From Alphaproteobacteria bacterium (GTDB lineage Bacteria; Myxococcota_A; UBA796; CAJQPC01): 64,000 nt of DNA. The translations under genes were made by a program, and so were the position numbers. The notes below the pieces were generated by a model that ran no database searches, was not told the DNA's origin, and saw nothing but the letters and a program-made list of their open reading frames with translations. The stretch is taken from contig JACKEV010000010.1 in the NCBI GenBank assembly GCA_020632795.1, positions 95,127 through 159,126 of the forward strand, given 5' to 3'. Shown one piece after another: positions 1 to 64,000 of the stretch; position 1 is the stretch's first letter, and every line of letters begins with the position of its first letter.

Positions 1-259
1 CCAGGATCAGGGCCCGGGAGCGGACCTGGAAGGCCTCGGGGTCGGCCACCGGGCTGCGGGCGAGCGCGAAGACCTCCTCGCTGCGCCGGTCGAGGAGGGT
101 GCGGGGGCCGTCGGCGATGCCGAAGATGCGCCGGAAGGCGCGGTTCAGCCGCACCACACGGTCCTGGGTGTCCACGATGAGCACGCCGATGTCGAGGTGC
201 CGGAGCAACCCTTCCAGGTGCGCCCCGAGCAGCGTGTCGCCTGCCCCCGGCGGGTTCAC
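1..259 (-). CDS. PAS-domain sensor protein, 5' part only (3' end lies beyond the window start)
   Basis: The reverse-strand frame reads VNPPGAGDTLLGAHLEGLLRHLDIGVLIVDTQDRVVRLNRAFRRIFGIADGPRTLLDRRSEEVFALARSPVADPEAFQVRSRALIL, which is PAS/sensor-like. A GTG start at 257-259 overlaps the TGA (256-258) of the upstream lipoprotein gene. Confidence 0.35.
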   Translation of the reverse strand, partial: MNPPGAGDTLLGAHLEGLLRHLDIGVLIVDTQDRVVRLNRAFRRIFGIADGPRTLLDRRSEEVFALARSPVADPEAFQVRSRALIL

Positions 260-711
260 TGACAGTTCATGTCCACGCACAAGCGCGTGATCCGACCCGA
301 GATGACGGTGAAGTCGAGATCCGCCGCGCAGTAGTACGAGCCCTGGTGGCCGGAGGTCTTGATGTGCCAGTTCCCAGCGCCCAGGGTCTCGGTGAAGTAG
401 CCGTCGGCGTCGGTGCGGCCCACCGTGGGCTGCCCCCCGACGTCGAGGTTGTCCATGATGTAGTCGACGAAGCTGACGAAGCGCGGATCGGAGGGGTCGG
501 CGACCACCCCCTGGATCAGCCGGCCCTGGACCTGGCCGGAGGTCGCGCCCTCGTTGCCCTCTTCCAGGGACACCGAGTCGGCCTCAGCGGTGTAGTCGGT
601 GCAGAACCCCTCCACCTCGATCGGCGCGGAGTCGACGAGGGGTCCATCCTTGTCGGAGCCGTCGCAGCCGGCGAAGCAGAGGGCCATCATCATGATCGGG
701 GAGCGTCTCAT
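256..711 (-). CDS. Lipoprotein with a carboxypeptidase-regulatory-like beta-sandwich region
   Basis: The N-terminus MRRSPIMMMALCFAGC has a lipobox (FAGC). The motif TDADGYFTETLGAGNWHIKTSG is CarboxypepD_reg-like. The gene is divergent from the rSAM operon. Confidence 0.55.
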   Translation of the reverse strand: MRRSPIMMMALCFAGCDGSDKDGPLVDSAPIEVEGFCTDYTAEADSVSLEEGNEGATSGQVQGRLIQGVVADPSDPRFVSFVDYIMDNLDVGGQPTVGRTDADGYFTETLGAGNWHIKTSGHQGSYYCAADLDFTVISGRITRLCVDMNCQ

Positions 712-730
712 GGGCGCATCATAGCGCCGC

Positions 731-1879
731 GTGGGGCCTTCTCCAACCCCTCCAGGCGCGCGCGGCGCGTGCTACTCTGACGCCGTGGCCGAGCCTGACG
801 TCATCGCCGCCCGCGTGCGCCGCTGGGACGAAGCGGGGCCCCAGGGGCCGATGACGTTGGAGCTGTATCCCACGCTGCGATGCAACCTGGACTGCGCGTT
901 CTGCGACACCACCGAGCGCCACCAGCCCCCCGTGAACGAGCTGCCCCTCTCCCGCCACCTGGAGATCCTGGACGAGGCCGCCGCGATGGGGGTCCGCCGC
1001 GTGTTCATCCTGGGCGGCGGCGAGCCCCTGGCCGCGAAGGCGGTCACCCCGGCGGTGATGCGCCGGGTCAAGCAGCTCGGGATGGAGGGCGTCCTGACCA
1101 CCAACGGCACGATCTTCCCCCCGCCGCTGATGCGTCAGGTCCTCGACGACGCCTGGGACGAGATCCACTTCTCGGTGGACGGCCCCACCCCGGAGATCCA
1201 CGACGCCCTGCGCGGGGTCGCGGGGGCGTTCCGGCGCACGGTGACCCACATCTGCCAGCTCAAGGTCGCCCGGGACCAGCGCGGCCTCGCCCACCCCCGG
1301 ATCGCCCTCCACTTCGTGCTCACCAACCGCAACCACCGCACCCTCGCCGCGATGGTCCGGCTGGCCCACGCCCTGGGGGCGTTCCGGGTCGACTTCGACA
1401 GCCTGATCGCCTACCGGCCCGAGCAGCGCGCCCTCGCGCTGTCCCCGGCCCAGGCCGCCGAGGTCCCCGACATCGCGCGGTCAGCCCTCCGTGTTGCCGA
1501 TGAGCTGGGCATCGTCACCACCCTGGAGCGCTTCCTGGAGCCCGCCGGCCTGGAGCGCGGCCGGCTGGACGTGCGGGTCCACGACCCCGCGCCGCCGCAG
1601 CCCGACGACGGCCCGCTGACCGCCGCGCTGCGCAGCGCCCCCTGCCTCAAGGCCTGGCACTACCTCGTGGTCCAGGCCGACGGGCGCACCAGCCCCTGCT
1701 GCGTGCTGGCCGGCGCGGGCGAGTCGGTCGCGGAGCGGCCCCTTCAGGAGGTATGGAGGGAGGGCGCGTTCCTGCAGCGGGTGCGGGCGGGCATGGCGGC
1801 GGGCGAGCCCCTGCCGCGCTGCCGGGAGTGCTCCCCGAACATCCTCGCCCACGAGCGCGTCATCCGGAGCCACCTCTGA
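731..1879 (+). CDS. Radical SAM / SPASM-domain protein (alternative start ATG at 851)
   Basis: CNLDCAFC is a Cx3Cx2C radical-SAM cluster motif. The C-terminal Cys-rich SPASM-like region reads CLKAWHY...SPCCVLAG...PRCRECSPN. The stop overlaps the next gene's start (ATGA at 1878-1881). Confidence 0.8.
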   Translation: MGPSPTPPGARGACYSDAVAEPDVIAARVRRWDEAGPQGPMTLELYPTLRCNLDCAFCDTTERHQPPVNELPLSRHLEILDEAAAMGVRRVFILGGGEPLAAKAVTPAVMRRVKQLGMEGVLTTNGTIFPPPLMRQVLDDAWDEIHFSVDGPTPEIHDALRGVAGAFRRTVTHICQLKVARDQRGLAHPRIALHFVLTNRNHRTLAAMVRLAHALGAFRVDFDSLIAYRPEQRALALSPAQAAEVPDIARSALRVADELGIVTTLERFLEPAGLERGRLDVRVHDPAPPQPDDGPLTAALRSAPCLKAWHYLVVQADGRTSPCCVLAGAGESVAERPLQEVWREGAFLQRVRAGMAAGEPLPRCRECSPNILAHERVIRSHL

Positions 1880-2652
1880 TGGCGGTGCACATCAACCTCG
1901 AGCTGACCGACCACTGCAACATCCGCTGCCGGATGTGCTCCCAGTCGCTGCGCGACGAGGCCCACGGCGCGCCCCACCGCTTCATGGAATGGGAGACCTG
2001 GCGGGCCATGCTGGCCGGGCTGGAGGGCATGGACGACGAGGTCCACCTCTGCCCCCACTGGCTGGGCGAGCCCACCATCCACCCCCGCTTCGACCAGTTC
2101 GTGGAGTACGCCTTCGCGATCAACGGGCGGGGGCGGCTGTTCCAGGAGTTCAAGCTCCACACCAACGCGGTGGTCTTCGGGGCCGACCGGGCGCGGCTGC
2201 TGATCCGCCTGGCCAACGCCCCGGGCGTCGACCCCCGCTGCTTCCGGTTCATCCACTTCTCGATCGACGCCTTCTCCGCCGAGAGCTACCGGCTGGTCAA
2301 GGGCGCCGACAAGCGCGAGCAGGTGTACCGAAACGTCGAGCGCTTCCTGACCCTGCGCCAGGAGATGGGCCTGGAGCGGCCCTACGCGCACCTCGCCTTC
2401 GTGGTCCAGGACGGCAACGCCCACGAGGCCGCCGACTTCATGCGCCACTGGACGCGCGCCCTGGATCGGCTGGGGCGCCCCTGGCAGCTCACCGCCGACT
2501 GGCCCTGCGACGACTCCGACGCGATCTACTTCCGACCCCTCAACTGCGCCGACCAGGCCGCCGCAGACCGGCTCCACGCCGGGGTCTGCCGGGACCTGGG
2601 CGTCGTCGACGCCGACGCGGGCGACCGCCTGCGCGCGGCCGGGAGCTTCTGA
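1879..2652 (+). CDS. Radical SAM protein (short, no SPASM region)
   Basis: MAVHINLELTDHCNIRCRMC carries the Cx3Cx2C motif. The gene is translationally coupled on both sides (ATGA at 1878-1881 and TGATG at 2650-2654). Confidence 0.75.
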   Translation: MAVHINLELTDHCNIRCRMCSQSLRDEAHGAPHRFMEWETWRAMLAGLEGMDDEVHLCPHWLGEPTIHPRFDQFVEYAFAINGRGRLFQEFKLHTNAVVFGADRARLLIRLANAPGVDPRCFRFIHFSIDAFSAESYRLVKGADKREQVYRNVERFLTLRQEMGLERPYAHLAFVVQDGNAHEAADFMRHWTRALDRLGRPWQLTADWPCDDSDAIYFRPLNCADQAAADRLHAGVCRDLGVVDADAGDRLRAAGSF

Positions 2653-3299
2653 TGGTCCTCCTGTTGGCCCTCGCCGGCTGCGCGCCGGGCTCGATCAACT
2701 ACCCCCAGGGCTCGAGCCCCCTCTACACGGCCTACTTCCAGGAGCTGCCCTCGGACGGCGACGCCACCGAGACCCTCGTGCTGCTGCTGAACTCCACCCT
2801 GGACTGCGACCTCACCCCCGAGGACGCCGACCCGGTCACCCGGGAGCAGGCGATGGCCGAGCTGTACATCGCGCTCACCCGGGAGGACGCCCGGGTCGTG
2901 TTCCTCTCCCTGAAGCGCTACGTCAGCGCCACCGACCCGGTGGGCTGGTACCCGATCCATGACGAGCCCTCGGTGGACTATCTCCTCGACGGCGCGTCCC
3001 CGTTCGCGGCCCGGGCGGCGTATGTGGGCATCAACGAGGCCCGCGTGGTCGAGGACGACGGCCTGTACCGCGCCTACGAGCCCGTGGACGTCGAGGGCGG
3101 CTGGATGGACGAGCCCTCCGAGGTGCGCATCACCCGCAGCGGCGACACCCTCGTCGGCAGCTTCGAGTTCGCCGAGGTCGACGTCTCCGGCCGCTTCCGG
3201 GCCTCCCCTTGTGATGAGCTGGAGTTCCCCGCGAGCCTGGCGGGGGCCGTGCTCGCCCAATACGGCGCAACCCCTCAAGACGACACTGAGCAGGACTGA
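2652..3299 (+). CDS. Lipoprotein
   Basis: MVLLLALAGCAPG is a signal peptide with an LAGC lipobox. The gene shares a frame with the spurious long ORF 1935..3299. Its start overlaps the rSAM stop. Confidence 0.6.
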   Translation: MVLLLALAGCAPGSINYPQGSSPLYTAYFQELPSDGDATETLVLLLNSTLDCDLTPEDADPVTREQAMAELYIALTREDARVVFLSLKRYVSATDPVGWYPIHDEPSVDYLLDGASPFAARAAYVGINEARVVEDDGLYRAYEPVDVEGGWMDEPSEVRITRSGDTLVGSFEFAEVDVSGRFRASPCDELEFPASLAGAVLAQYGATPQDDTEQD

Positions 3300-3302
3300 A
3301 CC

Positions 3303-4589
3303 GTGGATCCGACCACCGCCGCGCTCGCGGGCGCCCTGACCCTCTTCCCCTCCTCCGACCACCAGGAGTTCGGCGCGGGCTTCTACGGCTTCGAGGCCGA
3401 CTCTGCGCCCGTCCTGTCCGAGGCCACCGGGGCGATCATGCCCCAGGGGCTCGACCTGATGTACCGCCGCCTCAACGACACCGAGCGGGTGCGCCTGGGC
3501 GAGGTCGAGACCGGCACGGGCAGCTCGGTCCGGGTGCGCCTGTACCGGGACGCCGCCGGGGACATCAAGATCGACGAGATCTCCGTCGAGGTCCTGCTGG
3601 TGTCCTTCCGCTCCCGCCCGCTCTTGGGGGACACCGCCGACATCGGCCTGTTCTTCGGGGCCTGGGACGAGGTCTGGCGCTTCGGCGACACCGGGCGCAC
3701 CCAGTGGCGCTTCTTCTCGCCCATCCGGGTCACCCTGCTGGGGCTGGCGAAGAACGACATGGACCCCGACGACCGCTTCAAGTACTACCTCGGCGGCGGC
3801 CTGGGGCTGGGCTGGGAGAACCTGACCCGCATCGCCGGCCCGATCGGCTTCCAGCTCCGGGCGGACTCCCTGTGGAGCAGCATGAACCGCTGGCGGCGGG
3901 ACGACCGCAACACCACCCGCCACGAGCTGGAGCTGGGCGCGGAGCTGGGGCTGTCCCTGCTGACCCAGCGGCAGGCCTGGATCCTGGGCGCGTGGGGCCA
4001 GGGCATCACCCAGTGGGAGCCCCGGGACGACGGGGGCCGCGACGGCATCGACCGCCAGTACCTCGCCGGGGGCCTGCGGCTGTCGGGGCGGTTCTACAAG
4101 GAGCGCGAGGCCAGCCCCATCGCCGACCCCGACCTCGACGCCCTGCTCGACGCCATCCGCCGGCAGGCCGAGGAGGAGGGCGGCCAGGAGCGCCAGCCCC
4201 TCTTCGAGCGGCCCCCGAGCGACCGGAACCCCGAGGGCAAGGCCACGCCCGAGGAGCCCGCGTCCGAGGACACCCGCCACCTCCCCCTGGAGGTCCACTG
4301 GTCCGAGGTGGTCCCGGTCACCGGGGACGAGCCCGCCCTGCCCGAGGGCGTGGCCGCCGGCTCGATCTGCCACGTCCGCTTCTTCATCGACCCCACCGGC
4401 CAGCCCTACGACATCCGTCCCGAGGACTGCCCCGACGCCTGGCGCGCCGCCGCGATGGAGGCCGCCTGGGGCTGGCGCTTCGAGCCGGTGGTCGAGGACG
4501 ACGACACGGTCTCGGCGCAGTTCGTCTACCCCTTCGGGGAGCGGCGGGCGCTCGACGCGGGGCCGGGGGAGGAGGCGCAGCCGGAGTAG
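3303..4589 (+). CDS. Hypothetical protein with a TonB-C-like C-terminal domain
   Basis: GTG start 4 nt after the lipoprotein stop. The C-terminal segment VHWSEVVPVTGDEPALPEGVAAGSICHVRFFIDPTGQPYDIRPEDCPDAW...FVYPF resembles a TonB C-terminal fold. Confidence 0.5.
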   Translation: MDPTTAALAGALTLFPSSDHQEFGAGFYGFEADSAPVLSEATGAIMPQGLDLMYRRLNDTERVRLGEVETGTGSSVRVRLYRDAAGDIKIDEISVEVLLVSFRSRPLLGDTADIGLFFGAWDEVWRFGDTGRTQWRFFSPIRVTLLGLAKNDMDPDDRFKYYLGGGLGLGWENLTRIAGPIGFQLRADSLWSSMNRWRRDDRNTTRHELELGAELGLSLLTQRQAWILGAWGQGITQWEPRDDGGRDGIDRQYLAGGLRLSGRFYKEREASPIADPDLDALLDAIRRQAEEEGGQERQPLFERPPSDRNPEGKATPEEPASEDTRHLPLEVHWSEVVPVTGDEPALPEGVAAGSICHVRFFIDPTGQPYDIRPEDCPDAWRAAAMEAAWGWRFEPVVEDDDTVSAQFVYPFGERRALDAGPGEEAQPE

Positions 4590-4747
4590 AGGCGGGTGGC
4601 TCTGCGCGGGGCCCGCTCCTTGCGCCGCATCGCTGCGCGTCCCCCGACGCCGAGGCCCTCGTTGAGGAGGTGCTCCGCTCCATCCCCCTCGGAGAAGGCA
4701 GCCCGCAGCGCCCCATCGGGATACGGTGAGCGGCGCTTCGACCCCCG

Positions 4748-5254
4748 GTGAACATGCACCTCACCCATCAACAAGAGGCCTTCAGCCGCGCTTACGTCCG
4801 CGCCGTCGCGGCCGCGGCCAGCTTCCGCGTGCAGCCCGGCGCCGCCCCCGACGATGACAGCGTCGACCTGACCATCGCGGCCCGCGGCCCCATGGGCACC
4901 GTGCGGTCGCCGAAGCTGGACGTTCAGCTCAAGTGCCGGCTCGGCTTTCCCGAGGGCTCGCCCACCTGGCCCTGTGATCTGGAGATGAAGAACTACGACG
5001 ATCTCCGTCCCACAGACGTCCAGGTGCCCCGGGTGCTTGTGGTCGTCGCGGTGCCCGAGGACGTCACACGCTGGGTGGAGCAGGACGAGCAGCGCCTGCT
5101 GATGCGCCACTGCGGGTGGTGGGTATCCCTGCGGGGGCTGCCCACCATCGACAACACAGCGACCCGGCGGGTGCAGATGCCCCGCAACCAGATCTTCGAC
5201 GTCGCCGGCCTTCAGGGCATCATGGACCGCGTCGGCCAGGGAGGCACGCCATGA
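4748..5254 (+). CDS. DUF4365-like protein (PD-(D/E)xK restriction-endonuclease-like fold)
   Basis: The N-terminus QQEAFSRAYVRAVAAAASFRV...DDDSVDLTI...KLDVQLKC matches the DUF4365 pattern (GE.yV...a...g......D.GiD..i......vQvK). Confidence 0.6.
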   Translation: MNMHLTHQQEAFSRAYVRAVAAAASFRVQPGAAPDDDSVDLTIAARGPMGTVRSPKLDVQLKCRLGFPEGSPTWPCDLEMKNYDDLRPTDVQVPRVLVVVAVPEDVTRWVEQDEQRLLMRHCGWWVSLRGLPTIDNTATRRVQMPRNQIFDVAGLQGIMDRVGQGGTP

Positions 5255-6396
5255 CGACCCTCACCGAGCAGCTCCGCGCGGTCGAGCCCCGGCAGGTGGC
5301 CGCCTGGCTGCGTACCCGCGGCTGGACCCTGGTCACGCCCGACCCCGAGCGTGTCGCCGTCTACGAGAAACCCACCGGGGACGAGGGACCCTTCGTCGTG
5401 GAGTTGCCGCTGGACCCCAGCTTCCGGGACTACACGCGGCGCATGGGCGAGGTGCTCCAGGTCCTCGTCGCGGCCAGCGGCCAGCCCGCCACATGGGTGC
5501 TCACCGAGCTGCGCGCCTCGACCTTCGATGTCGTGCGCCTGCGGGCGACAGGGCCGGGCGTCGGCGCGGGTCTGGTGCCCGTGGAGTTGGGCACGCGCCT
5601 GTTCTCGCTGACCCGGGAGCTGCTCCTGGCAGCCGCATGCGCGGCCCACGAGACCCGCCCGGTCTACCGCACCCGCAAGCCCGCGGAGGCCGTGGAGTTC
5701 CTCCGCCGCGTCAAGCTCGCCGCCCCCGAGGCCGGCAGCTTCATCGTGACCGTGCACGCGCCCGTGCCTCCGGTCCTGCAGACCACGCTGGCGGACGAGA
5801 CCGAGGAGCCGCCCTTCGAGCGGCGCTCCACGCTCATGCTCGCCCGCTCGGCCTCGGCCGCCCGGGAGGCCGCGCAGCGCGCCGGGCTCGGCGAGGGAGC
5901 AGACCCCTTTGTGAACGGCACCGCCCAAGGCATCAGCGCCAACCTGCTCGAGGCCCTCTCCGGCTTCGTGGATGGCCAGGACGCCACCGGCCTGGACCTG
6001 AGCTTTGCCTGGGCGTCCTCCAGACCTGCACCCGCTGGGACGCCCACCGCTCTGCACCTGGGCTCGGACCTCGCGCCGATCCTCCAGGAGGGCGCTCGGG
6101 TGCTGCGCGCGCGCGCCCCGCGCCCGGACTTCGAGCTGGAGGGCATCGTGGTGCGCCTGGACAGCGAGGCCCCGGACGCTGGGGGCCAGGTCGTCGTCAC
6201 CGGCCAGATCGACGGACAGCCGCGCAAGGTGAAGGTCCCCATGGGACCCGAGGACTACGCGCTGGCGCTGCGCGCCCACGAGGGCCAGCAGTTCCTCCGC
6301 TGCGAAGGGGAGCTGGTGCGTCAGGGTCGGCGCTATCATCTGGAGCGCGTTCGCCATGTGACCCTGCTTGACGACGACGGGGACACCGCAGACTGA
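5251..6396 (+). CDS. Hypothetical 381-aa protein, partner of the DUF4365-like gene
   Basis: ATG at 5251 overlaps the upstream TGA (ATGA). The coding-style ORF is long; no recognisable motif was found. Confidence 0.55.
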   Translation: MTTLTEQLRAVEPRQVAAWLRTRGWTLVTPDPERVAVYEKPTGDEGPFVVELPLDPSFRDYTRRMGEVLQVLVAASGQPATWVLTELRASTFDVVRLRATGPGVGAGLVPVELGTRLFSLTRELLLAAACAAHETRPVYRTRKPAEAVEFLRRVKLAAPEAGSFIVTVHAPVPPVLQTTLADETEEPPFERRSTLMLARSASAAREAAQRAGLGEGADPFVNGTAQGISANLLEALSGFVDGQDATGLDLSFAWASSRPAPAGTPTALHLGSDLAPILQEGARVLRARAPRPDFELEGIVVRLDSEAPDAGGQVVVTGQIDGQPRKVKVPMGPEDYALALRAHEGQQFLRCEGELVRQGRRYHLERVRHVTLLDDDGDTAD

Positions 6397-6491
6397 AACA
6401 CGGCGCTGACCTCCAACGGTCCGCCCCACCCCAGATTCTTTCAACAACCCTGACCCCTTGCGCTACGGTATGGCTCCCCCCGCCTCCCAGG

Positions 6492-8549
6492 ATGGAAGCC
6501 ATGCGCCTGCCCGCGTTCTGCCTGCTCCTCGCCCTCGCCGCCTGCAAGGACAAGCCCCCCATCGACGAGACCGGCGCCGACGGCCCGGTGGACGCCGACG
6601 GGGACGGCTTCGACACCGAGGTGGACTGCGACGACAGCGACGGGTCGGTCCACCCCGGCGCGACCGAGCAGCCCTACGACGGCGTCGACAACGACTGCGA
6701 CCCGGAGACGGTCGACGACGACCTCGACGGGGACGGCTTCGTCAGCGCCGAGGACTGTGACGACGCCGACGGCGCGGTGAACCCCGACGCCGCCGAGCGC
6801 TGCGACGGCGTCGACAACGACTGCGACGGCGAGATCGACGAGGGCGACGCCGAGGACGCCGGCACCTGGTACGCCGACGGGGACGCCGACGGCTACGGCG
6901 CCGACGAGAGCGCCATCACCGCCTGCGAGCAGCCCTCCGGCCACGTGGCCGCGGGCGGCGACTGCGACGACGCCGACGCGGCGTACAACCCCGCCGCCAC
7001 CGAGGACGACTGCACCGACCCCAACGACTACAACTGCGACGGCTCGGTGGGCTTCGCCGACGCCGACGGGGACGGCTGGGCGGCCTGCGAGGACTGCGAC
7101 GACGCCGACGCCGCCATCAGCCCCGACGCCACCGAGGTCTGCGACGCGGTCGACAACGACTGCGACGGCACCATCGACGAGCCCGACGCCGCCGACGCGC
7201 CCCTCTGGTACGCCGACACCGACGGCGACGGCTACGGCGACCCGGTCACCGGCCAGGCCGCCTGCGAGTCCCCCTCCGGCACCGTCGCCGACAGCAGCGA
7301 CTGCGACGACACCCACGACGACGTCTACCCCGGCGCGGCGGAGACCTGCGACGAGCTGGACGGCGACTGCGACGGCACCGTGGACGAGGGCGTGCAGCTC
7401 ACCTACTACCAGGACGCCGACGGCGACGGCTACGGCGACCCCGCCAGCACCACCCTGGCCTGCGACGTGCCCTCCGGCTACGCCGAGGCCGACGGGGACT
7501 GCGACGACGGCGCCGCTGCGGTCAACCCCGACGCCACCGAGGTCTGCGACGGCGTCGACAACGACTGCGACGGCACCACCGACCCCGCCTCCAGCGCCGA
7601 CGCCGCGACCTGGTACGCCGACACCGACAGCGACGGCTACGGCGACGCCAGCAGCGCCACGGTGAGCTGCACCCAGCCCGCCGCCACGGTCTCCGACAGC
7701 ACCGACTGCGACGACGGCGACGCCAGCGTGTTCCCCGGCGCCGACGAGTACTGCAACAGCGTCGACGACGACTGCGACGGCACCACCGACGAGGACGACG
7801 CCCTGGATGCGGTGAGCTGGTACGCCGACGGCGACAGCGACACCTACGGCGACGTGAACAGCCCCACGGTCGCCTGCACCCAGCCCTCCGGCTACGTCGG
7901 CGACGACAGCGACTGCGACGACAGCGACGCCAGCCTGGGCCCCTGCGCGAGCTGCCTGAACATCCTGGACGCCGGGCGCAGCACCGGGGACGGCGTCTAC
8001 AGCTTCGACCCCTGCAACACGGGCGTCGACAGCGACTACTACTGCGACATGACCACCGACGGCGGGGGCTGGACCTTGGCCGGCTGGCAGTCCGCCAGCG
8101 CCACGACCTACCTGGGCACCAACGACCGGGGCACGGTCGGGGACGCCTCGGACTGGTCGCGGGACCTCGCCTGCGTGGGCTACGCCGAGGTCATGGTCTT
8201 CAACCGGACCTACGGCGGCTCCTTCTCCCAGAGCTACACGCCGTCGACCTGGGCAGAGACCGGCACCAACCTGGCGATCGGCAGCGCCGGGACCGCCTTC
8301 AAGCACGGCACCTACGGGCCTTCGAACAGCCTGATCGTCATGGGCTGCGTGGACTACACCTACAACGGCGGGGTCTACCCCCAGTACGCCTGTGACAGCG
8401 ACAGCCAGCGCTCCGCGAAGGGCCACCTGGCCGACTACGCGGGCGAGTACTGCTCCGGCGGGCGCCTGGACCGCACCTGGGCGTGGTCGAACGGGTCGAG
8501 CTGCTCGTACCGGGGCACGGCCTACACCTGGGGCTTCGCCATCCGGTGA
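6492..8549 (+). CDS. Secreted lipoprotein: MopE-type Cys-rich metal-binding repeats plus a fibrinogen-C-terminal-like domain
   Basis: Signal peptide with lipobox LALAAC. More than 10 repeats of DxDGDGxxxxxDCDDxDxxxxPGAxExCDGVDNDCDG. The C-terminal CDMTTDGGGWTL is a fibrinogen-related-domain signature. Confidence 0.7.
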   Translation: MEAMRLPAFCLLLALAACKDKPPIDETGADGPVDADGDGFDTEVDCDDSDGSVHPGATEQPYDGVDNDCDPETVDDDLDGDGFVSAEDCDDADGAVNPDAAERCDGVDNDCDGEIDEGDAEDAGTWYADGDADGYGADESAITACEQPSGHVAAGGDCDDADAAYNPAATEDDCTDPNDYNCDGSVGFADADGDGWAACEDCDDADAAISPDATEVCDAVDNDCDGTIDEPDAADAPLWYADTDGDGYGDPVTGQAACESPSGTVADSSDCDDTHDDVYPGAAETCDELDGDCDGTVDEGVQLTYYQDADGDGYGDPASTTLACDVPSGYAEADGDCDDGAAAVNPDATEVCDGVDNDCDGTTDPASSADAATWYADTDSDGYGDASSATVSCTQPAATVSDSTDCDDGDASVFPGADEYCNSVDDDCDGTTDEDDALDAVSWYADGDSDTYGDVNSPTVACTQPSGYVGDDSDCDDSDASLGPCASCLNILDAGRSTGDGVYSFDPCNTGVDSDYYCDMTTDGGGWTLAGWQSASATTYLGTNDRGTVGDASDWSRDLACVGYAEVMVFNRTYGGSFSQSYTPSTWAETGTNLAIGSAGTAFKHGTYGPSNSLIVMGCVDYTYNGGVYPQYACDSDSQRSAKGHLADYAGEYCSGGRLDRTWAWSNGSSCSYRGTAYTWGFAIR

Positions 8550-8563
8550 GGTTATCGGAGGGT

Positions 8564-10132
8564 GTGCGCTCCCTCCCCTGGAAGAGGCTCCTGTTCGCGC
8601 TCGCCCCGGCGGTCGCCCTGCTGCTGGGCGCGGAGGCGGTCCTGCGCGTGGCGTGGCGTCCGCCGCCGGAGGTGCGCGGGGCCGAGGCGGTGCGGGGCAC
8701 GCTGCTCCACCCCCACCCCACCCGGCTGTGGGCCCCCGCCCCCGGGGCGCTGGACAACTTCGGCGTGCCCGTGCGCATCGACGAAGACCACCTGCGGGCC
8801 GAGGTGGCCGGCGCGGCGGGCCCGCTGGTGCTGACCCTGGGGGACTCCAGCGTGTTCGGGCACGGCCTGACCGAGCCCGACACCCTGCACGCCCGGCTCC
8901 ATCAGGCCCTCGCCGCGCGCGGGGTCGACGCCCGGGTCCGCACCCTGGCCATCCCCGGCTACAGCACCGAGCAGCTCAAGGTGGTCCTGGAGGAGGTGGG
9001 CTGGGACATGGGGCCGGCGCTGCTGGTGGTCGGGGCGATGTGGTCGGACAGCAACGTCGACCACTTCCAGGACCGGGTCTGGCTGGAGGCGCTGCGCGCG
9101 CCGGGCAGCCGCCTGCGTCGGCTGGCGCGCCGGACGCGGCTGGTACAGTGGCTGTCGGAGCGCGCGCCCATCGAGGAGACCGGGCAGGCCTCCAACCACA
9201 CGGCGGTCACCTGGGTGCAGGACGCCACCCGCACCGGCCTGCGCCGGGTGCCCCTCCAGGACTACGCCGCGAACCTCGACGGGATCCTGGCCGAGGCCGC
9301 CGCGCGCGGGGTGGGCGCGGTGGTGTTGACGCCATGCTCCAGGTCGCGACTCGCGTCCAGCGAGGGGACCTTCGCGCCCTATGTCGACGCGATGGCCCGG
9401 GTGGCCGCGCGACGGGGTACGCCGCAGGTCGATGCCTGCGCCGCCCTGACCCGGGACGGAGACGCCTGGTTCCTGGACGCGCTGCACCCCAACGGCGCCG
9501 CCAACGCCCGCTACGCCGACGCCCTGGCCGACGCCCTGGTCGCGGCGGGGTGGCCGACCCGGGCCCTGCTCCCCTCCCCGGCCGCGCCCTTCGACACCCC
9601 CCTGGTGGACCCCTACGCCCCGACCCTGCCGGCGACGGCCGCCGAGACCCGTCAAGCCCTCCTCGCCGCCCTCGACACGATGAAAGACGACCCCCTGGCG
9701 GGGCTGGCGGCCTGCGCGGCCATCGGCGAGCCCGCCTCCCGGGAACTCTGCGCGATGGCCGTGATCGCGTCGGATCGGAGCCTGGGGACCCAGGCCTGCG
9801 CGCTGCCCGCCGAGCCGGAGGGCTGCTGGATGGCGCTGGCTCTGGCCACCCGGGAGCCCCGATGGTGCGCCCGCGCCGGGGCACGCAAGGAGGACTGCTG
9901 GCGGGAGCTCTCCCTGCGCCCGGAAGCCCCCTGGCTCCAGGAGGGCCTGACCGGCGCAGCGCTGGTGGACGCCGTCAGCGCCCAGCTCACCCGGGCGGGG
10001 CTGCCGGTGGACCACGCGGAGACCTGGCGATTTGTATTCAGCAATCCGGATCAGGACTGCGCAGCCTACGAGGGCACGGTCGCCGAGCGCTTCTGTGCGG
10101 ACCGGGGGGGGAGCCCTCCAGCGGGGCCTTGA
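8564..10132 (+). CDS. SGNH/GDSL-family hydrolase
   Basis: GTG at 8564 preceded by GGAGG (8556-8560). N-terminal TM/signal segment; LTLGDSSVFGHG is a GDSL motif. The ORF track start at 8483 is probably too early. Confidence 0.6.
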   Translation: MRSLPWKRLLFALAPAVALLLGAEAVLRVAWRPPPEVRGAEAVRGTLLHPHPTRLWAPAPGALDNFGVPVRIDEDHLRAEVAGAAGPLVLTLGDSSVFGHGLTEPDTLHARLHQALAARGVDARVRTLAIPGYSTEQLKVVLEEVGWDMGPALLVVGAMWSDSNVDHFQDRVWLEALRAPGSRLRRLARRTRLVQWLSERAPIEETGQASNHTAVTWVQDATRTGLRRVPLQDYAANLDGILAEAAARGVGAVVLTPCSRSRLASSEGTFAPYVDAMARVAARRGTPQVDACAALTRDGDAWFLDALHPNGAANARYADALADALVAAGWPTRALLPSPAAPFDTPLVDPYAPTLPATAAETRQALLAALDTMKDDPLAGLAACAAIGEPASRELCAMAVIASDRSLGTQACALPAEPEGCWMALALATREPRWCARAGARKEDCWRELSLRPEAPWLQEGLTGAALVDAVSAQLTRAGLPVDHAETWRFVFSNPDQDCAAYEGTVAERFCADRGGSPPAGP

Positions 10133-10223
10133 GGGGCCGAGGGCAGGGGGCCTGGCGATGGGGGGCCGATGCTCCGGAGCGGGTGGTCCATCCCATTCGA
10201 ACACCCCCGAAACAACCCCTCCT

Positions 10224-11789
10224 TCAGAAATCGAGCTGGTCGAAGGTCAGCTCCTGGACCTCGTCCTGGGTCAGCCCCGAGCTGGCCTCGATGCGCAGGT
10301 CGCGGAACACGCCGGAGTCGGTGTCCTCAGCGACCACCTGCACGATGCCGTCGGCGTCGATCTCGAAGCCGATGCGCACCTTGATGTCCCCCCGAGGCGC
10401 CGCCCGCAGGCCGTCGAGCACGAACTGGCCCAGCAGCTCGTTGTCGCCGGCCATGCGGCTCTCGCCCTGGTAGACCTCGACCCGCACCTCGGTCTGGTTG
10501 TCGTGGGCCGTGGAGAAGGTCTTGGCGGAGTCGGTGGGGATCGGGGTGTTGCGGGGGATCAGGACCTCGCAGAAGCCCCCGGCGGTGCGGATGCCCAGGC
10601 TCTGGGGGGTGACGTCCAGCAGCACCGAGCCGGGGGCGTCCAGGTCGTCGGTGGTGAGGTTGTGGGCCTGGATGGCGGCGCCGATGGCCACGACCTGGTC
10701 CGGGTCGATGCCGGTGTACGCGGGCTTGCCGAAGTAGAGGGAGACCGCGTCGCGCACCGCCAGCACCCGGGTCATGCCCCCGACCATCAGGACGTGGTCG
10801 ATCTGCTTGGGGGTCATGTGGGCCTGCTGGAGGGCGTCGTCGCAGGTCAGGAAGGTCTTCTGGATCAGCGGCATCACGATGCGGGCGTACTGATCCCGGG
10901 TCAGCGTGGTCTCCAGGCCCAGCTCCTCGCCCCCCGGCCCCCGGGCCAGCGCCGGGACCGAGATGTTGACCGCCTCGTTGTCCGTGAGGCCGATCTTGGC
11001 GCGCTCGCTGGCGGCCCGCAGCTTGAGCCGCGCGGTGCGGTCCTCGCTCAGGTCCACCCCGGTCTGCCGCTGGAACAGGGCCATCAGGAAGTCCCCGGCG
11101 GCGTAGTCGAAGTCGTCGCCGCCGAGGAAGGTGTCGCCCGAGGTGGAGACCACCTCGAAGATGTCGTCGTCCAGGCGCAGGAGGGACACGTCGAAGGTGC
11201 CGCCGCCCAGGTCGTAGACCGCGATGTGCTGGCGGCGGCCCTTGTTGAAGCCGTAGGCCAGGGCCGCGGCGGTGGGCTCGTTGATGATGCGCAGGCAGTC
11301 CAGGCCCGCGATGGTCGCCGCGTCCCGGGTGGCCTGGCGCTGGTGGTCGTTGAAGTAGGCCGGCACGGTGATGACCGCCCCGGTGACCGGCTCGCCCAGG
11401 GCCTCCTCGGCGACCTGCTTCATGTGGCGCAGCACGTAGGCGGAGATCTCGGGGACGGCGTACACCCGCCCCTGCACGCTGACCCGGGCGTCGCCGTGGG
11501 GCCCCTCGACCACCTCGTAGGCGGTGGAGGCCATGAAGCGCTGGACCACGTCGCTGGACAGCCGCCGCCCGATGAGGCGCTTGGCCGACGCCACGGTGGT
11601 GCGCGGGGCGTAGATCATGTTCCGCCGGGCCCGGTGCCCCACGATGACCTGCCCGCCGTGCCCGAAGGCCACCACCGAGGGCTGGGTGAGGTTCCCGAAG
11701 CCGTCCGCGAGCACCTTGGGGCCGTCGGGGCCCACCCAGGCCACGCAGGAGTTGGAGGTGCCCAGGTCGATGCCTACCGCGACGCCCAT
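10224..11789 (-). CDS. Hsp70-family chaperone (DnaK paralog, short C-terminus)
   Basis: [19 protein letters not shown]... carries DnaK/Hsp70 ATPase-domain signatures throughout. Confidence 0.85.
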
Positions 11790-12583
11790 GTCTGCTCCTG
11801 GCTGTTCGCCGGGTCGGCCGGCGGGCGCAGGAGCCCGGTCAGCGCGGCCGACATCTCATCATGAAGGAAACCGTTCGTGGCCAGGATACGCTGCCCCTCC
11901 AGATCCAGCGCGCCGCCGTCCATGTCGGTGACCCGCCCGCCGGCCTCGCGGACCAGCAGGGCGCCCGCCGCGATGTCCCAGGGGTTCAGGTTGAACTCCC
12001 AGAACCCGTCCAGCCGCCCGGCCGCCACCCAGGCCAGGTCCAGGGCCGCCGCCCCGGCGCGCCGGAAGCCCTGCGTGCGCAGCAGCATCTCCCGCACGAA
12101 GGAGAGGTAGAAGTCGATGCGCTGCCTGCGATCGTAGGGGAAGCCGCTGGCCACCAGCGAACCGCTCAGTGATGACGTCGAGCTGGTGCGGATCGTCGCG
12201 CCGTTGAGCGCCGCGCCGCCGCCCCGCCGGGCTTCGAACAGCTCGTCCCGGTTGGGGTCGTAGACCACGCCCAGCGCCAGCGCGCCGTCGGTCAGCAGCG
12301 CGATGGACACGCACCAGTGGGGCAACCCGTGCACGAAGTTGGTGGTGCCGTCCAGCGGATCGACGATCCAGCGCGTGGCGGCCCCCTCGGCCCCGCCGCC
12401 CTCCTCGCCCTGGATGGGGATGCCGGGGGCCTCGGCGCTCAGCATGTCCCGGATGAGGGCCTCGGAGGCGAGGTCGACCTGGGTCACGAGGTCGAGGGCG
12501 CCCTTGTGGTCCACCTGGAGGGCGCGCCGCTCAAGCTGGAGCCGCCCGGCCGCGCGGGCGGCGCGTCGGGCCAACTCGATCAT
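11774..12583 (-). CDS. Inositol monophosphatase family protein
   Basis: [25 protein letters not shown] and the surrounding sequence are IMPase signatures. The ATG (12581-12583) overlaps the dtd stop (ATGA). Confidence 0.8.
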
Positions 12584-13020
12584 GGGGTGTCCACGATCAG
12601 CGTGACCGGGCCGTCGTTGACCAGCGAGACCTGCATGTCGGCGGCGAACACCCCGCGCTGGACCGGCACGCCCAGCGCGCCCAGCAGCGCGCAGAAGCGC
12701 TGGTAGAGCGGATCCGCCAGCTCCGGGGGCGCGGAGCCCACGAAGCTGGGCCGGCGCCCCTTGCGGCAGTCCCCGTAGAGGGTGAACTGGCTGACCACCA
12801 GGGCCTCCCCGCTGACGTCGGTGAGCCCGAGGTTCATCTTGCCCGCGTCGTCCGGGAAGATGCGCAGCCCGGCGAGCTTGCGGGCCATCCAGCCCGCCGC
12901 CGCCTCGTCGTCCCCGGAGGCCACCGCGAGCAGGATGAGGAGCCCCCGCCCGCAGCGGCCGACGACCTCGCCGTCCACGCTGACCGAGGCCTCGCGCACC
13001 CGCTGGACGACCGCCCGCAT
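12580..13020 (-). CDS. dtd: D-aminoacyl-tRNA deacylase
   Basis: MRAVVQRV...SQFTLYGD...GRRPSF are Dtd signatures, including the SQFTL motif. Coupled to the kinase-like gene (TGATG at 13018-13022). Confidence 0.85.
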
Positions 13021-14983
13021 CAGCCGCCTGAGCAGCTGATGGTGTCGCCGCTGACCGCGCAGGTGAACGCGCTGGTCTTCTGGACCGTGAACACGCCCAT
13101 CGACCCACCCTGCTGCACCCGGCAGGTGACGATGCCCTCGAACACCATGCGGGTGGAGCCGGAGAAGCGCCGGCTCTGGCCGTCGCCGCAGTTGACCTCG
13201 ACCTTGTCGGAGGTCCCGGTGACCGAGAGCTTGACCTCGCTGCGGCCGCTGGCCAGGGTCGTGCCCGTGGAGCCGCTGCTGCCCGACGAGCTGCTGCCGC
13301 TGGAGCCGCTGCCGCTGGACGAGCTGCCGCTGGACGACGAGCCGCTGCTGCCCGACGAGCCGCTGCTGGTCTTGCGGACGCCCGAGCCGCTGCTGCTCGA
13401 CGAGCCGCTGCTGCCGGAGCTGCCGGAGCTGGAGGTGGTCTTCGGCGGCGGCTTGGGGGGATCGGGCTCCGGCGGGGGCGCGTCGGGCGGGGCCTCCGGG
13501 ATGGTGCCGGTGTCCACCTTCTCCTTGGGCTGATCGGTTGGATCCTCGGGCTGCACGACGTCGCTGGGGTCGGGCTCGACCACGTCCCCGGTGCCCTGGT
13601 TGGAGAAGAACCAGTACGCCGCGCCGCCGATGCCGCCCAGGCCCAGGCAGCCGAACACCATGACGGCCACGCCGATGGCCACCCACTTCAGGGGGCTGGA
13701 GGAGGGCTTCTCGTCGGGGTCGGGCTGGGCGGCGTCCGGATCGTCGTAGCTGGCGGCGGTGGGGCCCTGGATGTTGAAGTGCTGAGGCCGAGGATCCGGG
13801 GGCGGCGGGACGTCGTCCCGGGGCTGGGTGGGCTCGTCGTGCCCGTCGAACCCCTCGTCCCCGAAGAAGTCGTCGCTGGCGGAGCGCTGCGGCGGCTCCT
13901 GCCGCGGCGGCGGGTAGGGGGGCGGCGTGCGGACCGGCTCGCGCTGGATGGGCTCCGGCGGGGGCGGGGGCGGCGGCTCCCAGGCGGGCGGCGACGGGGC
14001 CTGGGGCAGCCGGGGCGGCTCGGGGGTGGAGGCCGGGGACGACCACTGCGCGGCGACGGGCCCACCGAGGTCCTCCTCGGGCGGCGCGGCCGGGCGGCGC
14101 CGGCCCGACGGCTGGGGCGCGTCGATCTGCCGAGGCTCGCGGAAGTTCTGGGCAGGCGGCAGCTCCTCGCTGTCGTCGTCCTCCTCCTCGGCGAGCAGGG
14201 CGGCGATCTTCTCGCGGCTCCAGAAGGCCGTGGACTCGCCCTTGGCGGAGGGCGCGGTGCGCTGGTTCTTGAAGCCGCCCGAGAAGTCCGCCGGCAGCGG
14301 GCCGCTGATGGCCTCGGGGCCGCCGAGGTCCTCGGTGATGGGGCCCGGGGCGCGGCGGCGGGGGGCGGCCTGGCCTCCCCCGGTGCCGATGGAGCGGGGC
14401 GCCCACTGGACCAGGCCTCGCCCGGGGCACTTGGAGCCGACCTCGGCGAGCACGTTCGCCGCGTCGAGGGCCTCTGGACGATCCTCCGGGTAGTACGCCA
14501 TGATCTGACAGAGGAAGCGACGGACCTCCTCCAGCCAGCGGCGCCCCTCGACCTCGGAGAAGTCCATGGCCAGCACGCGGTCGATGACCGCGTTGTCGTG
14601 GGCGTCGGGGTCCTTGGGCAGGCGCCCCAGGGGCTCGGGGGACATGAGCGAGTGCAGCACCACCCCCAGGCCGAACATGTCGGTCTTGAGGCCGATGGGC
14701 CGCCCCTCGGGGGCCCGCGACGTGCGCCGGGGCACGCCGAAGCCCTCGATGGACACCGCCCCGCTGCCGTCGACCTTGACGATGCCGGGCTTGATGTCGC
14801 CGTGGACCGCGCCGTCCTCCTCGGAGATCGTCAGGATGTCGGCCAGCGCCGAGCCGATCTCCAGCGCGACCTTGATGGGCGGTCGCTCGCGGTCGAGCAG
14901 GGTGGCGAGGTCGATGCCCTCGGCCTCGCCCTCCAGGGTGAGGATGTTGCCCTCGAGGCCGGCCTCTCGGGTGTAGTGGTAGC

Positions 14984-14987
<4 letters not shown>
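13020..14987 (-). CDS. Ser/Thr protein-kinase-like membrane protein lacking the ATP-binding N-lobe
   Basis: HGDIKP (catalytic loop), EGFG (DFG-like), APE and DMFGLG are all present. There is no GxGxxG/VAIK N-lobe. A Pro-rich linker, a TM segment, a Ser/Gly-rich tract and a small Cys-containing C-terminal domain follow. The GTG start overlaps the gatB stop (GTGA). Confidence 0.6.
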
Positions 14988-16411
<1,424 letters not shown>

Positions 16412-16420
16412 ACCGCCTGC

Positions 16421-18046
16421 TTATCTCGGAACGGCCACGAGGTGGGCCAGGAAGCCCCCCCGCTGCACCGTCGCCACGGTCTCGTACCGCGCTCGGGCCC
16501 AGGCCCCCATCGCCTGCTCGTGGGGGCCGACGCCCACCGGCCCCTCGATCAGCACCACGTAGGGGATGTCCCCCTCCCCCGGGCACTGCGCGCGCAGGAT
16601 GTCCACGCAGGCCAGGAAGTCGGCCTCGGTCGCGCCGAACGGGCAGGGCGTCTGGGGGCAGTAGTCCCGCCCGGCGTGGGCGGCGGCCTCGCGCACCGGG
16701 GAGGCCGCGCCCCCGGGCCCCGGGAAGCGCGCCGCGATCGCCGCCCCCAGCTCCCGCGCGGCCACGGCCTGCCCCAGAGGCGGCAGAGGCACCTCGCGCA
16801 GGGGGGCGCCGACGTGCCAGGCCGTCCAGGTCAGGGTCCAGGCCGGGATCAGGGCGAGGAGCCCCCGGGGCCAGCGCGACCACCGCAGCCGCACGAGGCC
16901 CTCCGCGAACGCGAAGGGGCTCACCAGCCCCCGCACCACCAGCACCGCCGCGAAGGGCAGCAGGTTCGCGGCGTACCGGGGCTCGGCCCCCGCCGCCGCC
17001 AGCACCGGCAGGGGGGCGAGGCAGGCCAGCAGGGCCAGCCCCAGACCCAGGTCCGGCCAGCTCATCAGCGCGCGCAGCTTGTCCGTGAGGCCCGCGCCAT
17101 CGGGCTTCTTGCACCCTCCCAGCCCCAGGCCGACCACCCCCACCCAGGGCGCGGCGAGCACCAGCGTCCAGGGCATCCACCACGCCCAGAAGGGCGAGAG
17201 CCCCGCCTGCAGCGCCTCGGGTACGGCCTGGGCGGCCCCGGTCAGCAGGGTCGTCCGGGCTGCCTCGGACAGCGCCCCGGCCTCGGCCTGCTCCCCCTTG
17301 GCCACGCCCTCGGAGATGGAGGTCACCAGCTCCGCGGGGCTCGGCAGGGGGAGGACCCGGGAGAGCAGCCACACCGTGGCCGCTGCGGCGCCGAGGTGAA
17401 GCAGCACCGCCGCCGGGCGCCGCCAGCCCTTGGGGCCGCGCAGCAGGATGAGCAGCGCGGGCGGCAGGGCGTACGGCAGCGCGGTGAAGTGGGTCAGCGC
17501 GGCCAGCCCGGCCACCGCCCCGGCCACCGGCGCCAGGCCCCACCACCGCCGCACCGGCACCGCCGCCAGCAGGGCCAGGGGCAGCATGAACGCCACCGCC
17601 GCGTCGACCCCGTAGCGCCGGGAGGCCACCACCAGCGGCGCGCAGAACAGCACGGTCACCCCGGCGGCGAACCCGGTGAACGGCCCGCCGCCGGCCCGGC
17701 CCAGGCCATAGACCACCAGCGGCAGGGCCAGCATCAGGGCGTGGTTCACCCCGTGCCCGGCGAGGGCCACGTCCGGCCAGCCGAACAGCGCGGCGGCCAC
17801 CAGCATCAGCCAGGTGGGCATGCGGTGGACGTCGAGGGCCCCGACGTCGCCCCGGTGCAGGTGGGTGGCGTTGGCGGCCCACTCCCCGGCGTCCGGCCCG
17901 TCCAGCACCGCGTCGTGCAGGGTGGCCCAGGCGGGCAGGCCCTCCACCGCCCCGGTGTGCGCGGCGGGCATCGTGGTCCAGCCCAGGGCCAGCAGGGCGA
18001 CCAGGGCGACCCCGTCGATCAGCGCGCGGACCCGCCGCTCCGTCAT
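16421..18046 (-). CDS. Polytopic membrane protein, glycosyltransferase family 39 / ArnT-like
   Basis: About 12 predicted TM helices. The N-terminal loop and overall architecture resemble PMT_2 / ArnT-type glycosyltransferases. Confidence 0.5.
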   Translation of the reverse strand: MTERRVRALIDGVALVALLALGWTTMPAAHTGAVEGLPAWATLHDAVLDGPDAGEWAANATHLHRGDVGALDVHRMPTWLMLVAAALFGWPDVALAGHGVNHALMLALPLVVYGLGRAGGGPFTGFAAGVTVLFCAPLVVASRRYGVDAAVAFMLPLALLAAVPVRRWWGLAPVAGAVAGLAALTHFTALPYALPPALLILLRGPKGWRRPAAVLLHLGAAAATVWLLSRVLPLPSPAELVTSISEGVAKGEQAEAGALSEAARTTLLTGAAQAVPEALQAGLSPFWAWWMPWTLVLAAPWVGVVGLGLGGCKKPDGAGLTDKLRALMSWPDLGLGLALLACLAPLPVLAAAGAEPRYAANLLPFAAVLVVRGLVSPFAFAEGLVRLRWSRWPRGLLALIPAWTLTWTAWHVGAPLREVPLPPLGQAVAARELGAAIAARFPGPGGAASPVREAAAHAGRDYCPQTPCPFGATEADFLACVDILRAQCPGEGDIPYVVLIEGPVGVGPHEQAMGAWARARYETVATVQRGGFLAHLVAVPR

Positions 18047-18051
18047 GGGCC

Positions 18052-19995
18052 GTGCTCCGGGAGGGAGTCCCGGATGATAGCATCCGGCCGATGTGGCTCC
18101 TGGCGCCGTGGCTGGTGGGTTCGAGCGTGGCGATGGCCTGGGAGGCGATCGGGCCCGAGCGCGGGCATGTGCTGGACGCGGCGGTCTGCCGGGACGATGT
18201 GTGGGTGGCCACCCGGGCCGGGGTGATGCGGGCGGACCTCGACCTGACCCGCTGGACCCGGGACGCGCGCTTCCCCGGGGACACCCGCAGCCTGGCCTGC
18301 GCGGGCGACGACCTCTACGCGGCCAGCCCGGGGGCCGTGGTGCGCATCGGGGACGAAGCGCCCTTGTGGACCTCGACCGAGGATCACGCCGTGGACCTCG
18401 CGGTCTCGGGCGGCGCCCTGCTCGCCGCCATCCGGGGCCCGGAGGCGGGCCTCTACCGTCTGACGGAGGGGGCCCTGCAGCGCACGCTGGCGGTGGACCC
18501 CTGGCGCGTCGCGGTCCGCGATGACGCCGTGCTCATCGGCACCACGGACGCCGGGGCCCTCAGGTCCACCGACGGGGGGCGCACGTTCACGACCCTGCGC
18601 GCTGAAGGGGCCGTCCCGGCGGTCACCTGGCAGGGCGACGTCCCCTGGCTCGCCCTGGCGGACGGCAGGATCCTGGCCGACGGGCAGGAGGTCGCCGCGG
18701 TGTCCAAGGGCCAGGTCCGCGCGCTCGTGCCGGTCGAGGGGGGCGTGCTGGCGGTCGTCGCGGGGGAGGAGGGCGGCGAGAACCGGCTGCTGGTGGGCAA
18801 CAACGAGGGCTTCGAGCGCGTGGACCGCGACGCCGTGGACACCGACCCGGGCCAGGTCGACTACACCGGGGCGTGGGCGCTGCCGGGCGGCCGGGCGCTG
18901 GTGGGCACCTTCCGCCGGGGGCCGCTGCTGTGGGACGGGGGGCTCGCCACGGCGCGGGCGGGCTTCCAGGCCACCATCACGGGGGGGGTCGCGGTGGACG
19001 ACGCCGGGCGCATGCTGCTCGCGCTCATGGGCACCGGCCTGTACGCCACCCCGGACGGGGTCCGATGGACGGCGCTGCACGGCTCGACCTCGGCGGTGAC
19101 CGACAGCGTGGCGGTGGTGCCGGTGCGGGAGGGCCTGGCGGTCCTGGACTTCGACGGGATCGGCCTGTGGCGGTCGGACGGCCCGTGGGAGCGGCGGGCG
19201 GGGGGCGGCGAGGGCCGGGAGCGGCGGGGCAGCCACCTCGTCGACCTGGCCGAGGACGCGGAGGGCCGGTGGTGGGCCATCGACCAGCGGGGCGGGCTGT
19301 GGCTGCGGGAGGGCGAGGCCTGGACCCGCTGCGCGACCACCGGCGGCCTGCACCTGGACGGGCGCGGGGCGGGGCTCCGCTTGTTCACCCGGGACGGGGT
19401 GCGCACCCCCGGCGACTGTGTCGCGCGCTGGCCGTCGGACCCCGACGCCCCGGCGGGCCTGGACCCGGTGGGCAGCCGGGCGGACGGCGGCTGGCTGGCG
19501 ACGGCCGGGGCGCTCTATCGGGATGGCGCACGGGTGGCAGACCTGCCCCAGGCGCCGGTCAGCGCCCTGGCGGCGGGTCCGCGGGCCGCGCTGGTGGGCC
19601 TCAAGGATGGCCGCGTGTTCGAGTGCGCAGCGGACTGTGTCGCGCTGACGACCGTCTCCGGGGAGCCCGCGGGGCTCGGGTGGCTGAAGCGCGATCTGGT
19701 CTGGGTGATGGAGGCCGCCGGGACTCTGTGGGTGTCGTCGGGGGCGGGGACGCCCACGCCGGGATCGCGGCGGTACGAGGGGCGGCTGCGGGGGTCGCCG
19801 ATGGAGCTGGAGCGGGCGCCGTGGTCGCGGGAGGGAAGGAGTGCGGTGGGGGGGGCGGGGCCGGCGGTGGCGCCGCGGGTGGTGGCGCCACCGCCGCCGG
19901 TGGAGGCTCCGGCGTCTCGGCCGATGGATGGTTGGGTGGGGTTGGCGGCGTTGGGGTTGGCGGGGCTTTGGGCGGTGGTGATGTTGAAAAGGTAG
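18052..19995 (+). CDS. Secreted BNR/Asp-box beta-propeller protein with a C-terminal TM anchor (likely start at 18091)
   Basis: MWLLAPWLVGSSVAMA is a signal peptide. STDGGRTF and similar segments are Asp-box motifs. C-terminal hydrophobic helix WVGLAALGLAGLWAVVML. Confidence 0.55.
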   Translation: MLREGVPDDSIRPMWLLAPWLVGSSVAMAWEAIGPERGHVLDAAVCRDDVWVATRAGVMRADLDLTRWTRDARFPGDTRSLACAGDDLYAASPGAVVRIGDEAPLWTSTEDHAVDLAVSGGALLAAIRGPEAGLYRLTEGALQRTLAVDPWRVAVRDDAVLIGTTDAGALRSTDGGRTFTTLRAEGAVPAVTWQGDVPWLALADGRILADGQEVAAVSKGQVRALVPVEGGVLAVVAGEEGGENRLLVGNNEGFERVDRDAVDTDPGQVDYTGAWALPGGRALVGTFRRGPLLWDGGLATARAGFQATITGGVAVDDAGRMLLALMGTGLYATPDGVRWTALHGSTSAVTDSVAVVPVREGLAVLDFDGIGLWRSDGPWERRAGGGEGRERRGSHLVDLAEDAEGRWWAIDQRGGLWLREGEAWTRCATTGGLHLDGRGAGLRLFTRDGVRTPGDCVARWPSDPDAPAGLDPVGSRADGGWLATAGALYRDGARVADLPQAPVSALAAGPRAALVGLKDGRVFECAADCVALTTVSGEPAGLGWLKRDLVWVMEAAGTLWVSSGAGTPTPGSRRYEGRLRGSPMELERAPWSREGRSAVGGAGPAVAPRVVAPPPPVEAPASRPMDGWVGLAALGLAGLWAVVMLKR

Positions 19996-20093
19996 GGGTG
20001 GTCAGTAGCGGCCGCCATTGCGCCGGACCGCAGGGGGTCATCCCACCCCCGCGACGAGCGTTGGAGAAAGCCGACCTGCGATCAGATGTACGT

Positions 20094-21704
20094 TCATCCT
20101 GGGCAGCCAGCAGCAAAGTCCGCATAATCGCGGCGAACCCGAGAACTCCATACGAATCCTGCGCCATCCAGGACCAAGCCCGTCCCGACCATGCTCCAGC
20201 CGGCGGTGTTTACACCTGGCCAAGGCCCCCGTGGTTGCTGTGCCTGATCTGCCGCCACAGTCTGCCACCAGCCCAAGGCCACGGCGCCGCCTCCAAGCAG
20301 CATCAGGCTACCACCGACTGCCATGATACGTCTGCCCGATACAGCGGGGGATGCCCTTTCGATATACATGCAGTTCGTTTGGCGGGGAAACACAACAGCT
20401 GTCTGCGCCTCACCACCAACATGAAGGAAGTATGGCCCAGCGGGTCGCTCCAGGGAAAAGGGAGTGTAGCCGAGGTGCTGACCGTCCTGACTCACAGGGA
20501 GAACAAGTGGACGTCCACGTTGGTTGGTTGCAAGCAGATGTGCCGTTCCCTGAGGGTTTCCTCCCGCCAAGTCCAACACCAGCGTTTCCCCCGGGAGAAC
20601 CTTGACTACCTCGATACTCCCGCCGTCGAACTGTATCGTCACGGGCCCGGGTCGAACATCGAATGACGCCGTGCCGTAATCAGGCATCGCCTGTTTGCGT
20701 ACGCCGTTGATGACCGGTGTACCACCATTCGTAACTCGGAGTTCTATGTGCCCCAGTGGCGGCGAGGTAATCACAACTTCCGTGGTCTCACCAGAGACCA
20801 CGAACAACCGAACGCCTGGTCGGTAGCGTCCTTTCGTGTCGATGACCTGAGGCGGGTCATGTTCCGTGCTGGTCGCCCCATAAACCTGAGCAGGTAGCAC
20901 CGCTGCCAATTCGCCCAAAGTAATGAAACGGTCATGATTCAGATCGGCTGCACCCTCAATCGCGCGGACCAACTCACAGGTAAACCACCCTCCCCCCTGC
21001 CCATCGCAAGCAGCCGCCGACTCATAGCTTTCCTGCGTCTCAACAGAGGAAGCCATCATCCAGCGAGTCTGCCCGGCTCTTAGCAAGCTCTCGTTGATGC
21101 CGTCAATATTGAAGTTACCCAAACTCTTGCCACCCTTCGGGCGCATCTCCAGGCTGCCTGCGTGACAAGCGTCAACGAACACGAGGACGTGGGAGGATGA
21201 AAGAGCATCCATCCAGTTGACGTAGGTATCCTCAGAGAGCCCCGTATCTTCAATAGAGTACCGCCGCGTATCGTGCATCACCAAGTACATCTTCCCATCT
21301 TGGCCAGGATACCCGTGGGTAGAAATGAAAAGTATAAACACATCCGGCGGATTCTGGATGATCTTCCTCATCGCAGCATCCACACCTTCAACCGTTGCTG
21401 CTTCATTTAATAGGAGTGTCACATCCTTCGGCGAAAACGCGCCGGCAGATCGTTTGATCAAGGTATCACGGAACAGTTCAGCGTCCTGAGCAGCGTATTC
21501 CAAACGCGGGATCCCCAGGTCGTCCTTCTTGAGGTCCTCTCCCGTAGTGGAGAACTCGGAGATCCCCACGATTAGAGCCTTGTACTCCAATCTCATGTCA
21601 AGCCCGGCGGAGGGCACACTGGCCGGCACACGTTCAATGTCGCGCGAACCAGCAAACGATAGATCTTGAAGGAAAAATATAACCATCGCGAATAGCGGCA
21701 TCAT
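20094..21704 (-). CDS. Caspase-domain (peptidase C14) protein, extracytoplasmic, dyad intact
   Basis: ALIVGISEF...ISTHGYPG (catalytic His) ...VFVDACHAG (catalytic Cys). C-terminal beta-sandwich region and a Gly-rich TM tail. Lower GC than the flanks. Confidence 0.75.
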   Translation of the reverse strand: MMPLFAMVIFFLQDLSFAGSRDIERVPASVPSAGLDMRLEYKALIVGISEFSTTGEDLKKDDLGIPRLEYAAQDAELFRDTLIKRSAGAFSPKDVTLLLNEAATVEGVDAAMRKIIQNPPDVFILFISTHGYPGQDGKMYLVMHDTRRYSIEDTGLSEDTYVNWMDALSSSHVLVFVDACHAGSLEMRPKGGKSLGNFNIDGINESLLRAGQTRWMMASSVETQESYESAAACDGQGGGWFTCELVRAIEGAADLNHDRFITLGELAAVLPAQVYGATSTEHDPPQVIDTKGRYRPGVRLFVVSGETTEVVITSPPLGHIELRVTNGGTPVINGVRKQAMPDYGTASFDVRPGPVTIQFDGGSIEVVKVLPGETLVLDLAGGNPQGTAHLLATNQRGRPLVLPVSQDGQHLGYTPFSLERPAGPYFLHVGGEAQTAVVFPRQTNCMYIERASPAVSGRRIMAVGGSLMLLGGGAVALGWWQTVAADQAQQPRGPWPGVNTAGWSMVGTGLVLDGAGFVWSSRVRRDYADFAAGCPG

Positions 21705-24010
21705 GGGGCCTCCTGGACAACTGTGGAACTACCAAAGCCGAAGCAGGTGAGACTTCCGTCCGTGCCGACGGCGCAGGCTGCTTGGTCGCTGCCTACGGAG
21801 ACGCTTTGGTACGACCCAGACGGTTCACTTGCCAAGTAGCCACTGTCACCCCAGCAGTAGACACGGTGAAGGGTATCCACCGCGCAAGTGGTACCGGAAC
21901 TACCAACAGAAACGTCAACAAACCGGTAAGTCGTTGATGGAAGATCAGCCAATTGGCCCTCACCATCCGAGCCCCAACAACTCAAGATGCCCGAAGCGTT
22001 TATGGCGCACGCATGGCGATAGCCGGTAGACAGTACCGTGAAGGCCCCACTGGGAGTGCTGGACACCTGATCATACGTATCGCTGCCCCAACAAACCACG
22101 GCACCGCCCGCCCCGGTCAGTCCGCAACCGAAAGAGGACGCAAGATCTATCAACGTCATGGCACTCTCTGCGGGGGCACTCACTTCGCCAAAGTCATCAT
22201 CACCCCAGCACGTCACCGTTTGATCGCTGACGAGGAGCCCGCATGAACCGGTGCCCCACACCTCAACCTGAGCAATTGCGGCCGTGGGAGGATATGACTC
22301 GTTGTCCGTGTCCCTACCCCAGCAATGCACGACATCGTCCTGATCGACAGCGCACGCGTGGGAGCCACCGACACTCAACTGCACAAACCCATGACTTGTA
22401 GGCGCATCAGACACCTCGCCGAAGTCATCGTCCCCCCAACAATGCACAGCGCCGTTGGAGTCCAATGCACAGGCGTTGTCGTCGTCGCCAACTTCAACCT
22501 GAACCCAGATGGTATCCGCCCCGTCGCAGTCCTGATCTACTCCATCTGCGTATGTCTCTGTCGCACCAGGGTAGACGTTCACTGCAGAATCGTCACAATC
22601 GCTATTGTCGTCGACGTCGGTAGCGTTGGCCGGCGCGCAGACACTCGGAGACGCACCAGCTTCACCATACCCATCCCCGTCGGCGTCTGGATACCAGGAC
22701 ACCGATGGTTCAAGTGCGGCATCCTGGTCGTCACAGTCTCCACCAACCGATACGTAACCGACGATTTCATCACACGAGACGCTGGCTCCGGCGTCCGCTC
22801 CAAATCCATCCCCATCCCCATCTGGATACCAGGTCCTTGCGTCAGCAGAGTCGCCTTCGTTCACTTCGCCATCACAATCGTGGTCGATCCCGTCGCACCA
22901 CTCCGTACCCCCCGGCCAGACCGTAGAGTCGCCGTCGTCACAATCCCCATCAAAGGGGACGTAGCCAGAAGGCGCCGTGCAACTTACCTGTGATGAATCT
23001 GTTTCCCCGAAGCCGTCACCATCCCCATCCTGCCACCATGTCGAGGCGTTAATCGCCCTGTCCTCATCTATCTGGCCATCGCAGTCCTCATCCGTGCCCC
23101 CGCAATGTTCTTCCATGCTTGGTGCAACGGCACTGTCTCGATCGTCACAATCACCACCACTCAGACCGTCGCAATGTCCTTCGCTGCCGAGACAATCCTC
23201 GGCCTCACAGTAACAATCACCGTCATCATCCCACACGGCGGTATGATTGTCGATCCGACCATCGCAATCCTCGTCACGACCATCAATAGTTTCGGTACCA
23301 CCTGGCCGCGTCCAGGGGTCGGTATCATCGCAGTCCGTTCCCTCCAGAACATACCCCCACGGCTGATCGCAGGACTGCATAGTCTCGCCTCCAGCACCAA
23401 AGCCATCACCGTCCTCATCTGGATACCATATCCTCAACGTCGCGAGGTCCACATCCTCGTCGTCGAGATCCGTCAAGCGATCGCAATCATTGTCGACGTC
23501 ATCACAGACCTCTTCGGCGCCAGGATGAACGGAGGAGTCACCGTCGTCGCAGTCGTTCCCGAACGAAACCAATCCCTCTGAGCGAAAACAGGCCTCACGC
23601 GGTTGATCTGGATCCCCGTAGCCATCTCCATCCGCGTCTACGAACCACACGCTAGTGGTAGACCAGTCGAGATCCGCGTCCTCCTCGTCGATCTCCCCAT
23701 CGCAATCATTGTCCAGGTCATCGCACACCTCAACAGCATGGCGATACACCGATGGAGAGAGGTCGTCGCAATCTCCCTGAGCAATCGACATGCCATCCCC
23801 GTCCTGGTCGTGATTAGGCGCAGGGTTGAGGAGCACGCAGGCACAAAGTAGCGAAATAAGCAAAGTCTCTTCCTCCACAAGTCGGTACACAGGGTACATG
23901 CCTGTCTGAGTCTCGCCATCGTCGAACACCTCTTGAACGTACCGGCGAGGCGCGGTCCAATCCACACTCGCAGCGTCAATCTCGTTTCGACCAGTAAAAC
24001 GAAAAACCAC
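21701..24010 (-). CDS. Secreted protein: MopE-type Cys-rich repeats plus RCC1-like beta-propeller repeats (true start probably M at 23899 or 23791)
   Basis: N-terminal repeats of DCDD..D..V.PGA.E.CD..DNDCDG. The C-terminal AVHCWGDDDFGEV...SHACAV...VHCWGRD repeats are RCC1-like. The stop overlaps the start of caspase gene 20094..21704 (operon). Confidence 0.65.
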   Translation of the reverse strand: MVFRFTGRNEIDAASVDWTAPRRYVQEVFDDGETQTGMYPVYRLVEEETLLISLLCACVLLNPAPNHDQDGDGMSIAQGDCDDLSPSVYRHAVEVCDDLDNDCDGEIDEEDADLDWSTTSVWFVDADGDGYGDPDQPREACFRSEGLVSFGNDCDDGDSSVHPGAEEVCDDVDNDCDRLTDLDDEDVDLATLRIWYPDEDGDGFGAGGETMQSCDQPWGYVLEGTDCDDTDPWTRPGGTETIDGRDEDCDGRIDNHTAVWDDDGDCYCEAEDCLGSEGHCDGLSGGDCDDRDSAVAPSMEEHCGGTDEDCDGQIDEDRAINASTWWQDGDGDGFGETDSSQVSCTAPSGYVPFDGDCDDGDSTVWPGGTEWCDGIDHDCDGEVNEGDSADARTWYPDGDGDGFGADAGASVSCDEIVGYVSVGGDCDDQDAALEPSVSWYPDADGDGYGEAGASPSVCAPANATDVDDNSDCDDSAVNVYPGATETYADGVDQDCDGADTIWVQVEVGDDDNACALDSNGAVHCWGDDDFGEVSDAPTSHGFVQLSVGGSHACAVDQDDVVHCWGRDTDNESYPPTAAIAQVEVWGTGSCGLLVSDQTVTCWGDDDFGEVSAPAESAMTLIDLASSFGCGLTGAGGAVVCWGSDTYDQVSSTPSGAFTVLSTGYRHACAINASGILSCWGSDGEGQLADLPSTTYRFVDVSVGSSGTTCAVDTLHRVYCWGDSGYLASEPSGSYQSVSVGSDQAACAVGTDGSLTCFGFGSSTVVQEAP

Positions 24011-24645
24011 AGGTTCTGGCGGTCAGACAGTATGTAGGCGTCCGACAATATTCCTCCAGAAAAGCAGTTAAAGTATGCTCTGCATAGTCCGTCCTGATCA
24101 GGCTCAACCAGTCCAATATATACTATCTCCCATGGAGGATCTCCATCCTGCCTGATACCGTAACACCGATCGTAGTCCTGTATTCCCCCAATACCAACGC
24201 AGTGCGCCATGTGGCAGTCCATGCCGCGAGTAATTCCATATGGTTCGGCATCGATAAGATATGAGTTCCGCACGTCCCCCGCTGCAATTGAAACCGTGTT
24301 GCATTGAAATGGCACCACAATCGTCTCCATCACAGGTCTCCGCGCCATATCCACCTCCAACTCGACAATCGCAGCCTCGTTCAGGTCCTGCGAGTCTCCG
24401 AGAAGGACGATCTCTTCCTCTGCCAGTCCAATGCGTTCCCCACAGAACTCCAAGTCTTCTTGTGCCTGCCCCAATTGTCCCTCCAGAGCCCCCACTCGCT
24501 CCTCCACTTCGGCAAAGCCCGAGACCCCATCGACACCGTCACAGTTCTGATCGACTCCGTCCCCCAACACATCCGCCAGTCCACCCGGCACCCGGGGCTC
24601 GACAACGTCCAGAAGCATGGCTGACAGTCCTCCGAAGCGAATCAT
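23638..24645 (-). CDS. Hypothetical protein; 3' extent uncertain (overlaps the start region of the MopE/RCC1 gene)
   Basis: ATG at 24643-24645 overlaps the TGA of the upstream caspase gene (TGATG). The N-terminal part contains an NCDGVDG motif. The open frame runs through the AT-rich stretch 24000-24120 into the next gene, so there may be a frameshift or an earlier stop. Confidence 0.3.
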   Translation of the reverse strand: MIRFGGLSAMLLDVVEPRVPGGLADVLGDGVDQNCDGVDGVSGFAEVEERVGALEGQLGQAQEDLEFCGERIGLAEEEIVLLGDSQDLNEAAIVELEVDMARRPVMETIVVPFQCNTVSIAAGDVRNSYLIDAEPYGITRGMDCHMAHCVGIGGIQDYDRCYGIRQDGDPPWEIVYIGLVEPDQDGLCRAYFNCFSGGILSDAYILSDRQNLWFFVLLVETRLTLRVWIGPRLAGTFKRCSTMARLRQACTLCTDLWRKRLCLFRYFVPACSSTLRLITTRTGMACRLLREIATTSLHRCIAMLLRCAMTWTMIAMGRSTRRTRISTGLPLACGS

Positions 24646-26429
24646 CAGAACTCTCCCCCGACCTCGACCATCCCCAGCCCGACTCGGATCCCGACCGCGC
24701 GCACACGCCACCCCCCGACGACCAGCGCCGCCCCACCCAGCGCCACGCCCCCGATCCCGAGTTTGAACGCCGTGTCAAACTGGTTCTCCCCGGAATCGAC
24801 CGCGACGCACGCCCCCATCCCCGGGGTGTCGCCCTCCAGCCGCCCCTGCACGACCCTGGAGCCGACCATCGCCCCCAGCCCCGACGCCGCCATCGCCCCG
24901 CCCCCCCAGAGCCAGGCCTGCGGCTCCTGCCACCTCAGCCCGCCGCCAACCGACAGCGCCAGCCCAGCCCCGGCCACGCCCCAGCCGGCCGCATTGGCGC
25001 CAGCCCAGCCACGAGGCACCACCCCGTTGTAGACGGCGCGACAGCCGGGGCCCATCGAGGTGATCGCCACCGCAGTGCCCACGACCTGGAGGGCCGCGCC
25101 GGCAAAGGCGAGGTTCTGGGCGCCCCGATACGGGAGGGTGACCGTTAGGTCCAAGGTCTGGTTGTCCTCGAGCGAGAGGGGCTGCTCCACCCGACCGGCG
25201 CGCACGACATGGTCGCCGGGGCGCGTGTGGATGGTCAACGGGCGCTCGGGGGACTGAATCTCGTCGTCGAACACCACCTCGGATCGGATGGGGCGCCCCT
25301 GGCGGTTCTCTGTACGGAGGGTGAGGGTCGCGCCGGCTGTTCGTCCGACAACGAGCTCCTTGACCTCGCCCTTCTCCAGCATGACCGTCTGCTCTACCCC
25401 ATTGAAGACGACCCGGTGTGGGCCCGGCGCCAGATGCTGGAGGGTGACGAGGTTGCCGGGCAGCCGCACGCCGTAGTCCTGTCCGTCAACCAAGAGCGCT
25501 CCCTGTGCCAGGACGGTGACAACCAGCGTTGCCAGCCCCAGCTGCTCCACCACCACCACGGGGAAGTCCCCCGAGTTCTCGCCGCTTCGCCACGGCACCT
25601 GGACGTGTCCTCGGGCTACGGACTCATGCTTCACCTGCTCCCTGACGTAACCATACAGCTCCTCAGCGCTGACGACGCCGTCCTGAAGGATCCAGCCGTC
25701 GGCCTCCTGCCTCATGCCCTTCAGCAGGTAGTACGTCAACAGACCGTTGTTCAACTCATCATATTCGTAGGAATACCCCCCGAGGGCGGTCCCGTAGAGG
25801 ATGAAGGTGCCCTCAGAGTCTACGTACCGAGGGTTCGTCCAGGATGGAGGTTGTAAACTCTTGGAAACCCGTACCTGATTGCGGCAGGCATCCAGGATCA
25901 CAAGGCGCTGTTTGGCCTGGATGTTCTGCAGATCCGTCTGCACCCGAGCCAGCTCGATGCCCGTATCCTCGGGAAGTTCGGCATCGGCCTCGACAGGGAA
26001 GAGGTAGTTGACCCGCTCTTTCCCAACCTCGCTGCTCGCGCCATGCCCGGAGAAGAAGAACACGATGGACTCCAACTCTCCTTGTTCCCCCAGCTGATGA
26101 AGGTACTTCAGATGCTTGAGAATATTAACCTTTGTTGGCTGTAGATTGGGATCAAGCGCGTCCGGCGTCAGTACGATGACCTGTCGCTCCTTGTACACAC
26201 CACTCTCCACGAGCTGCGCGGCGAAGTCTCGTGCATCCTTGGCCGGGAACTTGAGGTCCTGGATGTCATCGTTTGTGTAGTCGTCGACCCCGATGATCAG
26301 CGCCCAGCGGCCCGAGGTCTCGGTGAGGATGTCGGCGGGGTTGTGGACAGTGATGTCCTTGGAGGACGCAGCGTCCTCCGGCGAGGATTGGGCCAGAGCG
26401 GCGGACAACATCGTGAGAAGGTGGAACAT
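24645..26429 (-). CDS. Caspase-domain (peptidase C14) protein, extracytoplasmic, dyad intact
   Basis: Signal peptide MFHLLTMLSAALAQS. WALIIGVDDY...FFFSGHGA...LVILDACRNQ. Paralog of 41346..43133 (same architecture, Gly-rich TM tail). Confidence 0.75.
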   Translation of the reverse strand: MFHLLTMLSAALAQSSPEDAASSKDITVHNPADILTETSGRWALIIGVDDYTNDDIQDLKFPAKDARDFAAQLVESGVYKERQVIVLTPDALDPNLQPTKVNILKHLKYLHQLGEQGELESIVFFFSGHGASSEVGKERVNYLFPVEADAELPEDTGIELARVQTDLQNIQAKQRLVILDACRNQVRVSKSLQPPSWTNPRYVDSEGTFILYGTALGGYSYEYDELNNGLLTYYLLKGMRQEADGWILQDGVVSAEELYGYVREQVKHESVARGHVQVPWRSGENSGDFPVVVVEQLGLATLVVTVLAQGALLVDGQDYGVRLPGNLVTLQHLAPGPHRVVFNGVEQTVMLEKGEVKELVVGRTAGATLTLRTENRQGRPIRSEVVFDDEIQSPERPLTIHTRPGDHVVRAGRVEQPLSLEDNQTLDLTVTLPYRGAQNLAFAGAALQVVGTAVAITSMGPGCRAVYNGVVPRGWAGANAAGWGVAGAGLALSVGGGLRWQEPQAWLWGGGAMAASGLGAMVGSRVVQGRLEGDTPGMGACVAVDSGENQFDTAFKLGIGGVALGGAALVVGGWRVRAVGIRVGLGMVEVGGEF

Positions 26430-26499
26430 CGTCAGACCTTATACAGATCAGTTGCAGTGACGGGGGCGGCTGGCTGGCGCGGCACAGAGGAGGTGGTCA

Positions 26500-28428
26500 T
26501 CAGTAGCTCCGGCCGAGCAGGACGTAGACGGAGCCAGAGTCGACGTTCCCGTTGTAGTCCGCCTGGTATCCGCCGATCAGCACGTCGTTCAGCCCATCGC
26601 CGTCCACATCCCCCGCGCCGGAGACGACATCTCCGAGCCATTCCCCAGCGCTCACGCCGTATATGCGCGCATCTGCGTCGGCGAGGCTCATCGATCCTGA
26701 CACCGGGCCCAGCACGACATAAGCTGCTCCGGCAAAAGAACCGCCTGTGCTGTTGTTGGGCCCGCCAAGTACGACGTCGTCGTAGCCATCCCCGTCAACA
26801 TCACCCACACTGTCGGTAGATACGCCAACGTAGTCGGGCCCTTGTTCGCCGTACAGCTTCGCATCATGGTCAGCCAGAGGCACATCCCCTGCCAGTGGTC
26901 CGTAGAACACGAAGATCGCCCCAGCGTCCCTCCCGCCGGTGTCGTCGCCATGAGAGCCGACGAGGGCATCCGCGTACCCATCGCGGTTGAAGTCCCCACG
27001 TGCGTTCACGGACTCCCCCAAGATGCCCCCCACGGTATCCCCCTGGATGGTCGCATCAGCGTCTTCGAGGCTGATGATCCCAGGCAGGGGATCGTACAGC
27101 AGGTACACCGCGCCTGAGTTCTCGGCCCCCAGGTCGGCGCCTGGGCCTCCGATGATCACGTCTGCAAACCCGTCGCCGTCCACGTCGCCGCCTCCCGCGA
27201 CCGACACCCCGGTTTCATCGTCGGCGGCCACGCCTGTGAACATGGAGGTCGCAGATGAAAGGGCAGAGTTCGCCATCGGATTCGTCAACAGATACACAGC
27301 ACCGGCCCGCGAGAAGCTTGAACTCTCACCGGGCGCAGCAATGAGCAAATCCACCTGACCATCTCCGTCCACATCACCGGCATTGGCAATGGAGGTGCCA
27401 GCCAGATCGCCAGGCGCTACGCCTACGAACTTCGCGTCTGCAGCAGCGAGGTTCATGTTACCGGACACCGGCCCGAGCACGAGATAGGCTGCGCCGGCCT
27501 CGACACCGTTGGTGCCCTCATGACTGGCGCCGATCAGGAGGTCATCGTAGCCGTCGCTGTTGACATCCCCGGCCGCTGCGACCTGATGCCCCGCCCAGTC
27601 CCCCGCGCCCTCCCCGATGAGTGTGGCGTCGGCGTCCCCAAGCGACCCGCCAGACGTGATGGGACCAAGGATGAGGTAGGCTGCACCGGCCTCGGTCATC
27701 CCGTGCCCGGACTCCTTGAACGCCCCCACCATGATGTCGTCGACGCCGTCATTGTTGACGTCCCCGACGCCCGCAAGCGCCCGCCCCGCCCAGTCCCCCG
27801 CAGCCTCTCCATCAAATCGAATCACCTCCGCCGAAGTCAGGTCGATCTCTCCCCAGCAGCTCCGCGTCGCCTGTTCCACATCGCTGTAGCAGTCGTTGAC
27901 GACGCCGTCGTCGCAGACCTCCGGCGCGCCTGGGAAGACAAGCTCGTCGTTGTCGTCGCAGTCCTCGCCGCGAAGACCGTCCTCGTTGACATGGCTCGCC
28001 GTTGCCCAACCGTCGCCATCAGCGTCGTAGTCGTTCCCACCATCGCAGGCCTGATCGATGCCATCATACCAACTCTCCTCCGCGCCAGGGTAGGCCGCCG
28101 GGTCGCCGTCGTCACAGTCGTTGCAGTCTTCAACGTAGGTTGCCGGTCCCTCGCAAGAGGTCAGCGTCTGCTCAGGATCGCCGTAGCCATCGCCATCGCC
28201 ATCCAGACACCAGACCCGGGCGTCCACCGCCGTGGCGTCGTTCACCCGACCATCACAGTTCTCATCAACCTGTTCGGCGTCACAGAGCTCATCGGCGCCC
28301 GGGTGGATGGCTGCGGCGGTGTCCGCGCAGTCCACCTCATAGGTGTAGCCATCCTGATCGATGTCTGTCGGATCCGCCTTCCACAAGCACCCCTGAACCA
28401 TCAACCCCACCAGCAGCAGACCTCGCAT
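26500..28428 (-). CDS. Lipoprotein with MopE-type repeats and FG-GAP (integrin-alpha-like) beta-propeller repeats
   Basis: Start MRGLLLVGLMVQGC (lipobox) with GGAGG upstream. The ORF track start at 28875 is a GC artefact. Repeats include GDVNNDGVDDIMVGAF...AGAAYLILGP. Confidence 0.7.
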   Translation of the reverse strand: MRGLLLVGLMVQGCLWKADPTDIDQDGYTYEVDCADTAAAIHPGADELCDAEQVDENCDGRVNDATAVDARVWCLDGDGDGYGDPEQTLTSCEGPATYVEDCNDCDDGDPAAYPGAEESWYDGIDQACDGGNDYDADGDGWATASHVNEDGLRGEDCDDNDELVFPGAPEVCDDGVVNDCYSDVEQATRSCWGEIDLTSAEVIRFDGEAAGDWAGRALAGVGDVNNDGVDDIMVGAFKESGHGMTEAGAAYLILGPITSGGSLGDADATLIGEGAGDWAGHQVAAAGDVNSDGYDDLLIGASHEGTNGVEAGAAYLVLGPVSGNMNLAAADAKFVGVAPGDLAGTSIANAGDVDGDGQVDLLIAAPGESSSFSRAGAVYLLTNPMANSALSSATSMFTGVAADDETGVSVAGGGDVDGDGFADVIIGGPGADLGAENSGAVYLLYDPLPGIISLEDADATIQGDTVGGILGESVNARGDFNRDGYADALVGSHGDDTGGRDAGAIFVFYGPLAGDVPLADHDAKLYGEQGPDYVGVSTDSVGDVDGDGYDDVVLGGPNNSTGGSFAGAAYVVLGPVSGSMSLADADARIYGVSAGEWLGDVVSGAGDVDGDGLNDVLIGGYQADYNGNVDSGSVYVLLGRSY

Positions 28429-28507
28429 CTCAAACCTCCCTCGCCTCGATCGCCCCGACCCACAGCGGCCCCCATGGCCCCCATGGACCCGAACAACCTC
28501 GCTCCGC

Positions 28508-29887
28508 TCACCCGTGCACCACCTCAACCTCCAACACCCACCCCGCCTCCCCCTCGACCGGGCGATGCCGCACACAGCGCTCCCCCGCCGCGTCCTCGAC
28601 CGGGAACACCTGGATCCCCTTCCGCCCGGCCATCTCGCGCTGCGCCTCGGGCGCCGCCGCCACCCACGCCGCCGCGAACGCCTCCACCGCCTCGGCCCCC
28701 TCCAGCGGCCCGGGGGACCACAGCGCCACGACCCGCTCGGTGCCCGCCGGGGGGACCAGGCGAAGCTCCAGGTCGTGGTCGTGGGGGAGTGCCCAGATGG
28801 CGCTGCCGGCGCGCACCGTGTCGTCCGGGGATTGCAGGGGGTAGAGCAGATGGGTCGCGCCGTCCGGGCCCACATTGACGAGCTTGAGGTGCCCGTCCTG
28901 CGGCACGGTCATGCGGACGCTGAACACGTCGCCCGTGCGATACCGGTGGTTGGCGGGCACCGGCCGTCGGTTGGCGTACAGACAGACCTCGACCTCCGCG
29001 CTGACCGCCGCCGCGACCTTCTGCGGGGACACATCGGGCAGCCCGAGGGTGTCCGGACGCCCACCGCCCTCCGCACCGGCCGCGCCGCCGCTGAGCTGTC
29101 CGACGAGGGGCGGGACCGCGCGCAGCAGCTCGGCGGCTTCCGCGATGCCGTCCTCATCGAGATCGCCGCTCCCCTGCATCGCTGAGATGACCCCGCAGGC
29201 GAATGCGCTCAGGCCCGCGCACGCGGGCTCGCCCTGGGACGCCGTGCTCACCCCCGTGGCCGTGATGACCATCACATCGTCCCGCTCCGCGCCGATCGCG
29301 GAGACCAGCGGGCTGACCGCCTCATCCGGCCCGGTGACCAGCCCGGGGAGGCTCTGATGGACCGGGTCGACGATGAGCCACACCTGACGCGCAGGCGAAC
29401 GCTGGACCAGCGCCTTCAGCTCCCGCAGGGCCAGGCTGCTGCCCGCAAGCGCCTGCCCCGGCCGGCTGTCCTGGAGGAGCAGGACCCCCTCCCGATCGAT
29501 CCGCGCCCCGTGGGTGGCCAGGTACACGATGACGACCTCATCCGCATCCGCGCCCAACAGCGCGCTCTGCAAGGCGTCACGCACCCGCGCCTGGGTGGCC
29601 TGGGGCCCCGTGAGCAGCGCGAGGTCATCCACCCGCAGCGCGCTGTCCAGGGCCATGGAGAAGCGCCGCGCGTCCTGCTCCGCCCAGGGGAGGCCCGCCG
29701 CCTCGCCCAGCCCAGGGAAGGCCCCGACGCCGACGACCACCGCCCGCACGTCGTAGCCCTCCGGCGGAGACGGCGCGTCGCGCGCCACGGCGACGATGCC
29801 CTTCTCCCCCTGACTGAGTGGAGCGGTGGTCGCCGCCGTGACCAGCGCAACGAACATGGACAGGACGAGCGCTATACAGAGATTCAC
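28508..29887 (-). CDS. Caspase-like pseudo-protease (catalytic Cys replaced by Val) with a DUF4384-like C-terminal domain
   Basis: VVVGVGAF...IVYLATHGA keeps the His, but LIVDPVHQS sits where the DACH/QACRG Cys belongs. The C-terminal PQDGHLKLVNVGPDGATHLLYP is DUF4384-like. The FG-GAP gene is 79 bp downstream on the same strand. Confidence 0.65.
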   Translation of the reverse strand: MNLCIALVLSMFVALVTAATTAPLSQGEKGIVAVARDAPSPPEGYDVRAVVVGVGAFPGLGEAAGLPWAEQDARRFSMALDSALRVDDLALLTGPQATQARVRDALQSALLGADADEVVIVYLATHGARIDREGVLLLQDSRPGQALAGSSLALRELKALVQRSPARQVWLIVDPVHQSLPGLVTGPDEAVSPLVSAIGAERDDVMVITATGVSTASQGEPACAGLSAFACGVISAMQGSGDLDEDGIAEAAELLRAVPPLVGQLSGGAAGAEGGGRPDTLGLPDVSPQKVAAAVSAEVEVCLYANRRPVPANHRYRTGDVFSVRMTVPQDGHLKLVNVGPDGATHLLYPLQSPDDTVRAGSAIWALPHDHDLELRLVPPAGTERVVALWSPGPLEGAEAVEAFAAAWVAAAPEAQREMAGRKGIQVFPVEDAAGERCVRHRPVEGEAGWVLEVEVVHG

Positions 29888-30039
29888 GAGACCTCCGACA
29901 AACGAGAGGATGCAGGAGCGCGACGTGCTCCGGACGGTATGTCCCAGCCCAAGGGGGTTGAACAGACGGTACCACCGAACCTGTGCCCCACGCCAGCGAC
30001 CGGAGATCGAGTCGTATCTGAGCCAGAAACACCAGCCGC

Positions 30040-31320
30040 CTATCCGGACGGCTCCACGTCGTAGATCAGATCGACGACCAGCGCAGCGGCGCCGTCAACG
30101 GGCGCTGACCAGTCCGCGCAGGCCCCCACGGTACGCAGAACCACGGGCTCGTCGGGGACCCAGGGCGTCTCCCCCAACGACTTTGACCAGGCGTCGCCAG
30201 CGTCCGATCGCGTCGGGTCCGGCAGGATCTGCCCCACCAGGGGCTCGGCGCCCCGGAGCACCACCAGACGCTCCAGGCGCTCCGGGGGCTCCAGGCGGAA
30301 CGGGAAGAACACCGTCTCCCGGTCCTGGTGCGACACCACAGAGAAGCCCGCCGCCACAGGGTCCAGGGTGAGGAGCTGCACGCCCCCGCCCCCCGGCGCG
30401 CTGACCGACAAGGTGTAGAGCTGCCGGGATCGCAGCCCGCGCCCCGCCGGGGTGCCGTCCACGCACACCCGCACCGGCACGGCCGGGATCGGGGTCGGCT
30501 CGGGCCAGAGCATCCAGGCCCCGACGCCGAGCCCCGCCATGGCCATCCCCCCCGCCCAGCGCAGCCAGCGGGGCGTCGGGGCGGGCGCCACGGGTCGCGT
30601 CGCGAACCGCGCGACGGCGTCCCGGAGGTCCCGAACCGCGACGGCTTCGACCTCCACCGCCTCGGGCAGCGTCGACCCCTCCGGCACAAACACCCGGGTC
30701 AGGCGACCCGAAGCGGCCGCCAGCTTGGCCGACAGACCGCCCACGGCGCTCACCCGCCCGTCGACCCCCACGCCTCCCGTGAAGCCGATGTCATCGGGCA
30801 CGTTGATGCCCTCCAGCGCGCAGCGGGTCGCCACGGCCAGGGGCAGGCCCAGGGAGGCGCCGTCCACCGCGAACAGCGACTCGTCCTCGACGTCGAGGTC
30901 CCACAGCACCAGGTGCGCCCCGAGCTGCACGCCAAGCGCGGCGTGGATGGCCCGGGTGCAGGCCTGGGCCGACTCCTGGCCCAGCTTCACATGCGGCACC
31001 TGCGTGCCCCGGCCGGGGTAGACGCTGACGGTCAGCCGCCCCAGGCGACCCTCGCCCTCCGGGGTGACCAGCAACGCCCAGGCGGACGCCGTGCGCGGGG
31101 GAGCGCGGCCGAGCTGCGCCTCCAACCGCTGGACGATGGGGGCCAGCTCCACGCGGTGGTCGTCCAGCTCCTGAAGGCAGAGCTGGGCTTCGGCCGAGGA
31201 GATGGAGACCTCTCCCCCCAGGTGGTTGACGAGCTGGCCCACCGCCGTGGTGTAGGCCAGGCGATCCCCGCCGGCGCGGGCGACGCGGATCGCGTGCAGC
31301 ATTCGGGCGATGGTGCTCAT
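30040..31320 (-). CDS. Lon-like (S16) peptidase-domain membrane protein
   Basis: Start MSTIARMLHAIRV at 31320. VDGASLGLPLAVATRCAL...TGGVGVDGRVSAVGGLSAKLAAA resembles a Lon proteolytic domain (Ser in the DGAS-LG context, Lys in GGLSAK). TM helix WLRWAGGMAMAGLGVGAWML, then a C-terminal extracytoplasmic domain. Confidence 0.55.
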   Translation of the reverse strand: MSTIARMLHAIRVARAGGDRLAYTTAVGQLVNHLGGEVSISSAEAQLCLQELDDHRVELAPIVQRLEAQLGRAPPRTASAWALLVTPEGEGRLGRLTVSVYPGRGTQVPHVKLGQESAQACTRAIHAALGVQLGAHLVLWDLDVEDESLFAVDGASLGLPLAVATRCALEGINVPDDIGFTGGVGVDGRVSAVGGLSAKLAAASGRLTRVFVPEGSTLPEAVEVEAVAVRDLRDAVARFATRPVAPAPTPRWLRWAGGMAMAGLGVGAWMLWPEPTPIPAVPVRVCVDGTPAGRGLRSRQLYTLSVSAPGGGGVQLLTLDPVAAGFSVVSHQDRETVFFPFRLEPPERLERLVVLRGAEPLVGQILPDPTRSDAGDAWSKSLGETPWVPDEPVVLRTVGACADWSAPVDGAAALVVDLIYDVEPSG

Positions 31321-31492
31321 GCGAGCTGCCTTCTCTGCGGGCGCACGGGGCGGGCAGGGTGTACCGGATTCGACGGACGAAAGAGAAAATCCGAACTTCC
31401 TCGACCGGCGCGCTTGGCGTTCAGGGCGAGGACGACGGGGCGCACGCCTCGGTCGAGCCTCATCCAACCCAGACGCCCCCTGGAGGCCCCAC

Positions 31493-32027
31493 CATGGCCC
31501 TCTCCTCCCCTTGCTCTGTGTACCTTCTGGCCCTGCTCGGCACCCTGGCCGCCACGCCGGCCTTCGCCGGCATCAGCGTCGGCCACCCCTCGGTCACCCT
31601 CGCGTCCGCCGACACCTCGGACGTCAAGGAGGTCTTCCTGCCCCTCGACGAGATCCGCCTCGTCAGCCCGACCTCGCAGACCCACACGATCCAGGTGGAC
31701 GACACCCTCGACCTGATCGCGGGCGAGGACGTCACCCTGCCCGTCGGCACCTGGGACGAGATGACCCTCTATCTGTCCGGCGACGTCGAGATCACGCTGA
31801 TCTCCCCCACCGAGCAGGAGGTGGACTACACCCTGACCCTCGGGCAGCTCCCGGTGGACCTCGGGGACGGCCTGGAGGTCAACACCTCGGGCGCCGCGAT
31901 GATGGTGCTCGTGCTCGACGCCGAGGTCCTCGAGGACGCCGCCGCGCTGAGCGATGCGGACCCTTGCGCGGCCGAGGCGCTGCTGGAGGACGCCCTGCTG
32001 GTCGACATCAAGCTCATCCCGGAGTAG
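31493..32027 (+). CDS. Small secreted protein
   Basis: MALSSPCSVYLLALLGTLAATPAFAG is a signal peptide. The ORF-track start at 31359 is likely too early. Confidence 0.45.
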
Positions 32028-32090
32028 GCTCGGCTCCGGCCTTTTCCCCTGGGGGCGGGCGTGCCCGGGCCCGCCCCCTGGAGCCCCGCC

Positions 32091-33104
32091 ATGAGCCTGC
32101 CTCGGATCTTCGACTACGATCACCACCAGACCTTCCTGGCCGAATGGTTCGAGGCCAGAAAGAAGAAGCGCTCCGGCTACTCTCACGCCGTGTTCGCGCG
32201 CGAGGCGGGCCTGGGGAACCGCGCCGCGCTCCTCCAGGTGATCCAGGGGCAGATCACCTTCTCCCAGGCGCTGCTCGCCGGGTTCACCCTGGCCATCGGC
32301 CTGGAGGGCCCCGAGGCCGAGTACCTCGGGGTCTTCGCCGAGATCGATCAGCTCGAACGCCAGGAGGCGCGCCAGCGGCGCCGCGTGGAGGCCACGCGGG
32401 AGACCGTGCGCGATCGGCGCCGATCGGGGGCCGCCGTCGAGCGCAAGCTGCGCACCCGCTTGATGGCGCACGAAGACGCCCTGGAGGAGACCCGGGCGCA
32501 GCTCTCTCGCGCCCGCTCCCGCCGCCGGGTGCTCAAGCTGCTGCACGGCCCGCCGTCCCTGGACGAGGACAGCCCGACGGTCTTGAAGGCGTGGCACTAC
32601 GCCGCGATCTCCGAGCTGAGCCGCTGCGCGGGCTTCACCCGCGACCCGGACCTCATCCGCCAGGCGCTGCACGGAGAGGTGAGCCGGGAGGAGGTCGAGC
32701 TGGCCCTGGCCGAGCTGGCCGCGAAGGGGGAGCTGGCCGACCAGCCCGCCGAGGCCGGCCCTGTGCGCCCCGACATCCTCGTCACCAACCCGGACGTCAC
32801 CATCGCGTTCACCGAGGCCTACTACCGCGGCATGATGGCGCTGGCCGACGCGTCGATGGCCCGCCTGCTGAACCCGAGCGAGAACGCCTACAACCAGCGC
32901 TGCCGCCTGGGCATGCTCACCGTGGCCGTGCAGCCTGACGCCCTCGCCGAGGTGCGGGCGCTGTTCGATGCGTTCAGGGAGCAGCTCCACGACGCCCTGG
33001 AGCGCGCCGAGGGGCCTCCGAAGGAGGTCGTTCAGGTGCTCTTCCACCTCTTCCCCCTCAGCGACGGGCTGGTCCCCGTCACGGAGACGCCGGACGAGGC
33101 GTGA
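32091..33104 (+). CDS. TIGR02147-family protein (putative HTH regulator)
   Basis: MSLPRIFDYDHHQTFLAEWFEARKKKRSGYSHAVFAREAGLGNRAALLQVIQGQ is typical of the TIGR02147 / Fibrobacter-type HTH family. Confidence 0.5.
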   Translation: MSLPRIFDYDHHQTFLAEWFEARKKKRSGYSHAVFAREAGLGNRAALLQVIQGQITFSQALLAGFTLAIGLEGPEAEYLGVFAEIDQLERQEARQRRRVEATRETVRDRRRSGAAVERKLRTRLMAHEDALEETRAQLSRARSRRRVLKLLHGPPSLDEDSPTVLKAWHYAAISELSRCAGFTRDPDLIRQALHGEVSREEVELALAELAAKGELADQPAEAGPVRPDILVTNPDVTIAFTEAYYRGMMALADASMARLLNPSENAYNQRCRLGMLTVAVQPDALAEVRALFDAFREQLHDALERAEGPPKEVVQVLFHLFPLSDGLVPVTETPDEA

Positions 33105-33552
33105 GCAGCAGGCGGCGCCCGTCGTCCAGCCGCGCGCGGAGCATCGCGGGCGGTGCCTCCAGGTCGTCCAGCTCCACGGTCTCCCCCTGAGAAAGCCGGA
33201 TCTCCCTGCCCGATACAGACAACCAGAGGGCGTCGCCGCCCGCCTCCAGCACCGCGACCGTGCGCCCCGTGATGGAGAGGCCCAGGCCCACCGCCCAGCC
33301 CGCGACCGTGTAGCGTACCGGGAAGCGGCGCGCCTCTGGCGGCGCTGCGGCGAGGATGCGCTCGCTGACCGTCACGGTCTGCACCTCGACCTCATCAACT
33401 GTGTCATATTGCCCGCCCGCGGCGGCCGCTTCGGCCAGCTCCCGAGCCTCTCGGGCCCGCCCGGCGCCCCTCGCCAGCGCAGAGAAGTCCGCCATCGGGT
33501 GCTCGTCCTCCAGCTCGCCCGCGAACAGGCGCTCCAGCTCCTCGCGCGTCAT
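33079..33552 (-). CDS. Hypothetical protein (possible anti-sigma partner)
   Basis: Coupled to the upstream sigma-like gene by an ATGA overlap at 33549-33552. Confidence 0.35.
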   Translation of the reverse strand: MTREELERLFAGELEDEHPMADFSALARGAGRAREARELAEAAAAGGQYDTVDEVEVQTVTVSERILAAAPPEARRFPVRYTVAGWAVGLGLSITGRTVAVLEAGGDALWLSVSGREIRLSQGETVELDDLEAPPAMLRARLDDGRRLLLTPRPASP

Positions 33553-34610
33553 CGGTCCTCCTCGCCAGGCTCAGGCAGGCATTCCAGCAGCATGGCGCCG
33601 ACCTGCTCCAGCAGGATCTTGCCCGGCCTCGCGGTGGGCTTCGGGCCGCCCAGCTCAGCCGCCAGGGCGCCGAGCACGCGCGCGGCACAGCCCTTGACGG
33701 CCTCGCAGACCCGGGGGGGTGTCTTGTAGCTGGGGTGGGCCTCCAGGATCTCTGCGAGGGTGCGCCCCTCGGCGACGAGCCGGAGGAGCGCGCGGTCCTC
33801 GGCGTCCAGGCGCGCCCAGACCCGCTCCACCGCGCGGCGGACCGCGACCTGCTCGTCGGGCCCGAGCTCATCGTGCACCTCGATGTCCTGCGGGCCGTCC
33901 AGCACCTCGCTGAGCAGCGCGGTGACGCGCTCCTGCGTAGCGACCCCCAGCCGCTCGAGGGCTGCCGGGACCAGCAGGGCGACCTGGGCCGGCTCGCGGA
34001 TGGCGTCGGAGGCGTTCCTCAGGGCACGCAGCTCCTCGGTCAGGTTCCCGGAGGCGGGCCGAACGACCCTCAAGCCTCGGGGCAGCCGCCAGGTGGGCTG
34101 CCCGTGCTCGGCGGGTGGGCCAGGCACCGCGACGGCCTGGAGGTGGCGGCCGACGGCGTGGTCCAGCCAGGCGAGCCAGCGCAGGCGATCCGAGCGCCGC
34201 AGGTTCTTCTCGTACTGGAGCTGCATCTCGTATCGGGTGAGCGAGCGGCGGGGCTGGTAGAAGGTCAGGTTGTGGATGCGTGGCCCGGGGAAGCAGCCGT
34301 CGTCGTCGGGGCGTCGCAGCGCCGGGGGCAGGCCGTCGGCGTAGCGGTGGAACGGCACCGCGCGGCAGAAGGGATAGCGGGGCATGGGGGTGCAGGCGCA
34401 GCGCTCGAAGACCCGGGTGACGAGATCCTCGACGCTCTCCGCGTCCTTCAGGTGGAGGGGGAACCAGCTCGCCGGGTAGCGCCAGGCCACCGCCGCGACG
34501 TGCCGCCGGAAGCCCTCCAGCAGCTCGGCGGCGAAGCGCTCGTCCTCGTGGACGAAGCCTCGGATCCAGCTCGGCCAGGGGTCGATGGCGGTGTGGGGTC
34601 TCATGGGCAT
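33549..34610 (-). CDS. Putative sigma-70 region-4-like regulator
   Basis: The C-terminal RLDAEDRALLRLVAEGRTLAEILEA looks like a sigma region 4 / LuxR-type HTH. Confidence 0.35.
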   Translation of the reverse strand: MPMRPHTAIDPWPSWIRGFVHEDERFAAELLEGFRRHVAAVAWRYPASWFPLHLKDAESVEDLVTRVFERCACTPMPRYPFCRAVPFHRYADGLPPALRRPDDDGCFPGPRIHNLTFYQPRRSLTRYEMQLQYEKNLRRSDRLRWLAWLDHAVGRHLQAVAVPGPPAEHGQPTWRLPRGLRVVRPASGNLTEELRALRNASDAIREPAQVALLVPAALERLGVATQERVTALLSEVLDGPQDIEVHDELGPDEQVAVRRAVERVWARLDAEDRALLRLVAEGRTLAEILEAHPSYKTPPRVCEAVKGCAARVLGALAAELGGPKPTARPGKILLEQVGAMLLECLPEPGEEDR

Positions 34611-34848
34611 GACCTGTCGGGTTGGGGCTTGATGCCGATGCGTCCGTCCTGACTGCTTCGCAGACTACCCGAGCGCGCCGCCGATGTCTCGCGCGGGGGG
34701 GCCCGACCGTTTCTGAGTTGAAAACGCGCGCTCACGGCCGGATGGAGACAGGGCGGGGGCTCGCGGCTACAGTCTCCTCGACGGACGCACCCCGGGTGCC
34801 GCCGCCCCGAAGTCAAACACCCGCGCCCCCCGCGGGAGGGAGGGAGAC

Positions 34849-36238
34849 TGTGTCTCGACGACTGCTCATCGCGCTCGCGCTCGCGGCGTCCCCCGCGCTC
34901 GCCCAGGGCAGCAAGGGCCTGACCCGCGCCTCCCAGAGCGCCGCGCCCCTGGGCGTTCGCGCGCTGTCCATCGGGGTGGGCGACTTCCCGAACCTGGAGG
35001 ACCGAGACGACCTGACCACCGCTGAGGCCGACGCCGCCCTGGTCGCGGAAGCCCTGGGTGCTGTGGTGCCCGCAGGGGGCATGACCGTGCTGACCGGCCC
35101 GCAGGCGCGCGCCGAGCGGGTGCGTCAGGAGCTGAGTGCGCTGCTGGACGGCACCCGCGAGGACGAAGCGGCGGTGATCTACTGGGCCACTCACGGCGCC
35201 GCCGTCGGTCGGCGGGGCTACCTCCTGGCGCAGGACAGCGTGCCCGAGGGGCGGCTGCCGTACACCGCCATCGCGCTGACCTGGCTGGGCGAGCAGCTCG
35301 CGAAGAGCCGCGCGGGCCAGGTCCTGCTCTTCCTGGACGCCGTGCATCAGGAGCTGGAGGGCCCAAAGGGCCTGCTGACCGGCCCGGCGTCGCCCATCAA
35401 CCCTCTGCTGGGCGCCCTCGCGGACGCCCGGGAGGGCGTCTTCGTCATGACCTCGAGCAGGCCCCGCGAGTCGATTTCGGGCGGGGGCGGGGCCTGCTCG
35501 GGGCATGGACCCTTCGCCTGCGCCCTGGCCCAGGCGCTCCAAGGGGCCGCCGACCTCGATCAGGACGGGCGGGTGGAGCTGGGCGAGCTGGCCCAGGGCA
35601 TGCCCCGGACCGTGGAGGCCGTCGCCGATGTCCCGCTCACCCCCACCAGCACGGGGCGCTACGTCTCGGATCTGGCGTTTCCTGCGGTGGTGCCGGCGAC
35701 CACGACGGTGGCGCGTGCGACCCGTCCCGAGGCGCTCGAGGTCTGCTTCGAATCCAACGGCCGGGACGTGCCCGCCGACCACATCTTCGCCACCGGTGAC
35801 ACCCTGGCCTTGAGCCTGACCGTGCCCGCCGACGGCCACCTCTACATCATCGCCACCGACGACAGCGGCGCGCTGGTGCCCGCCTTCCCCCTGCCCGGGG
35901 AGTCGAGCCGGGTGTCCCGGGGCGCGACCGTACGCCTTCCGCCACCCGAGCAGCAGGACCCGCTGGTCTTCGTGCCCCCGGCCGAGCCCGAGGAGCTGTA
36001 CCTGCTGTGGTCTGCAGAGCCCATCGCCGAGGGCGCCCAGGTCGCCTCGGCCTGGCGCGCGGCGGTGGAGGGCAGCCAGGTGGCGACCAACACCTCGTAC
36101 GGAGCCAAGGGCCTGATGCGCCCCAGCCAGCAGGTCGACCAGGGGCCGCGGCGGTGCAGCGAGTACACGCCCAAGGGGGATGACGGTCTGTGGGTCATCG
36201 ACCTCGTGCTGAACCACGTCGACGGGAGGGTGCGATGA
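34849..36238 (+). CDS. Caspase-like pseudo-protease (Cys replaced by Val) with a DUF4384-like C-terminus
   Basis: GTG start preceded by GGAGGGAGGGAG. Signal peptide RRLLIALALAASPALAQG. IYWATHGA keeps the His; LFLDAVHQE has Val at the Cys position. The C-terminal PADGHLYIIATDDSGALVPAFP is DUF4384-like. Confidence 0.65.
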
Positions 36239-36651
36239 GCTGGCCCCGAACCGTCGCTCTGGCTGCTCTGGCCGGCTGCTACGACCCCATCTACGGGGTG
36301 CCCGCCGACACGAGCGGCACCTCGGTGCCCGCCGTCGACGACCCCACCTGGACCGAGCACGTCGGCCCCACCTTCGCCAAGGGCTGCGGCGAGGGCTGTC
36401 ATGGCGGAGCGACCCCCGCCGCCGGTCTGACCATCGCCTACGAGGGCCTGGTGGATGTGCCCGCCGGGCAGCTCCCCGCCATGCCCCTGGTCACCCCGGG
36501 CGATCCCACACAGAGCTACCTCTGGCACAAGCTGGAGGGCACCCACGAGGAGGTCGGCGGCTCCGGTAGCCGCATGCCCCTGGGCCTGCCGCCGGGCGAG
36601 GCCGAGCTGGACCTCATCGCCACCTGGATCACCAACGACGCGCCGGAGTAG
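36235..36651 (+). CDS. PSCyt-type (Planctomycete cytochrome-c-like) small lipoprotein
   Basis: ATGA overlap with the upstream gene, GGGAGGG RBS. LAALAGC lipobox. GCGEGCHGG...PGDPTQSYLWHKL...MPLGLPPGEAELDLIATWITN matches the PSCyt1 pattern. Confidence 0.5.
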   Translation: MSWPRTVALAALAGCYDPIYGVPADTSGTSVPAVDDPTWTEHVGPTFAKGCGEGCHGGATPAAGLTIAYEGLVDVPAGQLPAMPLVTPGDPTQSYLWHKLEGTHEEVGGSGSRMPLGLPPGEAELDLIATWITNDAPE

Positions 36652-36655
36652 GGCC

Positions 36656-37522
36656 ATGCTGCTGAGCCTCCTTCTGTTCGGGAACACCGCTCTGGCCACC
36701 GTGGATGAGGCCTGCCTGGGCCTCGCCCGCCCCGACGACTATGACGAGCAGACCCAGGCGGACTTCCTCAACAACGCCGTGGCCCTGGCCTCGACCCTCT
36801 CACCCCTGCACGGCCCCGTGCCCCACGCGGCCGGGCGCGGATCGGTGGGGCTGGATCTCGCGGTCATCCCCCCGCTGGGCTGCCGTCACCGCATGGTGCT
36901 GGACTGGACCAAGTCCGAGGACACCAACAAGTCCCCGGTCCTGCCCCGCCCCCGGATGACCTTCGCGTTCAACCCCATCGCCGGGCGGCTGTTCCCGTAC
37001 GGTGGCGTGGCCTTCGTGCCGCCGGTCCCGGTGGCCGGGGTGCGCAGCGTGGTCGCGTCGGTCGAGGCCGGGGTGGGGGTGTATGTGGGGCAGCACGCCC
37101 AGCTCGGGGTGCGGGTCCACGGCACCCTCCAGACCGTGCTGGGGGACGTCGCGACGTCCTTTGAGGAGGACGGCCCGGTGGTCGAGGATCTGTATGTGGC
37201 GACGAGCCAGGGGGTCGACGTGATGCTCGGCTGGGAGCTGGAGCGGGTCACGCCGTACCTGGCGCTGGGCTACGCGGACGTGGGGACGTTCTTCTGGATC
37301 GGCGACGACGCCTACGTCAGCAACAACCTCCACCCCTACCTCGGCCCGGCCGCGTCATTGGGGGCGGACGCGCTCTTGTTCGACCGGCTGCGGCTGGCCG
37401 GGGAGCTGTACGCCGCGCCCGGGGGGCACACCACCCCTCGGGACAACATCGAGTCCCTGCCGGGCTTCGGCCGCTACGGCCACCTCTACACCGCGCGCCT
37501 GCGCATCGCATACGAACTCTGA
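36656..37522 (+). CDS. Secreted hypothetical protein (possible outer-membrane beta-barrel)
   Basis: MLLSLLLFGNTALA is a signal peptide. Alternating amphipathic strands; the ORF track's earlier start at 36455 is not supported. Confidence 0.45.
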   Translation: MLLSLLLFGNTALATVDEACLGLARPDDYDEQTQADFLNNAVALASTLSPLHGPVPHAAGRGSVGLDLAVIPPLGCRHRMVLDWTKSEDTNKSPVLPRPRMTFAFNPIAGRLFPYGGVAFVPPVPVAGVRSVVASVEAGVGVYVGQHAQLGVRVHGTLQTVLGDVATSFEEDGPVVEDLYVATSQGVDVMLGWELERVTPYLALGYADVGTFFWIGDDAYVSNNLHPYLGPAASLGADALLFDRLRLAGELYAAPGGHTTPRDNIESLPGFGRYGHLYTARLRIAYEL

Positions 37523-37544
37523 TCCCCCTTGAGGAGGACAATCA

Positions 37545-39385
37545 TGAACAAGTCATTCGCGATTGCAGGCATGCTGCTGCTGAGCGCCTGCGACTGCTAC
37601 TCCAACCGCTTCCCCGGAAGCTGCGCGACAGAGGACCCCACCTCCTCGACCCCGGCGGACGACTCGGCCTCCTGCGATGCCCTCGCCGCCGAGGCCCTGA
37701 CCGTCCTGAGCACCCACTGCGCGGGGTGTCACGCCAACGGGCGCGCCGAGGGCGGCTTTGACTATCTCCTGGACGTCGACAAGCTCGTCGAGCTGAACAA
37801 GGTCCGCTCCGGAGACCCGGAGGGCTCCGCCCTGTTCAACCGGATGGCCAGCGGCTCGATGCCGCCGTACGGGGAGGGGCCCTCCGACGCGGAGATCGAA
37901 GCAGTGCGAGGCTGGATCGCGTGCGGCGTGGACGCGGCCGCGCCGGAGCGGGCCTTCGTCCCCAACGAGACCGTGTTCAGTTGGATGGCCGAGGATCTGC
38001 GCGGGATCCAGGAGCCTGAGCGGATCTACATCCGCTACATCAGCCTGGTACATCTGTGGAACGCCGGGGTCGCCGAGGGGCGGCTGGACACCTACCGGGC
38101 GGGGCTGGCCAAGCTCCTGAACCACCTGTCCTGGATGCCGCGCATCACGAACCCCACGCCGGTCGACGCGGACGCGCTGCTCTACCGCATCGACCTGCGG
38201 GACTACCGCTGGCAGGCGACGACCGAGGACCCCGTCGACGCCTGGGAGACCGTGGTCGCCCGCGACCCCTACGCCTTCGCATACGACGACGCGGACTTCC
38301 GCTTCGTGGTCGAGAACACGGCGGCCCGGCAGCCCCTGCTGCACGCCGACTGGCTGGTCGCGGCGGTCGCCGTGCCCCCCCTCTACCACCGCGTCCTGGA
38401 TCTGCCGGCCCGCCAGGCCGACTTCCTGACCCTGTTCGGGGTGGATCAAGCACAGAACGTCGCGGACGCGGTGGTCGATCGCATGGGCTTCCAGCAGTCC
38501 GGGGTCTCGGACAACAACCGCGTCATCGAGCGCCACGACGCCGACTACGGCTACTGCTGGACCAGCTACGACTTCGGCGGCAACGGCGGCGCCCAGAACA
38601 TCCTGGCCGACCCGCTGGGCTTCCGCCCGGACGGCGGCGAGCTGTTCTGCAGCCTGCCCAACCACCTCCAGGCCTACCTGCTGGCCAACGCGGCCGGCGA
38701 CCGCCTGGACGTCGGCCCCGACCACATCGTGTACGACAACCTGCACGATCGGGAGGTGGTCAACGGCCTGGGCTGCATGACCTGTCACACCCGGGGCATC
38801 CTCCCCAAGGACGACCAGGTGCTGCCCTATGTGCTCGACAACGAGCACCTGTTCACCCCCCAGGAGTTGGAGCGCATCACCCTGCTCTACCCCCCCAACG
38901 ACGAGGGCCGCGCGCTCCAGGCCGCCGACCAGGCCTCCTTCCTGGAGGCGCTGGACCTCACTGGCGCCCCCCAAGCCTACGAGACCGAGCAGGTGTTCGC
39001 CCTGAGCGAGGCCTTCGCCGACGACCTCGACCTGGCCCGCGCCGCCGCAGAGGTGGGCCTGACGCCGGAGGAGCTGGAGGACCGCATCCCCTACTTCTCC
39101 GACGACGTGAAGCGGGAGCTGAACAACCTGCTCTCCCCCGGCGGGACCGTGCAGCGGGGCATCTTCCTGGGGCTGGCCCGGGAGGTCATCTGTGTGGTCG
39201 AGGGGGCCGCGGACAGCGACGGGGCGTGTCTGGATGTCGAGGGGGCCTGTGGGGCGGCGGGGGTGGCTTGCCTGGAGGGGCAGGGGTGTGTGTCCGCGCA
39301 TGAGGCGGACGCGGGGGCGTGTGTGCGCTGCGCGGTGTTGGGGGGAGCGTCGGTGAGCCTCGATCTCGATGGACAGGGTTGTTGA
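37545..39385 (+). CDS. Heme-binding lipoprotein, PSCyt-type cytochrome-c domain family
   Basis: Lipobox LLLSAC. CAGCH at residue ~60 is a CxxCH heme-binding motif; the second CxxCH-like site CMTCH follows. The N-terminal domain is PSCyt1-like (GGFDYLLD...MPP...WIACG). Confidence 0.55.
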
Positions 39386-39493
39386 GGGCTGACACAGGAT
39401 CACGACGCAGTATCCAGAGTGCACATCCGCCACAAATATTCAACGACCTCGACCAACGATAATAGAGGACTCTCCTGACACCGGAGAACGACC

Positions 39494-41113
39494 ATGAAAT
39501 CGTGCATCATTCTCGTCTTGCTCAACGGCTGCATCTTGTCCACGCTCAACAAGGACGCCCCGCCATCAGACGGCGGCGACGGCGATGGTGACGGTCAATC
39601 CGCCGTCGAGGCGGATGGTTCGGACTGCGACGACCTTGATCCGACCGTGTACGCCGGGGCACCGGAGATCTGCGACGACGGGAAGGTCAACGACTGCGTC
39701 GCCGAGCCCTGTGAGGCGGCCATCGCCTGCTGGGAGGAGACGACCAGCGAGAACGCTGATGCTTCCGTGATTGTCCCACCGAACGGTTCCGGTCAGGAGC
39801 ACCTCCGCATCGCGTCGGCCGGAGACCTGACCGGCGACGGCCACCGGGACATCCTCATCGGTTCGCCATTCCACGACGAGGACGGCAACGCAAACGTGGG
39901 CGCGGCGTTCCTCGTCGAGGGGCCGCTGTCGGGACAGATCGATCCGGCCACCGACGCGAACCGTCTTGTCGGAGCGGATGCCAACGTGAGGCTGGGCTCC
40001 GCCATCGCCACCGTGGGAGACGTGAACGGGGATGGCCATGACGATGTCCTCGTCGGGGCGTTGAACGACAGCTCCGCAGGCGAAGACGCCGGCGCAGTCC
40101 ACGTTCTGTGTCGGGGTGCCGATTGGACCGGGGCATCGCCCGGCACAGGCGTCAAGCTACTCGGAGAGGCGCCGGAAGACACCTTCGGGCACGCCCTGGC
40201 CGGGCTGGGGGATGGGAACGCCGATGGCCTGAACGACTTTGCGATCGGGGCCTGGTACCATGACGGGGCCAGCATCGACAACAGTGGCGCCGTCTACCTG
40301 ATTCATGGGAGGACTGGCTGGGGAGAAGCTGTCCACCAGCAGGTCTACCCGATCGAAGCGGTGGCCGACGCAAAGGTGTACGGCAAGTCCACGGGGGACG
40401 GCTTCGGCTTCTCCATGACCAATGCAGGGGATACCGACGGCGACGGGGTAGATGAGCTCCTGGTCGGCGCCCCGTTCGAGGATGGCGACGCCCGGCCGGA
40501 TGCAGGCGGGGCCTACCTCGTTCCGAGCGACCTCACCGGTGTTCATGTGGCCTCCGACGGCTTCGTCAGGCTCACCGGCGAGAATCAGGACGAAAACGCC
40601 GGGTTCGCGGTGGCCGGCCCTGGCGACGTCAACGCCGACGGCTATGACGACCTCTTCATCGGCGCAGACTCTGCCGGACCTGCAGGGGAAGGCGCTGCAT
40701 ACCTGCTCTTCGGCCCGACCCAGGGGCGCACGGGCCTGAAGGACGCCGCCACCACCTTCATCGGCGAGCACCCGGACTCCCGGGCCGGGTTCGCCCTATC
40801 CGGGGCCGGAGATGTGGATGGAGACGGCCTGCTGGACCTCCTCGTCGGCGCCAAGTGGGTGGACTACAGGACCACGGGTGTCGGTCGGACCTACCTGATC
40901 CTCTGCCCCTCGACCGGGACGGTGTACCTGTCCGATGTCACCTCCACCATCACCGGTGTCAAGGGGGGTGAGGAGCTCGGCGCATCTGTGGCCGGGGCCG
41001 GCGATCTGAACAACGACGGGCTTGATGACCTCTTGATTGCGGCGTGGGGAGACACAGATGGCTACAATGCTACGGGCGGCGTGGTCCACGTGTTCCACGG
41101 TCGATCCTTCTGA
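39494..41113 (+). CDS. FG-GAP repeat lipoprotein with one MopE-type motif
   Basis: MKSCIILVLLNGC lipobox. Contains GDLTGDGHRDILIGSP, GDVNGDGHDDVLVGA and further FG-GAP units. Confidence 0.7.
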   Translation: MKSCIILVLLNGCILSTLNKDAPPSDGGDGDGDGQSAVEADGSDCDDLDPTVYAGAPEICDDGKVNDCVAEPCEAAIACWEETTSENADASVIVPPNGSGQEHLRIASAGDLTGDGHRDILIGSPFHDEDGNANVGAAFLVEGPLSGQIDPATDANRLVGADANVRLGSAIATVGDVNGDGHDDVLVGALNDSSAGEDAGAVHVLCRGADWTGASPGTGVKLLGEAPEDTFGHALAGLGDGNADGLNDFAIGAWYHDGASIDNSGAVYLIHGRTGWGEAVHQQVYPIEAVADAKVYGKSTGDGFGFSMTNAGDTDGDGVDELLVGAPFEDGDARPDAGGAYLVPSDLTGVHVASDGFVRLTGENQDENAGFAVAGPGDVNADGYDDLFIGADSAGPAGEGAAYLLFGPTQGRTGLKDAATTFIGEHPDSRAGFALSGAGDVDGDGLLDLLVGAKWVDYRTTGVGRTYLILCPSTGTVYLSDVTSTITGVKGGEELGASVAGAGDLNNDGLDDLLIAAWGDTDGYNATGGVVHVFHGRSF

Positions 41114-41345
41114 CCCGACGGAGAGCCGAACCATCACTCCCCCCAATATCTGAATCAGAATTGGCTTTTCGCTGAGAAACAGAACCCACTTCGAGCCCTC
41201 ACCACCGCCGCACCAAAGGTGGTATACAGACAACCAAGTCGGGACGGGACGTTCGACAGCGCTCCAACGCGTGACACGCCGCTGAAGCGGCGCCGCTCAT
41301 GCCAGATACACAGAGCCTTCCTCCCCCAAGGGGTCGGGCTCCCAG

Positions 41346-43133
41346 GTGGCGAACGTCATGTCTCCGACGCTGTTTCTCCTCTCCGCAGCCCTCGCTCAAC
41401 AAGAGCATGCCGACACGTCCCAGCGACGCGATCTGGTCCCCCACGACGCCTCGGAGCTGTTCAGCAACAGCGGCAAGCGTTGGGCCATCGTCATCGGCGT
41501 CGACGAATATGAGAACCCGGACATCCAGGATCTGCGCTTCCCGGCGCAGGACGCGAGGAGCTTCGCCGATCGACTGGTGGGGAGCGGCGTCTACGCCGCC
41601 GAGCGGGTCCTGGTCCTCACGCCGGATCAGTCGGACCCCCGGTTGCGGCCCGACAAGAACAATATCCTGAGGGTGCTCCAGCAGCTGAAGGAGTTGGACG
41701 AGTTGGAGTCCGTGGTGTTCTTCTTCTCCGGTCATGGGGCCGCCGAGGAGCTTGAGGACGGTCGGGTCAACTACCTCTTCCCCGAGGATGCGGACGCCGG
41801 ACTGGCGAAGGATACGGCCATCCCCCTCAATAGGATACTATCGGATCTGTACGCGGTGGACGCAAAGAAGCGGTTCATCGTGCTGGACGCCTGCCGGAAC
41901 CAGGTCAGCGTAGGCAAGGGTCTGCAACCGCCAGCCTGGGAGGACCCCCGGTACGCTACCGCCGAGGGCACGTTCATCCTCTACGGTACAGCGTTCGGAA
42001 GCTATTCCTATGAATATGAGGATCTTGGCGCAGGGCTGCTCACCCACCACCTGGTACAGGGCATGGACGGGGCAGCAGACGGACTGGAGCAGTACGACGG
42101 CGTCGTCAGTGCGAGCGAACTCTACCGATACGTCAAGGAGCAGATGGAGAACGAGACCGTCCACCGACGCCACACACAGATCCCGGTACAGGCCGGTGAG
42201 AACTCCGGCGACATCCCCGTCCTGGTCGTCCCCGACTGGCGGGAGCATGTGCTCGCAACCCTCGACGTCACCCCATGCCGGACCGGCGTGCTCGTGCTCG
42301 ACGGCCGGAGCGTCGGCGTGGTCCAGCAAGGCGAGACCGAGCGGATCGAGCGGCTCCAGCCTGGACGCCATGAGCTGGCTCTGGATGGAGAGCACCGCGT
42401 GGTTGTGCTCAAGGAGGGCGAGTATCTGCCCATTCGCATGTGTCGAGAAGCGGCGACGCTGCGCATCACAACCCGCACAGCCGACGGCCGGGAGCTTCAT
42501 GTGCCGGTCAAGGTGGACGGCGCCCGCGTTGGCCGCACGCCCATCAACGTCGACCTGCCGGCCGGGAGTCATGCGCTGGAGTTGGGGTGGTGGCTCACCG
42601 ACACCGTGGACGTACCCGCAGGCGGCGACATCCCGCACGATCTGGTTGTTGAGCACCGGGGCGCCCGGAGCGTCGCTCTCACCGGCGCGGTGCTCCAAGG
42701 GGCCGGCACCGCGCTCGCTGTCGGCGCGCTGTCCCCGACCTGCGGCGCTGTCGCAGCCGGAGACCACCCGGAGGGTTGGGTCGCCGCCAACGCGGTGGGC
42801 TGGGGCACCGCAGGGCTCGGTCTCGGTCTCACGATCGCGGGAGGCCTCCGCTGGCAGGAGCCAGAGGCCTGGCTGGTCGGCGGCGCTGGTCTCGCGGCCT
42901 CTGGCCTCGGCGCGGCCCTGGGCGCGACGGGGATCTCCCACGTGCACGCCGACTCCTCCGGCACGCCCGCCTGCGTTGTCGCAGGCACCACCGATCCGCT
43001 CCGCAGCGCCGCGATCCTGGGGTGGTCGGCGGCTGGCGTGGGGGCGGCTGCGCTGGGGGTCGGGGCGTGGAGAACGCGCTCGGCATCCGTGAACATCGGC
43101 CCCGGCTGGGTCCGAATCAGCGGGCGCTTCTGA
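41346..43133 (+). CDS. Caspase-domain (peptidase C14) protein, extracytoplasmic, dyad intact
   Basis: Signal peptide, then WAIVIGVDEY...FFFSGHGA...IVLDACRNQ. Paralog of 24645..26429. Confidence 0.75.
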   Translation: MANVMSPTLFLLSAALAQQEHADTSQRRDLVPHDASELFSNSGKRWAIVIGVDEYENPDIQDLRFPAQDARSFADRLVGSGVYAAERVLVLTPDQSDPRLRPDKNNILRVLQQLKELDELESVVFFFSGHGAAEELEDGRVNYLFPEDADAGLAKDTAIPLNRILSDLYAVDAKKRFIVLDACRNQVSVGKGLQPPAWEDPRYATAEGTFILYGTAFGSYSYEYEDLGAGLLTHHLVQGMDGAADGLEQYDGVVSASELYRYVKEQMENETVHRRHTQIPVQAGENSGDIPVLVVPDWREHVLATLDVTPCRTGVLVLDGRSVGVVQQGETERIERLQPGRHELALDGEHRVVVLKEGEYLPIRMCREAATLRITTRTADGRELHVPVKVDGARVGRTPINVDLPAGSHALELGWWLTDTVDVPAGGDIPHDLVVEHRGARSVALTGAVLQGAGTALAVGALSPTCGAVAAGDHPEGWVAANAVGWGTAGLGLGLTIAGGLRWQEPEAWLVGGAGLAASGLGAALGATGISHVHADSSGTPACVVAGTTDPLRSAAILGWSAAGVGAAALGVGAWRTRSASVNIGPGWVRISGRF

Positions 43134-44809
43134 TGCTCGCCCCGCTGCTGGTCGCGGCCATCGGCTGCGCGCTCCCCCTTCTCCAGGATCAGGACAACGA
43201 CGGCTTTGGTGTCCTGGTCGACTGTGATGATGCGGACGCCGAACGGCACCCCTTCGCCAACGACGTCGCGCAGGACGGCGTCGACCAGAACTGCGACGGC
43301 GTGGACGGCACGGACGCCGACGGCGACGGCCAGGCGTCCATGGAGACTGGCGGCGAGGACTGCGATGATGCCGATGTCGACGTCTTTTCGGAAGCCCCAG
43401 AGATCTGTGGGGACGGCGTGGTCAACGACTGCGATTCCGACGCCGGGCGGGCCCTGGCGATCTGCGGTCTGTCCGGGGGCCGCTCCGTCACAGAGGCCGA
43501 CGCGCGCATGCTCGGCCGGGTCGACCACAGCAACGCGGGCTCCGCGGCGTCGGCCGTCGGAGACATGGACGGTGACGGGCTACCCGACCTCCTGATCGGC
43601 GCCCCGGTCGACGGTGGAGAGGGGGTGGTCTGGGTGATCTCCGGGATGGCCCGGGGCGATCTCACCCTGGGGACGGACACCATCGGCTCCATCCGCGGCT
43701 TGAGCGGCAACTCCCGCGCGGGGTTCGCCGTCTCAGGGGTCGGGGACATGAACGGCGACGGCTGGGACGACGTCCTGATCGGTTCTCCCTTCCAGGACAC
43801 CCAGGGCGAGGACGACGGCGCCGCGCACCTGGTGCTGGGACCGGTGAGCGGCGACCTGTCGCTGACGGCCGACGCCCACGCCACCCTGGTCGGCGAGAGC
43901 GTCAGCGATCTCGCCGGGTACGCCGTCGCCTCGGCCGGAGACATCGACGGGGACGGCCAACCCGACGTGCTGGTCACGAGCCCCGGCGACGATCAAGGTG
44001 GAGACAGCGCGGGCGCGACCTACCTGCTCCCCGGACCGCTGGAGGGGACCCTCTCGCTGGCCGTCGCCTTCAAGCTCTCCGGCGAAGAAGCTGGCGACCA
44101 GGCGGGTCACGCCGCCGCAGCCGTCGGCGACGTCGATGGTGACGGGGTGGACGACCTGCTCATCGGGTCATACCTGGCGGGTTCCGACGACCGCGGAGCG
44201 GCCTACCTCATTCTGGGCCCCGTCAGGAACTCCTTCGGCCTGCATGACGCGGATGCAAAGCTCATCGGTGACCAGGACGACTGCGGGGCCGGGCACAGCG
44301 TCGCAGCCGCCGGGGACGTGAACGGTGACGGTCTGGCCGATATCCTGGTCGGCGCGCCCTACATGGACCGGGACAGGCAGTGGGCCACCGGTGCGGCCTA
44401 TTTGGTATTCGGCCCGGTCGGCTACGGAGGTCGGCTGGCCTCCGCCCAGGCAACCCTCACGAGCAGCCGAGAAGGGTCGCTCGCAGGGTGGTCCGTGGAC
44501 AGCGCCGGGGACGTGGACGGGGACGGCCACGGCGACCTCCTCGTGGGTGCTCTGACCGACAGCCGGGCCGGGCCGGAGGCCGGAGCGGTCCACCTCGTCC
44601 GCGGCCCAGTCATCGGGCACGTCGAGCTGGCGGACGCGGACGGTCGGTTCACCGGAGCGCAGGCCTACGGGCGGCTGGGAAAGGCCGTCGCCGGGGTCGG
44701 TGATGTCGACGGAGACGGCTTCGACGACGTCCTGCTCGGTGCCCATGCTTCCGGCGAGGACCACCCCTTCCCCGGCGCCGCGTACCTGCTGCTGGGCGGC
44801 GGACTGTAG
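43133..44809 (+). CDS. MopE-motif + FG-GAP repeat lipoprotein
   Basis: ATG overlaps the caspase stop (TGATG at 43131-43135). MLAPLLVAAIGC lipobox; multiple FG-GAP units. Confidence 0.7.
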   Translation: MLAPLLVAAIGCALPLLQDQDNDGFGVLVDCDDADAERHPFANDVAQDGVDQNCDGVDGTDADGDGQASMETGGEDCDDADVDVFSEAPEICGDGVVNDCDSDAGRALAICGLSGGRSVTEADARMLGRVDHSNAGSAASAVGDMDGDGLPDLLIGAPVDGGEGVVWVISGMARGDLTLGTDTIGSIRGLSGNSRAGFAVSGVGDMNGDGWDDVLIGSPFQDTQGEDDGAAHLVLGPVSGDLSLTADAHATLVGESVSDLAGYAVASAGDIDGDGQPDVLVTSPGDDQGGDSAGATYLLPGPLEGTLSLAVAFKLSGEEAGDQAGHAAAAVGDVDGDGVDDLLIGSYLAGSDDRGAAYLILGPVRNSFGLHDADAKLIGDQDDCGAGHSVAAAGDVNGDGLADILVGAPYMDRDRQWATGAAYLVFGPVGYGGRLASAQATLTSSREGSLAGWSVDSAGDVDGDGHGDLLVGALTDSRAGPEAGAVHLVRGPVIGHVELADADGRFTGAQAYGRLGKAVAGVGDVDGDGFDDVLLGAHASGEDHPFPGAAYLLLGGGL

Positions 44810-44848
44810 CCAAACTCACCAGCCGCAACCATCCAAAGGAGCTGCACG

Positions 44849-46525
44849 TTGTCCCCTGCCCTCTTCCTGCTCGTCGCCTGTGGGGCCGATCTGATCCGAG
44901 ACACAGACGCCGACGGGTACATCGATGCCCTGGACTGCCAGCCCTACAACCCTTCGGTCAACCCCAGCGCGAACGACGCGACAGGGGACGGCGTCGATCA
45001 GAACTGTGACGGTGTCGATGGCACCGACGTTGACGGGGACGGCCAAGCCTCCGTGGAGTCCGGGGGAGAGGACTGTAATGATTGGGATCCACTGGCCTAC
45101 ACAGGCGCGTACGAGACTTGCGAGGACAGGATCGTATCGGATTGCGCGCTGACCATCCGCGAGGCGAGCGCCCTCTGTTGGGGGGATCTGAGCTTGGCGG
45201 AGGCGCACTTCAGAGTGTACGGCGAGATGCCCTCTGAAGAGATCGGGGTATCCGTCGCGGGCGCCGGAGATGTCAACGGGGACGGTTTCAATGACCTGAT
45301 CCTGGGGTCCTGGGGCGACACACCCAACGGGCCCTGGTCCGGCTCCTCCCATGTGGTCTATGGACCCTTGACCGGATCAGCGGATATCAGCGCGACCAGC
45401 GACGCGCGACTGGAGGGCGAGGCCGAGGGCGACTTCGCAGGTCACCGCGTGGCCGGTACAGGCGACTTCAATGGGGACGGCTTCGACGACGTCCTCGTCG
45501 GAGCCCATGACAACGACGAGGGAGGCGCGCACGCCGGCGCCGCCTACCTCATCCTGGGCCCGGTGTCGGGAACAATGGGCCTCGCGGACGCCCCGCTCAA
45601 GCTCCTGGGTGAGCGCGCTGGCGCGTGGGCCGGCTGGGCCGTCGCCCCCGCGGGGGACGTGAACGACGACGGCTACCAGGACATCCTGGTCGGTGCCACC
45701 GCGACGGCGAGCGAAGCCGACGGCCTGGGCGCCGTCCACCTCATCCTCGGCCAGGAATTGAGCACCGACGAGGTTCGCTCCCTCTCGGAGGCCGACGCCA
45801 CCCTGCGCGGCGTCACCTGGAACGATGCGACGGGCGTGTCTACCACAGGTGGGGGTGATCTCAATGGAGATGGCCTGGACGATCTCCTGGTGGGCGCGAA
45901 CGAGGTGCTTCCTGGCGGCCCTGGCGTCGTCTACGCTGTCATGTCCCCGGTTTACGGCGACTTCGACCTCCGAGATGCCGACGCCACCCTCCGCGGAGAA
46001 TCTCCCTACGACACCGTCGGCGAGTCCGTGGCCAGCGCTGGCGACGTAGACGGCGACGGAAACGCAGACGTGCTCATCGGTGCCCCCCAGGGCGTCGACC
46101 CGCACTTGGGCCCCGGCCGCGCGTATCTGGTCCTGGGCCCTCTGTGGGGAGAGCGTCCTCTGGACACCGCCGACGCGGTGTTGGTGGGTGAAGCCTACGG
46201 GGACCGAGCAGGCTATTCGGTGGCTGCGGCTGGCGATGTGAATGGGGATCAGCACGCCGATCTTCTTGTCGGCACGTACCAGGCGCTGAGAGCGGACGAC
46301 CCACCTGGTCTGGCCTACCTCGTACTTGGGCCGGTCAGCGGACATGTGGATCTTGGAGAGGCCGACGGCCGTCTCGTCGGAGAGTCCACGCACGGCCGCG
46401 CCGGCTTCTCGGTGGCCAGCGCGGGTGACGTCAACGGAGACGGCCTCGACGACCTCCTGATCGGTGCAATCGGTGAGCGGGAATTCGCAGGCGCAGCCTA
46501 CGTCTTCCACGGCAGGAGCTACTGA
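44849..46525 (+). CDS. MopE-motif + FG-GAP repeat lipoprotein
   Basis: TTG start with AAGGAG 7 nt upstream. LLVACG lipobox; FG-GAP units throughout. Confidence 0.7.
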   Translation: MSPALFLLVACGADLIRDTDADGYIDALDCQPYNPSVNPSANDATGDGVDQNCDGVDGTDVDGDGQASVESGGEDCNDWDPLAYTGAYETCEDRIVSDCALTIREASALCWGDLSLAEAHFRVYGEMPSEEIGVSVAGAGDVNGDGFNDLILGSWGDTPNGPWSGSSHVVYGPLTGSADISATSDARLEGEAEGDFAGHRVAGTGDFNGDGFDDVLVGAHDNDEGGAHAGAAYLILGPVSGTMGLADAPLKLLGERAGAWAGWAVAPAGDVNDDGYQDILVGATATASEADGLGAVHLILGQELSTDEVRSLSEADATLRGVTWNDATGVSTTGGGDLNGDGLDDLLVGANEVLPGGPGVVYAVMSPVYGDFDLRDADATLRGESPYDTVGESVASAGDVDGDGNADVLIGAPQGVDPHLGPGRAYLVLGPLWGERPLDTADAVLVGEAYGDRAGYSVAAAGDVNGDQHADLLVGTYQALRADDPPGLAYLVLGPVSGHVDLGEADGRLVGESTHGRAGFSVASAGDVNGDGLDDLLIGAIGEREFAGAAYVFHGRSY

Positions 46526-48312
46526 TGACATCCCGAACCGCGGCCCTTCATCTGCACTCCCTCATTCTTCTCTGCATCGGATGCGGTCCGGATCGAGACC
46601 ACGACGGGTGGGCAGACCCGGCGGACTGCGAGCCCGAGCGCTACAGCATCCACCCTGGCGCCGACGACCTGACCCAGGACGGCATTGACCAGGACTGCGA
46701 CGGCGTAGACGGCACAGACCTGGACGGTGACGGACAAGCCTCCCTGAGGAGCGGTGGCGCTGACTGTGATGATCAAGACGCCACCGTCTACGCGGGCGCC
46801 GAAGACATCTGCCTCAACGGCGTGAGGGAGGACTGTGACAAGCGCGACGCGCTACCTGGCCCGCACAAGCGCTTCTCCCGGCCGTTGACCTTGAGCGAGC
46901 AAAGCCTGCTGCTCCCTGGCTTGGAGGCCTACGGCTTCCACGGCCGCTCCGCGAGCGGCGCTGGAGACGCCGACGGAGACGGGGTGGCCGGAGATGTACT
47001 GATCGGCGCGTTCAAGGTGGACGGATCCGCCACAGACAGCGGTGCGGCCTACCTCTACAGCGCTGTAGACCTGCGACAGGGCATCGCGTCACCGAGGACC
47101 ACCATCGTCGGAGAGAACGCGCACGATCTGGCCGGGTTCGCGGTGGCCGGTCTCGGAGACGTCAACGGGGACGGCACCGACGATCTGCTCATCAGCGCGC
47201 ACGCCTCGAGCATGGCCGCCGAAGGGGCCGGTGCTGTCTACCTGATCCTCGGGCCGGTGACCGGTGCGCAGTTGGACCTCGCGAACGCTCCCGTCAAGCT
47301 CCTTGGCCAGGACAGGTCCATGAACGTCGGCAGTCATCTGGCGAGCGCCGGAGATTTCAACGGCGACGGGCTTCAGGATCTTGCGGTCGACTCGGTATCC
47401 GGCATCAGATCCTACGGTGACGTGGCGGTGCTGTTGGGTTCGGAGGACTGGCACCCCGATGATCCCCTCACCATCGGCTTCTCGGAAGCGGAGCTGAGCA
47501 TCCGGGGCGACCTCTCCTGGCGGGAATCCGGAGCATGGTTCGCGCTGGCGTCGGCCGGGGACATCAACGGGGATGGGCTGGACGACCTGCTCGTGGGCGC
47601 CACAAAGAGCGACAAATGCAGGGAGGCCGCCTGGGCTGGTGCGGCGGCCTTGTTCCTGGGCGACGAGCGCGCTGGGGGCCTGCTGTCCTGGCGCGACGCC
47701 GCCCTCCGAATGGAGGGCGTGAGCCCCGGAGACTGCGCCGGCTCGGCCGTGGCCGCAGGCGACCTGGACGGCGACGGCTGGCCGGAGTTGGTGATCGGCG
47801 CTGAACGTGTCCACAGGGACGATCCCAAACAGTACAACGGGGCCGTCTACGTGGTGGACCTGGAAGAGGAGGGAATGAACACGGAGGGGCCGTTGGCGAT
47901 GACCTTGGACGACGCGACCGCGACCTGGTACGGCGAGCCGGGCGACGGGTCAGCGTCAGCGTTGCCCGGCGACGCTGCTGGGAAGTCCATCGCTGCGGTG
48001 CGACGCTGCGACGAGCGAGCAGACCTCCTGATCGGACGGCCAAAGGGTGGCGTCGACTCCGAAGGCGCGGCCAGCCTCGTCACCTACAGCGGACCGGGCA
48101 CCTTCAACCTCACCGACCGAGGTGTTGACCTGCTCGGAAACACCGGCAGTTCCGAGACCGGCAACCATGTGGCGAGCGCGGGCGACGTTGACGGCGACGG
48201 CTGGGAAGACCTGCTCATCGGCGCACACCAGCTCCGGGGTGACCTGGACGGGGACGGTTCCTTTGGGGACAACGCGGTGGGCGGCGCCTACCTGCTGCTG
48301 ACGGGTCCGTGA
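46525..48312 (+). CDS. MopE-motif + FG-GAP repeat lipoprotein
   Basis: ATG overlaps the previous stop (TGATG at 46523-46527). LILLCIGC lipobox; FG-GAP units. Confidence 0.7.
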   Translation: MTSRTAALHLHSLILLCIGCGPDRDHDGWADPADCEPERYSIHPGADDLTQDGIDQDCDGVDGTDLDGDGQASLRSGGADCDDQDATVYAGAEDICLNGVREDCDKRDALPGPHKRFSRPLTLSEQSLLLPGLEAYGFHGRSASGAGDADGDGVAGDVLIGAFKVDGSATDSGAAYLYSAVDLRQGIASPRTTIVGENAHDLAGFAVAGLGDVNGDGTDDLLISAHASSMAAEGAGAVYLILGPVTGAQLDLANAPVKLLGQDRSMNVGSHLASAGDFNGDGLQDLAVDSVSGIRSYGDVAVLLGSEDWHPDDPLTIGFSEAELSIRGDLSWRESGAWFALASAGDINGDGLDDLLVGATKSDKCREAAWAGAAALFLGDERAGGLLSWRDAALRMEGVSPGDCAGSAVAAGDLDGDGWPELVIGAERVHRDDPKQYNGAVYVVDLEEEGMNTEGPLAMTLDDATATWYGEPGDGSASALPGDAAGKSIAAVRRCDERADLLIGRPKGGVDSEGAASLVTYSGPGTFNLTDRGVDLLGNTGSSETGNHVASAGDVDGDGWEDLLIGAHQLRGDLDGDGSFGDNAVGGAYLLLTGP

Positions 48313-48495
48313 AGTTGCCCCGACCTCAGCCCCATCGAGATGACCATCTCCAAGATCAAAGCGCGCTTGGGAGGCATGAAGGCTCGAATCCTGGACCTGC
48401 TGGAGACCGTACTCCGAAGCGCCTGGGCAGCAATCACAACAGATGCAGGCGCGGCCTGGTTTCGGCACCACGGCTACCCGATGGCATCAAGTTGA
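48313..48495 (+). pseudogene. IS630-family transposase C-terminal remnant
   Basis: The frame after the FG-GAP stop reads SCPDLSPIEMTISKIKARLGG...AWAAITTDAGAAWFRHHGY. This resembles the conserved IS630 C-terminus (SPDLNPIE...WF.HCGY). There is no upstream DDE domain. Confidence 0.45.
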
Positions 48496-48511
48496 CGGTG
48501 GAATCCTGTAT

Positions 48512-48769
48512 TCAACAATACCTTCCGTAGACACAAATCACTTCCGCTCCCCTGACGTCTGCCGATTGGCAATAACATATGCCTGCGTCAACGTTAAGGT
48601 TATACAAACAAACCTCGGCACACACGTCCAGCGGCAACGTACCCTCGACCCCACCCGTCACGATTCCCTCCTCCTCCAACCCTTCGGTCGACAGATAGAC
48701 GGAGGCCGTCTCCCTGACGCCGAACTTGCACAACCATCCATCCCCAATTTCAAGGGAACCGTCATGCAT
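48512..48769 (-). CDS. Small Cys-rich protein, family copy A (no signal peptide, possibly decayed)
   Basis: WLCKFGVRETASVYLSTEGLEEE...GVEGTLPLDVCAEVCLYNLNVDAGICYCQSADVRGAEVICVYGRYC. The Cys pattern is shared with copies B-D. Confidence 0.4.
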   Translation of the reverse strand: MHDGSLEIGDGWLCKFGVRETASVYLSTEGLEEEGIVTGGVEGTLPLDVCAEVCLYNLNVDAGICYCQSADVRGAEVICVYGRYC

Positions 48770-48835
48770 ACGACAAGGAACGACCGGAATGTCATACGAT
48801 GAGCCCTCTTGTCCCAGTTCAAGACCATCATCTCC
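48770..48835. repeat. Duplicated 5' region of Cys-rich gene copy A (partner at 51612-51680)
   Basis: CATACGATGAGCCCTCTTGTCCCAGTTCAAGACCATCATCTCCATCC versus CGTACGATGAGCCCACTTGTCCCAACTCATGATGTTCACCTCCATC. Confidence 0.55.
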
Positions 48836-49034
48836 ATCCTTTATTCAGATCGCTCGGTCGCGTGCTCGTAGCGTGCCATGCAGGGCATGGACAGGCGGTT
48901 CGACTGGCGGGGATGGCCGGCCAGGGGCCACAGCAGCCTGAGGAGAGGTCTACACATCTGGAGCAGATGACCCCCACCCCACCGCGCGCGACTGCTCGCA
49001 TCCAAGGGTCCTTTCATGCGTCTCGCTCCACCTT

Positions 49035-49131
49035 CGGGTCCTTCGCAGTATACCCGCTCCAACGGGGCGTCGTCGCCTGCGGATCCGCTGTTCTCATCGG
49101 GGACAGGCCCGCGCTCTTCGGGTCAGACCCC
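49035..49131. repeat. About 90-bp repeat, copy 1 (partner at 52023-52109)
   Basis: CGGGTCCTTCGCAGTATACCCGCTCCAACGGGGCGTCGTCGCCTGCGGATCCGCTG.TCTCATCGGGGA.AGGCC.GCGCTC.TCGG is about 85% identical to the second copy. Confidence 0.6.
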
Positions 49132-49190
49132 GGGATTCACAGTCCCGGCGATCAAGCGCCCGAATACTCCACGAATCATGGTTCTCGAAG

Positions 49191-49526
49191 TCAGCAGATT
49201 TCTTCAACGTAGCAATCAAAATCAGCCCCCCCATCATCTGTCAAGAAAAATGCGCACTCCGTGGTCTCAATATTTGCGTGCTCTATACAAATTGACCGAC
49301 AAACATCACCAGGTCCCGTACCCTCTGGGACCACAAATTCATAATCTATCGTCTCCAATTCCTCCGCCGACAGGTGAATGGTACTATACCTGGGTGGTCC
49401 CCAACCACAACAGGCTCCATTCGAAAATAGCGAGACCATCCACGTCATCCAGATTTGCCAATGAAAACGGGGCCGTGTCCTGACACTTCGACTTGATGTG
49501 TCGTTCGTTGACGAAATCCTGATCAT
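49191..49526 (-). CDS. Small Cys-rich protein, family copy B (most diverged)
   Basis: GACCGWG...YSTIHLSAEELETID...DVCRSICIEHANIETTECAFFLTDDGGADFDCYVEEIC. Cys and SAEEL positions are conserved with copy D despite DNA divergence. Confidence 0.4.
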   Translation of the reverse strand: MIRISSTNDTSSRSVRTRPRFHWQIWMTWMVSLFSNGACCGWGPPRYSTIHLSAEELETIDYEFVVPEGTGPGDVCRSICIEHANIETTECAFFLTDDGGADFDCYVEEIC

Positions 49527-49547
49527 CGTCTACCTCCGCCCACCTCT

Positions 49548-49868
49548 CTACCACACCGCATCCCGACACAACACTGCCGCCTCTCCAACCCACCACGGCA
49601 TGAACCGCTGCCAGTCCTCCGCCCGCAGGAACCCCAACACCAGGGGCGCTGAGGCCACGCCCGGAGGCACCGGAAGGCTGGCGGTCCAACGAAATCCCCG
49701 CTCGATGCGGTCCAGGGCGTCGGCGAACACCGCGGCCCACGCCAGATACTCGTTCCATGCGTCGCGCTCCACGATCCGGTGTTGGAAGAAACGTACCGCC
49801 TCCCGCAGGGTGTTGGCATCCCCCTGAGTGATCCCCTCATCTCCCAAGCCCCCCATGTCGTGGCGCAT
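49548..49868 (-). CDS. Hypothetical protein; its 5' end overlaps the proposed IS left terminus
   Basis: A 106-aa ORF with host-like GC; no motif recognised. Confidence 0.25.
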   Translation of the reverse strand: MRHDMGGLGDEGITQGDANTLREAVRFFQHRIVERDAWNEYLAWAAVFADALDRIERGFRWTASLPVPPGVASAPLVLGFLRAEDWQRFMPWWVGEAAVLCRDAVW

Positions 49869-51168
49869 CGCTCTTCCGAAACCCCGTTGACCTGGGCGTC
49901 CTTGAGGATCATGCTGCCGGCTCCCGACACCATGGAGCCCACATGTCCTCGTCCTCTTCCCGCCGCCGCGCCCGTGAGGCGGGCGCTCGCCGCAAGGCCA
50001 TCTCTCGCGCGCAGGCGATGTCCGCCAAGCAGGTCCACGGCTTCGTGGACGAGTTGTTCGGCGAGGACCTGCACGCCAAGCGGGTCGGCACGCTGGCGGA
50101 TGGGACGTTGGGGGTGCTGCACGCCGCGTCGCTGGGCATCCACGCCATCGGCCGGGGTCTCGCGTCGGCCAAGGGTCTTTCGGACAAGCACGCGGTCAAG
50201 CAGGTGGACCGCTGCATCGGCAACGAGGCCATCGACGTGGAGCCGCTGCAGACCCGGCTGGTGAAACGTCTGCTCGCAGGCCGGGAGGAAGCCACGGTGA
50301 ACTTGGACTGGACGGAGTTCGACAAGGACGACCAGTCCACGCTGATGCTGAGTCTGCAGACCTCGCACGGTCGCGCCCAGCCCCTGATGTGGAAGACCGT
50401 GGTGAAGTCCGAGCTGGCCGGCCAGATGAACGACCACGAGGACGCCCTGCTGACGCGCTTCGCAGCGGCGGTACCCGAGGGCGTCCGCGTGACCGTCGTC
50501 GCAGACCGAGGCTTCGGCGATCAGGCGCTCTTCGACTTCCTGTCCGAGTTGGGCTTGGACTACATCATCCGCATTCGAGGGTGCATCCACGTCACCGACA
50601 AGACTGGGGAGACGAAGCGCGCCGACGCCTGGGTCGGCAAGGGGGGCCGCCTCCGCGCCCTGCCCGAGGCCCGGGTCACAGACGACAAGACACCCGTGGG
50701 TGTGGTCGTCGTCGTGCGCGACAAGGGCATGAAGGACACCTGGTGCCTCGTCGCCAGCGACCCCGAGTGGCGAGGCGCCGACGTCAAGCGCCGATACGGC
50801 AAGCGCTTCTCCTGCGAGGAGACCTTCCGCGACCTCAAGGACCCTCGCTTCGGCTTCGGACTCCGTCACACCCGCCTCTCCAGCCCCTTGCGTCGCGATC
50901 GCCTCATCTTGCTGGCCGTCCTCGCACAGGCACTCCTCACCTTGCTCGGGGAGGCCGGCGAGGCCGTCGGCCTCGACCGCGTCCTCAAGACCAACACCTC
51001 CAGACGACGCACCATGTCCCTCCTTCGACAGGGGATGCGGTGGTACGAACGCATCGGGACCATGCCCGAGGAGTGGCTCCTCGCGCTCATGACCTCCTTC
51101 GAGAGGATGCTGCGGGAAGACACTTTGTTTCAGGGATTTCTCGGGCTGGAGGCAGAATGAGGGGATGC
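49817..51168 (+). mobile_element. IS4-family insertion sequence (about 1.35 kb)
   Basis: Imperfect terminal inverted repeats: GCATCCCCCTGA / ATCCCCTCA at 49816-49839 versus TGAGGGGATGC at 51158-51168. It encloses the DDE transposase ORF. Confidence 0.45.
49943..51160 (+). CDS. IS4-family DDE transposase
   Basis: VVADRGFGD (second-Asp region) and YGKRFSCEETFRDLKD (a Y-R-E-K-type motif) are typical of IS4-family transposases. Confidence 0.8.
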   Translation: MSSSSSRRRAREAGARRKAISRAQAMSAKQVHGFVDELFGEDLHAKRVGTLADGTLGVLHAASLGIHAIGRGLASAKGLSDKHAVKQVDRCIGNEAIDVEPLQTRLVKRLLAGREEATVNLDWTEFDKDDQSTLMLSLQTSHGRAQPLMWKTVVKSELAGQMNDHEDALLTRFAAAVPEGVRVTVVADRGFGDQALFDFLSELGLDYIIRIRGCIHVTDKTGETKRADAWVGKGGRLRALPEARVTDDKTPVGVVVVVRDKGMKDTWCLVASDPEWRGADVKRRYGKRFSCEETFRDLKDPRFGFGLRHTRLSSPLRRDRLILLAVLAQALLTLLGEAGEAVGLDRVLKTNTSRRRTMSLLRQGMRWYERIGTMPEEWLLALMTSFERMLREDTLFQGFLGLEAE

Positions 51169-51356
51169 TTCAGGACGCCACATCCTCTCTGAAAAGGGCC
51201 TCAGCACCCCCGACTCGTTCCGTTTGGGTGACAGTGGTTTCCAAAAAAACCACTACACAATCAGCACCAACACATGGCGATTCAAGAACGTGCAGGAGGT
51301 GGCCCGACCAAGTCGGAAGAGGCCGAGACTACTCGGTAACATCCGGGTACTTTCAC

Positions 51357-51683
51357 TCAACAATACCTTTCGTAAACACAGGTGATCTCCGCTCCCGAAT
51401 GATCCGCAGAGTGGTAGCAACACAACTCCGTGTCGATACCAATATATTCATCACATACACTCACGCAAACTTCCAGCGGCAAGGTTCCTTCAACCCCAGT
51501 CGGAGCAATTTCGTCTTGCTCCAGTTCCTCGGTAGACAGGAAGAAGGTGCTCGTTTCCCGAACGCCGAACTTGCAGCAACCATCCGTCCCCATGTTCAGG
51601 GGAATCGTCATGCATACGATAAGGAACGACCTGATTGTCGTACGATGAGCCCACTTGTCCCAACTCATGATGTTCACCTCCAT
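51357..51683 (-). CDS. Small Cys-rich protein, family copy C
   Basis: MTIPLNMGTDGCCKFGVRETSTFFLSTEELEQDE...VCVSVCDEYIGIDTELCCYHSADHSGAEITCVYERYC. Its upstream 60 bp duplicate the region upstream of copy A. Confidence 0.5.
   Translation of the reverse strand: MEVNIMSWDKWAHRTTIRSFLIVCMTIPLNMGTDGCCKFGVRETSTFFLSTEELEQDEIAPTGVEGTLPLEVCVSVCDEYIGIDTELCCYHSADHSGAEITCVYERYC
51612..51680. repeat. Duplicated 5' region of Cys-rich gene copy C
   Basis: See 48770-48835. Confidence 0.55.
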
Positions 51684-51709
51684 CGACTACGTGCGCTGTA
51701 TGTGTTCCA

Positions 51710-51973
51710 TCAACAGTACCGTTCATAATAACAGGTGACGTCCGCGCCACCGTCGGCGGTCCTGATGTACACGCAATCGTCTGAAGTGATGTGCACATAA
51801 TCTCCACACAACACCTCGCAAACGTACGGTGGAGGAACGCCATTGTCGTCGTTGAATCTATTGTCAACTTCGTCCAGCTCTTCAGCCGAGAGGTAGGCTG
51901 TCTTCTCCTCCCATACTCCGAACTTGCAGCACCCCGCCAGCACGACGGTCATCAGGCCCCATGCGATGGCGAC
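51710..51973 (-). CDS. Small Cys-rich lipoprotein, family copy D (start at MVAIAWG)
   Basis: MVAIAWGLMTVVLAGCCKFGV has a canonical LAGC lipobox. The mature protein is about 65 aa with 8 Cys and ends ...CYYERYC. Confidence 0.5.
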   Translation of the reverse strand, partial: VAIAWGLMTVVLAGCCKFGVWEEKTAYLSAEELDEVDNRFNDDNGVPPPYVCEVLCGDYVHITSDDCVYIRTADGGADVTCYYERYC

Positions 51974-52022
51974 CATCCTGGGTGTTCCTTCCATCCTCAA
52001 CCTCCTGACGACCTGTCCTGGT

Positions 52023-52109
52023 CGGGTCCCTCGCAGCATACCCGCTCCGACGGGGCCTCGTCGCCCGCGGATCCGCCGATCTCATCGGGGAGAGACCTGC
52101 GCTCCTCGG
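52023..52109. repeat. About 90-bp repeat, copy 2, immediately upstream of Cys-rich lipoprotein gene D
   Basis: See copy 1. It lies 50-135 bp upstream of the MVAIAWG start of copy D. Confidence 0.6.
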
Positions 52110-52210
52110 CTGGATCTCAAGAGTGCCGGGTGAACCGGGATCTGTGTACTGTGCGTCACGATGACCTCACACAGAACTCAAATCAAACTCAGTCGCTGGC
52201 CCCTCCCCCC

Positions 52211-54505
52211 TCAACACGCCCGCGTCGGATCCCCCCGCACCCTCGGCGCGTCAAATGCCTCCTCCCGCGGATCCCCGTCCGCGTAGAACGCCTGGATCGC
52301 CGACCAGGCCTCGCTCGCCGTCTCCACCACGGTGAAGAGCCCGGCGTCGGGGTCGTCGATCGTGCCCTCGTCCGCCAGAAAGCCCGCGTCGAAGCAGCCC
52401 TTCCAGAACGCCGTGCCCACCAGCACCACCGGGATGCGGGGCATCTTGCCGGTCTGGATGAGACACAATGCGTCGAACAGCTCGTCCAGGGTGCCGAAGC
52501 CCCCGGGGAAGGCCACCAGGGCCCGGGTGCGCATCAGGAAGTGCATCTTGCGCAGGGCGAAGTAGCGGAACTGGAAGCACAGGCCCGGCGTGATGTAGGG
52601 GTTGGGGAACTGCTCCCGGGGCAGGGTGATGTTCAGGCCCACGGAGGGCGCGCCCAGCTCCCAGGCGCCCCGGTTGGCGGCCTCCATCACGCCGGGGCCG
52701 CCGCCGGTAACCACCACCGCGCGCACGTCGGGGGCGATGTCCTCGGTGGCGACCAGGCGCCCGAGGGCGCGGGCCTCTTCGTAGTACATCGCCTTGGCGG
52801 CCAGGCGCTGGGCCACCGCGACGGCCCGCTCGTCCCCGGACTCCTTGGCGGCGTCCAGCCGGCGGCGGGCCTCGGCGGCACCCCGCACGCGGGTGCCCCC
52901 GAAGACCACGACCGTGTCGGATATCCCCGCCGCCTCCATGGCCAGGTGCGGCTTGAGGTACTCCAGCATCAGCCGCGCCGGGCGCAGGGCGTCCTGGTCC
53001 AGGAAGTCCACGTCCTGGTCGGCGCGCAGGTAGGCGGGGCTCTCCATCAAGGCCTGGACCCGGGCGGCCTCCGCCTCGGACAACCCGGCCGGCAGCGCGG
53101 GCGCGGGGGCCTCCACCGAGGGCAGCCGGGGCACCGGGGCGGACTCGGACAGGCTCACCGTCTGCCCATAGGACGGGATGCGCACCGTCCAGCCGAAGTG
53201 GTCGCGGATCTTGCGGCGCAGGGCGTCGGCGGCGTGGGGCTCGCCGTGGTTGAGCATCACCGTGCGGGGCGCCCCGGGCAGCCCGCGCAGCCACGCCAGC
53301 AGCTCGGCCTGGTCGGCGTGGGCCGAGAGGCCGTCGATGCGCGCGACGTGACACTGCACCGGGATGTCCCGCCCGTGGACCCGCACCTCGGGGGCTCCGC
53401 CGAGGAGGGCGGCGCCCCGGGTGCCCGGCGCCTGATAGCCCACGAAGAGGATGGTGTTCTGCTCGCCCGGCGCCAGGCGCTTGAGGTGGTGCAGCACCCG
53501 CCCGCCGGTGAGCATGCCGCTGGCCGAGACCAGCACGTAGGGGCCGGGCTGGTCGGCCAGGGCCATGGACTCGTCGGCGCTGTGCAGGAGCCGGGTCTGC
53601 CGCCACGACGACGCGGCCTCCTCTTCCGAAAGCCGGTGCTGATCGAGGTTCTTGAGGTACAGCTCCGTGGTGTCCACCGCCATCGGGCTGTCGAGGTAGA
53701 TGGGGATCGGCGGGATCTCCTCGCGCTGCTGGAGCAGCTCCAGGGCGTAGAGCAGCACCTGGGAGCGCCCCACCGCGAACGCCGGCACCAGCAGCACGCC
53801 ACCACGCTCGGCCGTCTCGTTGACCACCTGGGCCAGCCGCTTGAGCACGTCCTCGTCGCCGTGCAGGCGGTCGCCGTAGGTGGACTCCAGCACGAGGTGG
53901 TCCACCGGCGCATCGGGGTGGGTCGGAGGCCGCATGATCAGGTCGTCGGGCCGCCCCAGGTCCCCGCTGAACAGCACGCTGCCGTCCTTGTCGCGCAGGA
54001 TCGCCATCGACGCGCCCAGGATGTGCCCGGCGGGCAGCAGGGTGGCGCTCAGGCCCTGGCCCAGGTCCACCGGCGCGCCCCAGCCCACCGGCTTGAGGTG
54101 CGCCAGCGCGGCGCGGGCCTCGTCCTGGGTGTAGAGGGGCAGCGCGGGGTCGTGCCGGGACCAGCCCTCGCGGTTGGCCTGCTCAGCGTCCAGCTCGAAG
54201 ATGTGGGCGGCGTCCACCCACAACAGCGCGCAGAGGTCGGCGGTGGCCTGGGTGCAGTACACCGGCCCCTTGAAGCCCGAGCACACCAGCCGGGGGATCC
54301 AGCCGCTGTGGTCGAGGTGGGCGTGGGTCAGCACCACCGCGTCGATGGTCCGGGCCCGGACCGGCAGGTCCTCCCAGTTGCGGAGCCGCAGCTCCTTGAA
54401 GCCCTGAAACAAACCGCAGTCCACCAGGACCCGCCGCCCGCCGGATTCGACGAGGGTTCGGGAGCCGGTGACCGTCTCTGCGCCGCCGAGGAATTGAAGT
54501 CGCAT
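52211..54505 (-). CDS. Fusion protein: beta-CASP MBL-fold metallo-hydrolase (RNA/DNA-nuclease-like) plus a LOG-family (TIGR00730) domain
   Basis: Start MRLQFLGGAETVTGS. HAHLDHSGW is an MBL motif; the beta-CASP region follows. The C-terminal GGGPGVMEAANRGA...PGGFGTLDELFDAL is the LOG signature. Continuous in one frame. Confidence 0.65.
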   Translation of the reverse strand: MRLQFLGGAETVTGSRTLVESGGRRVLVDCGLFQGFKELRLRNWEDLPVRARTIDAVVLTHAHLDHSGWIPRLVCSGFKGPVYCTQATADLCALLWVDAAHIFELDAEQANREGWSRHDPALPLYTQDEARAALAHLKPVGWGAPVDLGQGLSATLLPAGHILGASMAILRDKDGSVLFSGDLGRPDDLIMRPPTHPDAPVDHLVLESTYGDRLHGDEDVLKRLAQVVNETAERGGVLLVPAFAVGRSQVLLYALELLQQREEIPPIPIYLDSPMAVDTTELYLKNLDQHRLSEEEAASSWRQTRLLHSADESMALADQPGPYVLVSASGMLTGGRVLHHLKRLAPGEQNTILFVGYQAPGTRGAALLGGAPEVRVHGRDIPVQCHVARIDGLSAHADQAELLAWLRGLPGAPRTVMLNHGEPHAADALRRKIRDHFGWTVRIPSYGQTVSLSESAPVPRLPSVEAPAPALPAGLSEAEAARVQALMESPAYLRADQDVDFLDQDALRPARLMLEYLKPHLAMEAAGISDTVVVFGGTRVRGAAEARRRLDAAKESGDERAVAVAQRLAAKAMYYEEARALGRLVATEDIAPDVRAVVVTGGGPGVMEAANRGAWELGAPSVGLNITLPREQFPNPYITPGLCFQFRYFALRKMHFLMRTRALVAFPGGFGTLDELFDALCLIQTGKMPRIPVVLVGTAFWKGCFDAGFLADEGTIDDPDAGLFTVVETASEAWSAIQAFYADGDPREEAFDAPRVRGDPTRAC

Positions 54506-54536
54506 CCCATCCTGGTACCCGAAAGGGGCCGGCGGT

Positions 54537-56423
<1,887 letters not shown>

Positions 56424-56509
56424 CGGGTCCCCCGGAGCGCGTGAGAGAGAGGTCCACCCCTGTTATCCCGCGTGTGGCTCACCTGCGGCGCGCGGATCGC
56501 CGGCCGACG

Positions 56510-57130
56510 TCAGCGCGCCTTGAGCAGCCGCTCAACCTTCCGACGCTCGCTCACCGGGGCCACCGCCCCGCCCACGGTCAGCCGCCAGGCCCTGGCGAAG
56601 GCCTTGTCGAACGCCTCCCAGGCCGACCGGTACAGGGTGACGCTCCCGGCGTGGGCCTGGGGCGGGCTGAGGAAGAAGATGCCCTCCTTCCCGGCGGCCT
56701 CGGGGCCGTAGAGGGGCAGGCCCTCGTAGCGGAAGAAGATGGGCGACTCGCTCAGCCCCTCCAGCTCGTAGGACAGCGTCAAGCCGAAGGTCTCGGAGGT
56801 GTCGGCGTCGAGGATGTCGATGGTGTCGCCCTTCGCGGGGCCTGTGCCCGCCGCGGGGGCGGCGTACAGGACCTCACGGACGACCGCCTGCAGGACCCCC
56901 GCGCCGTAGCGCCCGGTGGCGGCCTCGCCGCTGGCGCGCGCCGCGGTCCAGTCGAACTCCACGACGCGGACCGCCGGGTCGGCGAGGGTCGCGACCACGA
57001 CCACGGGGGCCGACGACGCGAGGTCCTCCAGGGTCGTCGGCTCGTAGAAGACCTGGCTCACGTGGGCCTCCAGGGGGACAACGAGGGCCGCGACCAGGGC
57101 CAGGGCGGCGGCGAGGGTTCGAAGGCGCAT
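56510..57130 (-). CDS. Secreted hypothetical protein
   Basis: MRLRTLAAALALVAALVVPLEA is a signal peptide. Confidence 0.45.
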   Translation of the reverse strand: MRLRTLAAALALVAALVVPLEAHVSQVFYEPTTLEDLASSAPVVVVATLADPAVRVVEFDWTAARASGEAATGRYGAGVLQAVVREVLYAAPAAGTGPAKGDTIDILDADTSETFGLTLSYELEGLSESPIFFRYEGLPLYGPEAAGKEGIFFLSPPQAHAGSVTLYRSAWEAFDKAFARAWRLTVGGAVAPVSERRKVERLLKAR

Positions 57131-57139
57131 CCGTGCTCC

Positions 57140-58732
57140 CTACATCTGCCGATTGTACGCGCCGGCGTCGATGGGGGCCTCCACGATCGTGAGCCCGCCG
57201 CGCGCGACGGCCTCGGCGACCGCCCGGCGCACCGCCTCCGGGGTCTCCGCCCGCGCGCCGACGCCCCCGTACGCCCGCGCCACCGCGCCGAAGTCCGGGT
57301 TCCCCAGCCGCACCCCCCGCAGAGGCAGGCCCATGCGCCGCTGCTTGAGCTCGATCAGGGCGAGGCTCTCGTCCACCAGCACGACGACGACGAGGTCCAG
57401 GCCGCGCTCGGCGACGACCCCCAGCTCGCCCAGGCTCATCTGGAGGCCGCCGTCCCCGACGATGGCCACCACCGGGCGCTCCGGGCAGCTCAGGCGGGCG
57501 CCGATGGCGGCGGGCAGGCCGTAGCCCATCGAGGAGAAGCCGTTGGACTGGAGCAGGGTGCTCGGCGCCGCGCAGCGCCACACATGGGACGCCGTGATCC
57601 GGTGCGCGCCCACGTCCAGGGTGGCCACGGCGTCCGGCGGCAGGGCGGCCTGGACCGCGCGGATCGCGGTGGCCGGCCCCAGGGTCCCGGGCTCCTCCAG
57701 GAACAGGGCCTCGACCTCGACGCGGTAGCGCGCCAGGCGCTCCGCCACCCAGCCGCCCCCGGCGGGGCCGGTCAGCGCCGCCAGGATGCCGGGGATGTCG
57801 CCCACCAGGGTCTCGACCGGCGCGCACAGCAGGTCGAGGGGCGGGCTGCGATCGATCGCGACGACCGGCAGCGCGCCGGGCCACCCGGGCAGCCAGTGGG
57901 GACGCATCTCCACGGCGTCGTAGCCGATGAGCAGCAGCAGATCGGCCTCGGCGAGCATGCCCCGGGCCAGGGCGTCCACCGGGGGGCTCAGGCCGACGGC
58001 CCCGGCGCTCAGGGGGTGATGCTCGTCCAGGATCCCCTTGGCCTTGTAGGTGGTCCAGACCGGGGCGCCGCACGCCTCGGCGAGCGCCTCGAGGGCGGGC
58101 CCCGCCGCGCTCCGAAGGACCCCCGGCCCCACCAGGATCGCCGGGCGCCGGGACGCCGCCAGCCGCGCCCGGGCGGCGGAGACGTCGGGCAGGCCGAGGC
58201 GCGGCGGGGGGTCGTCGGGCCACACGCCCGGCTGCTCGGCCCCGGAGACGTCGGTGGGGACGTTGAGGTGGACGGGCCCGGGTCGCCCGTCGAGGAGGCG
58301 GCGCAGGGCGAGCGGGATCTCGCGCCATGCCTCCTGCGCGCTCAGGGTGACGCTGTGCTTGCAGACCGGGGCGAACAGGGCGCGCTGGTCGAGGGTCTGG
58401 TGGGTGTAGACCCCCACGCGATGCTCGGGGACCTGGCCGGTGATCGCGACCACCGGGGCGCGGTCCAGCAGGCAGCCGGCCAGCCCGGAGACGAGGTTCG
58501 TGGCCCCGGGGCCCAGGGTGGCGACGCAGACGCCGATCCCCCCGGTGAGCTGGGCGCAGGCGTCGGCGGCGAAGCCCGCGCTGCCCTCGTGGCGGACCAG
58601 CACGAAGTCGACGCCCTCGTCGGCGAGGGCCTGGATCAAGGGCAGGGTCTCGCCGCCGGGTACGCCGAAGGCGTGGCGCGCCCCACGCCGGGCCAGGGCG
58701 CGGGCGAGCAGACGGACGGTGGTCAGCGGCAT
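57140..58732 (-). CDS. Thiamine-pyrophosphate enzyme (acetolactate-synthase-like)
   Basis: MPLTTVRLLARALARRGARHAFGVPGG...GPGATNLVSGLA and a C-terminal TPP-binding GDGG motif. The ORF-track 5' extension is a GC artefact; alternative start at 58756. Confidence 0.75.
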   Translation of the reverse strand: MPLTTVRLLARALARRGARHAFGVPGGETLPLIQALADEGVDFVLVRHEGSAGFAADACAQLTGGIGVCVATLGPGATNLVSGLAGCLLDRAPVVAITGQVPEHRVGVYTHQTLDQRALFAPVCKHSVTLSAQEAWREIPLALRRLLDGRPGPVHLNVPTDVSGAEQPGVWPDDPPPRLGLPDVSAARARLAASRRPAILVGPGVLRSAAGPALEALAEACGAPVWTTYKAKGILDEHHPLSAGAVGLSPPVDALARGMLAEADLLLLIGYDAVEMRPHWLPGWPGALPVVAIDRSPPLDLLCAPVETLVGDIPGILAALTGPAGGGWVAERLARYRVEVEALFLEEPGTLGPATAIRAVQAALPPDAVATLDVGAHRITASHVWRCAAPSTLLQSNGFSSMGYGLPAAIGARLSCPERPVVAIVGDGGLQMSLGELGVVAERGLDLVVVVLVDESLALIELKQRRMGLPLRGVRLGNPDFGAVARAYGGVGARAETPEAVRRAVAEAVARGGLTIVEAPIDAGAYNRQM

Positions 58733-58810
58733 GGAGGCTCCGGGCGGGTGCGCCATCCTGCCCCGCCCACCGGTGGGGCGCAACGCGCGCGGAGCCGGTA
58801 GACTGCCGGC

Positions 58811-59095
58811 ATGCGCATCCCCCTGCTCCTGGCCGCCCTGTTGGGGGCGCCCGACGCCCTCGCCAAGGCGCCGACGCCCGCCCCCCTGGTGGACGGCAGC
58901 TTCACGATCCCGTCCTCCGAACCCCTGGTCTCCGCGGGGCCGGTGATCGACACGCCGACGGTCCCGAGCGGGGGCGGCCCTGCGGACGTACGGGTCGCCC
59001 CGTGGGTCATCGTGGGGGCGGTCGCTGGCGGCGTGGTCGTCACCGTCGCGTTCGTCCTCTGCTGCTGGTGGGTCTACCCGGTGCTCTGGTACTGA
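58811..59095 (+). CDS. Small single-pass membrane protein, paralog 1
   Basis: Signal peptide, about 40-aa Pro-rich ectodomain, C-terminal TM ending CCWWVYPVLWY. Confidence 0.4.
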   Translation: MRIPLLLAALLGAPDALAKAPTPAPLVDGSFTIPSSEPLVSAGPVIDTPTVPSGGGPADVRVAPWVIVGAVAGGVVVTVAFVLCCWWVYPVLWY

Positions 59096-59154
59096 GCCGG
59101 CGCGGACGGGGTTGTGCATCGCCGAACGCAGGGCTATGCTCCGGGCAACCGGAG

Positions 59155-59481
59155 ATGGTCGTGACCTGTGTTCCCCGCGCGCTGACGCACCTCATTGCTG
59201 CCTTCGTCCTGGCCTTCACGCTCATGCTGCCCGCCGCCCAGGCGCGCACGCCGGGCCAGGCTCAGGATCTGCCCGCCCTGGTCGACGACAGCTTCCAGGT
59301 CCCCTCGGACGTCGCGCTGGTCTCGTTCCAGCCGGTGGCCGACGAGCCGGCCGTGCCCCCGGGGGTCAGCGAGCCGGACAACGACCTCACCATCCTCTGG
59401 GTCATCCTGGCGGCGGCCGGCGGCTTCGTGGCGGGCATGTTCGTCGGCTGCTTCATGTGCTTCGCCCTCTACTGGTATTGA
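59155..59481 (+). CDS. Small single-pass membrane protein, paralog 2
   Basis: MVVTCVPRALTHLIAAFVLAFTLMLPAAQA signal. The ectodomain resembles paralog 1 (LVDDSFQVPS versus LVDGSFTIPS). Ends CFMCFALYWY. Confidence 0.4.
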   Translation: MVVTCVPRALTHLIAAFVLAFTLMLPAAQARTPGQAQDLPALVDDSFQVPSDVALVSFQPVADEPAVPPGVSEPDNDLTILWVILAAAGGFVAGMFVGCFMCFALYWY

Positions 59482-59622
59482 TCCCTGCGCCGACTCGCGG
59501 TCCTCTGCACGCTGTTCCTGGGGCTGGCGGCCGACTGGGCCGATCCTGAAGGGCGCTTCACGCTGGCCCTCGATCCGGCTTGGCAGCTCGACCCGGACAA
59601 CACGCCGCTGATCGAGCACCAG

Positions 59623-60435
59623 GTGCTCCGGGCGACCCACCTGCCCACCGGGGCGGGCTTCGTGCTGCGGCACTGGGACAAGGCGCAGATCCTGGACGTG
59701 CGCAAGCGGGTGGAGCGCAAGCTGGACGTCGAGGCCGCGATGAGCCCGGATCGCGTGGCCCTGCTCTTCCAGAAGTCCCATGAGGACGAGCCCATCGGCG
59801 AGACCCTGTACGTGGGGCCCGCCGACGGGGTCGACCCGCAGGTGGGGCGGTGGGTCTACCGGCCCCCGGCGGCGGAGGGGGAACCCGAGCGGGTGTGGTG
59901 GCAGGTGTTCTGGCGCTCGGCGGACGACTACCACCAGCTCGTCGCCTGGAGCCCGGCGGCGCGCTTCGCCGACTTCGCCCAGGCGATGCGCGCGCTGGAG
60001 GGCTCGATCACGCCGGCCCCGGGCTTCACGGCGCCCCAGACCCTGCTCTTCGACAGCGGGCGCGACGACTGCGGCCCGCCCGCCCGCGCCGACCGCGCCC
60101 TGGCCATCCGGGACTCCCGGCGGTTCACCGAGGCCCGCGAGCGCCTGCGCGCGGCCTGGACCCCCTACCGGGACGACCCCCCGGCCGGCGCCCTCGACCC
60201 CGCGAGCGCCCTCTACCTGGCCGAGCTGACCACGATGGACGCGCTCTACCGCAGCGCCGAGGCCTGCGTCCACAAGTCCGCCCGGGAGCGCCGGGACTGC
60301 CGCGTGCTGGAGGGGCCCGTCTCCGGCGCGTCCAGTGAGGCGTTCCAGCAGGGCGTGGTGCGCTGCATCGACGAGGACCCCGAGCTGGACGCGGCGTTGG
60401 ACGCGGCGCTGGCGAAGGTGCTGGGGGCTACATGA
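59623..60435 (+). CDS. Hypothetical protein (GTG start; a signal-peptide-like in-frame extension upstream lacks a canonical start)
   Basis: ORF with coding-style composition. The upstream in-frame sequence LRRLAVLCTLFLGLAADWA follows directly after a TGA. Confidence 0.4.
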   Translation: MLRATHLPTGAGFVLRHWDKAQILDVRKRVERKLDVEAAMSPDRVALLFQKSHEDEPIGETLYVGPADGVDPQVGRWVYRPPAAEGEPERVWWQVFWRSADDYHQLVAWSPAARFADFAQAMRALEGSITPAPGFTAPQTLLFDSGRDDCGPPARADRALAIRDSRRFTEARERLRAAWTPYRDDPPAGALDPASALYLAELTTMDALYRSAEACVHKSARERRDCRVLEGPVSGASSEAFQQGVVRCIDEDPELDAALDAALAKVLGAT

Positions 60436-60866
60436 TGGTCCGTCTCCTCGTTTGCGCAGTTCTCCTCCTCTCGCCCCTCGCCCACGCCCAGTCCCTGCCC
60501 GACTGCCGGGCGCTGGCGATGTCTGAGCGGGCCGCACCCCAGCGGGGGCCCGGGGCGCGGGAGCCGGACCCGATGGTCGGCACGGTGCGGTGGACGCTGA
60601 CGCTGGCCATCCGGGGCTGGCAGCTCCTGGCCTCCCCGGCGAACGGGTCGAGCTGCGCGTTCTACCCCACCTGCTCGGGCTACGGGCTGCAGGCGGTGAA
60701 GCGCAACGGGCCGGTGCTGGGGGCGATCATGGCCGCCGAGCGCATCAACCGGAACCACGACGGCTGGCGGTACACCCCCTGCGAGGTCAACGGGCGCACC
60801 TACCTCTACGATCCGGTCTCCGACAACGACTTCTGGATGCGCCGACGCCGGGGCGGGCGCCGATGA
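60432..60866 (+). CDS. yidD: YidD-like membrane protein insertion efficiency factor
   Basis: SCAFYPTCSGYGLQAVKRNGPVLGAIMAAERINRNHD matches the YidD/DUF37 core (C.FYPTCS.Y...A....G...G......RI.RC.P). ATGA coupling at both ends. Confidence 0.55.
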   Translation: MMVRLLVCAVLLLSPLAHAQSLPDCRALAMSERAAPQRGPGAREPDPMVGTVRWTLTLAIRGWQLLASPANGSSCAFYPTCSGYGLQAVKRNGPVLGAIMAAERINRNHDGWRYTPCEVNGRTYLYDPVSDNDFWMRRRRGGRR

Positions 60867-61813
60867 TCGCGCTGCTTCTGCCGCTGGCCCTGGCCCAGGA
60901 ACTCCCCGAGCCCCCCGCGCCGCCCCCGCCGCCCCCGGCGGTCGCGCCCGCCGCGCCCGACACCGGCTACGCCGACGAGCTGATGCGCCTGGGCGCCTGG
61001 CGGGAGGCCTGGGTGGAGTACGGCCGGGTGGCGTACGCGCTGGGGTCGGGCAACGCCGCCGACCGGGCGCGGCTGCAGGCGGGCCTGGCCCTCCAGCGGC
61101 TGGAGACCAGCCTCGACCCCCGGCTCATCGGGGCGCCGCTGCCCACCACCACCGCCGCGTACTTCAACGACGCCGCCGCGCTGGCCACGCCGGAGAACGC
61201 GCCGGTGCTGCGCTTCCTGGCGGCGGAGGGCCTCTACCAGACCGGCAGCTACGCCGGGGCGCGCTCCGCCCTGGACAGCTTCACCCTGCCGTCCCTCTCC
61301 GCGGAGCAGGCCTACCGGCTGGCCTGGCTGGACCTGCGGGACGGGGAGACCGAGGCGGCCCGGTCGGCCTTCGCGGCGGTGCCCGGGGACGGCCCGCTGG
61401 CCCAGGCCGGAGACCGCTTCGCCGAGACCCTGGCCACCGAGCCGCCGCTGCCCACCCGCTCGCCGGTCGCCGCCGGGTTCATGTCCGCGGTCGTGCCCGG
61501 CTCCGGGCAGCTCTACGCCGGAGAGCCCCAGGACGCCGCCTCGGCCTTCGTGCTCAACAGCGCGCTCATCACGGGCACCGCCCTGCTGGCCCGCAAGCGC
61601 CAGTGGGTGGGCACGGCCACGCTCGGGGCGCTGGCGCTGGGCTTCTACACCGGCAACATCTTCTCGGCGGTGAACAGCAGCCACCGGCGGAACCGCCGCC
61701 TGGAGCGCGCCCGGCTGGGGTCCTGGGAGCAAGACTACGAGCTGCACGTCGACGTGGCTCCGGGGGCGACGGACGACCCGCTGACCCTGGAGGCCACGGT
61801 TGGGAATCCCTAG
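60863..61813 (+). CDS. Hypothetical secreted/membrane protein
   Basis: MIALLLPLALAQ signal; Pro-rich tract; C-terminal TM helix. Confidence 0.4.
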   Translation: MIALLLPLALAQELPEPPAPPPPPPAVAPAAPDTGYADELMRLGAWREAWVEYGRVAYALGSGNAADRARLQAGLALQRLETSLDPRLIGAPLPTTTAAYFNDAAALATPENAPVLRFLAAEGLYQTGSYAGARSALDSFTLPSLSAEQAYRLAWLDLRDGETEAARSAFAAVPGDGPLAQAGDRFAETLATEPPLPTRSPVAAGFMSAVVPGSGQLYAGEPQDAASAFVLNSALITGTALLARKRQWVGTATLGALALGFYTGNIFSAVNSSHRRNRRLERARLGSWEQDYELHVDVAPGATDDPLTLEATVGNP

Positions 61814-62318
61814 CCTGCTGCTGGCGCTGGCCTGCGGCAGCGGCGACCCTGGCGGGCCGATGGGCCGGGTGGAGGGGCGCACCTGGTACCTGCCCGGGGC
61901 GGGGCTGGCGGTGGACTTCCCCCCGGGCTGGCAGATCGTGGTGGACCCCGCGCTGTTCCGCAGCGGCCTGGGGGACGTGGTGCTGGAGGGCGCCCTCGGG
62001 GACACCCGCGTCGCCCTGAGCTGGCACCCCCTGCCCAACGCCTCGGCCCTGGGGGACCCCAGCGCCCTGGACCTCCTGATGCTGCGGGCCCCCGCGCCCG
62101 GCGCATGGGACCGCCCCGGCTACCGCTTCGGGCGCCTGGCCCACTGCGACGGCGCCATCGAGCGCATCCAGCGCGGTGACGACGGCCTGGACTTCGCCCA
62201 GTACGCGGTGGCCGGGCGGGACGGGCTCGTGCTGCTCAGCGCCTGGTCTCCCGAGGGAGCGCTGGACCTGGCGGTCCCCCGCGCGCTGGTGTGCGAGCAG
62301 CTCCGGGTCACCCGGTGA
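61800..62318 (+). CDS. Lipoprotein
   Basis: MGIPSLLLALACGSG lipobox. Overlaps the previous gene by 14 nt. Confidence 0.45.
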   Translation: MGIPSLLLALACGSGDPGGPMGRVEGRTWYLPGAGLAVDFPPGWQIVVDPALFRSGLGDVVLEGALGDTRVALSWHPLPNASALGDPSALDLLMLRAPAPGAWDRPGYRFGRLAHCDGAIERIQRGDDGLDFAQYAVAGRDGLVLLSAWSPEGALDLAVPRALVCEQLRVTR

Positions 62319-63910
62319 GGCGGCTGGCGGCGGCGATCGAGGTCTTCGCGCTCTTCCTGCTGGCCGGGGCGGCGCTGGGGGTGATCGACGGGCTGCGGGC
62401 GGTCCCCTCCCCGGGCGAGCCCTGGATCGAGCGGCTGCGGCCGACCCTGCTGCTGGACGTCGGGGGGATGGCCCTGCCCGGCCTGGGTGCGGCGGTGGCC
62501 GCGGCGCTGCTGGCGCGAAAGCGGCCCTCGATGGTGCGCGTGTCCCTGGCCTCGCTGCTCGTGCTGGGGCTGGCCAGCGCCGCGGTGGCCCCGGTGGTGC
62601 GCAGCTTCGACGTGGCCTACGCCGAGGCCCTGGACGCCTGGCGCCAGGAGCAGCCCCTGCCTGTCCTGCGCCTGGCCGAGGACGACCCCGGGCCGGGTCC
62701 AGTGGTCTGGATCACCGTGGACACCCTGCGGGCGGACGCCGTCGCGCGCATGCCCCGGCTCCGGGCCCACGCCCGGGAGGCGCTGCGCTACACCCAGGCC
62801 CGCAGCGCGGCGCCCTGGACCCTGCCGGCGATGGCCGCGATGCACACCGGGGCACCCCAGCGCGTCCACCGGGCGGGTCTGCGGCTGGATCCGGAGCGTA
62901 CCCACGTCCGCACCGGGGTGGACCCGGCGGTGCCCATGCTCGCTGAGCTGCTCCAGGACGCGGGCTACGTCACCGCCGGGGTGCTGACGAACCCCTACCT
63001 GGGCACTCGCTTCGGCATGACCCGGGGCCTGGACCGGGCCTTCGACCTCACCCGCCAGGCCGTGGTCGCCCGGGGCCTGCGCCGGGCCAGCCTGCTGCGT
63101 CCCTTCGTGCCCGCCCGCGCCGACCACGCCCAGGCGGTCACTGACCGCGCCCTGGAGGCCCACGGCCGCCTTCAGGACGGGCGCTACTTCCTGTGGGTCC
63201 ACTACATCGACCCCCACGCCCCCTACGCGGCCGATCCCGAGGCTCGACGGATGGAGGACCCCTGCGCGCTGCCGGACTGCTTCGGCGACTGGGGGGCGGT
63301 GCGGCGCAGCGGCCTCGTCCTCGATGAGGCCGATCGGGCGCGGATCACAGCGCTCTACGACGCGGAGATCGCCTTCCTGGACGCCCACCTGGACCGCCTG
63401 CTTACGGCGGTGCGACAGGACGGGACCCTCGTCATCCTGGCCGCCGACCACGGGGAGGAGTTCTGGGAGCACGGCGGGGTGGAGCACGGGGCGGGCTTCT
63501 ACGACGAGGTGGTGCGCGTGCCGCTGATGGTCTGGGGGGCGGGAACCGGCACGGTCGAGCGCTCGGTCAGCACACAGTCGCTGTTCGAGGCGACCCTGTC
63601 CTGGGTGGAGCGGGGGACGCTGGGGCCGCTGGCGCCGGAGGGTGAGGCTGCGCAGGTGGGGATGTCATCTGTGTTGTTCGGGGAGGATGGCGCGGCCTGT
63701 ACGGACGGGGTGGTGAAGCTCATCCGGCAGGGAGGACTCAAGGGGTACGATCTGGTCGCCGATCCGGGGGAGACGCACGATCTGTATGGCACCGCGCCGG
63801 AGCGGTTCGGGGGGGTGGCGGGGTGCGTGCCGGAGGTGGTGGAGGCGACGGAGGCGGAGGCGCCGGTGGTGGACTGGGGGGTGCTGCGGGCGTTGGGGTA
63901 TGTGGAGTAG
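62314..63910 (+). CDS. Sulfatase-family (alkaline-phosphatase superfamily) membrane protein
   Basis: GTG start overlapping the previous stop (GTGA). N-terminal TM helices. WITVDTLRAD, HYIDPHAPY and ADHGEEFWEHGG are sulfatase-family signatures, but there is no Cys/Ser in a CxPxR context. Confidence 0.6.
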
Positions 63911-64000
63911 TCTTCTTGGGGGTTGGAAGGGCGATTCTGGGGTGTTTTGAGGGGGTCGGGGTCGGTCATGGGTGCCGGAGAGGGCCTGGAAGAGCCGACG

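Follow-up and report, generated by a model that had tools for sequence, protein, structure and literature searches.

The closest described counterpart of the locus analysed here is PDC-M02, a two-gene candidate that "guilt-by-embedding" predicted from genes lying within Type I R-M, BREX or DISARM loci and that a supplementary table records as CAS_00021 (cassette count 894; Payne et al., bioRxiv 10.1101/2024.01.29.577857). In the literature we found no experiment on PDC-M02, whose name occurs in the supplementary table only and in no main text; other PDC candidates have given negative phage assays. The literature mentioning DUF4365 likewise yielded no DUF4365 two-gene system. Nucleases of this kind have also been described in other settings. 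In SPARDA, an Argonaute system, DREN is the effector domain that degrades DNA non-specifically. EAT16, an eCIS-associated toxin that carries DUF4365 at its N-terminus, loses its cytotoxicity when the motif residues are mutated (PMC11297309). Divona, a validated anti-phage cassette of a Vibrio chromosomal integron, carries a DUF4365/Mrr-like nuclease region (bioRxiv 10.1101/2024.07.02.601686).

The window, i.e. the whole stretch of 64,000 nucleotides that was analysed, contains two adjacent genes, A and B, which the sequence identifies as one more ordinary, intact and solitary copy of the already catalogued candidate PDC-M02, and not as something new. The features of A and of its junction with B are as follows.

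4754 to 5254, forward strand: gene A, predicted stand-alone DUF4365/DREN-type PD-(D/E)xK nuclease (166 aa; PF14280, PDC-M02A)
4853 to 4867, forward strand: acidic half-motif of A, codons D34-D35-S36-V37-D38, the acidic part of the DUF4365 motif DxGxD...QxK
4925 to 4933, forward strand: catalytic half-motif QxK of A, codons Q58-L59-K60, with Q58 and K60 invariant
5239 to 5254, forward strand: A/B translational-coupling junction, with a GGGAGG Shine-Dalgarno sequence (5239-5244) still within A near its end, then ATGA (5251-5254)
5251 to 6396, forward strand: gene B, partner protein, PDC-M02B (381 aa), not assigned to any family of Pfam or NCBIfam

As in PDC-M02, A directly precedes B on the same strand, and the locus shows no structural difference from the candidate. 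Both proteins match the PDC-M02A and PDC-M02B models of PADLOC over their full length, which supports the original prediction of a candidate defence or toxin module at this site. In relatives we independently recovered the embedding in Type I R-M loci by which the candidate was defined; the window copy lacks such embedding and any defence neighbours.

Gene A can be read from a GTG as an open reading frame of 168 aa (4748-5254, forward strand); the NCBI call and the alignment of homologues favour the ATG at 4754, which gives 166 aa, so that the GTG at 4748 is the alternative start. The 168-aa protein had been said to fit the DUF4365 pattern, and it does: QQEAF, AYVRAVAAAASF, DDDSVDLTI and KLDVQLKC are all present, and the PF14280 (DUF4365) profile aligns from position 1 to 138 of 139 with residues 10-161 of A (E 6.2e-21), its 75.3 bits lying well above the gathering cut-off of 24.3 bits. 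A is furthermore matched by 25 PDC-M02A models, the best of which, PDLC04278, covers residues 1-166 with model positions 1-165 of 167 (E 6e-56). A thus matches both PF14280 and PADLOC, and B matches PADLOC only; the NCBIfam search returned no family for either protein.

The catalytic set of DREN nucleases is present in A (D34, D38, Q58 and K60), with S36 standing where the motif has G. The 36 aligned homologues show no variation at D33, D35, D38, Q58 and K60, and at least 90% of them keep D34. The acidic residues of A correspond to D41 of NbaSPARDA DREN and to D42/D46 of EAT16, while Q58/K60 correspond to Q60/K62 of NbaSPARDA DREN, Q62/K64 of TmuRE and Q66/K68 of EAT16; 20 residues separate D38 from Q58, and the same distance is 19-20 residues in NbaSPARDA DREN, TmuRE and EAT16. 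The exchange Q60A abolishes the activity of NbaSPARDA DREN. As in A, the DUF4365 domain of EAT16 bears the DxGxD...QxK motif, and the motif-dependent cytotoxicity of EAT16 supports, by analogy, the view of A as a toxic nuclease. EAT16 is, however, a secreted and injected two-domain toxin that has no B-like partner, whereas A and B form an intracellular two-gene cassette.

A predicted structure of A (AF2, pLDDT 89.7) provides the connection with SPARDA. The top 12 PDB matches of the model (Foldseek) are all SPARDA DREN-APAZ chains (9qcc, 9qbp, 9vx6, 9jt2, 9jsz), with E-values of 3e-6 to 1e-4, a probability of 1.0 and a TM-score relative to the query (TMq) of 0.54-0.61; they are followed by the archaeal Holliday-junction resolvase Hjc, EcoRV and I-Ssp6803I. 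As modelled, A has the DREN fold together with an intact catalytic motif. This link came from fold comparison only: sequence similarity between SPARDA DREN and A is too low for a PDB profile search, and PDB sequence searches gave nothing useful, whether the query was the A protein itself, a profile built on A or one built on B.

A shares with SPARDA the DUF4365/DREN effector domain and the catalytic D...QxK residues, and SPARDA, too, consists of two genes, its nuclease being silent until the partner senses an invader. The two systems differ in other respects. The APAZ fusion is absent from A, which measures 166 aa against about 390-420 aa for SPARDA effector chains; no Piwi or Argonaute family, as in the short pAgo (MID-PIWI) of SPARDA, was found in B or the scanned neighbours; and B resembles neither pAgo nor APAZ, its fold matching OB and HicA-like domains only.

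Gene B had been described as an open reading frame of 381 aa with no recognisable domain. This holds for NCBIfam and for Pfam, where no family exceeded the threshold (a DUF4288 match with E 0.021 and 15.6 bits, below the cut-off of 27, was dismissed), but not for PADLOC, in which 38 PDC-M02B models match; the best, PDLC04298, aligns residues 5-376 of B with model positions 8-377 of 380 (E 9.9e-116). The B family is large, comprising 6739 cluster representatives (50% identity) at E<=1e-3, and among the best 150 of these most are 368-401 aa long, three are longer, and none is a fused A-B protein. No solved structure matches the whole chain of the B model (AF2, pLDDT 92.6, pTM 0.82) in PDB fold comparison. 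The model resolves into three domains.

5251 to 5520, forward strand: N-terminal domain of B (aa 1-90), predicted alpha-beta-beta-beta-alpha of HicA/YcfA-like fold, strongly acidic
5521 to 6117, forward strand: middle domain of B (aa 91-289), helix-rich alpha/beta, with no structural match, bearing LAAAC, GS, PFER and GxSANLC motifs
6118 to 6375, forward strand: C-terminal domain of B (aa 290-375), predicted OB fold (beta1-3, helix, beta4-5)

The HicA Pfam model does not match the N-terminal domain, and a conserved catalytic His is absent from it. In the C-terminal domain, the model shows OB-fold topology with likeness to SSB, RPA and PriB, and the top match is SilF. OB folds bind metals, sugars and proteins too. 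The combination of OB and dsRBD-like folds suggests that B may bind nucleic acids, yet both domains are acidic, the OB domain having a median pI of 6.1 across the family and 5.6 in the window protein. Acidity characterises the family as a whole (median pI 5.7), and many nuclease inhibitors are acidic. A Cys-His active site (C130/C233/H343) was considered for B and dropped, as C130 and H343 are only about 90% conserved and the window protein carries L at the position of C233, which is 97%-conserved in the family. A natural mini-B of about 185 aa, found elsewhere, keeps the HicA-like and OB domains and has no middle domain. In Divona one gene encodes the nuclease fused to crr6 (PF08847), and, unlike A-B, there is no separate OB-fold partner.

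The two genes are tightly joined. As originally read from the letters, the stop of A overlaps the start of B in the ATGA at 5251-5254 (ATG at 5251-5253, TGA at 5252-5254), and of 69 intact pairs in other genomes 62 show the same 4-nt overlap, usually with a GGAG-type Shine-Dalgarno sequence. A lies directly upstream of B in 77 of the 80 species genomes found through B, the other three having B at a contig edge, so that the pairing, whose conservation had been proposed as a check, holds in 77 of 77 B-found loci with room for it; B directly followed A in all three look-ups begun from an A homologue. The pairwise-identity matrices of A and B are correlated (r 0.77; Mantel test, 0 of 999 permutations reaching the observed value), and no conserved third gene occurs among the neighbours. 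We conclude that the pairing is obligate, coupled and co-diverging. It spans many phyla, plasmids and prophages, and close relatives (83% identity) sit in unrelated genomic contexts.

The two-gene operon of A and B is horizontally mobile and is at times embedded in Type I R-M operons. The pair was found on 10 plasmids and, intact, on 6 viral contigs, and M. abscessus prophages carry it at their end; the majority of copies stand alone on chromosomes. SIR2-TPR and reverse-transcriptase genes stand beside it in loci L099-101. The most recurrent neighbours are HsdM and HsdR, and hsd genes flank the pair, or B, in relatives L001, L006, L032, L053, L081 and L082. An hsdM-(hsdS)-A-B-hsdR embedding occurs in L001, L006 and L053: in L001 hsdM, hsdS, A and B overlap, and in L006 and L053 hsdR comes right after B. 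The window copy does not lie in a defence island. In L082, finally, the order is hsdR-hsdM-hsdS-B: hsdS is full-length, its stop is translationally coupled to an intact B, and A is missing, with no remnant of it detectable by HMM, blastn or tblastn.

Such arrangements could mean that B, with or without A, is a Type I R-M accessory that acts physically with the Hsd proteins, e.g. by extending or regulating restriction. The coupling of B to hsdS in L082, the overlapping genes of L001, the position of hsdR in L006 and L053 and the recurrence of HsdM and HsdR all fit this idea. We nevertheless regard it as very unlikely, given that Hsd-like genes lie within 10 kb in only about 11 of 83 loci, that the window copy and most others have no Hsd genes, and that the A-less layout was seen once, in a metagenome-assembled genome (MAG).

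The way in which the pair decays bears on the relation between the two proteins. Among the loci found through B, 11-13 have an intact B with A broken or absent, and 2 have an intact A with B broken. Since loci chosen through B bias this count, it was repeated on a sample chosen through A, in which B carries a nonsense mutation or frameshift in 0 of 48 loci; four seemingly broken B genes in this sample were set aside as a genuine short isoform and not decay. Against the roughly 31% expected from gene length, the decay asymmetry has p ~1e-6, in a comparison that joins two differently chosen samples from different databases and small numbers. The frequent loss of A with B intact, the rarity of the reverse and the acidity of B suggest that B restrains A rather than assembles it, and lead us to predict toxicity of A on its own and neutralisation of A by B.

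We therefore propose, giving it an even chance of being correct, that in PDC-M02 B restrains the toxic nuclease A until infection, with an abortive or anti-element outcome. A would act as a stand-alone DREN-type nuclease, and B, made in step with A through the 4-nt overlap, would bind A and keep the nuclease harmless. An infection cue could then be sensed through the HicA-like N-terminal domain and the OB fold of B, upon which A would be released or activated. Freed A might degrade DNA indiscriminately, so that the infection would be aborted or the invading element destroyed.

The analogy with SPARDA counts against restraint by B, as it would make the partner an activator. A would then be an inert monomer, and B, upon sensing a nucleic acid or phage protein, would oligomerise and assemble active A tetramers. 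This agrees with the behaviour of isolated SPARDA DREN, which is monomeric and inactive and needs tetramers, with the modelled fold of A, which is closest to SPARDA DREN, and with the two predicted fold types of B, OB and dsRBD-like, which are typical of nucleic-acid binders and are exactly the domains retained in the natural mini-B. Set beside the decay data, which point to restraint and not to assembly of A, activation of this kind seems to us rather improbable.

Restraint of A by B need not imply a dedicated anti-phage role, and the pair could be a plain TA or addiction module in which A is a DNase toxin, B its labile or neutralising antitoxin, and the benefit lies in stabilising plasmids, prophages or islands. 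HicAB modules have a toxin-first gene order. A-B resembles them in this order, with A as the putative toxin, in the translational coupling and in the HicA/YcfA-like fold modelled for the N-terminal domain of B; the HicA fold, however, belongs to the toxin in HicAB and to the putative restraining partner in A-B, and the HicAB toxin is an mRNA interferase whereas A is a predicted DNase. Carriage on plasmids and prophages, the asymmetric decay, the cytotoxicity of one DUF4365 protein and the TA genes near the pair (PemK, which lies beside it in L096-98, DUF2442/DUF4160 and PIN) are likewise what an addiction module might show. On the other hand, the 381 aa of B far exceed the size of typical type II antitoxins, B contains no DNA-binding Pfam domain of the HTH, RHH or AbrB type, most copies are chromosomal and solitary, and defence is indicated by the repeated occurrence of the pair inside Type I R-M operons. 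We thus consider a purely addictive function unlikely; it partly overlaps the restraint model proposed above, as the boundary between TA and abortive infection is not sharp.

A housekeeping role in DNA repair or recombination would pair an Hjc-like resolvase or nuclease with an SSB-like OB-fold protein. The model of A does match Hjc, and the modelled C-terminal domain of B resembles SSB, RPA and PriB. Housekeeping homology of the partner, named beforehand as a possible refutation of a defence or toxin role, was found by neither Pfam, NCBIfam nor PDB profile search, and A, too, belongs to no housekeeping family of Pfam or NCBIfam. The patchy cross-phylum distribution, the missing synteny of close homologues, the presence of the pair on plasmids, in prophages and inside R-M operons, and the frequency of A pseudogenes make such a role extremely unlikely.

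A farther-reaching extension of the restraint model is that the B family represents an undescribed class of infection sensor which also restrains a nuclease and, with its HicA-like and OB core, makes a DREN nuclease an Argonaute-independent suicide DNase; B could also be wired to Type I R-M, as in L082. We offer this tentatively, as a possibility that we hold more probably wrong than right. If it were true, the defence family represented by PDC-M02 would be very widespread and new in its mechanism, and would link SPARDA effectors, TA logic and R-M. The candidate is among the commonest multi-gene candidates of the guilt-by-embedding screen (count 894; more than 6700 B clusters at 50% identity), and our data provide it with a testable hypothesis, namely that the DREN effector of SPARDA has been freed from Argonaute and joined to a three-domain partner. 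Confirmation would mean that at least two unrelated sensing modules have recruited the DREN effector, and would add a compact, widespread nuclease-based abortive-infection system.

The window copy itself lies among radical-SAM, MopE-repeat, GDSL lipase, Hsp70 and GatB genes, with no hsdR, hsdM or hsdS flanking the pair. Its solitary position among housekeeping-type genes and the L at the conserved C233 of its B protein are observations that count against the explanation proposed above. PADLOC matches of a neighbouring radical-SAM protein to pVip and of a neighbouring kinase-like protein to PD-T4-6 were rejected as partial, generic-domain hits. Signs of recent insertion were not seen: the pair has no GC anomaly, no meaningful direct or inverted repeats flanking it and no tRNA within 20 kb. 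No sigma-70-like promoter was seen for the pair, and two terminator-like matches were discounted, lying on the wrong strand and inside genes. The spacers, first given as about 160 and 95 bp, measure 158-164 bp on the upstream side (4590-4747/4753) and 95 bp on the downstream side (6397-6491). Of the neighbours, both taken at first for unrelated secreted-protein genes, the upstream one encodes a 428-aa protein with no Pfam match and the downstream one a MopE-repeat protein with a lipoprotein-like signal.

Two coupled reading frames make up the module:

4748-5254, forward strand, open reading frame of A
5251-6396, forward strand, open reading frame of B

The sequence confirms the predicted two-gene pair, in which the TGA of A shares bases with the ATG of B (ATGA at 5251-5254), and a Shine-Dalgarno motif (GGGAGG) lies within A, 6 nt 5' of the B start. 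The frame of A that opens at 4748, originally taken as a 168-aa protein, is real, but translation most likely begins from the ATG at 4754, giving 166 aa, because the NCBI product for an identical protein (166 aa) and the alignment of homologues begin at this same Met. The assignment of A to DUF4365 was borne out by a match to nearly the entire Pfam profile PF14280 (E 6.2e-21; 75.3 bits, cut-off 24.3 bits). B had been described as lacking any recognisable domain, which holds for Pfam and NCBIfam, where no family exceeded the threshold, but not for PADLOC-DB v2.0, where B matches PDC-M02B (best E 9.9e-116) and A matches PDC-M02A (best E 6e-56), both end to end. With both proteins hit in this proposed check, the cautiously worded idea of a candidate defence or toxin module proved correct. 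The description also holds for the two spacers (about 160 bp and 95 bp) and for the unrelated adjoining genes, with a 428-aa protein without Pfam match upstream and a MopE-repeat protein downstream.

Judging from its predicted fold and conserved motif residues, A is apparently a catalytically competent, stand-alone DREN-type nuclease. The best 12 PDB matches of its AlphaFold model (pLDDT 89.7) are DREN-APAZ effector chains of SPARDA (short prokaryotic Argonaute plus DREN-APAZ) filaments (9qcc, 9qbp, 9vx6, 9jt2, 9jsz), with E 3e-6 to 1e-4, probability 1.0 and a TM-score relative to the query of 0.54-0.61 over about 160 columns, followed by Hjc, EcoRV and I-Ssp6803I; sequence similarity to the SPARDA chains is too low for detection by phmmer and profile search. 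The DUF4365 motif DxGxD...QxK reads D34-x-S36-x-D38 ... Q58-x-K60 in A, and D38, Q58 and K60 do not vary among 36 homologues. Equivalent residues are D41/Q60/K62 in the DREN domain of NbaSPARDA, where D41A and Q60A abolish nuclease activity according to the literature, Q62/K64 in TmuRE, and D42/D46/Q66/K68 in the eCIS toxin EAT16, where three of these four, mutated singly, abolish cytotoxicity (PMC11297309). A and SPARDA thus have the effector domain in common, whereas both other defining features, the short Argonaute partner and the APAZ domain, are missing here: the locus uses the weapon of SPARDA, yet is not a member of it. It also differs from Divona (bioRxiv 10.1101/2024.07.02.601686) and EAT16 (PMC11297309), single proteins in which DUF4365 is fused to one or more other domains, in being split into two genes.

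A motif scan with one genome per species revealed relatives of B in 576 genomes, including Myxococcota, Planctomycetota, Acidobacteriota, Alpha- and Gammaproteobacteria, Chloroflexota, Verrucomicrobiota, Armatimonadota, Spirochaetota, Synergistota and others. The conserved pairing expected of a true module was evident: a DUF4365 frame lies immediately 5' of B on the same strand in 77 of 80 fetched loci, and in the remaining three B stands at a contig edge. The 4-nt overlap (ATGA or GTGA) is found in 62 of 69 intact pairs, and it also joins each of the three A homologues used as a starting point to a following gene of 376-385 aa that has no Pfam match. The matrix of pairwise identities for A correlates with that for B (r = 0.77; Mantel test, observed value reached in 0 of 999 permutations), and no conserved third gene was found among the neighbours of the pair.

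The B family is very large and uniform: 6739 cluster representatives (50% identity) reach E<=1e-3, and 2556 reach E<=1e-30. The best 150 representatives are mostly 368-401 aa long (three are longer). Between a HicA/YcfA-like N-domain (aa 1-90) and a C-terminal OB fold (aa 290-375), the middle domain (aa 91-289) gave no match. D93, A129, S163, R191, G227 and G353 are universally conserved in 211 diverse members, which also retain LAAAC, PFER and GxSANLC motifs, and conservation across these members discloses no recognisable catalytic signature. Residue 233 of the window protein (5947-5949), within the conserved GxSANLC helix, is Leu in place of the Cys found in 97% of members, and the protein further departs from consensus at positions that are 87-94% conserved (Y19W, W38Y, E76S, R78Q, D86E, G157A). 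HicAB systems place the toxin gene first; this order and the fold resemblance in the N-domain of B are the only common points. B is acidic (median pI 5.7; N-domain 4.9, OB domain 6.1), which weakens the idea of a simple nucleic-acid binder.

Natural short forms of B also occur. Four distinct low-GC metagenome loci encode a mini-B of about 185 aa (L128:920-1492, L151:3477-4031, L160:3480-4031, L172:3429-4043), which overlaps the end of an intact A in the usual way and joins the HicA-like N-domain straight to the OB fold, the entire 200-aa middle domain being gone. Since just these two domains are kept, they suggest themselves as the functional core of B. Several other homologues end near HMM position 316 and have only the first half of the OB fold; they may be products of decay or represent a second truncated isoform. 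One is preceded by an intact A (L163:2962-4014), and two on IMG/VR contigs have no A upstream (L087:1426-2430, L088:955-1959).

The anatomy of the pair would fit two modes of action, each by analogy. [quoted passage not shown] Gene decay bears on this choice. In loci chosen through B, A was broken or missing beside an intact B in 13 cases, 11 of them robust, A being lost to nonsense mutations, frameshifts or deletions and in one locus completely absent, and B was broken beside an intact A in two. Because such a sample under-represents broken B, 80 metagenome loci were fetched through A, 48 of them non-redundant and with enough room. Here 41 of 48 loci were intact, two near-identical ones had a nonsense mutation in A, none of the 48 had a nonsense mutation or frameshift in B, one B was short at its C-terminus and four were the genuine short isoform. 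Equal decay per bp would leave about 31% of B genes broken, against 0-1 of 46 observed (p about 1e-6); the proportions 11/82 and 1/46 differ with p = 0.03 (Fisher's test). This asymmetry is predicted if B restrains A and is the reverse of what a pure activator would produce, and is suggestive, as the samples come from different databases and counts are small. The acidity of B points in the same direction, and for both reasons we favour restraint. Under restraint by B, the two proteins would be produced in step and form a complex that keeps the nuclease silent; an infection cue acting on B might then release or activate A, which would cut DNA non-specifically and abort the infection.

The window copy is solitary, amid two radical-SAM genes, an unknown gene and genes for the MopE-repeat protein, a GDSL lipase, Hsp70 and GatB, which give only generic partial PADLOC matches, and the pair shows no GC anomaly, flanking repeat or tRNA. 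Its closest relative (B 83% identical) has a wholly different neighbourhood and adjoins an HsdM gene and an HsdS fragment. The commonest families among 118 neighbour ORFs (the two nearest per side in 31 loci) were N6_Mtase (5), HsdM_N (4), HsdR families (3), Eco57I (3), DDE_Tnp_1 (3) and IS66 (1) transposases, and PIN_3 (2). The pair is embedded in the order hsdM-(hsdS)-A-B-hsdR in three loci (L001, L006, L053), and a PemK toxin adjoins the pair in L096-98. JGI metagenome loci L099-L101 (1448-14564) carry a close relative of the pair (B 68% identical) in the gene order SIR2_2-TPR, RVT_1 reverse transcriptase, unknown genes, A-B, DUF932, PDDEXK_1, and this region resembles an integrative element or a defence island. 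In many further loci it is solitary amid housekeeping genes, in agreement with the remark of Payne et al. that candidates derived from embedding are less island-associated (bioRxiv 10.1101/2024.01.29.577857).

Mobile elements carry the pair as well: it is present on 10 plasmids from 8 genera and intact on 6 IMG/VR contigs, and PHROG families of unknown function exist for both proteins. In two Mycobacterium abscessus prophages it occupies the extreme left end as genes 1-2, adjoining a WXG-motif protein cassette, a position typical of carried defence or moron genes. This pair (L092:398-2160 in prophi102-2, MW584173.1; likewise in prophiGD54-1) is divergent (B 23% identical), retains the 4-nt overlap and is annotated as hypothetical for both genes. 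A Sandaracinaceae MAG (GCA_020633055.1, L082:3647-11137) has an hsdR-hsdM-hsdS-B operon, in which the start of an intact B (67% identical to window B) is translationally coupled with the stop of full-length hsdS through a 4-nt overlap; immediately upstream are HNH, SocA_Panacea and Fic genes, and A is untraceable in the locus by HMM, blastn and tblastn. B may be able to work with, or persist beside, Type I restriction-modification without the DREN nuclease.

PDC systems stem from Payne et al., whose supplementary table lists cassette CAS_00021 (FAM_01850>>FAM_00842; count 894) with the annotation 'Assign as candidate PDC-M02' (bioRxiv 10.1101/2024.01.29.577857). The name is absent from the main texts of the literature searched, the DUF4365 literature searched describes no two-gene system like A-B, and the papers searched that assayed other PDCs did not include PDC-M02, which is therefore known solely as a prediction. 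The window pair agrees with PDC-M02 on each testable feature and is a routine, solitary member of this catalogued, uncharacterised candidate family. New in this analysis is the structural tie, through modelling, between PDC-M02A and the DREN effector of SPARDA. New too are the division of PDC-M02B into three domains and the existence of natural short forms with two, evidence on how deep and tight the pairing is, an asymmetry in decay from which a toxic A and a protective B are predicted, and the hsdS-B arrangement without A.

Elsewhere in the window, the overlapping radical-SAM frames 731-1879 (SPASM domain) and 1753-2652 may be a peptide-maturation pair or one frameshifted gene within 731-2652; a weak PADLOC match of the former to pVip was dismissed as generic radical-SAM similarity. 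In the 685-aa protein at 6492-8549, a lipoprotein-like signal (LALAAC) is combined with six or more 'putative metal-binding motif' repeats (PF11617, E 3e-59), which are matched in the DNA by direct repeats of about 80 nt. The source MAG (contig of 760 kb, locus tag H6739_20605) is labelled 'Alphaproteobacteria bacterium' by NCBI; this label may be wrong, because the nearest relatives of A and B are in Myxococcota, Sandaracinaceae and Myxococcales MAGs and the window has 70% G+C and MopE-repeat and kinase-like genes.

Follow-up and report, generated by a model that had tools for sequence, protein, structure and literature searches.

Three genes that encode caspase-like peptidases of family C14, here called C1, C2 and C3, are found in a 64,000-nucleotide stretch of DNA (the window) from an uncultured, deep-branching bacterium, and each adjoins a gene for a predicted Cys-rich propeller lipoprotein. 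The linkage of such caspase and lipoprotein genes, often with translational coupling, recurs in the window and in unrelated metagenome contigs. We consider it somewhat better than an even bet that C1 to C3 are Sec-exported, envelope-tethered peptidases that are paired with the Cys-rich lipoproteins as a two-part envelope module.

The three caspase open reading frames proposed in an earlier note on this DNA are real, with exactly the boundaries given here. C1 (20094-21704, minus strand, 536 amino acids) was assigned by Pfam C14, translation and alignment. It is preceded by an AGGAGG Shine-Dalgarno sequence and comprises a signal-peptide-like N-terminus (MMPLFAMVIFFLQDLSFAG), a C14 domain (amino acids 42-253, nucleotides 20946-21581) with His130 (nucleotides 21315-21317) and Cys180 (nucleotides 21165-21167), a beta-sandwich region (amino acids ~300-450) and a single Gly-rich helical hairpin (amino acids 457-520). 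C2 (24645-26429, minus strand, 594 amino acids; Pfam C14, AlphaFold2, and Foldseek against the PDB) has a signal peptide predicted from sequence features (MFHLLTMLSAALA, followed by QS), a C14 domain at amino acids 41-283 (nucleotides 25581-26309) with His129 (nucleotides 26043-26045) and Cys182 (nucleotides 25884-25886), two beta-sandwiches at amino acids 300-431 (nucleotides 25137-25532) and, at amino acids 436-594 (nucleotides 24648-25124), four Gly/Ala-rich helices followed by a terminal beta-hairpin with a GGEF end. C3 (41346-43133, plus strand; Pfam C14 and PEGA) has 595 amino acids from its GTG start, and the corresponding NCBI protein, P0002, has 591, which fits a start at ATG 41358. 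Its signal peptide, likewise predicted from sequence features (MSPTLFLLSAALA, followed by QQ), precedes a C14 domain (amino acids 44-281) with His130 (nucleotides 41733-41735) and Cys183 (nucleotides 41892-41894), PEGA-like beta-sandwiches (amino acids ~300-436), and four helices with a terminal beta-hairpin that has an SGRF end. C2 and C3 are 46% identical end to end, and C1 is collinear with both at ~22% identity. The earlier note called the architecture identical, which is true of C2 and C3 over their full length and not of C1, which has a single hairpin in place of two and ends without the beta-hairpin and Phe. The PEGA-like beta-sandwich region and the Gly-rich hydrophobic C-terminus are present in all three proteins, as proposed.

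The caspase fold that had been claimed for the three proteins is confirmed by Pfam Peptidase_C14 (PF00656, cut-off 21.4 bits), which matches C1 (E 5.8e-13, 49.5 bits), C2 (E 4.2e-21, 76.1 bits) and C3 (E 2.4e-16, 60.5 bits) from profile position 2-3 to 195-225 of 233. The fold was also compared by structure model for C2. In this AlphaFold2 model, the caspase domain (residues 41-285) has pLDDT mostly >90, the two all-beta domains at 300-431 have pLDDT 72-90, and the C-terminus is helical. The best Foldseek matches in the PDB are MALT1, Yca1 and GSU0716, and Candida metacaspase and caspase-9 are also retrieved (E 1e-13 to 1e-9). The His/Cys dyad is intact in C1 (STH130GY and VDAC180HAG), C2 (SGH129GA and LDAC182RNQ) and C3 (SGH130GA and LDAC183RNQ), as the earlier note had stated, although the SGHGA motif that it gave for all three, beside LDACRNQ or VDACHAG, is STHGY in C1. 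The columns of C2 H129 and C182 are invariant across a 21-sequence alignment. The His aligns with the SGHG catalytic motif of Yca1 and AtMC4, and DSCHSG of Yca1 is the counterpart of the D-x-C motif.

Both acidic Asp residues of the S1 pocket are kept in C1, C2 and C3. In C2 these are D65, which aligns with the CxND Asp of Yca1 and AtMC4, and D180, which sits in the D-x-C motif; both are invariant in the alignment. Their equivalents in TbMC2, Asp95 and Asp211, are acidic S1-pocket residues (PMC6426788). Because both are conserved, specificity for Arg or Lys at P1 is predicted, and C1 to C3 are probably peptidases of the metacaspase/orthocaspase type that cleave after one of these residues. A p10 domain is present in metacaspases and absent from orthocaspases. 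The region after the catalytic Cys of C2 (amino acids 205-285) is well folded in the model, and the C14 match runs to position 225 of 233.

Prokaryotic metacaspases and orthocaspases (MEROPS C14B; for example, Microcystis MaOC1) have in common with C1 to C3 the caspase-hemoglobinase fold, the His-Cys dyad and the two acidic S1 residues that predict Arg/Lys specificity. They likewise have frequent extra C-terminal domains and co-occurring pseudo-variants, and a substantial minority carries N-terminal membrane helices or signal peptides. The earlier note's statement that caspase homologs outside the cytoplasm are unusual is therefore too strong: membrane helices, mostly N-terminal and likely signal peptides, occur in 15% of 671 prokaryotic metacaspases, and extracellular localisation is explicitly discussed (PMC3501461, Asplund-Samuelsson 2012). 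The combination of a C14 domain, two PEGA-like sandwiches, one or more Gly-rich hairpins and a terminal aromatic residue is not among the architectures in the available text of Asplund-Samuelsson 2012 and Klemencic 2019, and neither PEGA nor FG-GAP appears in the main text of PMC3501461.

Among solved structures, the C2 model is most similar to the paracaspase MALT1 (Foldseek E 1e-13). In both proteins, a beta-sandwich (Ig3 in MALT1) directly follows the caspase domain, and an acidic S1 pocket of the Arg-specific type is common to them. However, identity is 10-17%, and MALT1 is a cytoplasmic, eukaryotic protein with a death domain and N-terminal Ig domains. A paracaspase assignment was rejected for C1 to C3, in which only a predicted signal peptide lies ahead of the caspase domain, with no death or Ig domains. 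By the criterion of an Ig domain before p20, prokaryotes are reported to be without paracaspases (PMC6426788).

The recurrent linkage to lipoprotein genes was absent from the earlier note, and it is the most informative feature of the locus. The partner of C1 is a propeller protein with six MopE repeats and RCC1 repeats (21701-24010, minus strand; Pfam Cu-binding_MopE 3e-52, RCC1_2 6e-26), whose stop codon overlaps the C1 start (ATGA). It has a lipobox-like LLISLLCAC sequence, and its true start is probably near 23860. A 335-amino-acid open reading frame, gX (23638-24645, minus strand), has an ATG that overlaps the C2 stop codon (TGATG). Its sequence comprises a MopE-repeat remnant (amino acids 22-38; Pfam MopE E 0.015, below cut-off) and then a coiled-coil-like and Cys-rich region, and its counterpart in Logan contig L002 is a gene call of 326 amino acids. 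FG1 (26500-28428, minus strand) lies 71 nucleotides upstream of C2 and encodes a lipoprotein with seven FG-GAP repeats and MopE repeats (Pfam FG-GAP 2e-38, MopE 1.5e-20; lipobox region MRGLLLVGLMVQGC); there is a 642-amino-acid gene call for it in contig L001. Four more FG-GAP and MopE lipoproteins were identified by Pfam and a lipobox, all on the plus strand. FG2 (39494-41113; lipobox region MKSCIILVLLNGC) is 233 nucleotides upstream of C3, and FG3 (43133-44809; lipobox region MLAPLLVAAIGC) has an ATG that overlaps the C3 stop codon (TGATG). FG4 (44849-46525) and FG5 (46525-48312) have the lipoboxes LVAC and CIGC. MopE repeats occur in eight open reading frames of the window, one of which has the sub-threshold remnant only. 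Because such genes are abundant in this genome, part of the adjacency of caspase genes to MopE and FG-GAP genes could be due to chance.

The same arrangement is found elsewhere. A lipoprotein gene lies directly downstream of the caspase gene in nine other contigs (L079, L080, L081, L087, L090, L092, L097, L100 and L104), and in L079, L080 and L081 its start overlaps the caspase stop by a few bases. Among 76 general C14 loci, a lipoprotein neighbour of this kind is never seen, and the papers searched describe no genetic linkage between caspases and propeller lipoproteins. The partner proteins in these contigs contain FG-GAP, RCC1 or FGE-sulfatase domains. In some relatives the caspase and the FGE-sulfatase domain are parts of a single protein, in others the FGE-sulfatase has its own gene beside that of the caspase, and this alternation provides a Rosetta-stone argument for physical cooperation. 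The bacterial caspase-FGE-sulfatase fusions belong to the same caspase clade, being 35-55% identical to P0066 and P0051, which are of the hairpin type, and they likewise have an N-terminal signal peptide and a recognition-type domain associated with the peptidase. In the fusions the partner is part of the same protein, whereas hairpin-type peptidases have a predicted anchor of their own and the neighbouring gene supplies the partner as a separate lipoprotein.

Two additional caspase-like genes are present in the window beyond the three of the earlier note. C5 (28508-29887, minus strand; Pfam C14 9e-5, DUF4384 8e-10) keeps His126 but has Val176 in place of the catalytic Cys (VDPVHQS), and it has an N-terminal hydrophobic segment, a C-terminal DUF4384 domain and a native GC3 of 0.91. 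C4 (34850-36238, plus strand) was found by a tblastn match with C1 and C3 and by Pfam DUF4384. It keeps His115, and its catalytic Cys is replaced by Val165 (LDAVHQE). C4 also has a predicted signal peptide (VSRRLLIALALAASPALA, followed by QG), a weak CHAT match (Pfam) and a score of 52.7 bits with an NCBIfam caspase model, below its cut-off. C4 and C5 are 36-37% identical. Their Cys-to-Val change with retained His differs from the common Tyr/Ser type of prokaryotic pseudo-variants. These pseudo-caspases may serve as non-catalytic partners or regulators.

Base composition sets the cassettes apart. GC3 is 0.61 in C1, 0.82 in C2 and C3, and 0.59 in the MopE-RCC1 gene; across the caspase-lipoprotein cassettes it is 0.59-0.86, versus 0.89-0.97 in native genes. 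The earlier note placed two of the three paralogs in lower-GC DNA; their composition is indeed atypical, but all three caspase genes fall below native GC3. The difference suggests horizontal acquisition, and the modules look to have been acquired in this way and diversified into paralogs.

Rapidly diverging paralogous cassettes with foreign GC3, located beside a DDE transposase, might also be expected of an envelope conflict or self/non-self system, in which the propeller lipoprotein would sense a foreign or kin ligand (phage, predator or neighbour) and trigger the caspase, leading to envelope damage or effector processing. Such a system would parallel the known sensor-plus-caspase immunity modules, but outside the cytoplasm. 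The sensor-like partner domains vary (FG-GAP, RCC1 or FGE-sulfatase, fused or adjacent), active caspases and pseudo-caspases are clustered, and caspase domains are recurrent effectors of prokaryotic conflict systems (PMC3482391). Even so, we regard this explanation as unlikely. The earlier note had likewise suggested a possible cell-death or kin-interaction function. No STAND, AAA or other NTPase, effector-associated domain (EAD), toxin, immunity gene or known defence component was found among the genes of the window. Known anti-phage and NTPase-linked caspase systems were rejected: PADLOC reports its generic 'caspase' model only, and the match to the NCBIfam model caspase_w_EACC1 is sub-threshold (66-83 bits versus a cut-off of 140). 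A polymorphic-toxin releasing peptidase (Tox-Caspase) was also rejected: beta-sandwich and hairpins make up the C-terminus, where no toxin domain was found, and the adjacent genes encode lipoproteins. An immune module with an extracytoplasmic caspase is not known from experiment.

The PEGA profile (PF08308, cut-off 20.8 bits) scores 21.9 bits with full-length C3 and 27.1 bits with the region in isolation, but the match covers only profile positions 15-41 of 71. C1 matches at E 0.14, and the Pfam scan of C2 gave no PEGA match. A profile of the beta-sandwich region retrieves many proteins through the beta-sandwich part only, and five of the six that were scanned contain PEGA.

The Gly-rich C-terminal module is very rare: of 1.84 billion cluster representatives, about eight have it. 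In C1 it consists of one helical hairpin; in C2 and C3 it has two, and then a beta-hairpin with Phe as the last residue. AlphaFold2 (7-sequence alignment) predicts four helices of 22-32 residues each at the C2 C-terminus (pLDDT 67-81), with low confidence in the terminal part, and the helices of the C1-C3 family are marginally hydrophobic. The Gly/Ala-rich hairpins appear to tether C1 to C3 to the cell envelope. The SlyB/Pcp 'glycine zipper 2TM' outer-membrane lipoproteins, a precedent for a helical hairpin that resides in the outer membrane, are also exported and have a Gly-rich alpha-helical hairpin beside a beta-sandwich; in C1 to C3, by contrast, the domain order is opposite and there is no lipobox. 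Membership of the glycine zipper families was rejected: a separate scan of the C-terminal 85-160 residues with the Pfam Gly-zipper models gave no match up to E 10, and no structural analogue of the helical module was found in the PDB. An outer-membrane beta-barrel with a C-terminal beta-signal was rejected as well, because a helical module is predicted and Gly occupies position -3.

Marginally hydrophobic Gly-rich hairpins could evade retention in the inner membrane, and a G-x-F/W end follows the beta-hairpin in 12 of 19 hairpin-type members. Perhaps, then, C1 to C3 are surface-exposed, outer-membrane-anchored proteases that degrade nutrients, much as gingipains or clostripain do, and the lipoprotein linkage is incidental to an island of surface proteins, which are plentiful in the window. 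Secreted clan CD peptidases (gingipains of C25, clostripain of C11 and toxin-releasing caspase-like domains) also place a caspase-like fold outside the cytoplasm, and their roles include processing of surface proteins or toxins as well as degradation (PMC3482391). C1 to C3 differ from these in belonging to another MEROPS family and in having no toxin domain, T9SS C-terminal domain or propeptide architecture. We judge the degradative role to be very unlikely: the translational coupling and the fused-versus-adjacent FGE-sulfatase point to specific cooperation, the C-terminus is unlike a canonical beta-barrel signal, with no barrel predicted, and no match to Gly-zipper families was found.

The N-terminal export signals that the earlier note had claimed are supported by sequence features and by family conservation. 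All complete family members have an N-terminal h-region and an AxA-like site 10-30 amino acids ahead of the caspase domain. Canonical K/R n-regions are present in P0028 (MRLILLLLSLAQA, followed by QEP), P0003, P0007 and P0012, and those of C1 to C3 are without Lys or Arg. Relatives of the P0066/P0051 hairpin subfamily (35-55% caspase-domain identity) are FGE-sulfatase or Sel1 fusions behind signal peptides, as is P0007, a relative of C2. Among the nearest relatives of these caspase domains, the signal peptides are canonical and the partner domains are of kinds that are typically exported.

In one-hairpin relatives, the hairpin flanks are K/R-rich and the loop is acidic. The K/R-rich stretches that precede helix 1 and follow helix 2, with 0-2 K/R in the acidic loop, are found in L082, L083, L100, L104, L106, L116 and C1. 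Because the positive-inside rule places such flanks inside, the caspase would be cytoplasmic if the hairpin were in the inner membrane. This charge distribution conflicts with a simple inner-membrane anchor. Cytoplasmic, tail-anchored caspases, with an uncleaved N-terminal stretch, the acidic loop outside, and the caspase and beta-sandwiches inside, would fit these charges and the absence of Lys/Arg from the C1-C3 n-regions, but are highly improbable given that the h-region and AxA site are conserved (and canonical in P0028 and the fused relatives), that acidic residues follow the h-region, as they do in mature exported proteins, that PEGA-type domains and the partner lipoproteins, whose MopE repeats are disulfide-rich, by nature belong outside the cytoplasm, and that no membrane helix intervenes in the FGE-sulfatase and Sel1 fusions of close relatives.

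In the two-part envelope module that we favour, two PEGA-like beta-sandwiches would form a stalk that carries the catalytic domain outside the cytoplasm. This domain would be held at a membrane, inner or outer, by one (C1) or two (C2 and C3) Gly/Ala-rich alpha-helical hairpins, with the short beta-hairpin and terminal Phe added in C2 and C3. The peptidase gene and the Cys-rich lipoprotein gene would form an operon-like pair, often translationally coupled, and the lipoprotein would carry a ligand-binding FG-GAP or RCC1 propeller with MopE repeats. The lipoprotein may be a substrate of the peptidase (for maturation, shedding or turnover) or a recognition subunit that delivers substrates to it.

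The new elements are the rare C-terminal module, the low GC3 of the cassettes and the recurrent linkage, often with translational coupling, to lipoprotein genes, whose products are either FGE-sulfatase or MopE-repeat proteins with an FG-GAP or RCC1 propeller. A bolder proposal, for which we hold out only a small chance, is that hairpin-anchored caspases and their coupled lipoproteins represent an unrecognised two-component envelope system. The helical hairpin and G-x-[F/W]-COOH end would then be a new anchoring or sorting module that leads past the inner membrane into the outer membrane. There, a lipoprotein receptor of the propeller or FGE type would be processed by the caspase or would gate it. 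If this is true, the system would correspond to sensor-plus-caspase modules but act outside the cytoplasm.

The caspase-like genes C1 (20094-21704, minus strand), C2 (24645-26429, minus strand) and C3 (41346-43133, plus strand) are present exactly where the earlier note placed them, and their products lie well above the gathering score of Pfam Peptidase_C14, with 49.5, 76.1 and 60.5 bits, respectively. The dyad motifs read STH130GY and VDAC180HAG in C1, SGH129GA and LDAC182RNQ in C2, and SGH130GA and LDAC183RNQ in C3; no variation is seen at their His, Gly, Asp and Cys residues when 21 sequences, including the nearest relatives from databases, are aligned. When compared by HMMER with solved metacaspases, the His aligns on the catalytic SGHG of Yca1 and AtMC4, and the D-x-C motif aligns on DSCHSG of Yca1. 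In an AlphaFold2 model of C2, the caspase domain scores above 90 in pLDDT, two all-beta domains follow (residues 300-431, pLDDT 72-90), and the C-terminus is helical. Foldseek matches of this model in the PDB include the MALT1 paracaspase (caspase plus Ig3), caspase-9, GSU0716, and fungal, plant and trypanosome metacaspases, so the HG and AC motifs do lie within a caspase fold. The S1 pocket of metacaspases is reported to be lined by two Asp residues, Asp95 and Asp211 in TbMC2 (PMC6426788). Because both are conserved (D65 and D180 in C2), cleavage after Arg or Lys would be the specificity expected by homology for C1-C3. Caspases are processed at a loop site between their subunits, and because its position matches this site, the loop at residues 185-200 of C2, which has low model confidence and carries four basic residues, is a candidate for autoprocessing.

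The C2 and C3 proteins share 46% identity from end to end, and C1 is collinear with both at about 22% identity. The identical architecture claimed for the three proteins is true of C2 and C3, but is only approximate for C1, which has a single helical hairpin and lacks a terminal beta-hairpin. When the last 229 residues of C2 were modeled separately by AlphaFold2 with seven family sequences, four helices of 22-32 residues were predicted (pLDDT 67-81), and after them a beta-hairpin of low confidence. A C-terminal end of the form G-x-F/W occurs in 12 of 19 hairpin-type proteins. The beta-sandwich region is PEGA-like: C3 exceeds the Pfam cut-off for PEGA, C1 is marginal, and C2 has no match. With a profile of the region, many proteins are retrieved through its beta-sandwich part only, and five of six that were scanned contain PEGA domains. 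The C-terminal module matches neither Gly-zipper nor any other Pfam family at E-values up to 10, and NCBIfam has no sorting-signal model for it. Its predicted structure matches nothing in the PDB at E below 1e-3, the best matches being small beta-sandwiches.

Full-length homologs of C1-C3 are nearly absent from databases. When C2 and C1 were searched by word index against 5.8 billion proteins, the matches were to the caspase domain only, besides C3 as the paralog of C2. Full-length alignment against 185,579 species genomes, which do not include the source genome, likewise gave caspase-domain matches only, at no more than 40% identity, and the C-terminal motif was not found in these species representatives. 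An exhaustive HMMER search with the C-terminal module against 1.84 billion cluster representatives yielded, beyond C1-C3, one full-length relative (P0028), three C14-PEGA-hairpin proteins (P0030, P0051 and P0066), and a non-caspase protein, P0096, that combines PEGA repeats with the same hairpin and tail; all remaining matches cover the PEGA part only. The motif W[AVP][GA][AV]N[AGT][AV]GW of the anchor gave no match in a first metagenome scan, and the divergence within the seven-sequence alignment is too high for deriving patterns. A second scan, with P0066 and P0051 as seeds, recovered 54 loci from a wider clade of marine and mat origin, in which the caspase domain is followed by FGE-sulfatase, Sel1 repeats or other exported-type modules, or directly by a Gly-rich hairpin. 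One marine contig (L088, 7998-14778) carries three tandem genes of the exported caspase clade, encoding 730, 861 and 711 amino acids and sharing a similar C-terminal domain (…LPTxxELxxL…VLCV); exported caspases have expanded locally here, too.

The window contains five caspase-like genes, not three. The additional genes, C5 (28508-29887, minus strand) and C4 (34850-36238, plus strand), encode pseudo-caspases that keep the His, have Val at the catalytic Cys, and carry an N-terminal hydrophobic segment and a C-terminal DUF4384 domain; their mutual identity is 36-37%. Directly upstream of C5 and on the same strand, the gene at 30040-31467 encodes a protein that matches only the Lon_C (S16) proteolytic domain, without an AAA module; its PADLOC matches, to CRISPR-Lon and CARF-Lon, are weak (E 3e-4 to 3e-3).

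Each active caspase gene sits amid genes for lipoproteins that combine Cys-rich MopE repeats with a propeller. The propeller is of the FG-GAP type in FG1 (26500-28428), FG2 (39494-41113), FG3 (43133-44809), FG4 (44849-46525) and FG5 (46525-48312), and of the RCC1 type in the MopE-RCC1 partner of C1 (21701-~23860). The C3 stop and FG3 start codons overlap in TGATG, and the same sequence joins the C2 stop to the start of a 335-amino-acid ORF with a MopE remnant. At C1, the partner comes first: its stop overlaps the C1 start in ATGA, with an AGGAGG Shine-Dalgarno sequence. A further MopE protein, with six repeats, is encoded at 6492-8549 (plus strand) with no caspase gene adjoining, and a radical-SAM/SPASM protein is encoded at 731-1879 (plus strand). 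The host genome is rich in MopE proteins, which weakens the argument from adjacency.

Third-position GC content is 0.89-0.97 in genes of host-typical composition (GatB, C4, C5 and others), 0.61 in C1 and 0.59 in its partner, 0.82 in C2 and 0.74 in FG1, and 0.78-0.86 in FG2, C3 and FG3-FG5. This pattern fits cassettes that were horizontally acquired at different ages. The 3' end of the gene at 18052-19995 (plus strand, convergent with C1) marks the border between native DNA of 77% GC and the low-GC island; its 647-amino-acid product has no Pfam match and a signal-like N-terminus, and it terminates with a hydrophobic helix and LKR (…GWVGLAALGLAGLWAVVMLKR), an end that resembles a C-terminal sorting or anchor signal. 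With regard to mobile-element boundaries, the window has no tRNA genes, and its sole transposase, of the DDE type (49943-51160), follows FG5 and lies outside the caspase genes. The low-GC stretches flanking it (48512-49526 and 51357-52109) are diverged direct repeats with 71-88% identity and encode four small paralogs that are rich in Cys and 85-111 amino acids long, all on the minus strand (48512-48769, 49191-49526, 51357-51683 and 51710-52039). Three of the four have a similar C-terminal signature, roughly GGA..C.YE.YC; a lipobox-like LAGCC is present in one ORF, and a comparable GACC in another. Beyond them, the gene at 52211-54757 (minus strand) encodes a protein of 848 amino acids in which an RNase-J-like metallo-beta-lactamase/beta-CASP/RMMBL module is fused with a LOG/SLOG "lysine decarboxylase" domain at the C-terminus.

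The linkage of caspase and lipoprotein genes recurs in metagenomes. In L079, L080 and L081, a lipoprotein gene lies downstream of a hairpin-type caspase gene, and its start overlaps the caspase stop; in L090, L104, L092, L097, L100 and L087, the next downstream gene is a lipobox-bearing ORF. According to Pfam, the partner, with or without MopE repeats, is an FG-GAP protein in L079 and L097 and an RCC1 protein in L080 and L092, and it is an FGE-sulfatase in L090 and L104. In 76 loci surrounding general C14 homologs, no neighboring gene encodes a MopE, FG-GAP or RCC1 protein. Given how frequent MopE proteins are in these genomes, adjacency by itself carries less weight than coupling together with recurrence. 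In some members, caspase and FGE-sulfatase form a single fusion protein; in others, the adjoining gene encodes the FGE-sulfatase. This supports the view that peptidase and partner cooperate physically.

At the N-terminus of each protein, a site of small residues comes after a short hydrophobic stretch (MMPLFAMVIFFLQDLSFAG|SR in C1, MFHLLTMLSAALA|QS in C2 and MSPTLFLLSAALA|QQ in C3). Every complete family member has such an h-region and cleavage-like site, and P0028 (MRLILLLLSLAQA|QEP) and the fused relatives have canonical signals. PEGA-type domains are typical of exported proteins. These conserved signals and domains, with lipoprotein partners that contain disulfide-rich repeats, make export of C1-C3 likely. 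Nevertheless, one-hairpin members have K/R-rich hairpin flanks and an acidic loop, so the flanks would be cytoplasmic were the hairpin in the inner membrane, as expected of a cytoplasmic tail-anchored enzyme; it is the signals, PEGA-type domains and lipoprotein partners that speak against such an enzyme. The hairpin helices are only marginally hydrophobic, also by rough Hessa-scale insertion energies, which use the scale without positional weighting and are indicative only. One resolution of the charge conflict is that the hairpin may pass Sec and then insert in the outer membrane, in the manner of SlyB-type hairpins, to which, however, neither sequence (Pfam Gly-zipper) nor structural (PDB) similarity was found.

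The most likely reading is that C1-C3 are exported and lose their signal peptides, and that the C14 domain would be held at a membrane on a PEGA stalk, where it would cleave after Arg or Lys and act either on the propeller lipoprotein encoded beside it or together with that protein. C4 and C5, as pseudo-caspases, may bind the same ligands but leave them uncut. Alternately, the proteins might form an envelope conflict or kin-recognition module, or serve as general surface proteases. PADLOC matches for the caspases are only generic, arguing against a known defense system.

The suggestion that caspase homologs acting outside the cytoplasm are unusual does not hold in general, because surveys document exported or membrane-associated prokaryotic examples (PMC3501461) and secreted peptidases of clan CD are familiar (PMC3482391). 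Caspase homologs abound in bacteria, with 11,115 sequences counted by Klemencic et al. 2019 (PMC6426788). No relevant paper turned up in literature searches that paired Peptidase_C14 with PEGA, or caspase with FG-GAP and lipoprotein. Within the libraries and papers covered, three features are new: the rare C14-PEGA-hairpin architecture, the C-terminal module without family model or solved analogue, and the recurrent coupling to lipoprotein genes. The GatB protein (14984-16411, minus strand) has its best non-self match among 5.8 billion proteins at 52-56% identity, under names from many phyla; the source lineage is therefore deep and poorly sampled, and the label "Alphaproteobacteria bacterium," neither confirmed nor replaced here, is doubtful. 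The value of these findings is limited, as the host lineage is deep-branching and uncultured and every functional claim is inferential. Because its charge pattern is unlike that of an ordinary inner-membrane anchor, the hairpin may be a new way to tether proteins in the Gram-negative envelope. To our knowledge, no physiological substrate is established for any exported bacterial caspase homolog; the partner gene, conserved and translationally coupled, provides a concrete candidate substrate or co-receptor, by which the function of exported caspases becomes testable pair by pair.

What the first reader, a model, noticed from the sequence alone, without database searches (positions are those of the whole stretch)
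28508..36238. Two pseudo-caspases with Val at the catalytic Cys position, each fused to a DUF4384-like domain
28508-29887 (-) reads ...YLATHGA...LIVDPVHQS and 34849-36238 (+) reads ...YWATHGA...FLDAVHQE. The His motif is kept but Cys becomes Val in exactly the D-A-C-H context used by the active paralogs. Both end with a DUF4384-like segment (PxDGHL..v.....g....l.P). Each heads its own operon: the FG-GAP lipoprotein gene 26500-28428, and the PSCyt cytochrome / beta-barrel genes 36235-39385. Catalytically dead caspase paralogs are classic regulators or decoys (as c-FLIP is). This would be a bacterial extracytoplasmic analogue.
Basis: seen in the sequence. Interest (0 to 1): 0.7.

Follow-up and report, generated by a model that had tools for sequence, protein, structure and literature searches.

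The report
Secreted dead caspase homologues, Myxococcota operon
Two neighbouring genes encode secreted caspase-like proteins that have lost the catalytic cysteine, as has every sampled relative in their small Myxococcota clade; bacterial "pseudo-orthocaspases" are already a described class, so this is a new, well-conserved example rather than a new kind of thing.

Summary

They are not lone mutants. In all 13 core representatives of their clade the Cys column is V/A/S/R, never Cys, and His is lost in 5. Both S1-pocket Asp residues are invariant. 125 related active domains all have His and Cys.

The clade is monophyletic in a crude tree, next to an active clade that includes window gene 20094-21704. 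All sampled members come from metagenome contigs or MAGs; the named loci and a synteny-linked gene family point to Myxococcota.

Gene order is conserved: pseudo-caspase, then a ~135-aa CX3CH lipoprotein, a ~290-aa protein and a ~620-aa protein with two CxxCH motifs. A Lon-like membrane protein carrying the same DUF4384 module, a DUF4423 regulator and active caspases lie nearby.

Loss of catalysis is well supported. The c-FLIP-like decoy role is untested. Pseudo-orthocaspases, some with DUF4384, were described in 2019-2020, so novelty is modest. An unexplained extra: a K-G-(L/M/I)-x-R motif occurs twice per protein and co-varies within each protein.

The parts
28508..29887 (-). Gene A: pseudo-orthocaspase, 459 aa (signal peptide, caspase-like domain, DUF4384, tail)
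29036..29749 (-). A: caspase-like domain (aa 47-284)
   Evidence: Secondary structure of the model; fold matches
29510..29512 (-). A: His126 codon (CAC), catalytic-His column, retained
29360..29362 (-). A: Val176 codon (GTC) in the catalytic-Cys column, at the end of strand beta4
28712..28942 (-). A: DUF4384 Ig-like beta-sandwich (aa 316-392)
28511..28711 (-). A: conserved C-terminal tail (two helices, disordered linker, beta-hairpin with the invariant Cys438)
29780..29803 (-). A: N-terminal copy of the twin motif (EKGIVAVA, degenerate, no Arg)
28598..28621 (-). A: C-terminal copy of the twin motif (RKGIQVFP)
34850..36238 (+). Gene B: pseudo-orthocaspase, 462 aa; ortholog (about 42% identity) of the copy that heads the conserved operon in L001 and L003
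35192..35194 (+). B: His115 codon (CAC), retained
35342..35344 (+). B: Val165 codon (GTG) in the catalytic-Cys column
35786..36022 (+). B: DUF4384-like domain (aa 313-391)
   Evidence: Pfam 26.3 bits, just below the cut-off of 27; aligns with A's module
34913..34936 (+). B: N-terminal twin motif SKGLTRAS
36107..36130 (+). B: C-terminal twin motif AKGLMRPS
30040..31467 (-). Lon_C-like (S16) protein with a TM segment and the same DUF4384+tail module; probable start is the ATG at 31320
   Evidence: Pfam Lon_C 34.6 bits; module HMM E 6.8e-45; Ser and Lys aligned to the Lon dyad region; homologues in L001, L003 and L035
36235..36651 (+). 138-aa putative lipoprotein with an invariant CX3CH motif (PSCyt1-like, sub-threshold)
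36653..37522 (+). 289-aa conserved protein (about 60% identical across loci), no family hit
37529..39385 (+). 618-aa putative lipoprotein with two invariant CxxCH motifs
26500..28428 (-). FG-GAP/MopE repeat putative lipoprotein downstream of A
20094..21704 (-). Active-type paralogue (STHG...VDACH), member of the sister clade of the pseudo-caspases
24645..26429 (-). Active-type caspase paralogue (SGHG...LDACR)
41346..43133 (+). Active-type caspase paralogue, 46.6% identical to 24645-26429
32061..33104 (+). DUF4423 / TIGR02147 family protein, conserved in the locus
33079..34610 (-). Conserved 353-aa + 157-aa gene pair, divergent from B, with no family hit

Best explanation
A and B are two members of an old clade of secreted, non-catalytic orthocaspase homologues (pseudo-orthocaspases). 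All sampled members come from uncultured bacteria; the named loci and a synteny-linked gene family point to Myxococcota.

Shown:
- The caspase fold is intact.
- The nucleophile Cys is replaced by Val/Ala/Ser/Arg throughout the clade, and the general-base His is dispensable.
- The two Asp residues that form the basic-P1 (S1) pocket in metacaspases are invariant.
- An EF-hand-like D-x-D/N-x-D-G...E loop and two Cys pairs are also invariant or nearly so.
- The domain is followed by an Ig-like DUF4384 sandwich plus a tail.

Inferred: the caspase domain has been kept as a module that binds peptides but does not cleave them. The DUF4384+tail module mediates association. The same module sits on the outer side of a co-encoded membrane Lon-like protease, and pseudo-caspases often come in pairs. 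A and B would therefore act as binding, scaffold or regulatory subunits of an envelope system. Its conserved core is the operon pseudo-caspase - CX3CH lipoprotein - 290-aa protein - 2xCxxCH lipoprotein. Active orthocaspases, FG-GAP/MopE lipoproteins and a DUF4423 regulator lie nearby.
For: - Dead site across the clade: Cys column V8 A2 S2 R1 and His column H8 Q3 L1 R1 in 13 representatives that are at most 50% identical. All 125 related His/Cys domains have His and Cys.
- Selection persists: D62 and D164 (P0001 numbering) are 13/13, G117 is 12/13, the C213/C221 pair 12/13, and C292/C428 are invariant. D62 aligns with the Asp of the Yca1 GCINDA motif. The S1 role of these Asp residues comes from TbMCA2 (Asp95/Asp211), as cited in PMC6426788.
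- The clade is monophyletic and sister to an active clade (NJ only).
- Conserved synteny.
- DUF4384 is an Ig-like/MG-like sandwich. The same module is in the Lon-like protein.
- Tandem or paired pseudo-caspases occur in L003, L005/L007, L037 and the window.
Against: - No biochemical or interaction data exist. The binding function is inferred only from what is conserved.
- D164 could be conserved for structural reasons.
The nucleophile assignment therefore rests on sequence/profile alignment plus predicted secondary structure.
- Three divergent relatives (P0024, P0030, P0033) have also lost the S1 Asp residues. This weakens a universal peptide-binding role.
- A's twin motifs lack the Arg, although A keeps both Asp residues.
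- The wider 290-aa/PSCyt-like module occurs in many Myxococcota MAGs without any pseudo-caspase: 27 of the 28 related loci found in GTDB species-representative genomes. The pseudo-caspase is therefore an accessory to that module, not an essential part of it.
- The extracytoplasmic location was judged by eye. No signal-peptide predictor was run.
Confidence: 0.6

Rival explanations
1. c-FLIP-like decoy. A and B pair with the neighbouring active orthocaspases through the caspase domain and inhibit or activate them in the envelope.
For: - The pseudo clade is sister to an active clade that is co-encoded: window 20094-21704 and the L001 caspase at 10245-12233 in the same operon.
- Active caspases lie within 10 kb in the window, L001, L003 and L036.
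Against: - The contig carrying L005/L007 shows no active caspase in the roughly 2.5 kb it extends downstream of the operon.
- Metacaspases are generally monomeric (background knowledge, not tested here).
- The stronger conserved linkage is to the haem-motif lipoprotein module.
- No interaction test was possible.
Confidence: 0.2
2. Processed substrates or baits. The twin K-G-(L/M/I)-x-R motifs in disordered linkers are cleavage sites for the Arg/Lys-specific active paralogues, or for another locus protease. A and B would be matured or consumed by proteolysis rather than acting as binders.
For: - The motif occurs twice in 11 clade proteins and lies in the pLDDT<50 segments of A's model, residues 1-33 and 403-426.
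- It is almost absent from other locus proteins.
- The two copies co-vary within each protein: 0 of 200000 permutations reach the observed similarity.
- Orthocaspases cleave after basic residues (PMC6426788 abstract).
Against: - A has lost the Arg in both copies, and P0010 has His in both.
- Cleavage was not tested.
- The invariant C292-C428 pair would keep the tail attached after cleavage, so the consequence of a cut is unclear.
Confidence: 0.13
3. Still an enzyme. Catalysis would use another nucleophile, such as Ser in some orthologs, a distant Cys, or water activated by His.
For: - His is kept in A and B.
- Two orthologs have Ser in the Cys column.
Against: - Val, Ala and Arg cannot be nucleophiles.
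- His is lost in 5/13 representatives.
- No Cys lies within about 45 residues in sequence, and the nearest pair is shared with active relatives.
Confidence: 0.03
4. Decaying paralogues with no function.
For: The active site is degenerate. Three relatives (P0024, P0030, P0033) are strongly eroded.
Against: - Full-length ORFs in 13 or more lineages at about 35% identity.
- Invariant Asp, Cys and EF-hand-like positions.
- Conserved synteny and confident fold prediction.
Confidence: 0.02

Closest known systems
Bacterial pseudo-orthocaspases (Klemencic et al. 2019, PMC6426788; SyOC of Synechocystis, PMC7889975)
   Same: - A p20-type caspase homologue with a substituted His-Cys dyad.
- The S1-pocket Asp residues are conserved despite the dead site.
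- They often carry C-terminal accessory domains, including DUF4384: the alphaproteobacterial QC clade in PMC6426788 and mutated cyanobacterial orthocaspases in PMC7475262.
- They arose several times independently.
   Different: - The described clades are mainly alphaproteobacterial and cyanobacterial, with YS, YA, FS, YN, QC or HA dyads.
- This clade is apparently from Myxococcota, mostly His/Val, and apparently secreted.
- It sits in a conserved operon with CX3CH/CxxCH lipoproteins and carries twin co-varying motifs.
- A (22.7 bits) and B (no Pfam C14 hit) would fall below the 35.2-bit p20 cut-off quoted in that census, so the clade was probably not counted.
c-FLIP (CASP8 and FADD-like apoptosis regulator), protease-like domain
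   Different: c-FLIP works by heterodimerising with procaspase-8 through death-effector domains and the caspase dimer interface. No such domains are present here and no dimerisation evidence exists. The location is cytosolic for c-FLIP and extracytoplasmic here.
MALT1 paracaspase (caspase-Ig3)
   Different: MALT1 is an active Cys protease with an N-terminal death domain and Ig1-2. Sequence identity is 14-16%. Domain orientation differs (rmsd 8.7-14 A over the full length). The resemblance is in architecture, not family membership.
Myxococcus xanthus DdvA anti-sigma factor (extracytoplasmic TPR-CHAT; PMC6061681, PDB 8rot)
   Different: DdvA is a membrane-anchored anti-sigma factor with a CHAT domain. 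A and B are soluble secreted proteins. The adjacent 353-aa/157-aa pair has no detectable sigma or anti-sigma homology.

Membership tests
Peptidase C14 / caspase-hemoglobinase fold (orthocaspase-type p20) | Caspase alpha/beta fold detectable by sequence and structure | tested here: met
Peptidase C14 / caspase-hemoglobinase fold (orthocaspase-type p20) | Catalytic His in the (S/T)HG motif | tested here: met
   A His126 and B His115. Lost in 5/13 clade representatives.
Peptidase C14 / caspase-hemoglobinase fold (orthocaspase-type p20) | Catalytic Cys in the D-x-C-H/R motif at the end of beta4 | tested here: not met
   Val176 (A) and Val165 (B). 0/13 clade representatives have Cys, against 125/125 in related His/Cys domains.
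Peptidase C14 / caspase-hemoglobinase fold (orthocaspase-type p20) | Acidic S1 pocket (Asp equivalents of TbMCA2 D95 and D211) | tested here: met
   D72/D174 in A and D61/D163 in B; 13/13 in the clade. Assigned by alignment, not by superposition.
Pseudo-orthocaspase (sense of PMC6426788: p20 homologue, no p10, His and/or Cys substituted) | p20 homology with a substituted dyad | tested here: met
Pseudo-orthocaspase (sense of PMC6426788: p20 homologue, no p10, His and/or Cys substituted) | Absence of a p10 domain by the authors' p10 HMM | not tested
   Their p10 HMM is not available here. The Pfam C14 match to A stops at profile position 128/233, but the NCBIfam model covers the full 211 positions.
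DUF4384 (PF14326) | Score above the Pfam gathering cut-off (27 bits) | tested here: met
   A scores 39.2 bits. B scores 26.3 bits, just below, but is homologous to A's module. The fold is an Ig-like/MG-like sandwich.
c-FLIP-like decoy of an active paralogue | Heterodimerises with and modulates the active paralogue | not testable with these tools
   No multimer prediction or experiment is available. There is only co-location with active paralogues.
Paracaspase (MALT1-like) | Active Cys protease with N-terminal death and Ig domains | tested here: not met
   No Cys. No N-terminal domain beyond a signal peptide. The similarity is limited to the caspase-then-Ig-like architecture.

The most novel reading that the evidence does not exclude
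The retained S1 pocket of each pseudo-caspase recognises the protein's own co-evolving K-G-(L/M/I)-x-R motifs. One copy follows the signal peptide and one lies in the DUF4384-tail linker. Recognition could be in cis (autoinhibition) or in trans (head-to-tail assembly of the paired pseudo-caspases and the Lon-like protein, which carries the C-terminal copy). This would form a caspase-fold, non-proteolytic switch. It would couple an envelope haem-lipoprotein module to a membrane Lon-like protease and the adjacent regulators.
Probability: 0.1. Interest if true: 0.65.

Novelty: new member of a known kind. Interest (0 to 1): 0.35.

Why it matters
Pseudo-proteases are a recurring way to build regulators and receptors. 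Bacterial pseudo-orthocaspases are known almost only from sequence censuses and one cyanobacterial knockout.

This clade offers a clean case for experiment:
- The nucleophile is always lost, while the substrate pocket is always kept.
- The proteins are apparently secreted.
- They are usually paired.
- They are locked into a conserved operon with candidate partners: haem-motif lipoproteins, a Lon-like membrane protease sharing the same Ig-like module, and active paralogues.

It also shows that Pfam-threshold censuses miss divergent dead caspases. The practical gain is a defined set of proteins and motifs on which binding, decoy and substrate roles can be told apart. It does not change the current picture of what bacterial caspase homologues are.

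Tried and rejected
- All three homologous-protein searches (A, B and the family profile) returned essentially only the query proteins. The word index is probably swamped by Ala/Gly-rich words. The exhaustive representative search was used instead.
I used the well-conserved 290-aa neighbour instead. That showed its family is much wider than the pseudo-caspase clade: 28 related loci in GTDB species-representative genomes, all MAGs, and only L007 has pseudo-caspases.
- A PDB sequence search with the A+B profile found nothing. A broader profile aligned only the N-terminal half, up to the His, to Yca1, so no solved structure gave a residue-level alignment across the Cys position.
- The afdb50 fold library was unavailable.
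- PADLOC gave only generic caspase and Lon hits and no defence system.
- Pfam at E up to 5 found nothing for the 353-aa, 157-aa and 289-aa proteins. My by-eye impression that the 353-aa protein has a sigma-like C-terminus is therefore dropped.
- Pfam on neighbours of the 290-aa homologues in L017 and L018 was uninformative.
- An alternative-nucleophile reading was considered and rejected (see rivals).


Full report
**What is there.** The window is high-GC (about 0.72), with lower-GC blocks at 20-28 kb and 48-52 kb.
- Gene A (28508-29887, minus strand, 459 aa) and gene B (34850-36238, plus strand, 462 aa) are real long ORFs.
- Each start codon is preceded by a good Shine-Dalgarno sequence.
- A and B are 36% identical.
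- NCBI holds both as 'DUF4384 domain-containing protein' from a MAG labelled Alphaproteobacteria, on a 760-kb contig.

**Is the caspase call right?**
- NCBIfam's caspase_w_EACC1 model covers the whole domain in both proteins, at E 9.6e-13 and 3.7e-14.
- Pfam Peptidase_C14 is just above its cut-off for A. It is absent for B, which has only a sub-threshold CHAT hit.
- An AlphaFold2 model of A, built from a 15-sequence family alignment, has pLDDT of about 90 in the caspase domain.
- Foldseek's best full-length hits are MALT1 caspase-Ig3, at E 5.5e-11.

**Is Val in the nucleophile position?**
- In a MAFFT alignment with the three Cys-bearing caspase paralogues of the same window, the His-Gly and the Asp two residues before the nucleophile are invariant. 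The nucleophile column reads V, V, C, C, C. The paralogues are 20094-21704, 24645-26429 and 41346-43133.
- An HMM alignment of 150 representative relatives gives the same column: 125 domains with His and Cys, all in D-x-C context.
- In the model, the Val is the last residue of the fourth core strand, 158-166 in P0001 numbering. This is where the caspase Cys sits.
- I could not superpose coordinates, so the residue-level assignment rests on alignment plus predicted secondary structure.
It fails. A's cysteines are at 4 (signal peptide), 223, 231, 302 and 438. B's are at 216, 224, 299 and 436.
- The 223/231 pair is also present in active relatives. The 302/438 pair belongs to the C-terminal module.

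**Ortholog survey.** An exhaustive HMMER search of 1.84 billion representatives found a sharply separated family, P0003-P0013, at E 1e-109 to 1e-66 and with the same architecture. Ordinary His/Cys caspase homologues with other C-termini came next. The core clade has 13 representatives that are at most 50% identical to each other.

| Column (P0001 numbering) | Residues in the 13 core representatives |
|---|---|
| Cys column (166) | V8, A2, S2, R1 |
| His column (116) | H8, Q3, L1, R1 |
| D62 | D in 13/13 |
| D164 | D in 13/13 |
| D232, D236, E243 (EF-hand-like loop D-x-D/N-x-D-G...E) | conserved in 13/13 |
| C213/C221 pair | 12/13 |
| C292 and C428 | invariant |

- D62 aligns with the Asp of the GCINDA motif of Yca1.
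- By homology, D62 and D164 are the S1-pocket Asp95 and Asp211 of TbMCA2. These are the residues that Klemencic et al. found conserved in other pseudo-orthocaspases (PMC6426788).
- Three more divergent relatives (P0024, P0030, P0033) have eroded the whole active-site region but keep the C-terminal module.
- A neighbour-joining tree places the pseudo clade as one group. Its sister is an active STHG...DACH clade that contains window gene 20094-21704 and a caspase of locus L001. The tree is crude and has no support values.
- Conclusion: catalysis was lost once, long ago, and the proteins have stayed under selection for something else.

**The C-terminal half.**
- Pfam DUF4384 matches A at 39 bits and B at 26 bits, just under the cut-off.
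- Modelled alone, the module (DUF4384 plus tail) has pLDDT 81 and pTM 0.78.
- After the sandwich come two helices, a disordered linker and a beta-hairpin that carries the invariant C-terminal Cys.
- The same module is found at the C-terminus of the neighbouring Lon_C-like protein (30040-31467), after a predicted membrane segment.
- In that protein, Ser and Lys align with the Lon Ser-Lys region.

**Genomic context.** I recovered contigs for nine other clade members and compared them by BLAST and HMMs.
- The order pseudo-caspase, ~135-aa protein, ~290-aa protein, ~610-670-aa protein recurs in full in the window (B), L001, L003 and L005/L007.
- L006, the P0006 contig and L036 show the same order until the contig ends.
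- The small protein has an invariant CX3CH motif and a lipobox.
- The large one has two invariant CxxCH motifs.
- The 290-aa protein is about 60% identical across loci.
- The following also recur: the Lon-like gene (window, L001, L003, L035), a DUF4423/TIGR02147 gene, a 353-aa + 157-aa pair with no family hit, FG-GAP/MopE lipoproteins and active caspases.
- Two pseudo-caspases per locus is common. They are tandem in L003, L005/L007 and L037, and the second copy in L037 is again His/Val. In the window they are split onto divergent arms.
- B is the ortholog of the operon-heading copy, at 42% identity to L001 and L003. A is equally distant from all of them, at about 35%.
- A lies about 150 bp downstream of the Lon-like gene, after a weak terminator-like hairpin. 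It is followed by the FG-GAP gene and caspase 24645-26429, with gaps of 79 bp and 70 bp.
- The 290-aa family is much wider. It has 28 related loci in GTDB species-representative genomes, all MAGs. Most are titled Myxococcota or Deltaproteobacteria, and several titles are obviously wrong.
- Only one of those loci (L007) has the pseudo-caspases. The pseudo-caspase is therefore a lineage-specific addition to that module.

**An unexpected feature.** Eleven clade members (A, B, P0003-P0008, P0010, P0011 and the divergent P0030) carry the motif [ST]-K-[GS]-[LMI]-x-[RH] twice.
- One copy comes just after the signal peptide. The other lies in the linker before the terminal hairpin.
- In A's model both fall in pLDDT<50 segments.
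- The two copies resemble each other more within a protein than between proteins. Mean BLOSUM score is 25.2 against 15.4, and 0 of 200000 permutations reach the observed value.
- Examples: P0004 has TKGIQRLS and TKGIGRLS. P0010 has His in both copies. A has lost the Arg in both.
- The motif is essentially absent from the other locus proteins.
- It could be a ligand of the retained basic pocket or a cleavage site for the active paralogues. Neither was tested.

**Mechanism.**
- Shown: the fold is intact, the site is dead, the pocket residues are kept, and the module and operon are conserved.
- Inferred: a non-catalytic binding or scaffold subunit of an envelope system.
- The c-FLIP-like decoy idea remains possible but has no specific support beyond co-location with active paralogues.

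**Comparison with the literature.**
- Klemencic et al. 2019 (PMC6426788) reported that 858 of 9,994 bacterial orthocaspases lack the dyad, mostly in Alphaproteobacteria and Cyanobacteria.
- Their dyads are YS, YA, FS, QC or HA, the S1 Asp residues are conserved, losses were independent, and one clade carries DUF4384.
- A 2020 review notes DUF4384 on mutated cyanobacterial orthocaspases (PMC7475262).
- The class, and even the domain combination, are therefore known.
- I found no description of this His/Val clade or its operon.
- Its weak Pfam scores would have excluded it from the 2019 census.

**Verdict.** It is a new clade of a known kind. The conserved operon and the co-varying twin motif are worth a note. 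Interest is 0.35.

Noticed in passing
A 29780-29803 and 28598-28621 (-); B 34913-34936 and 36107-36130 (+); also P0003-P0011, P0030: A short motif [ST]K[GS][LMI]x[RH] occurs twice per pseudo-caspase, in the two disordered segments. The two copies co-vary within each protein (0 of 200000 permutations reach the observed similarity). The motif is nearly absent from other locus proteins.
   Followed up: partly
window 30040-31467 (-); L001 4149-5261; L003 5321-6757; L035 445-1557: A Lon_C-like (S16) protein with a membrane segment carries the same DUF4384+tail module as the pseudo-caspases. Ser and Lys align with the Lon dyad region. It precedes the pseudo-caspase genes in L001, L003 and the window; in L035 it lies nearby but separated.
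   Followed up: partly
window 36235-39385 (+); L001 7001-10132; L003 9645-12978; L005 3851-7158: A conserved three-gene module: a ~135-aa lipoprotein with an invariant CX3CH, a ~290-aa protein about 60% identical across loci with no family hit, and a ~620-aa lipoprotein with two invariant CxxCH motifs. The 290-aa family occurs in 28 mostly Myxococcota-labelled MAG loci, mostly with only a PSCyt-like partner.
   Followed up: partly
A aa 242-254 (about 29126-29164, -); B aa about 235-247: An EF-hand-like loop, D-x-D/N-x-D-G-x-V/I-x-x-x-E-L, lies in the last helix region of the caspase domain. It gave calmodulin hits in a PDB profile search and is conserved in both dead and active relatives.
   Followed up: partly
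window 20001-28000 and 48001-52000: GC content drops to 0.58-0.63 against about 0.72 elsewhere. The first block covers the MopE/RCC1, FG-GAP and two active caspase genes.
   Followed up: no
window 24645-28428 (-) versus 39494-43133 (+): Mirror-image arms: an FG-GAP/MopE lipoprotein followed by a ~595-aa caspase lies on each side of the central regulator block. The two caspases are 46.6% identical. Together with the tandem pseudo-caspases in other loci, this suggests an inversion that split an ancestral tandem pair.
   Followed up: partly
window 33079-34610 (-); L001 2028-3532; L003 2087-3579; L035 1554-3055: A conserved, translationally coupled 353-aa + 157-aa gene pair lies divergent from B. 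It has no Pfam, NCBIfam or PADLOC hit even at E up to 5.
   Followed up: partly
window 30034-30053 (-): A terminator-like hairpin overlaps the stop codon of the Lon-like gene, upstream of A.
   Followed up: no
L001 13002-15523: SAVED-domain and adenosine-deaminase-like genes lie downstream of the caspase in L001. They may be an unrelated CBASS-like neighbour.
   Followed up: no
L010, L011, L015, L019, L020, L033 (record titles): Several high-GC Myxococcota-like MAG contigs carry implausible NCBI titles, such as Klebsiella pneumoniae, Enterobacteriaceae and Bifidobacterium breve. The window's own source is titled Alphaproteobacteria.
   Followed up: no
L036 1687-5703 (-): A 1338-aa protein combines a caspase domain, WD40 beta-propellers and OmpA. 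It sits next to an FG-GAP gene, an active caspase and pseudo-caspase P0010.
   Followed up: no

Follow-up and report, generated by a model that had tools for sequence, protein, structure and literature searches.

A caspase gene coupled to FG-GAP/MopE lipoprotein genes: a pairing limited to a narrow clade of apparently exported orthocaspase-like proteases

On one strand of the 64-kb stretch of DNA analyzed here (the window), a caspase gene is followed by a tandem array of three genes for FG-GAP/MopE lipoproteins. Does this arrangement reflect a systematic association between the two families, or do they merely lie together? We find that the link is real but limited to a narrow, rare clade of orthocaspase-like proteases that are apparently exported. 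The pairing recurs in the few related uncultured bacteria, and the lipoproteins thus offer rare candidates for a partner or substrate of a bacterial caspase.

All four ORFs lie on the plus strand, as first described: the caspase gene (41358-43133; 591 aa), lipoprotein 1 (43133-44809; 558 aa; lipobox AIGC; nested in a longer ORF starting at 42776), lipoprotein 2 (44849-46525; 558 aa; lipobox LVAC), and lipoprotein 3 (46525-48312; 595 aa; lipobox CIGC). The original prediction began the caspase at 41346, an alternative GTG start (ORF 41346-43133); the NCBI gene call (P0001, 591 aa) begins at ATG 41358, which is the more likely start. The TGATG overlaps proposed at 43131 and 46523 are both present, between the caspase and lipoprotein 1 (43131-43135, plus strand, reading cttcTGATGctc) and between lipoproteins 2 and 3 (46523-46527, plus strand, reading ctacTGATGaca). 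At each junction the stop codon (TGA) and the start codon (ATG) have one base in common, and an AGGAG lies 7 nt 5′ of the lipoprotein 3 ATG. The stop TAG of lipoprotein 1 ends at 44809, which leaves a gap of 39 nt, not 40, to the TTG of lipoprotein 2. The AAGGAG-TTG start given for this gene is there (44836-44851, plus strand: Shine-Dalgarno AAGGAG at 44836-44841, a 7-nt spacer, and TTG at 44849), and no alternative in-frame start codon occurs in the gap before this TTG. As far as sequence signals go, these stop/start overlaps and the Shine-Dalgarno/TTG start agree with the operon-like coupling originally proposed for the caspase and lipoprotein genes.

Pfam matches lipoproteins 1, 2, and 3 to FG-GAP with 148, 133, and 93 bits (7, 7, and 5 matched repeats) and to Cu-binding_MopE with 45, 40, and 45 bits. 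The domains are those predicted, with about seven FG-GAP units, except that each protein has two MopE matches and not one. In the AF2 model of lipoprotein 1 (pLDDT 91.9), a seven-bladed propeller extends across residues 115-553, and its best Foldseek matches are integrin alpha propellers (E about 1e-19). This protein has a pI of 4.05 and 10 DxDxDG-like motifs; over the lipoproteins there are 7-11 such motifs, with a pI of about 4. Lipoproteins 1 and 2 are 43%-44% identical, and the FG-GAP/MopE lipoprotein family is very large (>5,453 matches at E <1e-20).

The caspase scores 60.5 bits for Peptidase_C14 (cut-off 21.4) and 21.9 bits for PEGA (cut-off 20.8) in Pfam, and alignment shows its catalytic residues to be intact (His in SGHG, Cys in DACRN). 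The order of its parts is a short signal peptide, the caspase domain, two PEGA-like beta-sandwiches, four Gly/Ala-rich hydrophobic helices, and a C-terminal hairpin. AF2 models residues 40-295 with pLDDT >90 and the sandwiches at 304-365 and 371-433; the C-terminal helices (439-572) are of low confidence (pLDDT <50). The best Foldseek matches are metacaspases and MALT1, and the fold is nearest to Yca1 and the Candida metacaspases. A conserved Asp falls at the Yca1 "ND" motif in the alignment, which suggests a specificity for Arg/Lys. The full-length architecture (signal peptide, two PEGA-like domains, and four-helix Gly/Ala-rich C terminus) is found in only three representatives (P0001, P0002, and P0147) out of 1.84 billion. 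Signal peptides are predicted in every member of the close clade, but these are shorter than usual and have no basic n-region. By the positive-inside rule, the four C-terminal helices would put the caspase domain in the cytoplasm, in conflict with the signal peptide, which makes the topology ambiguous. Among the 150 closest caspase representatives none is fused to FG-GAP; three of the 69 nearest carry WD40 fusions, and P0006 carries a Kelch fusion.

The array is the distal end of a single cluster (about 20.1-48.3 kb) that contains all of the caspase, pseudo-caspase, and FG-GAP genes. Upstream of the caspase on the plus strand lies a fourth FG-GAP/MopE lipoprotein gene (39494-41113; 539 aa; lipobox-like LNGC; FG-GAP 115.7 bits in Pfam), which two independent Logan assemblies span jointly with the caspase. 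It is preceded by a plus-strand gene (37529-39385) for a lipoprotein whose N-terminal domain is monohaem cytochrome c-like (CAGCH, MPP; Cytochrome_CBB3 24.6 bits, slightly under the Pfam cut-off of 27, and a weak cytochrome c6 match), followed by about 480 aa of unassigned C-terminal sequence. Conservation in the cluster is highest for hyp36455 (36455-37522, plus strand), which gave no match in Pfam, NCBIfam, or PDB. Next are a pseudo-caspase (34622-36238, plus strand) with the catalytic His kept and Cys replaced by Val and with weak Pfam matches to CHAT and, C-terminally, DUF4384; the small conserved protein hyp33079 (33079-33552, minus strand); and a DUF4423/TIGR02147-family protein (32061-33104, plus strand; DUF4423 50.7 bits in Pfam, TIGR02147 87 bits in NCBIfam against a cut-off of 50).

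The minus-strand arm is headed by a Lon-protease C-terminal (S16)-like protein that lacks the ATPase domain (30040-31467; Lon_C 34.6 bits in Pfam; the NCBIfam Lon models score far under their cut-offs). There follow on the same strand a second Cys-to-Val pseudo-caspase with DUF4384 (28508-29887; DUF4384 39.2 bits and a weak Peptidase_C14 match of 22.7 bits in Pfam) and an FG-GAP/MopE lipoprotein (26500-28431; 643 aa from the lipobox start; FG-GAP 130 bits and three MopE matches). The longest ORF of the latter runs to 28875, but MRGLLLVGLMVQGC (lipobox MVQGC) places its start at about 28431, clear of the pseudo-caspase gene. Beyond it are an active caspase paralogue with the same full-length architecture (P0002; 24645-26429; 594 aa; 76.1 bits in Pfam; 46%-47% identical to the 41358 caspase), a protein with six MopE matches and an RCC1 beta-propeller (21701-24010; MopE 174.8 bits, RCC1_2 90 bits in Pfam), and a third active caspase (20094-21704; 536 aa; DACHAG; 49.5 bits in Pfam), divergent at 23% identity, whose start is overlapped by the stop of the MopE/RCC1 gene by 4 nt. 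Pfam thereby supports the domains of the two further pairings that had been pointed out, at 26500-29887 (pseudo-caspase/FG-GAP) and 20094-24010 (MopE/RCC1/caspase). The propeller type differs between pairings (FG-GAP or RCC1), while the pairing with a caspase persists. The FG-GAP gene at 39494-41113, the active caspase at 24645-26429, the pseudo-caspase at 34622-36238, and the membership of all these genes in one cluster are additions to the earlier description.

Such clustering is far above chance for a 64-kb window, and tandem paralogy accounts for much of it. The caspases match their adjacent propeller genes in GC3 (0.60/0.59 for 20094-21704 and 21701-24010, 0.82/0.74, and 0.78-0.86), whereas native genes have values of 0.88-0.99. 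An IS element and low-GC genes adjoin the array. The likeness of each caspase to its neighbor favors the pairing. The lower GC and the IS element, together with several divergent paralogues in both families, the pseudo-enzymes, and the Lon-like protease, could instead point to a conflict or self-recognition system (kin discrimination, fratricide, or surface programmed cell death) in which propellers would be polymorphic surface receptors and caspases the effectors. Prokaryotic conflict systems commonly have caspase-domain effectors (PMC7159879), and exported metacaspases have been suggested to act outside the cell in fratricide (PMC3501461). We consider this unlikely: PADLOC returns only a generic caspase domain match with no system partner, the NCBIfam model for EACC1-associated caspases reaches 66 bits where the cut-off is 140, the cluster has no NTPase/STAND, vWA, or toxin domain, no close relative was found on plasmids, and paralogues with 36%-44% identity are old rather than recently diversifying.

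The pairing recurs in relatives. The nearest full-length homologue of the 41358 caspase, the 596-aa P0147 of locus L128, has the same architecture at 41% identity, and directly 3′ of it lies an FG-GAP lipoprotein gene joined by the same TGATG overlap (2492-2496). In L129, an FG-GAP/MopE gene is followed after a 13-bp gap by caspase P0152 (42% identity), an order shared with the 39494/41358 pair and found with the same gap in L130 and L131. L129 is a contig from another sample in which most core cluster genes recur in near-syntenic order, with the GC3 likeness between caspase and propeller partner, and their unlikeness to native genes, repeated there. The pseudo-caspases are shared between the two clusters: The orthologue of 34622-36238 is 42% identical and also has the D-x-V-H motif. 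The hyp36455 orthologue (61% identical) stands beside a cytochrome c-like gene, the orthologue of the 37529-39385 lipoprotein being 43% identical with CxxCH kept. A counterpart of hyp33079 (L129 16898-17326; 39% identical over 79 residues) occupies the equivalent relative position, the DUF4423 protein has an orthologue, and a 30% identical counterpart of the Lon_C-like protein heads the run. A third context, L005 (41% identity), has three tandem caspases, the third with a signal peptide, and beside them an FG-GAP lipoprotein gene in convergent orientation. Myxococcota is a plausible taxon for comparison, as the bins of the closest relatives are assigned to Myxococcota_A UBA2385, although NCBI labels the source MAG Alphaproteobacteria.

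An FG-GAP gene lies within 3.3 kb in five of six close-clade contexts but in none of 116 loci (1.13 Mb) around more distant caspase homologues. Likewise, none of four independent FG-GAP/MopE neighborhoods contains a caspase, although three of them (L124, L125, and L127) have at least two FG-GAP/MopE genes, two of these being tandem arrays. The association originally proposed extends beyond the window (L128, L129, and L005), but these counts speak against its being systematic among caspases or FG-GAP proteins at large. The supporting loci are few and possibly non-independent, since L128 comes from the window's own sample and L129 is an orthologous locus.

These counts leave some room for the families being co-located and co-regulated yet functionally independent, as envelope families that duplicate in tandem in a variable region of lower GC, with the adjacency in L128 and L129 being one ancestral, unselected arrangement. 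The caspase-free FG-GAP/MopE neighborhoods and the absence from all of the distant caspase loci both favor this, as do the caspase arrays in L003/L004 and L123 that have no FG-GAP gene as immediate neighbor, a protein with six MopE matches elsewhere in the window with no caspase nearby, and the IS element and low-GC genes. The FG-GAP paralogues of the window, moreover, are no nearer to each other than to homologues outside it, so independent recruitment cannot be shown. Against it, the one-base TGATG junction is retained at only 41% protein identity, the pair in L129 has been inverted as one unit with its adjacency retained, the adjacency in L005 lies outside the syntenic cluster, and RCC1, a different propeller class, is paired with a caspase by a 4-nt overlap of its own. 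In the sampled flanks of clade caspases, furthermore, the sole FG-GAP gene is the immediate neighbor, in both L129 and L005. On balance, we regard functional independence as possible but the less probable reading.

The reading we prefer, with a probability of about 0.5, is a lineage-restricted cell-envelope cluster in which orthocaspase-type cysteine proteases, apparently exported and probably anchored in a membrane, are paired with calcium-binding lipoproteins that form seven-bladed beta-propellers, the propeller being the extracytoplasmic partner. The overlapping caspase and three FG-GAP lipoprotein genes would be transcribed as one message and translationally coupled. To judge from their sequences, all products would be exported, the caspase through its short cleavable signal peptide and probably held at the membrane by the Gly/Ala-rich C-terminal helices, and the propellers lipid-anchored at the lipobox Cys on a disulfide-rich MopE-type stalk. 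The propeller may serve as a recognition or regulatory subunit, encoded by its own gene but equivalent to the WD40 and Kelch propellers that some related caspases carry as fusions. It may instead be a substrate processed at a few Arg sites, although the FG-GAP family alignment shows no obvious conserved basic site for cleavage. Like characterized orthocaspases and metacaspases, the protease would cut after Arg or Lys, as suggested by its intact His/Cys dyad and by the conserved Asp aligned to the Yca1 "ND" motif. The syntenic upstream genes (the two Cys-to-Val DUF4384 pseudo-caspases, the haem c lipoprotein, hyp36455, and the Lon_C-like and DUF4423 proteins) probably belong to the same system.

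The roles might conceivably be reversed, with the lipoproteins as the main actors (adhesins or matrix receptors that bind calcium or metal) and the caspase only a gingipain-like protease for their maturation or shedding. The integrin-like fold, the DxDxDG motifs and the low pI would suit this, and a single caspase gene is flanked by four lipoprotein genes; its Ig-like PEGA domains resemble those of many surface proteases, and the FG-GAP array in L124 adjoins a different secreted protease (924 aa, trypsin-like). However, no protease gene adjoins the FG-GAP genes in L125 and L127, two of the three multi-gene neighborhoods sampled, and the family alignment, including the stalk-propeller linker, shows no evident conserved basic cleavage site. 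This least probable of the readings is also a special case of the protease-propeller partnership rather than a true alternative to it.

Among the closest known systems are the prokaryotic orthocaspases and metacaspase-like proteases (MEROPS C14, e.g., MaOC1 of Microcystis; PMC3501461, PMC6426788), with which the caspase shares Peptidase_C14 and the intact His/Cys dyad. Operons with several caspases, signal-like helices at the N terminus, and partnership with PEGA, FGE-sulfatase, or DUF4384 have been described before (PMC3501461) or occur in relatives. The clade stands apart in its combination of parts (a signal peptide, a pair of PEGA-like domains, and four Gly/Ala-rich C-terminal helices) and in its genetic coupling to beta-propeller lipoproteins, for which we found no precedent in the literature searched. 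The pseudo-caspases resemble pseudo-orthocaspases (PMC6426788) in a caspase fold that has lost a catalytic residue and is kept beside active paralogues, and DUF4384 is a known partner domain; here, however, only Cys is lost, with Val in its place (D-x-V-H, a state shared by the window and L129), and His is kept, whereas the cyanobacterial variants described have Tyr/Ser. Caspase-WD40 and caspase-Kelch fusions (e.g., metacaspase-NACHT-WD40; PMC3501461) likewise join a caspase domain to a beta-propeller, but as single, presumably cytoplasmic polypeptides with another propeller class, whereas the propeller here is separate and predicted to be lipid-anchored and exported.

The lipoproteins share seven FG-GAP blades and DxDxDG calcium-binding loops with bacterial FG-GAP proteins and with the integrin alpha beta-propeller (top Foldseek integrin matches alpha5, alphaIIb, and alphaV, E about 1e-19, at a sequence identity of about 19%). 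Unlike integrin alpha, these bacterial lipoproteins carry a six-Cys MopE-type module at the N terminus and have neither thigh or calf domains nor a beta-subunit partner. The MALT1 paracaspase, among the top Foldseek matches of the caspase (E about 1e-12), also has an Ig-like beta-sandwich directly after the caspase domain, and the DACRN around the catalytic Cys resembles DMCRK of MALT1. MALT1 is eukaryotic and cytosolic, with death and Ig domains N-terminal to its caspase domain, and at 11%-13% sequence identity the likeness is one of structure, not of membership. Gingipains (clan CD, family C25) are surface cysteine proteases with an Ig-like domain that process associated adhesin modules after Arg or Lys. 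They offer a functional analogy only, with no homology claimed: They belong to another family, are secreted by the T9SS route, and carry their adhesin domains within the same polyprotein.

Four plus-strand open reading frames, a caspase gene followed by three FG-GAP/MopE lipoprotein genes, lie at 41346-43133, 43133-44809, 44849-46525, and 46525-48312, just as the original prediction had placed them, and their domain assignments are confirmed by Pfam. The stop of the caspase gene and the start of the first lipoprotein gene have one base in common in cttcTGATGctc (TGATG, 43131-43135); a second TGATG (46523-46527) joins lipoprotein genes 2 and 3 likewise, with AGGAG 7 nt 5′ of the ATG. Between lipoprotein genes 1 and 2 the expected AAGGAG (44836-44841) and TTG start (44849) are present, this TTG being the sole in-frame start codon on offer for gene 2, but the spacing is 39 nt rather than the 40 bp predicted. 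The caspase frame is indeed open from GTG 41346; in the database the gene (P0001, 591 aa) begins at ATG 41358. Stops and starts thus overlap or are closely spaced on one strand across the array, the structure of a translationally coupled operon. A scan for promoters and terminators, of low power at this GC content, gave counts not above those in shuffled controls; the single terminator match within the array falls inside the caspase gene.

Peptidase_C14 (PF00656; cut-off 21.4 bits) is matched at 60.5 bits by the caspase of the array, at 76.1 by the protein of 24645-26429, which is 46-47% identical to it with the same full-length architecture, and at 49.5 by that of 20094-21704. The His-Cys dyad is intact in these three active paralogues (SGHG/STHG and DACRN/DACHAG) and also in P0003, P0004, P0147 (the nearest full-length homologue), and P0152 (a caspase at 42% identity). 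In the AF2 model of the array caspase, the caspase domain (residues 40-295, pLDDT >90) is followed by two beta-sandwich domains (304-365 and 371-433) and, all at low confidence, by four Gly/Ala-rich helices (439-572) and a terminal hairpin. A PEGA match (PF08308) is marginal, at 21.9 bits against a cut-off of 20.8; domains of the PEGA or CarboxypepD_reg type are carried by 10 of 69 relatives. The catalytic domain has the caspase-haemoglobinase fold, with Foldseek matches to metacaspases, MALT1, and caspases (E 1e-12 to 1e-8), of which fungal metacaspases and MALT1 are nearest. The metacaspase Yca1 is retrieved by phmmer, and the invariant Asp69 (AQDA) of the caspases aligns with its "ND" motif, a single mapped pocket position. 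Together with the published specificity of orthocaspases for basic residues (PMC6426788), this alignment suggests that the caspases in the window would cleave after basic residues.

Signal-peptide-like N-termini are present in all caspases of the clade (e.g., cut between AQA and QE or between ARA and ED), so that export is likely. Localization calls for caution, however, since these signal peptides are unusually short and have no basic residues, and since the C-terminal helices, read by the positive-inside rule, would give the opposite topology. In this lineage, caspases and FG-GAP lipoproteins alike have signal peptides with 10-12 residues before the Cys or AxA site and no basic n-region (in the window, 41358-41420, 43133-43170, and 44849-44885; on L128, the contig of P0147, 2494-2530). 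Three further caspase-fold proteins, 28508-29887 and 34622-36238 in the window and 10845-12269 on L129 (one of three near-syntenic contigs carrying P0152), retain the His and have Val in place of the catalytic Cys, and are thus pseudo-orthocaspases.

The three downstream lipoproteins match FG-GAP (PF01839) at 148, 133, and 93 bits, and a fourth, encoded upstream of the caspase at 39494-41113, at 116 bits, with 7, 7, 5, and 6 matched repeats, respectively, in line with the predicted seven or so units per protein. One MopE motif per lipoprotein was an underestimate: Pfam gives two matches in each of the three downstream proteins (PF11617, 40-45 bits against a cut-off of 27), and the fourth scores 25.6, below the cut-off. 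The motif is a Cys-rich module common in these lineages and not evidence of copper binding. It is absent from the partner lipoprotein on L128. A gene at 6492-8549 (+) with six MopE motifs and native composition (GC3 0.99) adjoins a GDSL lipase and has no caspase nearby, which shows MopE modules to be general among secreted proteins of this genome.

Lipidation is predicted from lipobox Cys motifs (AIGC, LVAC, CIGC, LNGC, and VQGC), the first three of which belong to the three downstream proteins and follow short hydrophobic N-termini. Beyond the lipobox, lipoproteins 1 and 2 have six similarly spaced Cys and lipoprotein 3 has five at corresponding positions. The lipoproteins are very acidic (pI about 4.05; Asp 12-15%, Lys 0.2-1.7%) and contain 7-11 DxDxDG motifs each, which are predicted to form calcium-binding loops. 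The one lipoprotein modelled with AF2, that of 43133-44809, is a seven-bladed propeller (pLDDT 91.9, pTM 0.85), with integrin alpha propellers as the nearest solved structures (Foldseek, E about 1e-19). An adhesin-centred reading, with the caspase merely the maturation protease of the lipoproteins, seems to us quite improbable; an alignment of 40 FG-GAP sequences contains no invariant Arg or Lys column that could mark a basic cleavage site. The FG-GAP/MopE family is very large (>5,453 matches at E <1e-20). The FG-GAP paralogues of the window have bit scores similar to one another and to outside homologues, a result that speaks neither for nor against independent recruitment of the paralogues.

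Two further pairings in the window had been predicted, and both are present. At 26500-29887, the pseudo-caspase 28508-29887, which combines the caspase fold with DUF4384 and lacks the catalytic Cys, is paired with an FG-GAP/MopE lipoprotein gene (26500-28431); at 20094-24010, the gene for a protein with six MopE motifs and an RCC1 propeller (21701-24010) and the caspase gene after it (20094-21704) overlap, stop on start. Three genes had escaped the prediction: the upstream FG-GAP/MopE lipoprotein gene (39494-41113, +; from Pfam), the second active caspase (24645-26429, -), and a second pseudo-caspase with DUF4384 (34622-36238, +), the last two from Pfam and alignment. With these, the cluster consists of two diverging arms. 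The minus arm, from 31467 down to 20094, encodes a Lon_C-like protein, a pseudo-caspase, an FG-GAP protein, a caspase, a MopE/RCC1 protein, and a caspase; the plus arm, from 34622 to 48312, encodes a pseudo-caspase, a conserved protein (36455-37522) with no Pfam, NCBIfam, or PDB sequence match, a cytochrome c-like lipoprotein, an FG-GAP protein, a caspase, and the three FG-GAP proteins. Between the arms are a DUF4423/TIGR02147 gene and small genes without assigned function.

Native genes of the window have a GC3 of 0.88-0.99, a composition shared by the pseudo-caspases, the cytochrome c-like gene, and the genes without assigned function. The caspase and propeller genes are lower, every caspase matching its neighbour: 0.60 and 0.59 for 20094 and 21701, 0.82 and 0.74 for 24645 and 26500, and 0.78-0.86 from 39494 through 48312. 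The same contrast is seen on L129. For the genes of 20094-24010, a GC3 of about 0.6 against 0.9-0.99 suggests acquisition from a lower-GC source; GC steps abruptly from 77.7% to 60% at the left edge of the cluster (about 20,000). No tRNA gene marking an integration site is present in the window, and a mobile-element origin was rejected after tblastn against plasmids gave only distant caspase homologues (25-32% identity).

A low-GC patch directly 3′ of the FG-GAP array contains an IS transposase gene (49943-51160, +; DDE_Tnp_1, 45.6 bits). On either side of it lie four small paralogous Cys-rich minus-strand ORFs (48512-48769, 49191-49526, 51357-51683, and 51710-52039; 85-111 aa, GC 48-56%) with ends such as CVYGRYC, CVYERYC, CYYERYC, and CYVEEIC, one of them with a lipobox-like LAGCC; a Pfam scan of two of them (48512-48769 and 51710-52039) gave no match. 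Beyond these, 52211-54757 (-) encodes an 848-aa metallo-beta-lactamase/beta-CASP/RMMBL RNase fused to a C-terminal LOG/Lysine_decarbox (SLOG) domain, a combination that looks unusual. The source MAG is labelled Alphaproteobacteria bacterium at NCBI, but the bins that contain the nearest relatives of the cluster genes are assigned to Myxococcota_A UBA2385, Deltaproteobacteria, or Myxococcota. The high GC, the many MopE motifs, and the TIGR02147/DUF4423 gene are in keeping with this second placement.

The association of caspase and FG-GAP genes holds in a narrow sense, within the close clade. An exhaustive HMMER search over 1.84 billion representatives returned only 54 proteins at E <1e-30, and the sole further full-length homologue is P0147 (41% identity). 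Its gene is followed on L128 by an FG-GAP lipoprotein gene (lipobox LSLAC) through an identical TGATG overlap. Upstream of the P0152 gene, found on three contigs from another study, a gene for a 932-aa FG-GAP/MopE protein stops 13 bp before the caspase start. This locus is flanked by orthologues of the two pseudo-caspases (42% and 35% identity), the conserved protein of 36455 (61%), a small protein of 33079 (39%), the cytochrome c-like lipoprotein (43%, CxxCH kept), the Lon_C-like protein (30%), and the DUF4423 protein (29%), in nearly the gene order of the window, with the FG-GAP/caspase pair inverted as one unit. Also on L129, upstream of the pair, a caspase gene fragment of about 130 aa (1755-2156, -), with 31-37% identity to the caspases of the window, is probably what remains of a decayed paralogue.

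At locus L005 (41% identity), a convergent FG-GAP lipoprotein gene adjoins a tandem of three caspases, of which the third has a signal peptide. On a Myxococcota_A UBA2385 contig (L003/L004), an FG-GAP_3/MopE/ASPIC gene is 3.2 kb away from a caspase/DUF4384/caspase-FGE-sulfatase array. The array there is a near-perfect tandem repeat of about 5 kb in at least two copies (caspase, 393 aa; DUF4384, 348 aa; caspase-FGE-sulfatase, 844 aa), followed by one more caspase-FGE-sulfatase gene (841 aa). The contig of the caspase array L123 is too short for a verdict on an FG-GAP neighbour. Across the six close-clade contexts, which are few and partly related by descent, with L128 coming from the window's own sample, an FG-GAP gene lies within 3.3 kb in five and is the immediate neighbour in four. 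The comparative support is a handful of short contigs from uncultured organisms of a rare clade.

Among more distant caspases the association, which the original prediction took to be systematic, fails. We collected loci with a caspase-domain profile, 37 in species-representative genomes and 80 in metagenomes, all at ≤41% identity, and scanned them with an HMM of the window FG-GAP proteins, filters off. Only L005 gave a strong match; the other 116 loci (1.13 Mb) contain no FG-GAP gene, and broad co-occurrence is thereby rejected. A weak match came from L004, a locus outside this set that was reached through a protein look-up. Conversely, no caspase is present in four independent FG-GAP/MopE neighbourhoods, which have four overlapping genes (L124), three (L125), two (L127), and one (L042). 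The main rival reading, clearly the second choice, is that these are two unrelated envelope families whose adjacency is explained by shared ancestry and tandem expansion. The coupling itself is kept at 41% identity and through an inversion.

The run on L124 (7081-20029; ENA TAOJ22-1 scaffold_867) has three of its four genes annotated as FG-GAP/MopE; the second (784 aa, no Pfam family) shares 76% identity with the first across 483 residues. The run is divergent from an adjoining gene for a 924-aa trypsin-like protease, and on L003 the caspase array has a Trypsin_2 gene next to it. From these single cases, a secreted protease with an FG-GAP array may be a wider theme that includes another protease class.

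We consider an envelope module of protease and partner the best account of the array, with a probability of about one-half. The caspase and lipoprotein genes, whose overlaps are visible in the sequence, would be co-translated and their products exported, and the propeller lipoprotein would be either a substrate that the caspase processes or a subunit that helps it in recognition or regulates it. The pairing, and often the overlap, persists whether the partner is FG-GAP with MopE, FG-GAP without MopE, or RCC1, which suggests that the propeller rather than the MopE motif is what counts. A Rosetta-stone search found no caspase-FG-GAP fusion among the 150 closest caspase representatives. The propeller fusions that do occur are to WD40 (three of 69 relatives) and Kelch (P0006), with no other propeller class, and by analogy lend weak backing to a module of protease and partner.

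Each domain family in the cluster is already known, and its proteins belong to the C14, FG-GAP, and lipoprotein classes but not to the EACC1-type conflict caspases or any PADLOC system. The NCBIfam model for the EACC1-associated caspase (NF047832, cut-off 140) gives 52-75 bits in the five caspase-like proteins covered, a set without 28508-29887, and the cluster yielded no EACC1 partner. Apart from a CRISPR-Lon match that is very weak (17.8 bits), PADLOC returned only the generic "caspase" model PDLC02987 and no system-specific component, so membership of a known defence system was rejected. This lack of a defence signature in PADLOC and NCBIfam speaks against a surface conflict or recognition system, which we regard as unlikely. 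Exported and transmembrane-bearing prokaryotic metacaspases, multi-caspase operons of Deltaproteobacteria, and pseudo-orthocaspases are documented, as are DUF4384, PEGA, and FGE-sulfatase partners of caspases (PMC3501461, PMC6426788), which are also seen among the relatives here. We found no paper linking FG-GAP proteins to bacterial caspase homologues, and none describing the conserved cluster or translational coupling between a caspase gene and genes for beta-propeller lipoproteins.

Natural substrates and partners are unknown for nearly all bacterial caspase homologues, and this is the main barrier to understanding their role outside eukaryotic cell death. The locus ties a caspase to a small, defined set of predicted exported proteins and suggests that one clade of caspases works at the envelope instead of in the cytoplasm. 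What makes it useful is that candidates for binding or cleavage can be listed by name and tested: the four lipoproteins, the two pseudo-caspases, and the haem protein. Because a haem c lipoprotein, propellers, pseudo-caspases, and caspases share one conserved cluster, it might be imagined, as the most speculative and least probable of our readings, that the cluster is an as yet undescribed extracytoplasmic proteolytic signalling system, in which membrane-anchored caspases would be controlled by separately encoded propeller lipoproteins, Cys-to-Val pseudo-caspases, and the c-type haem lipoprotein. Such a system would be a formal, independently evolved envelope parallel to the eukaryotic logic of cytochrome c, the Apaf-1 WD40 propeller, and caspase.
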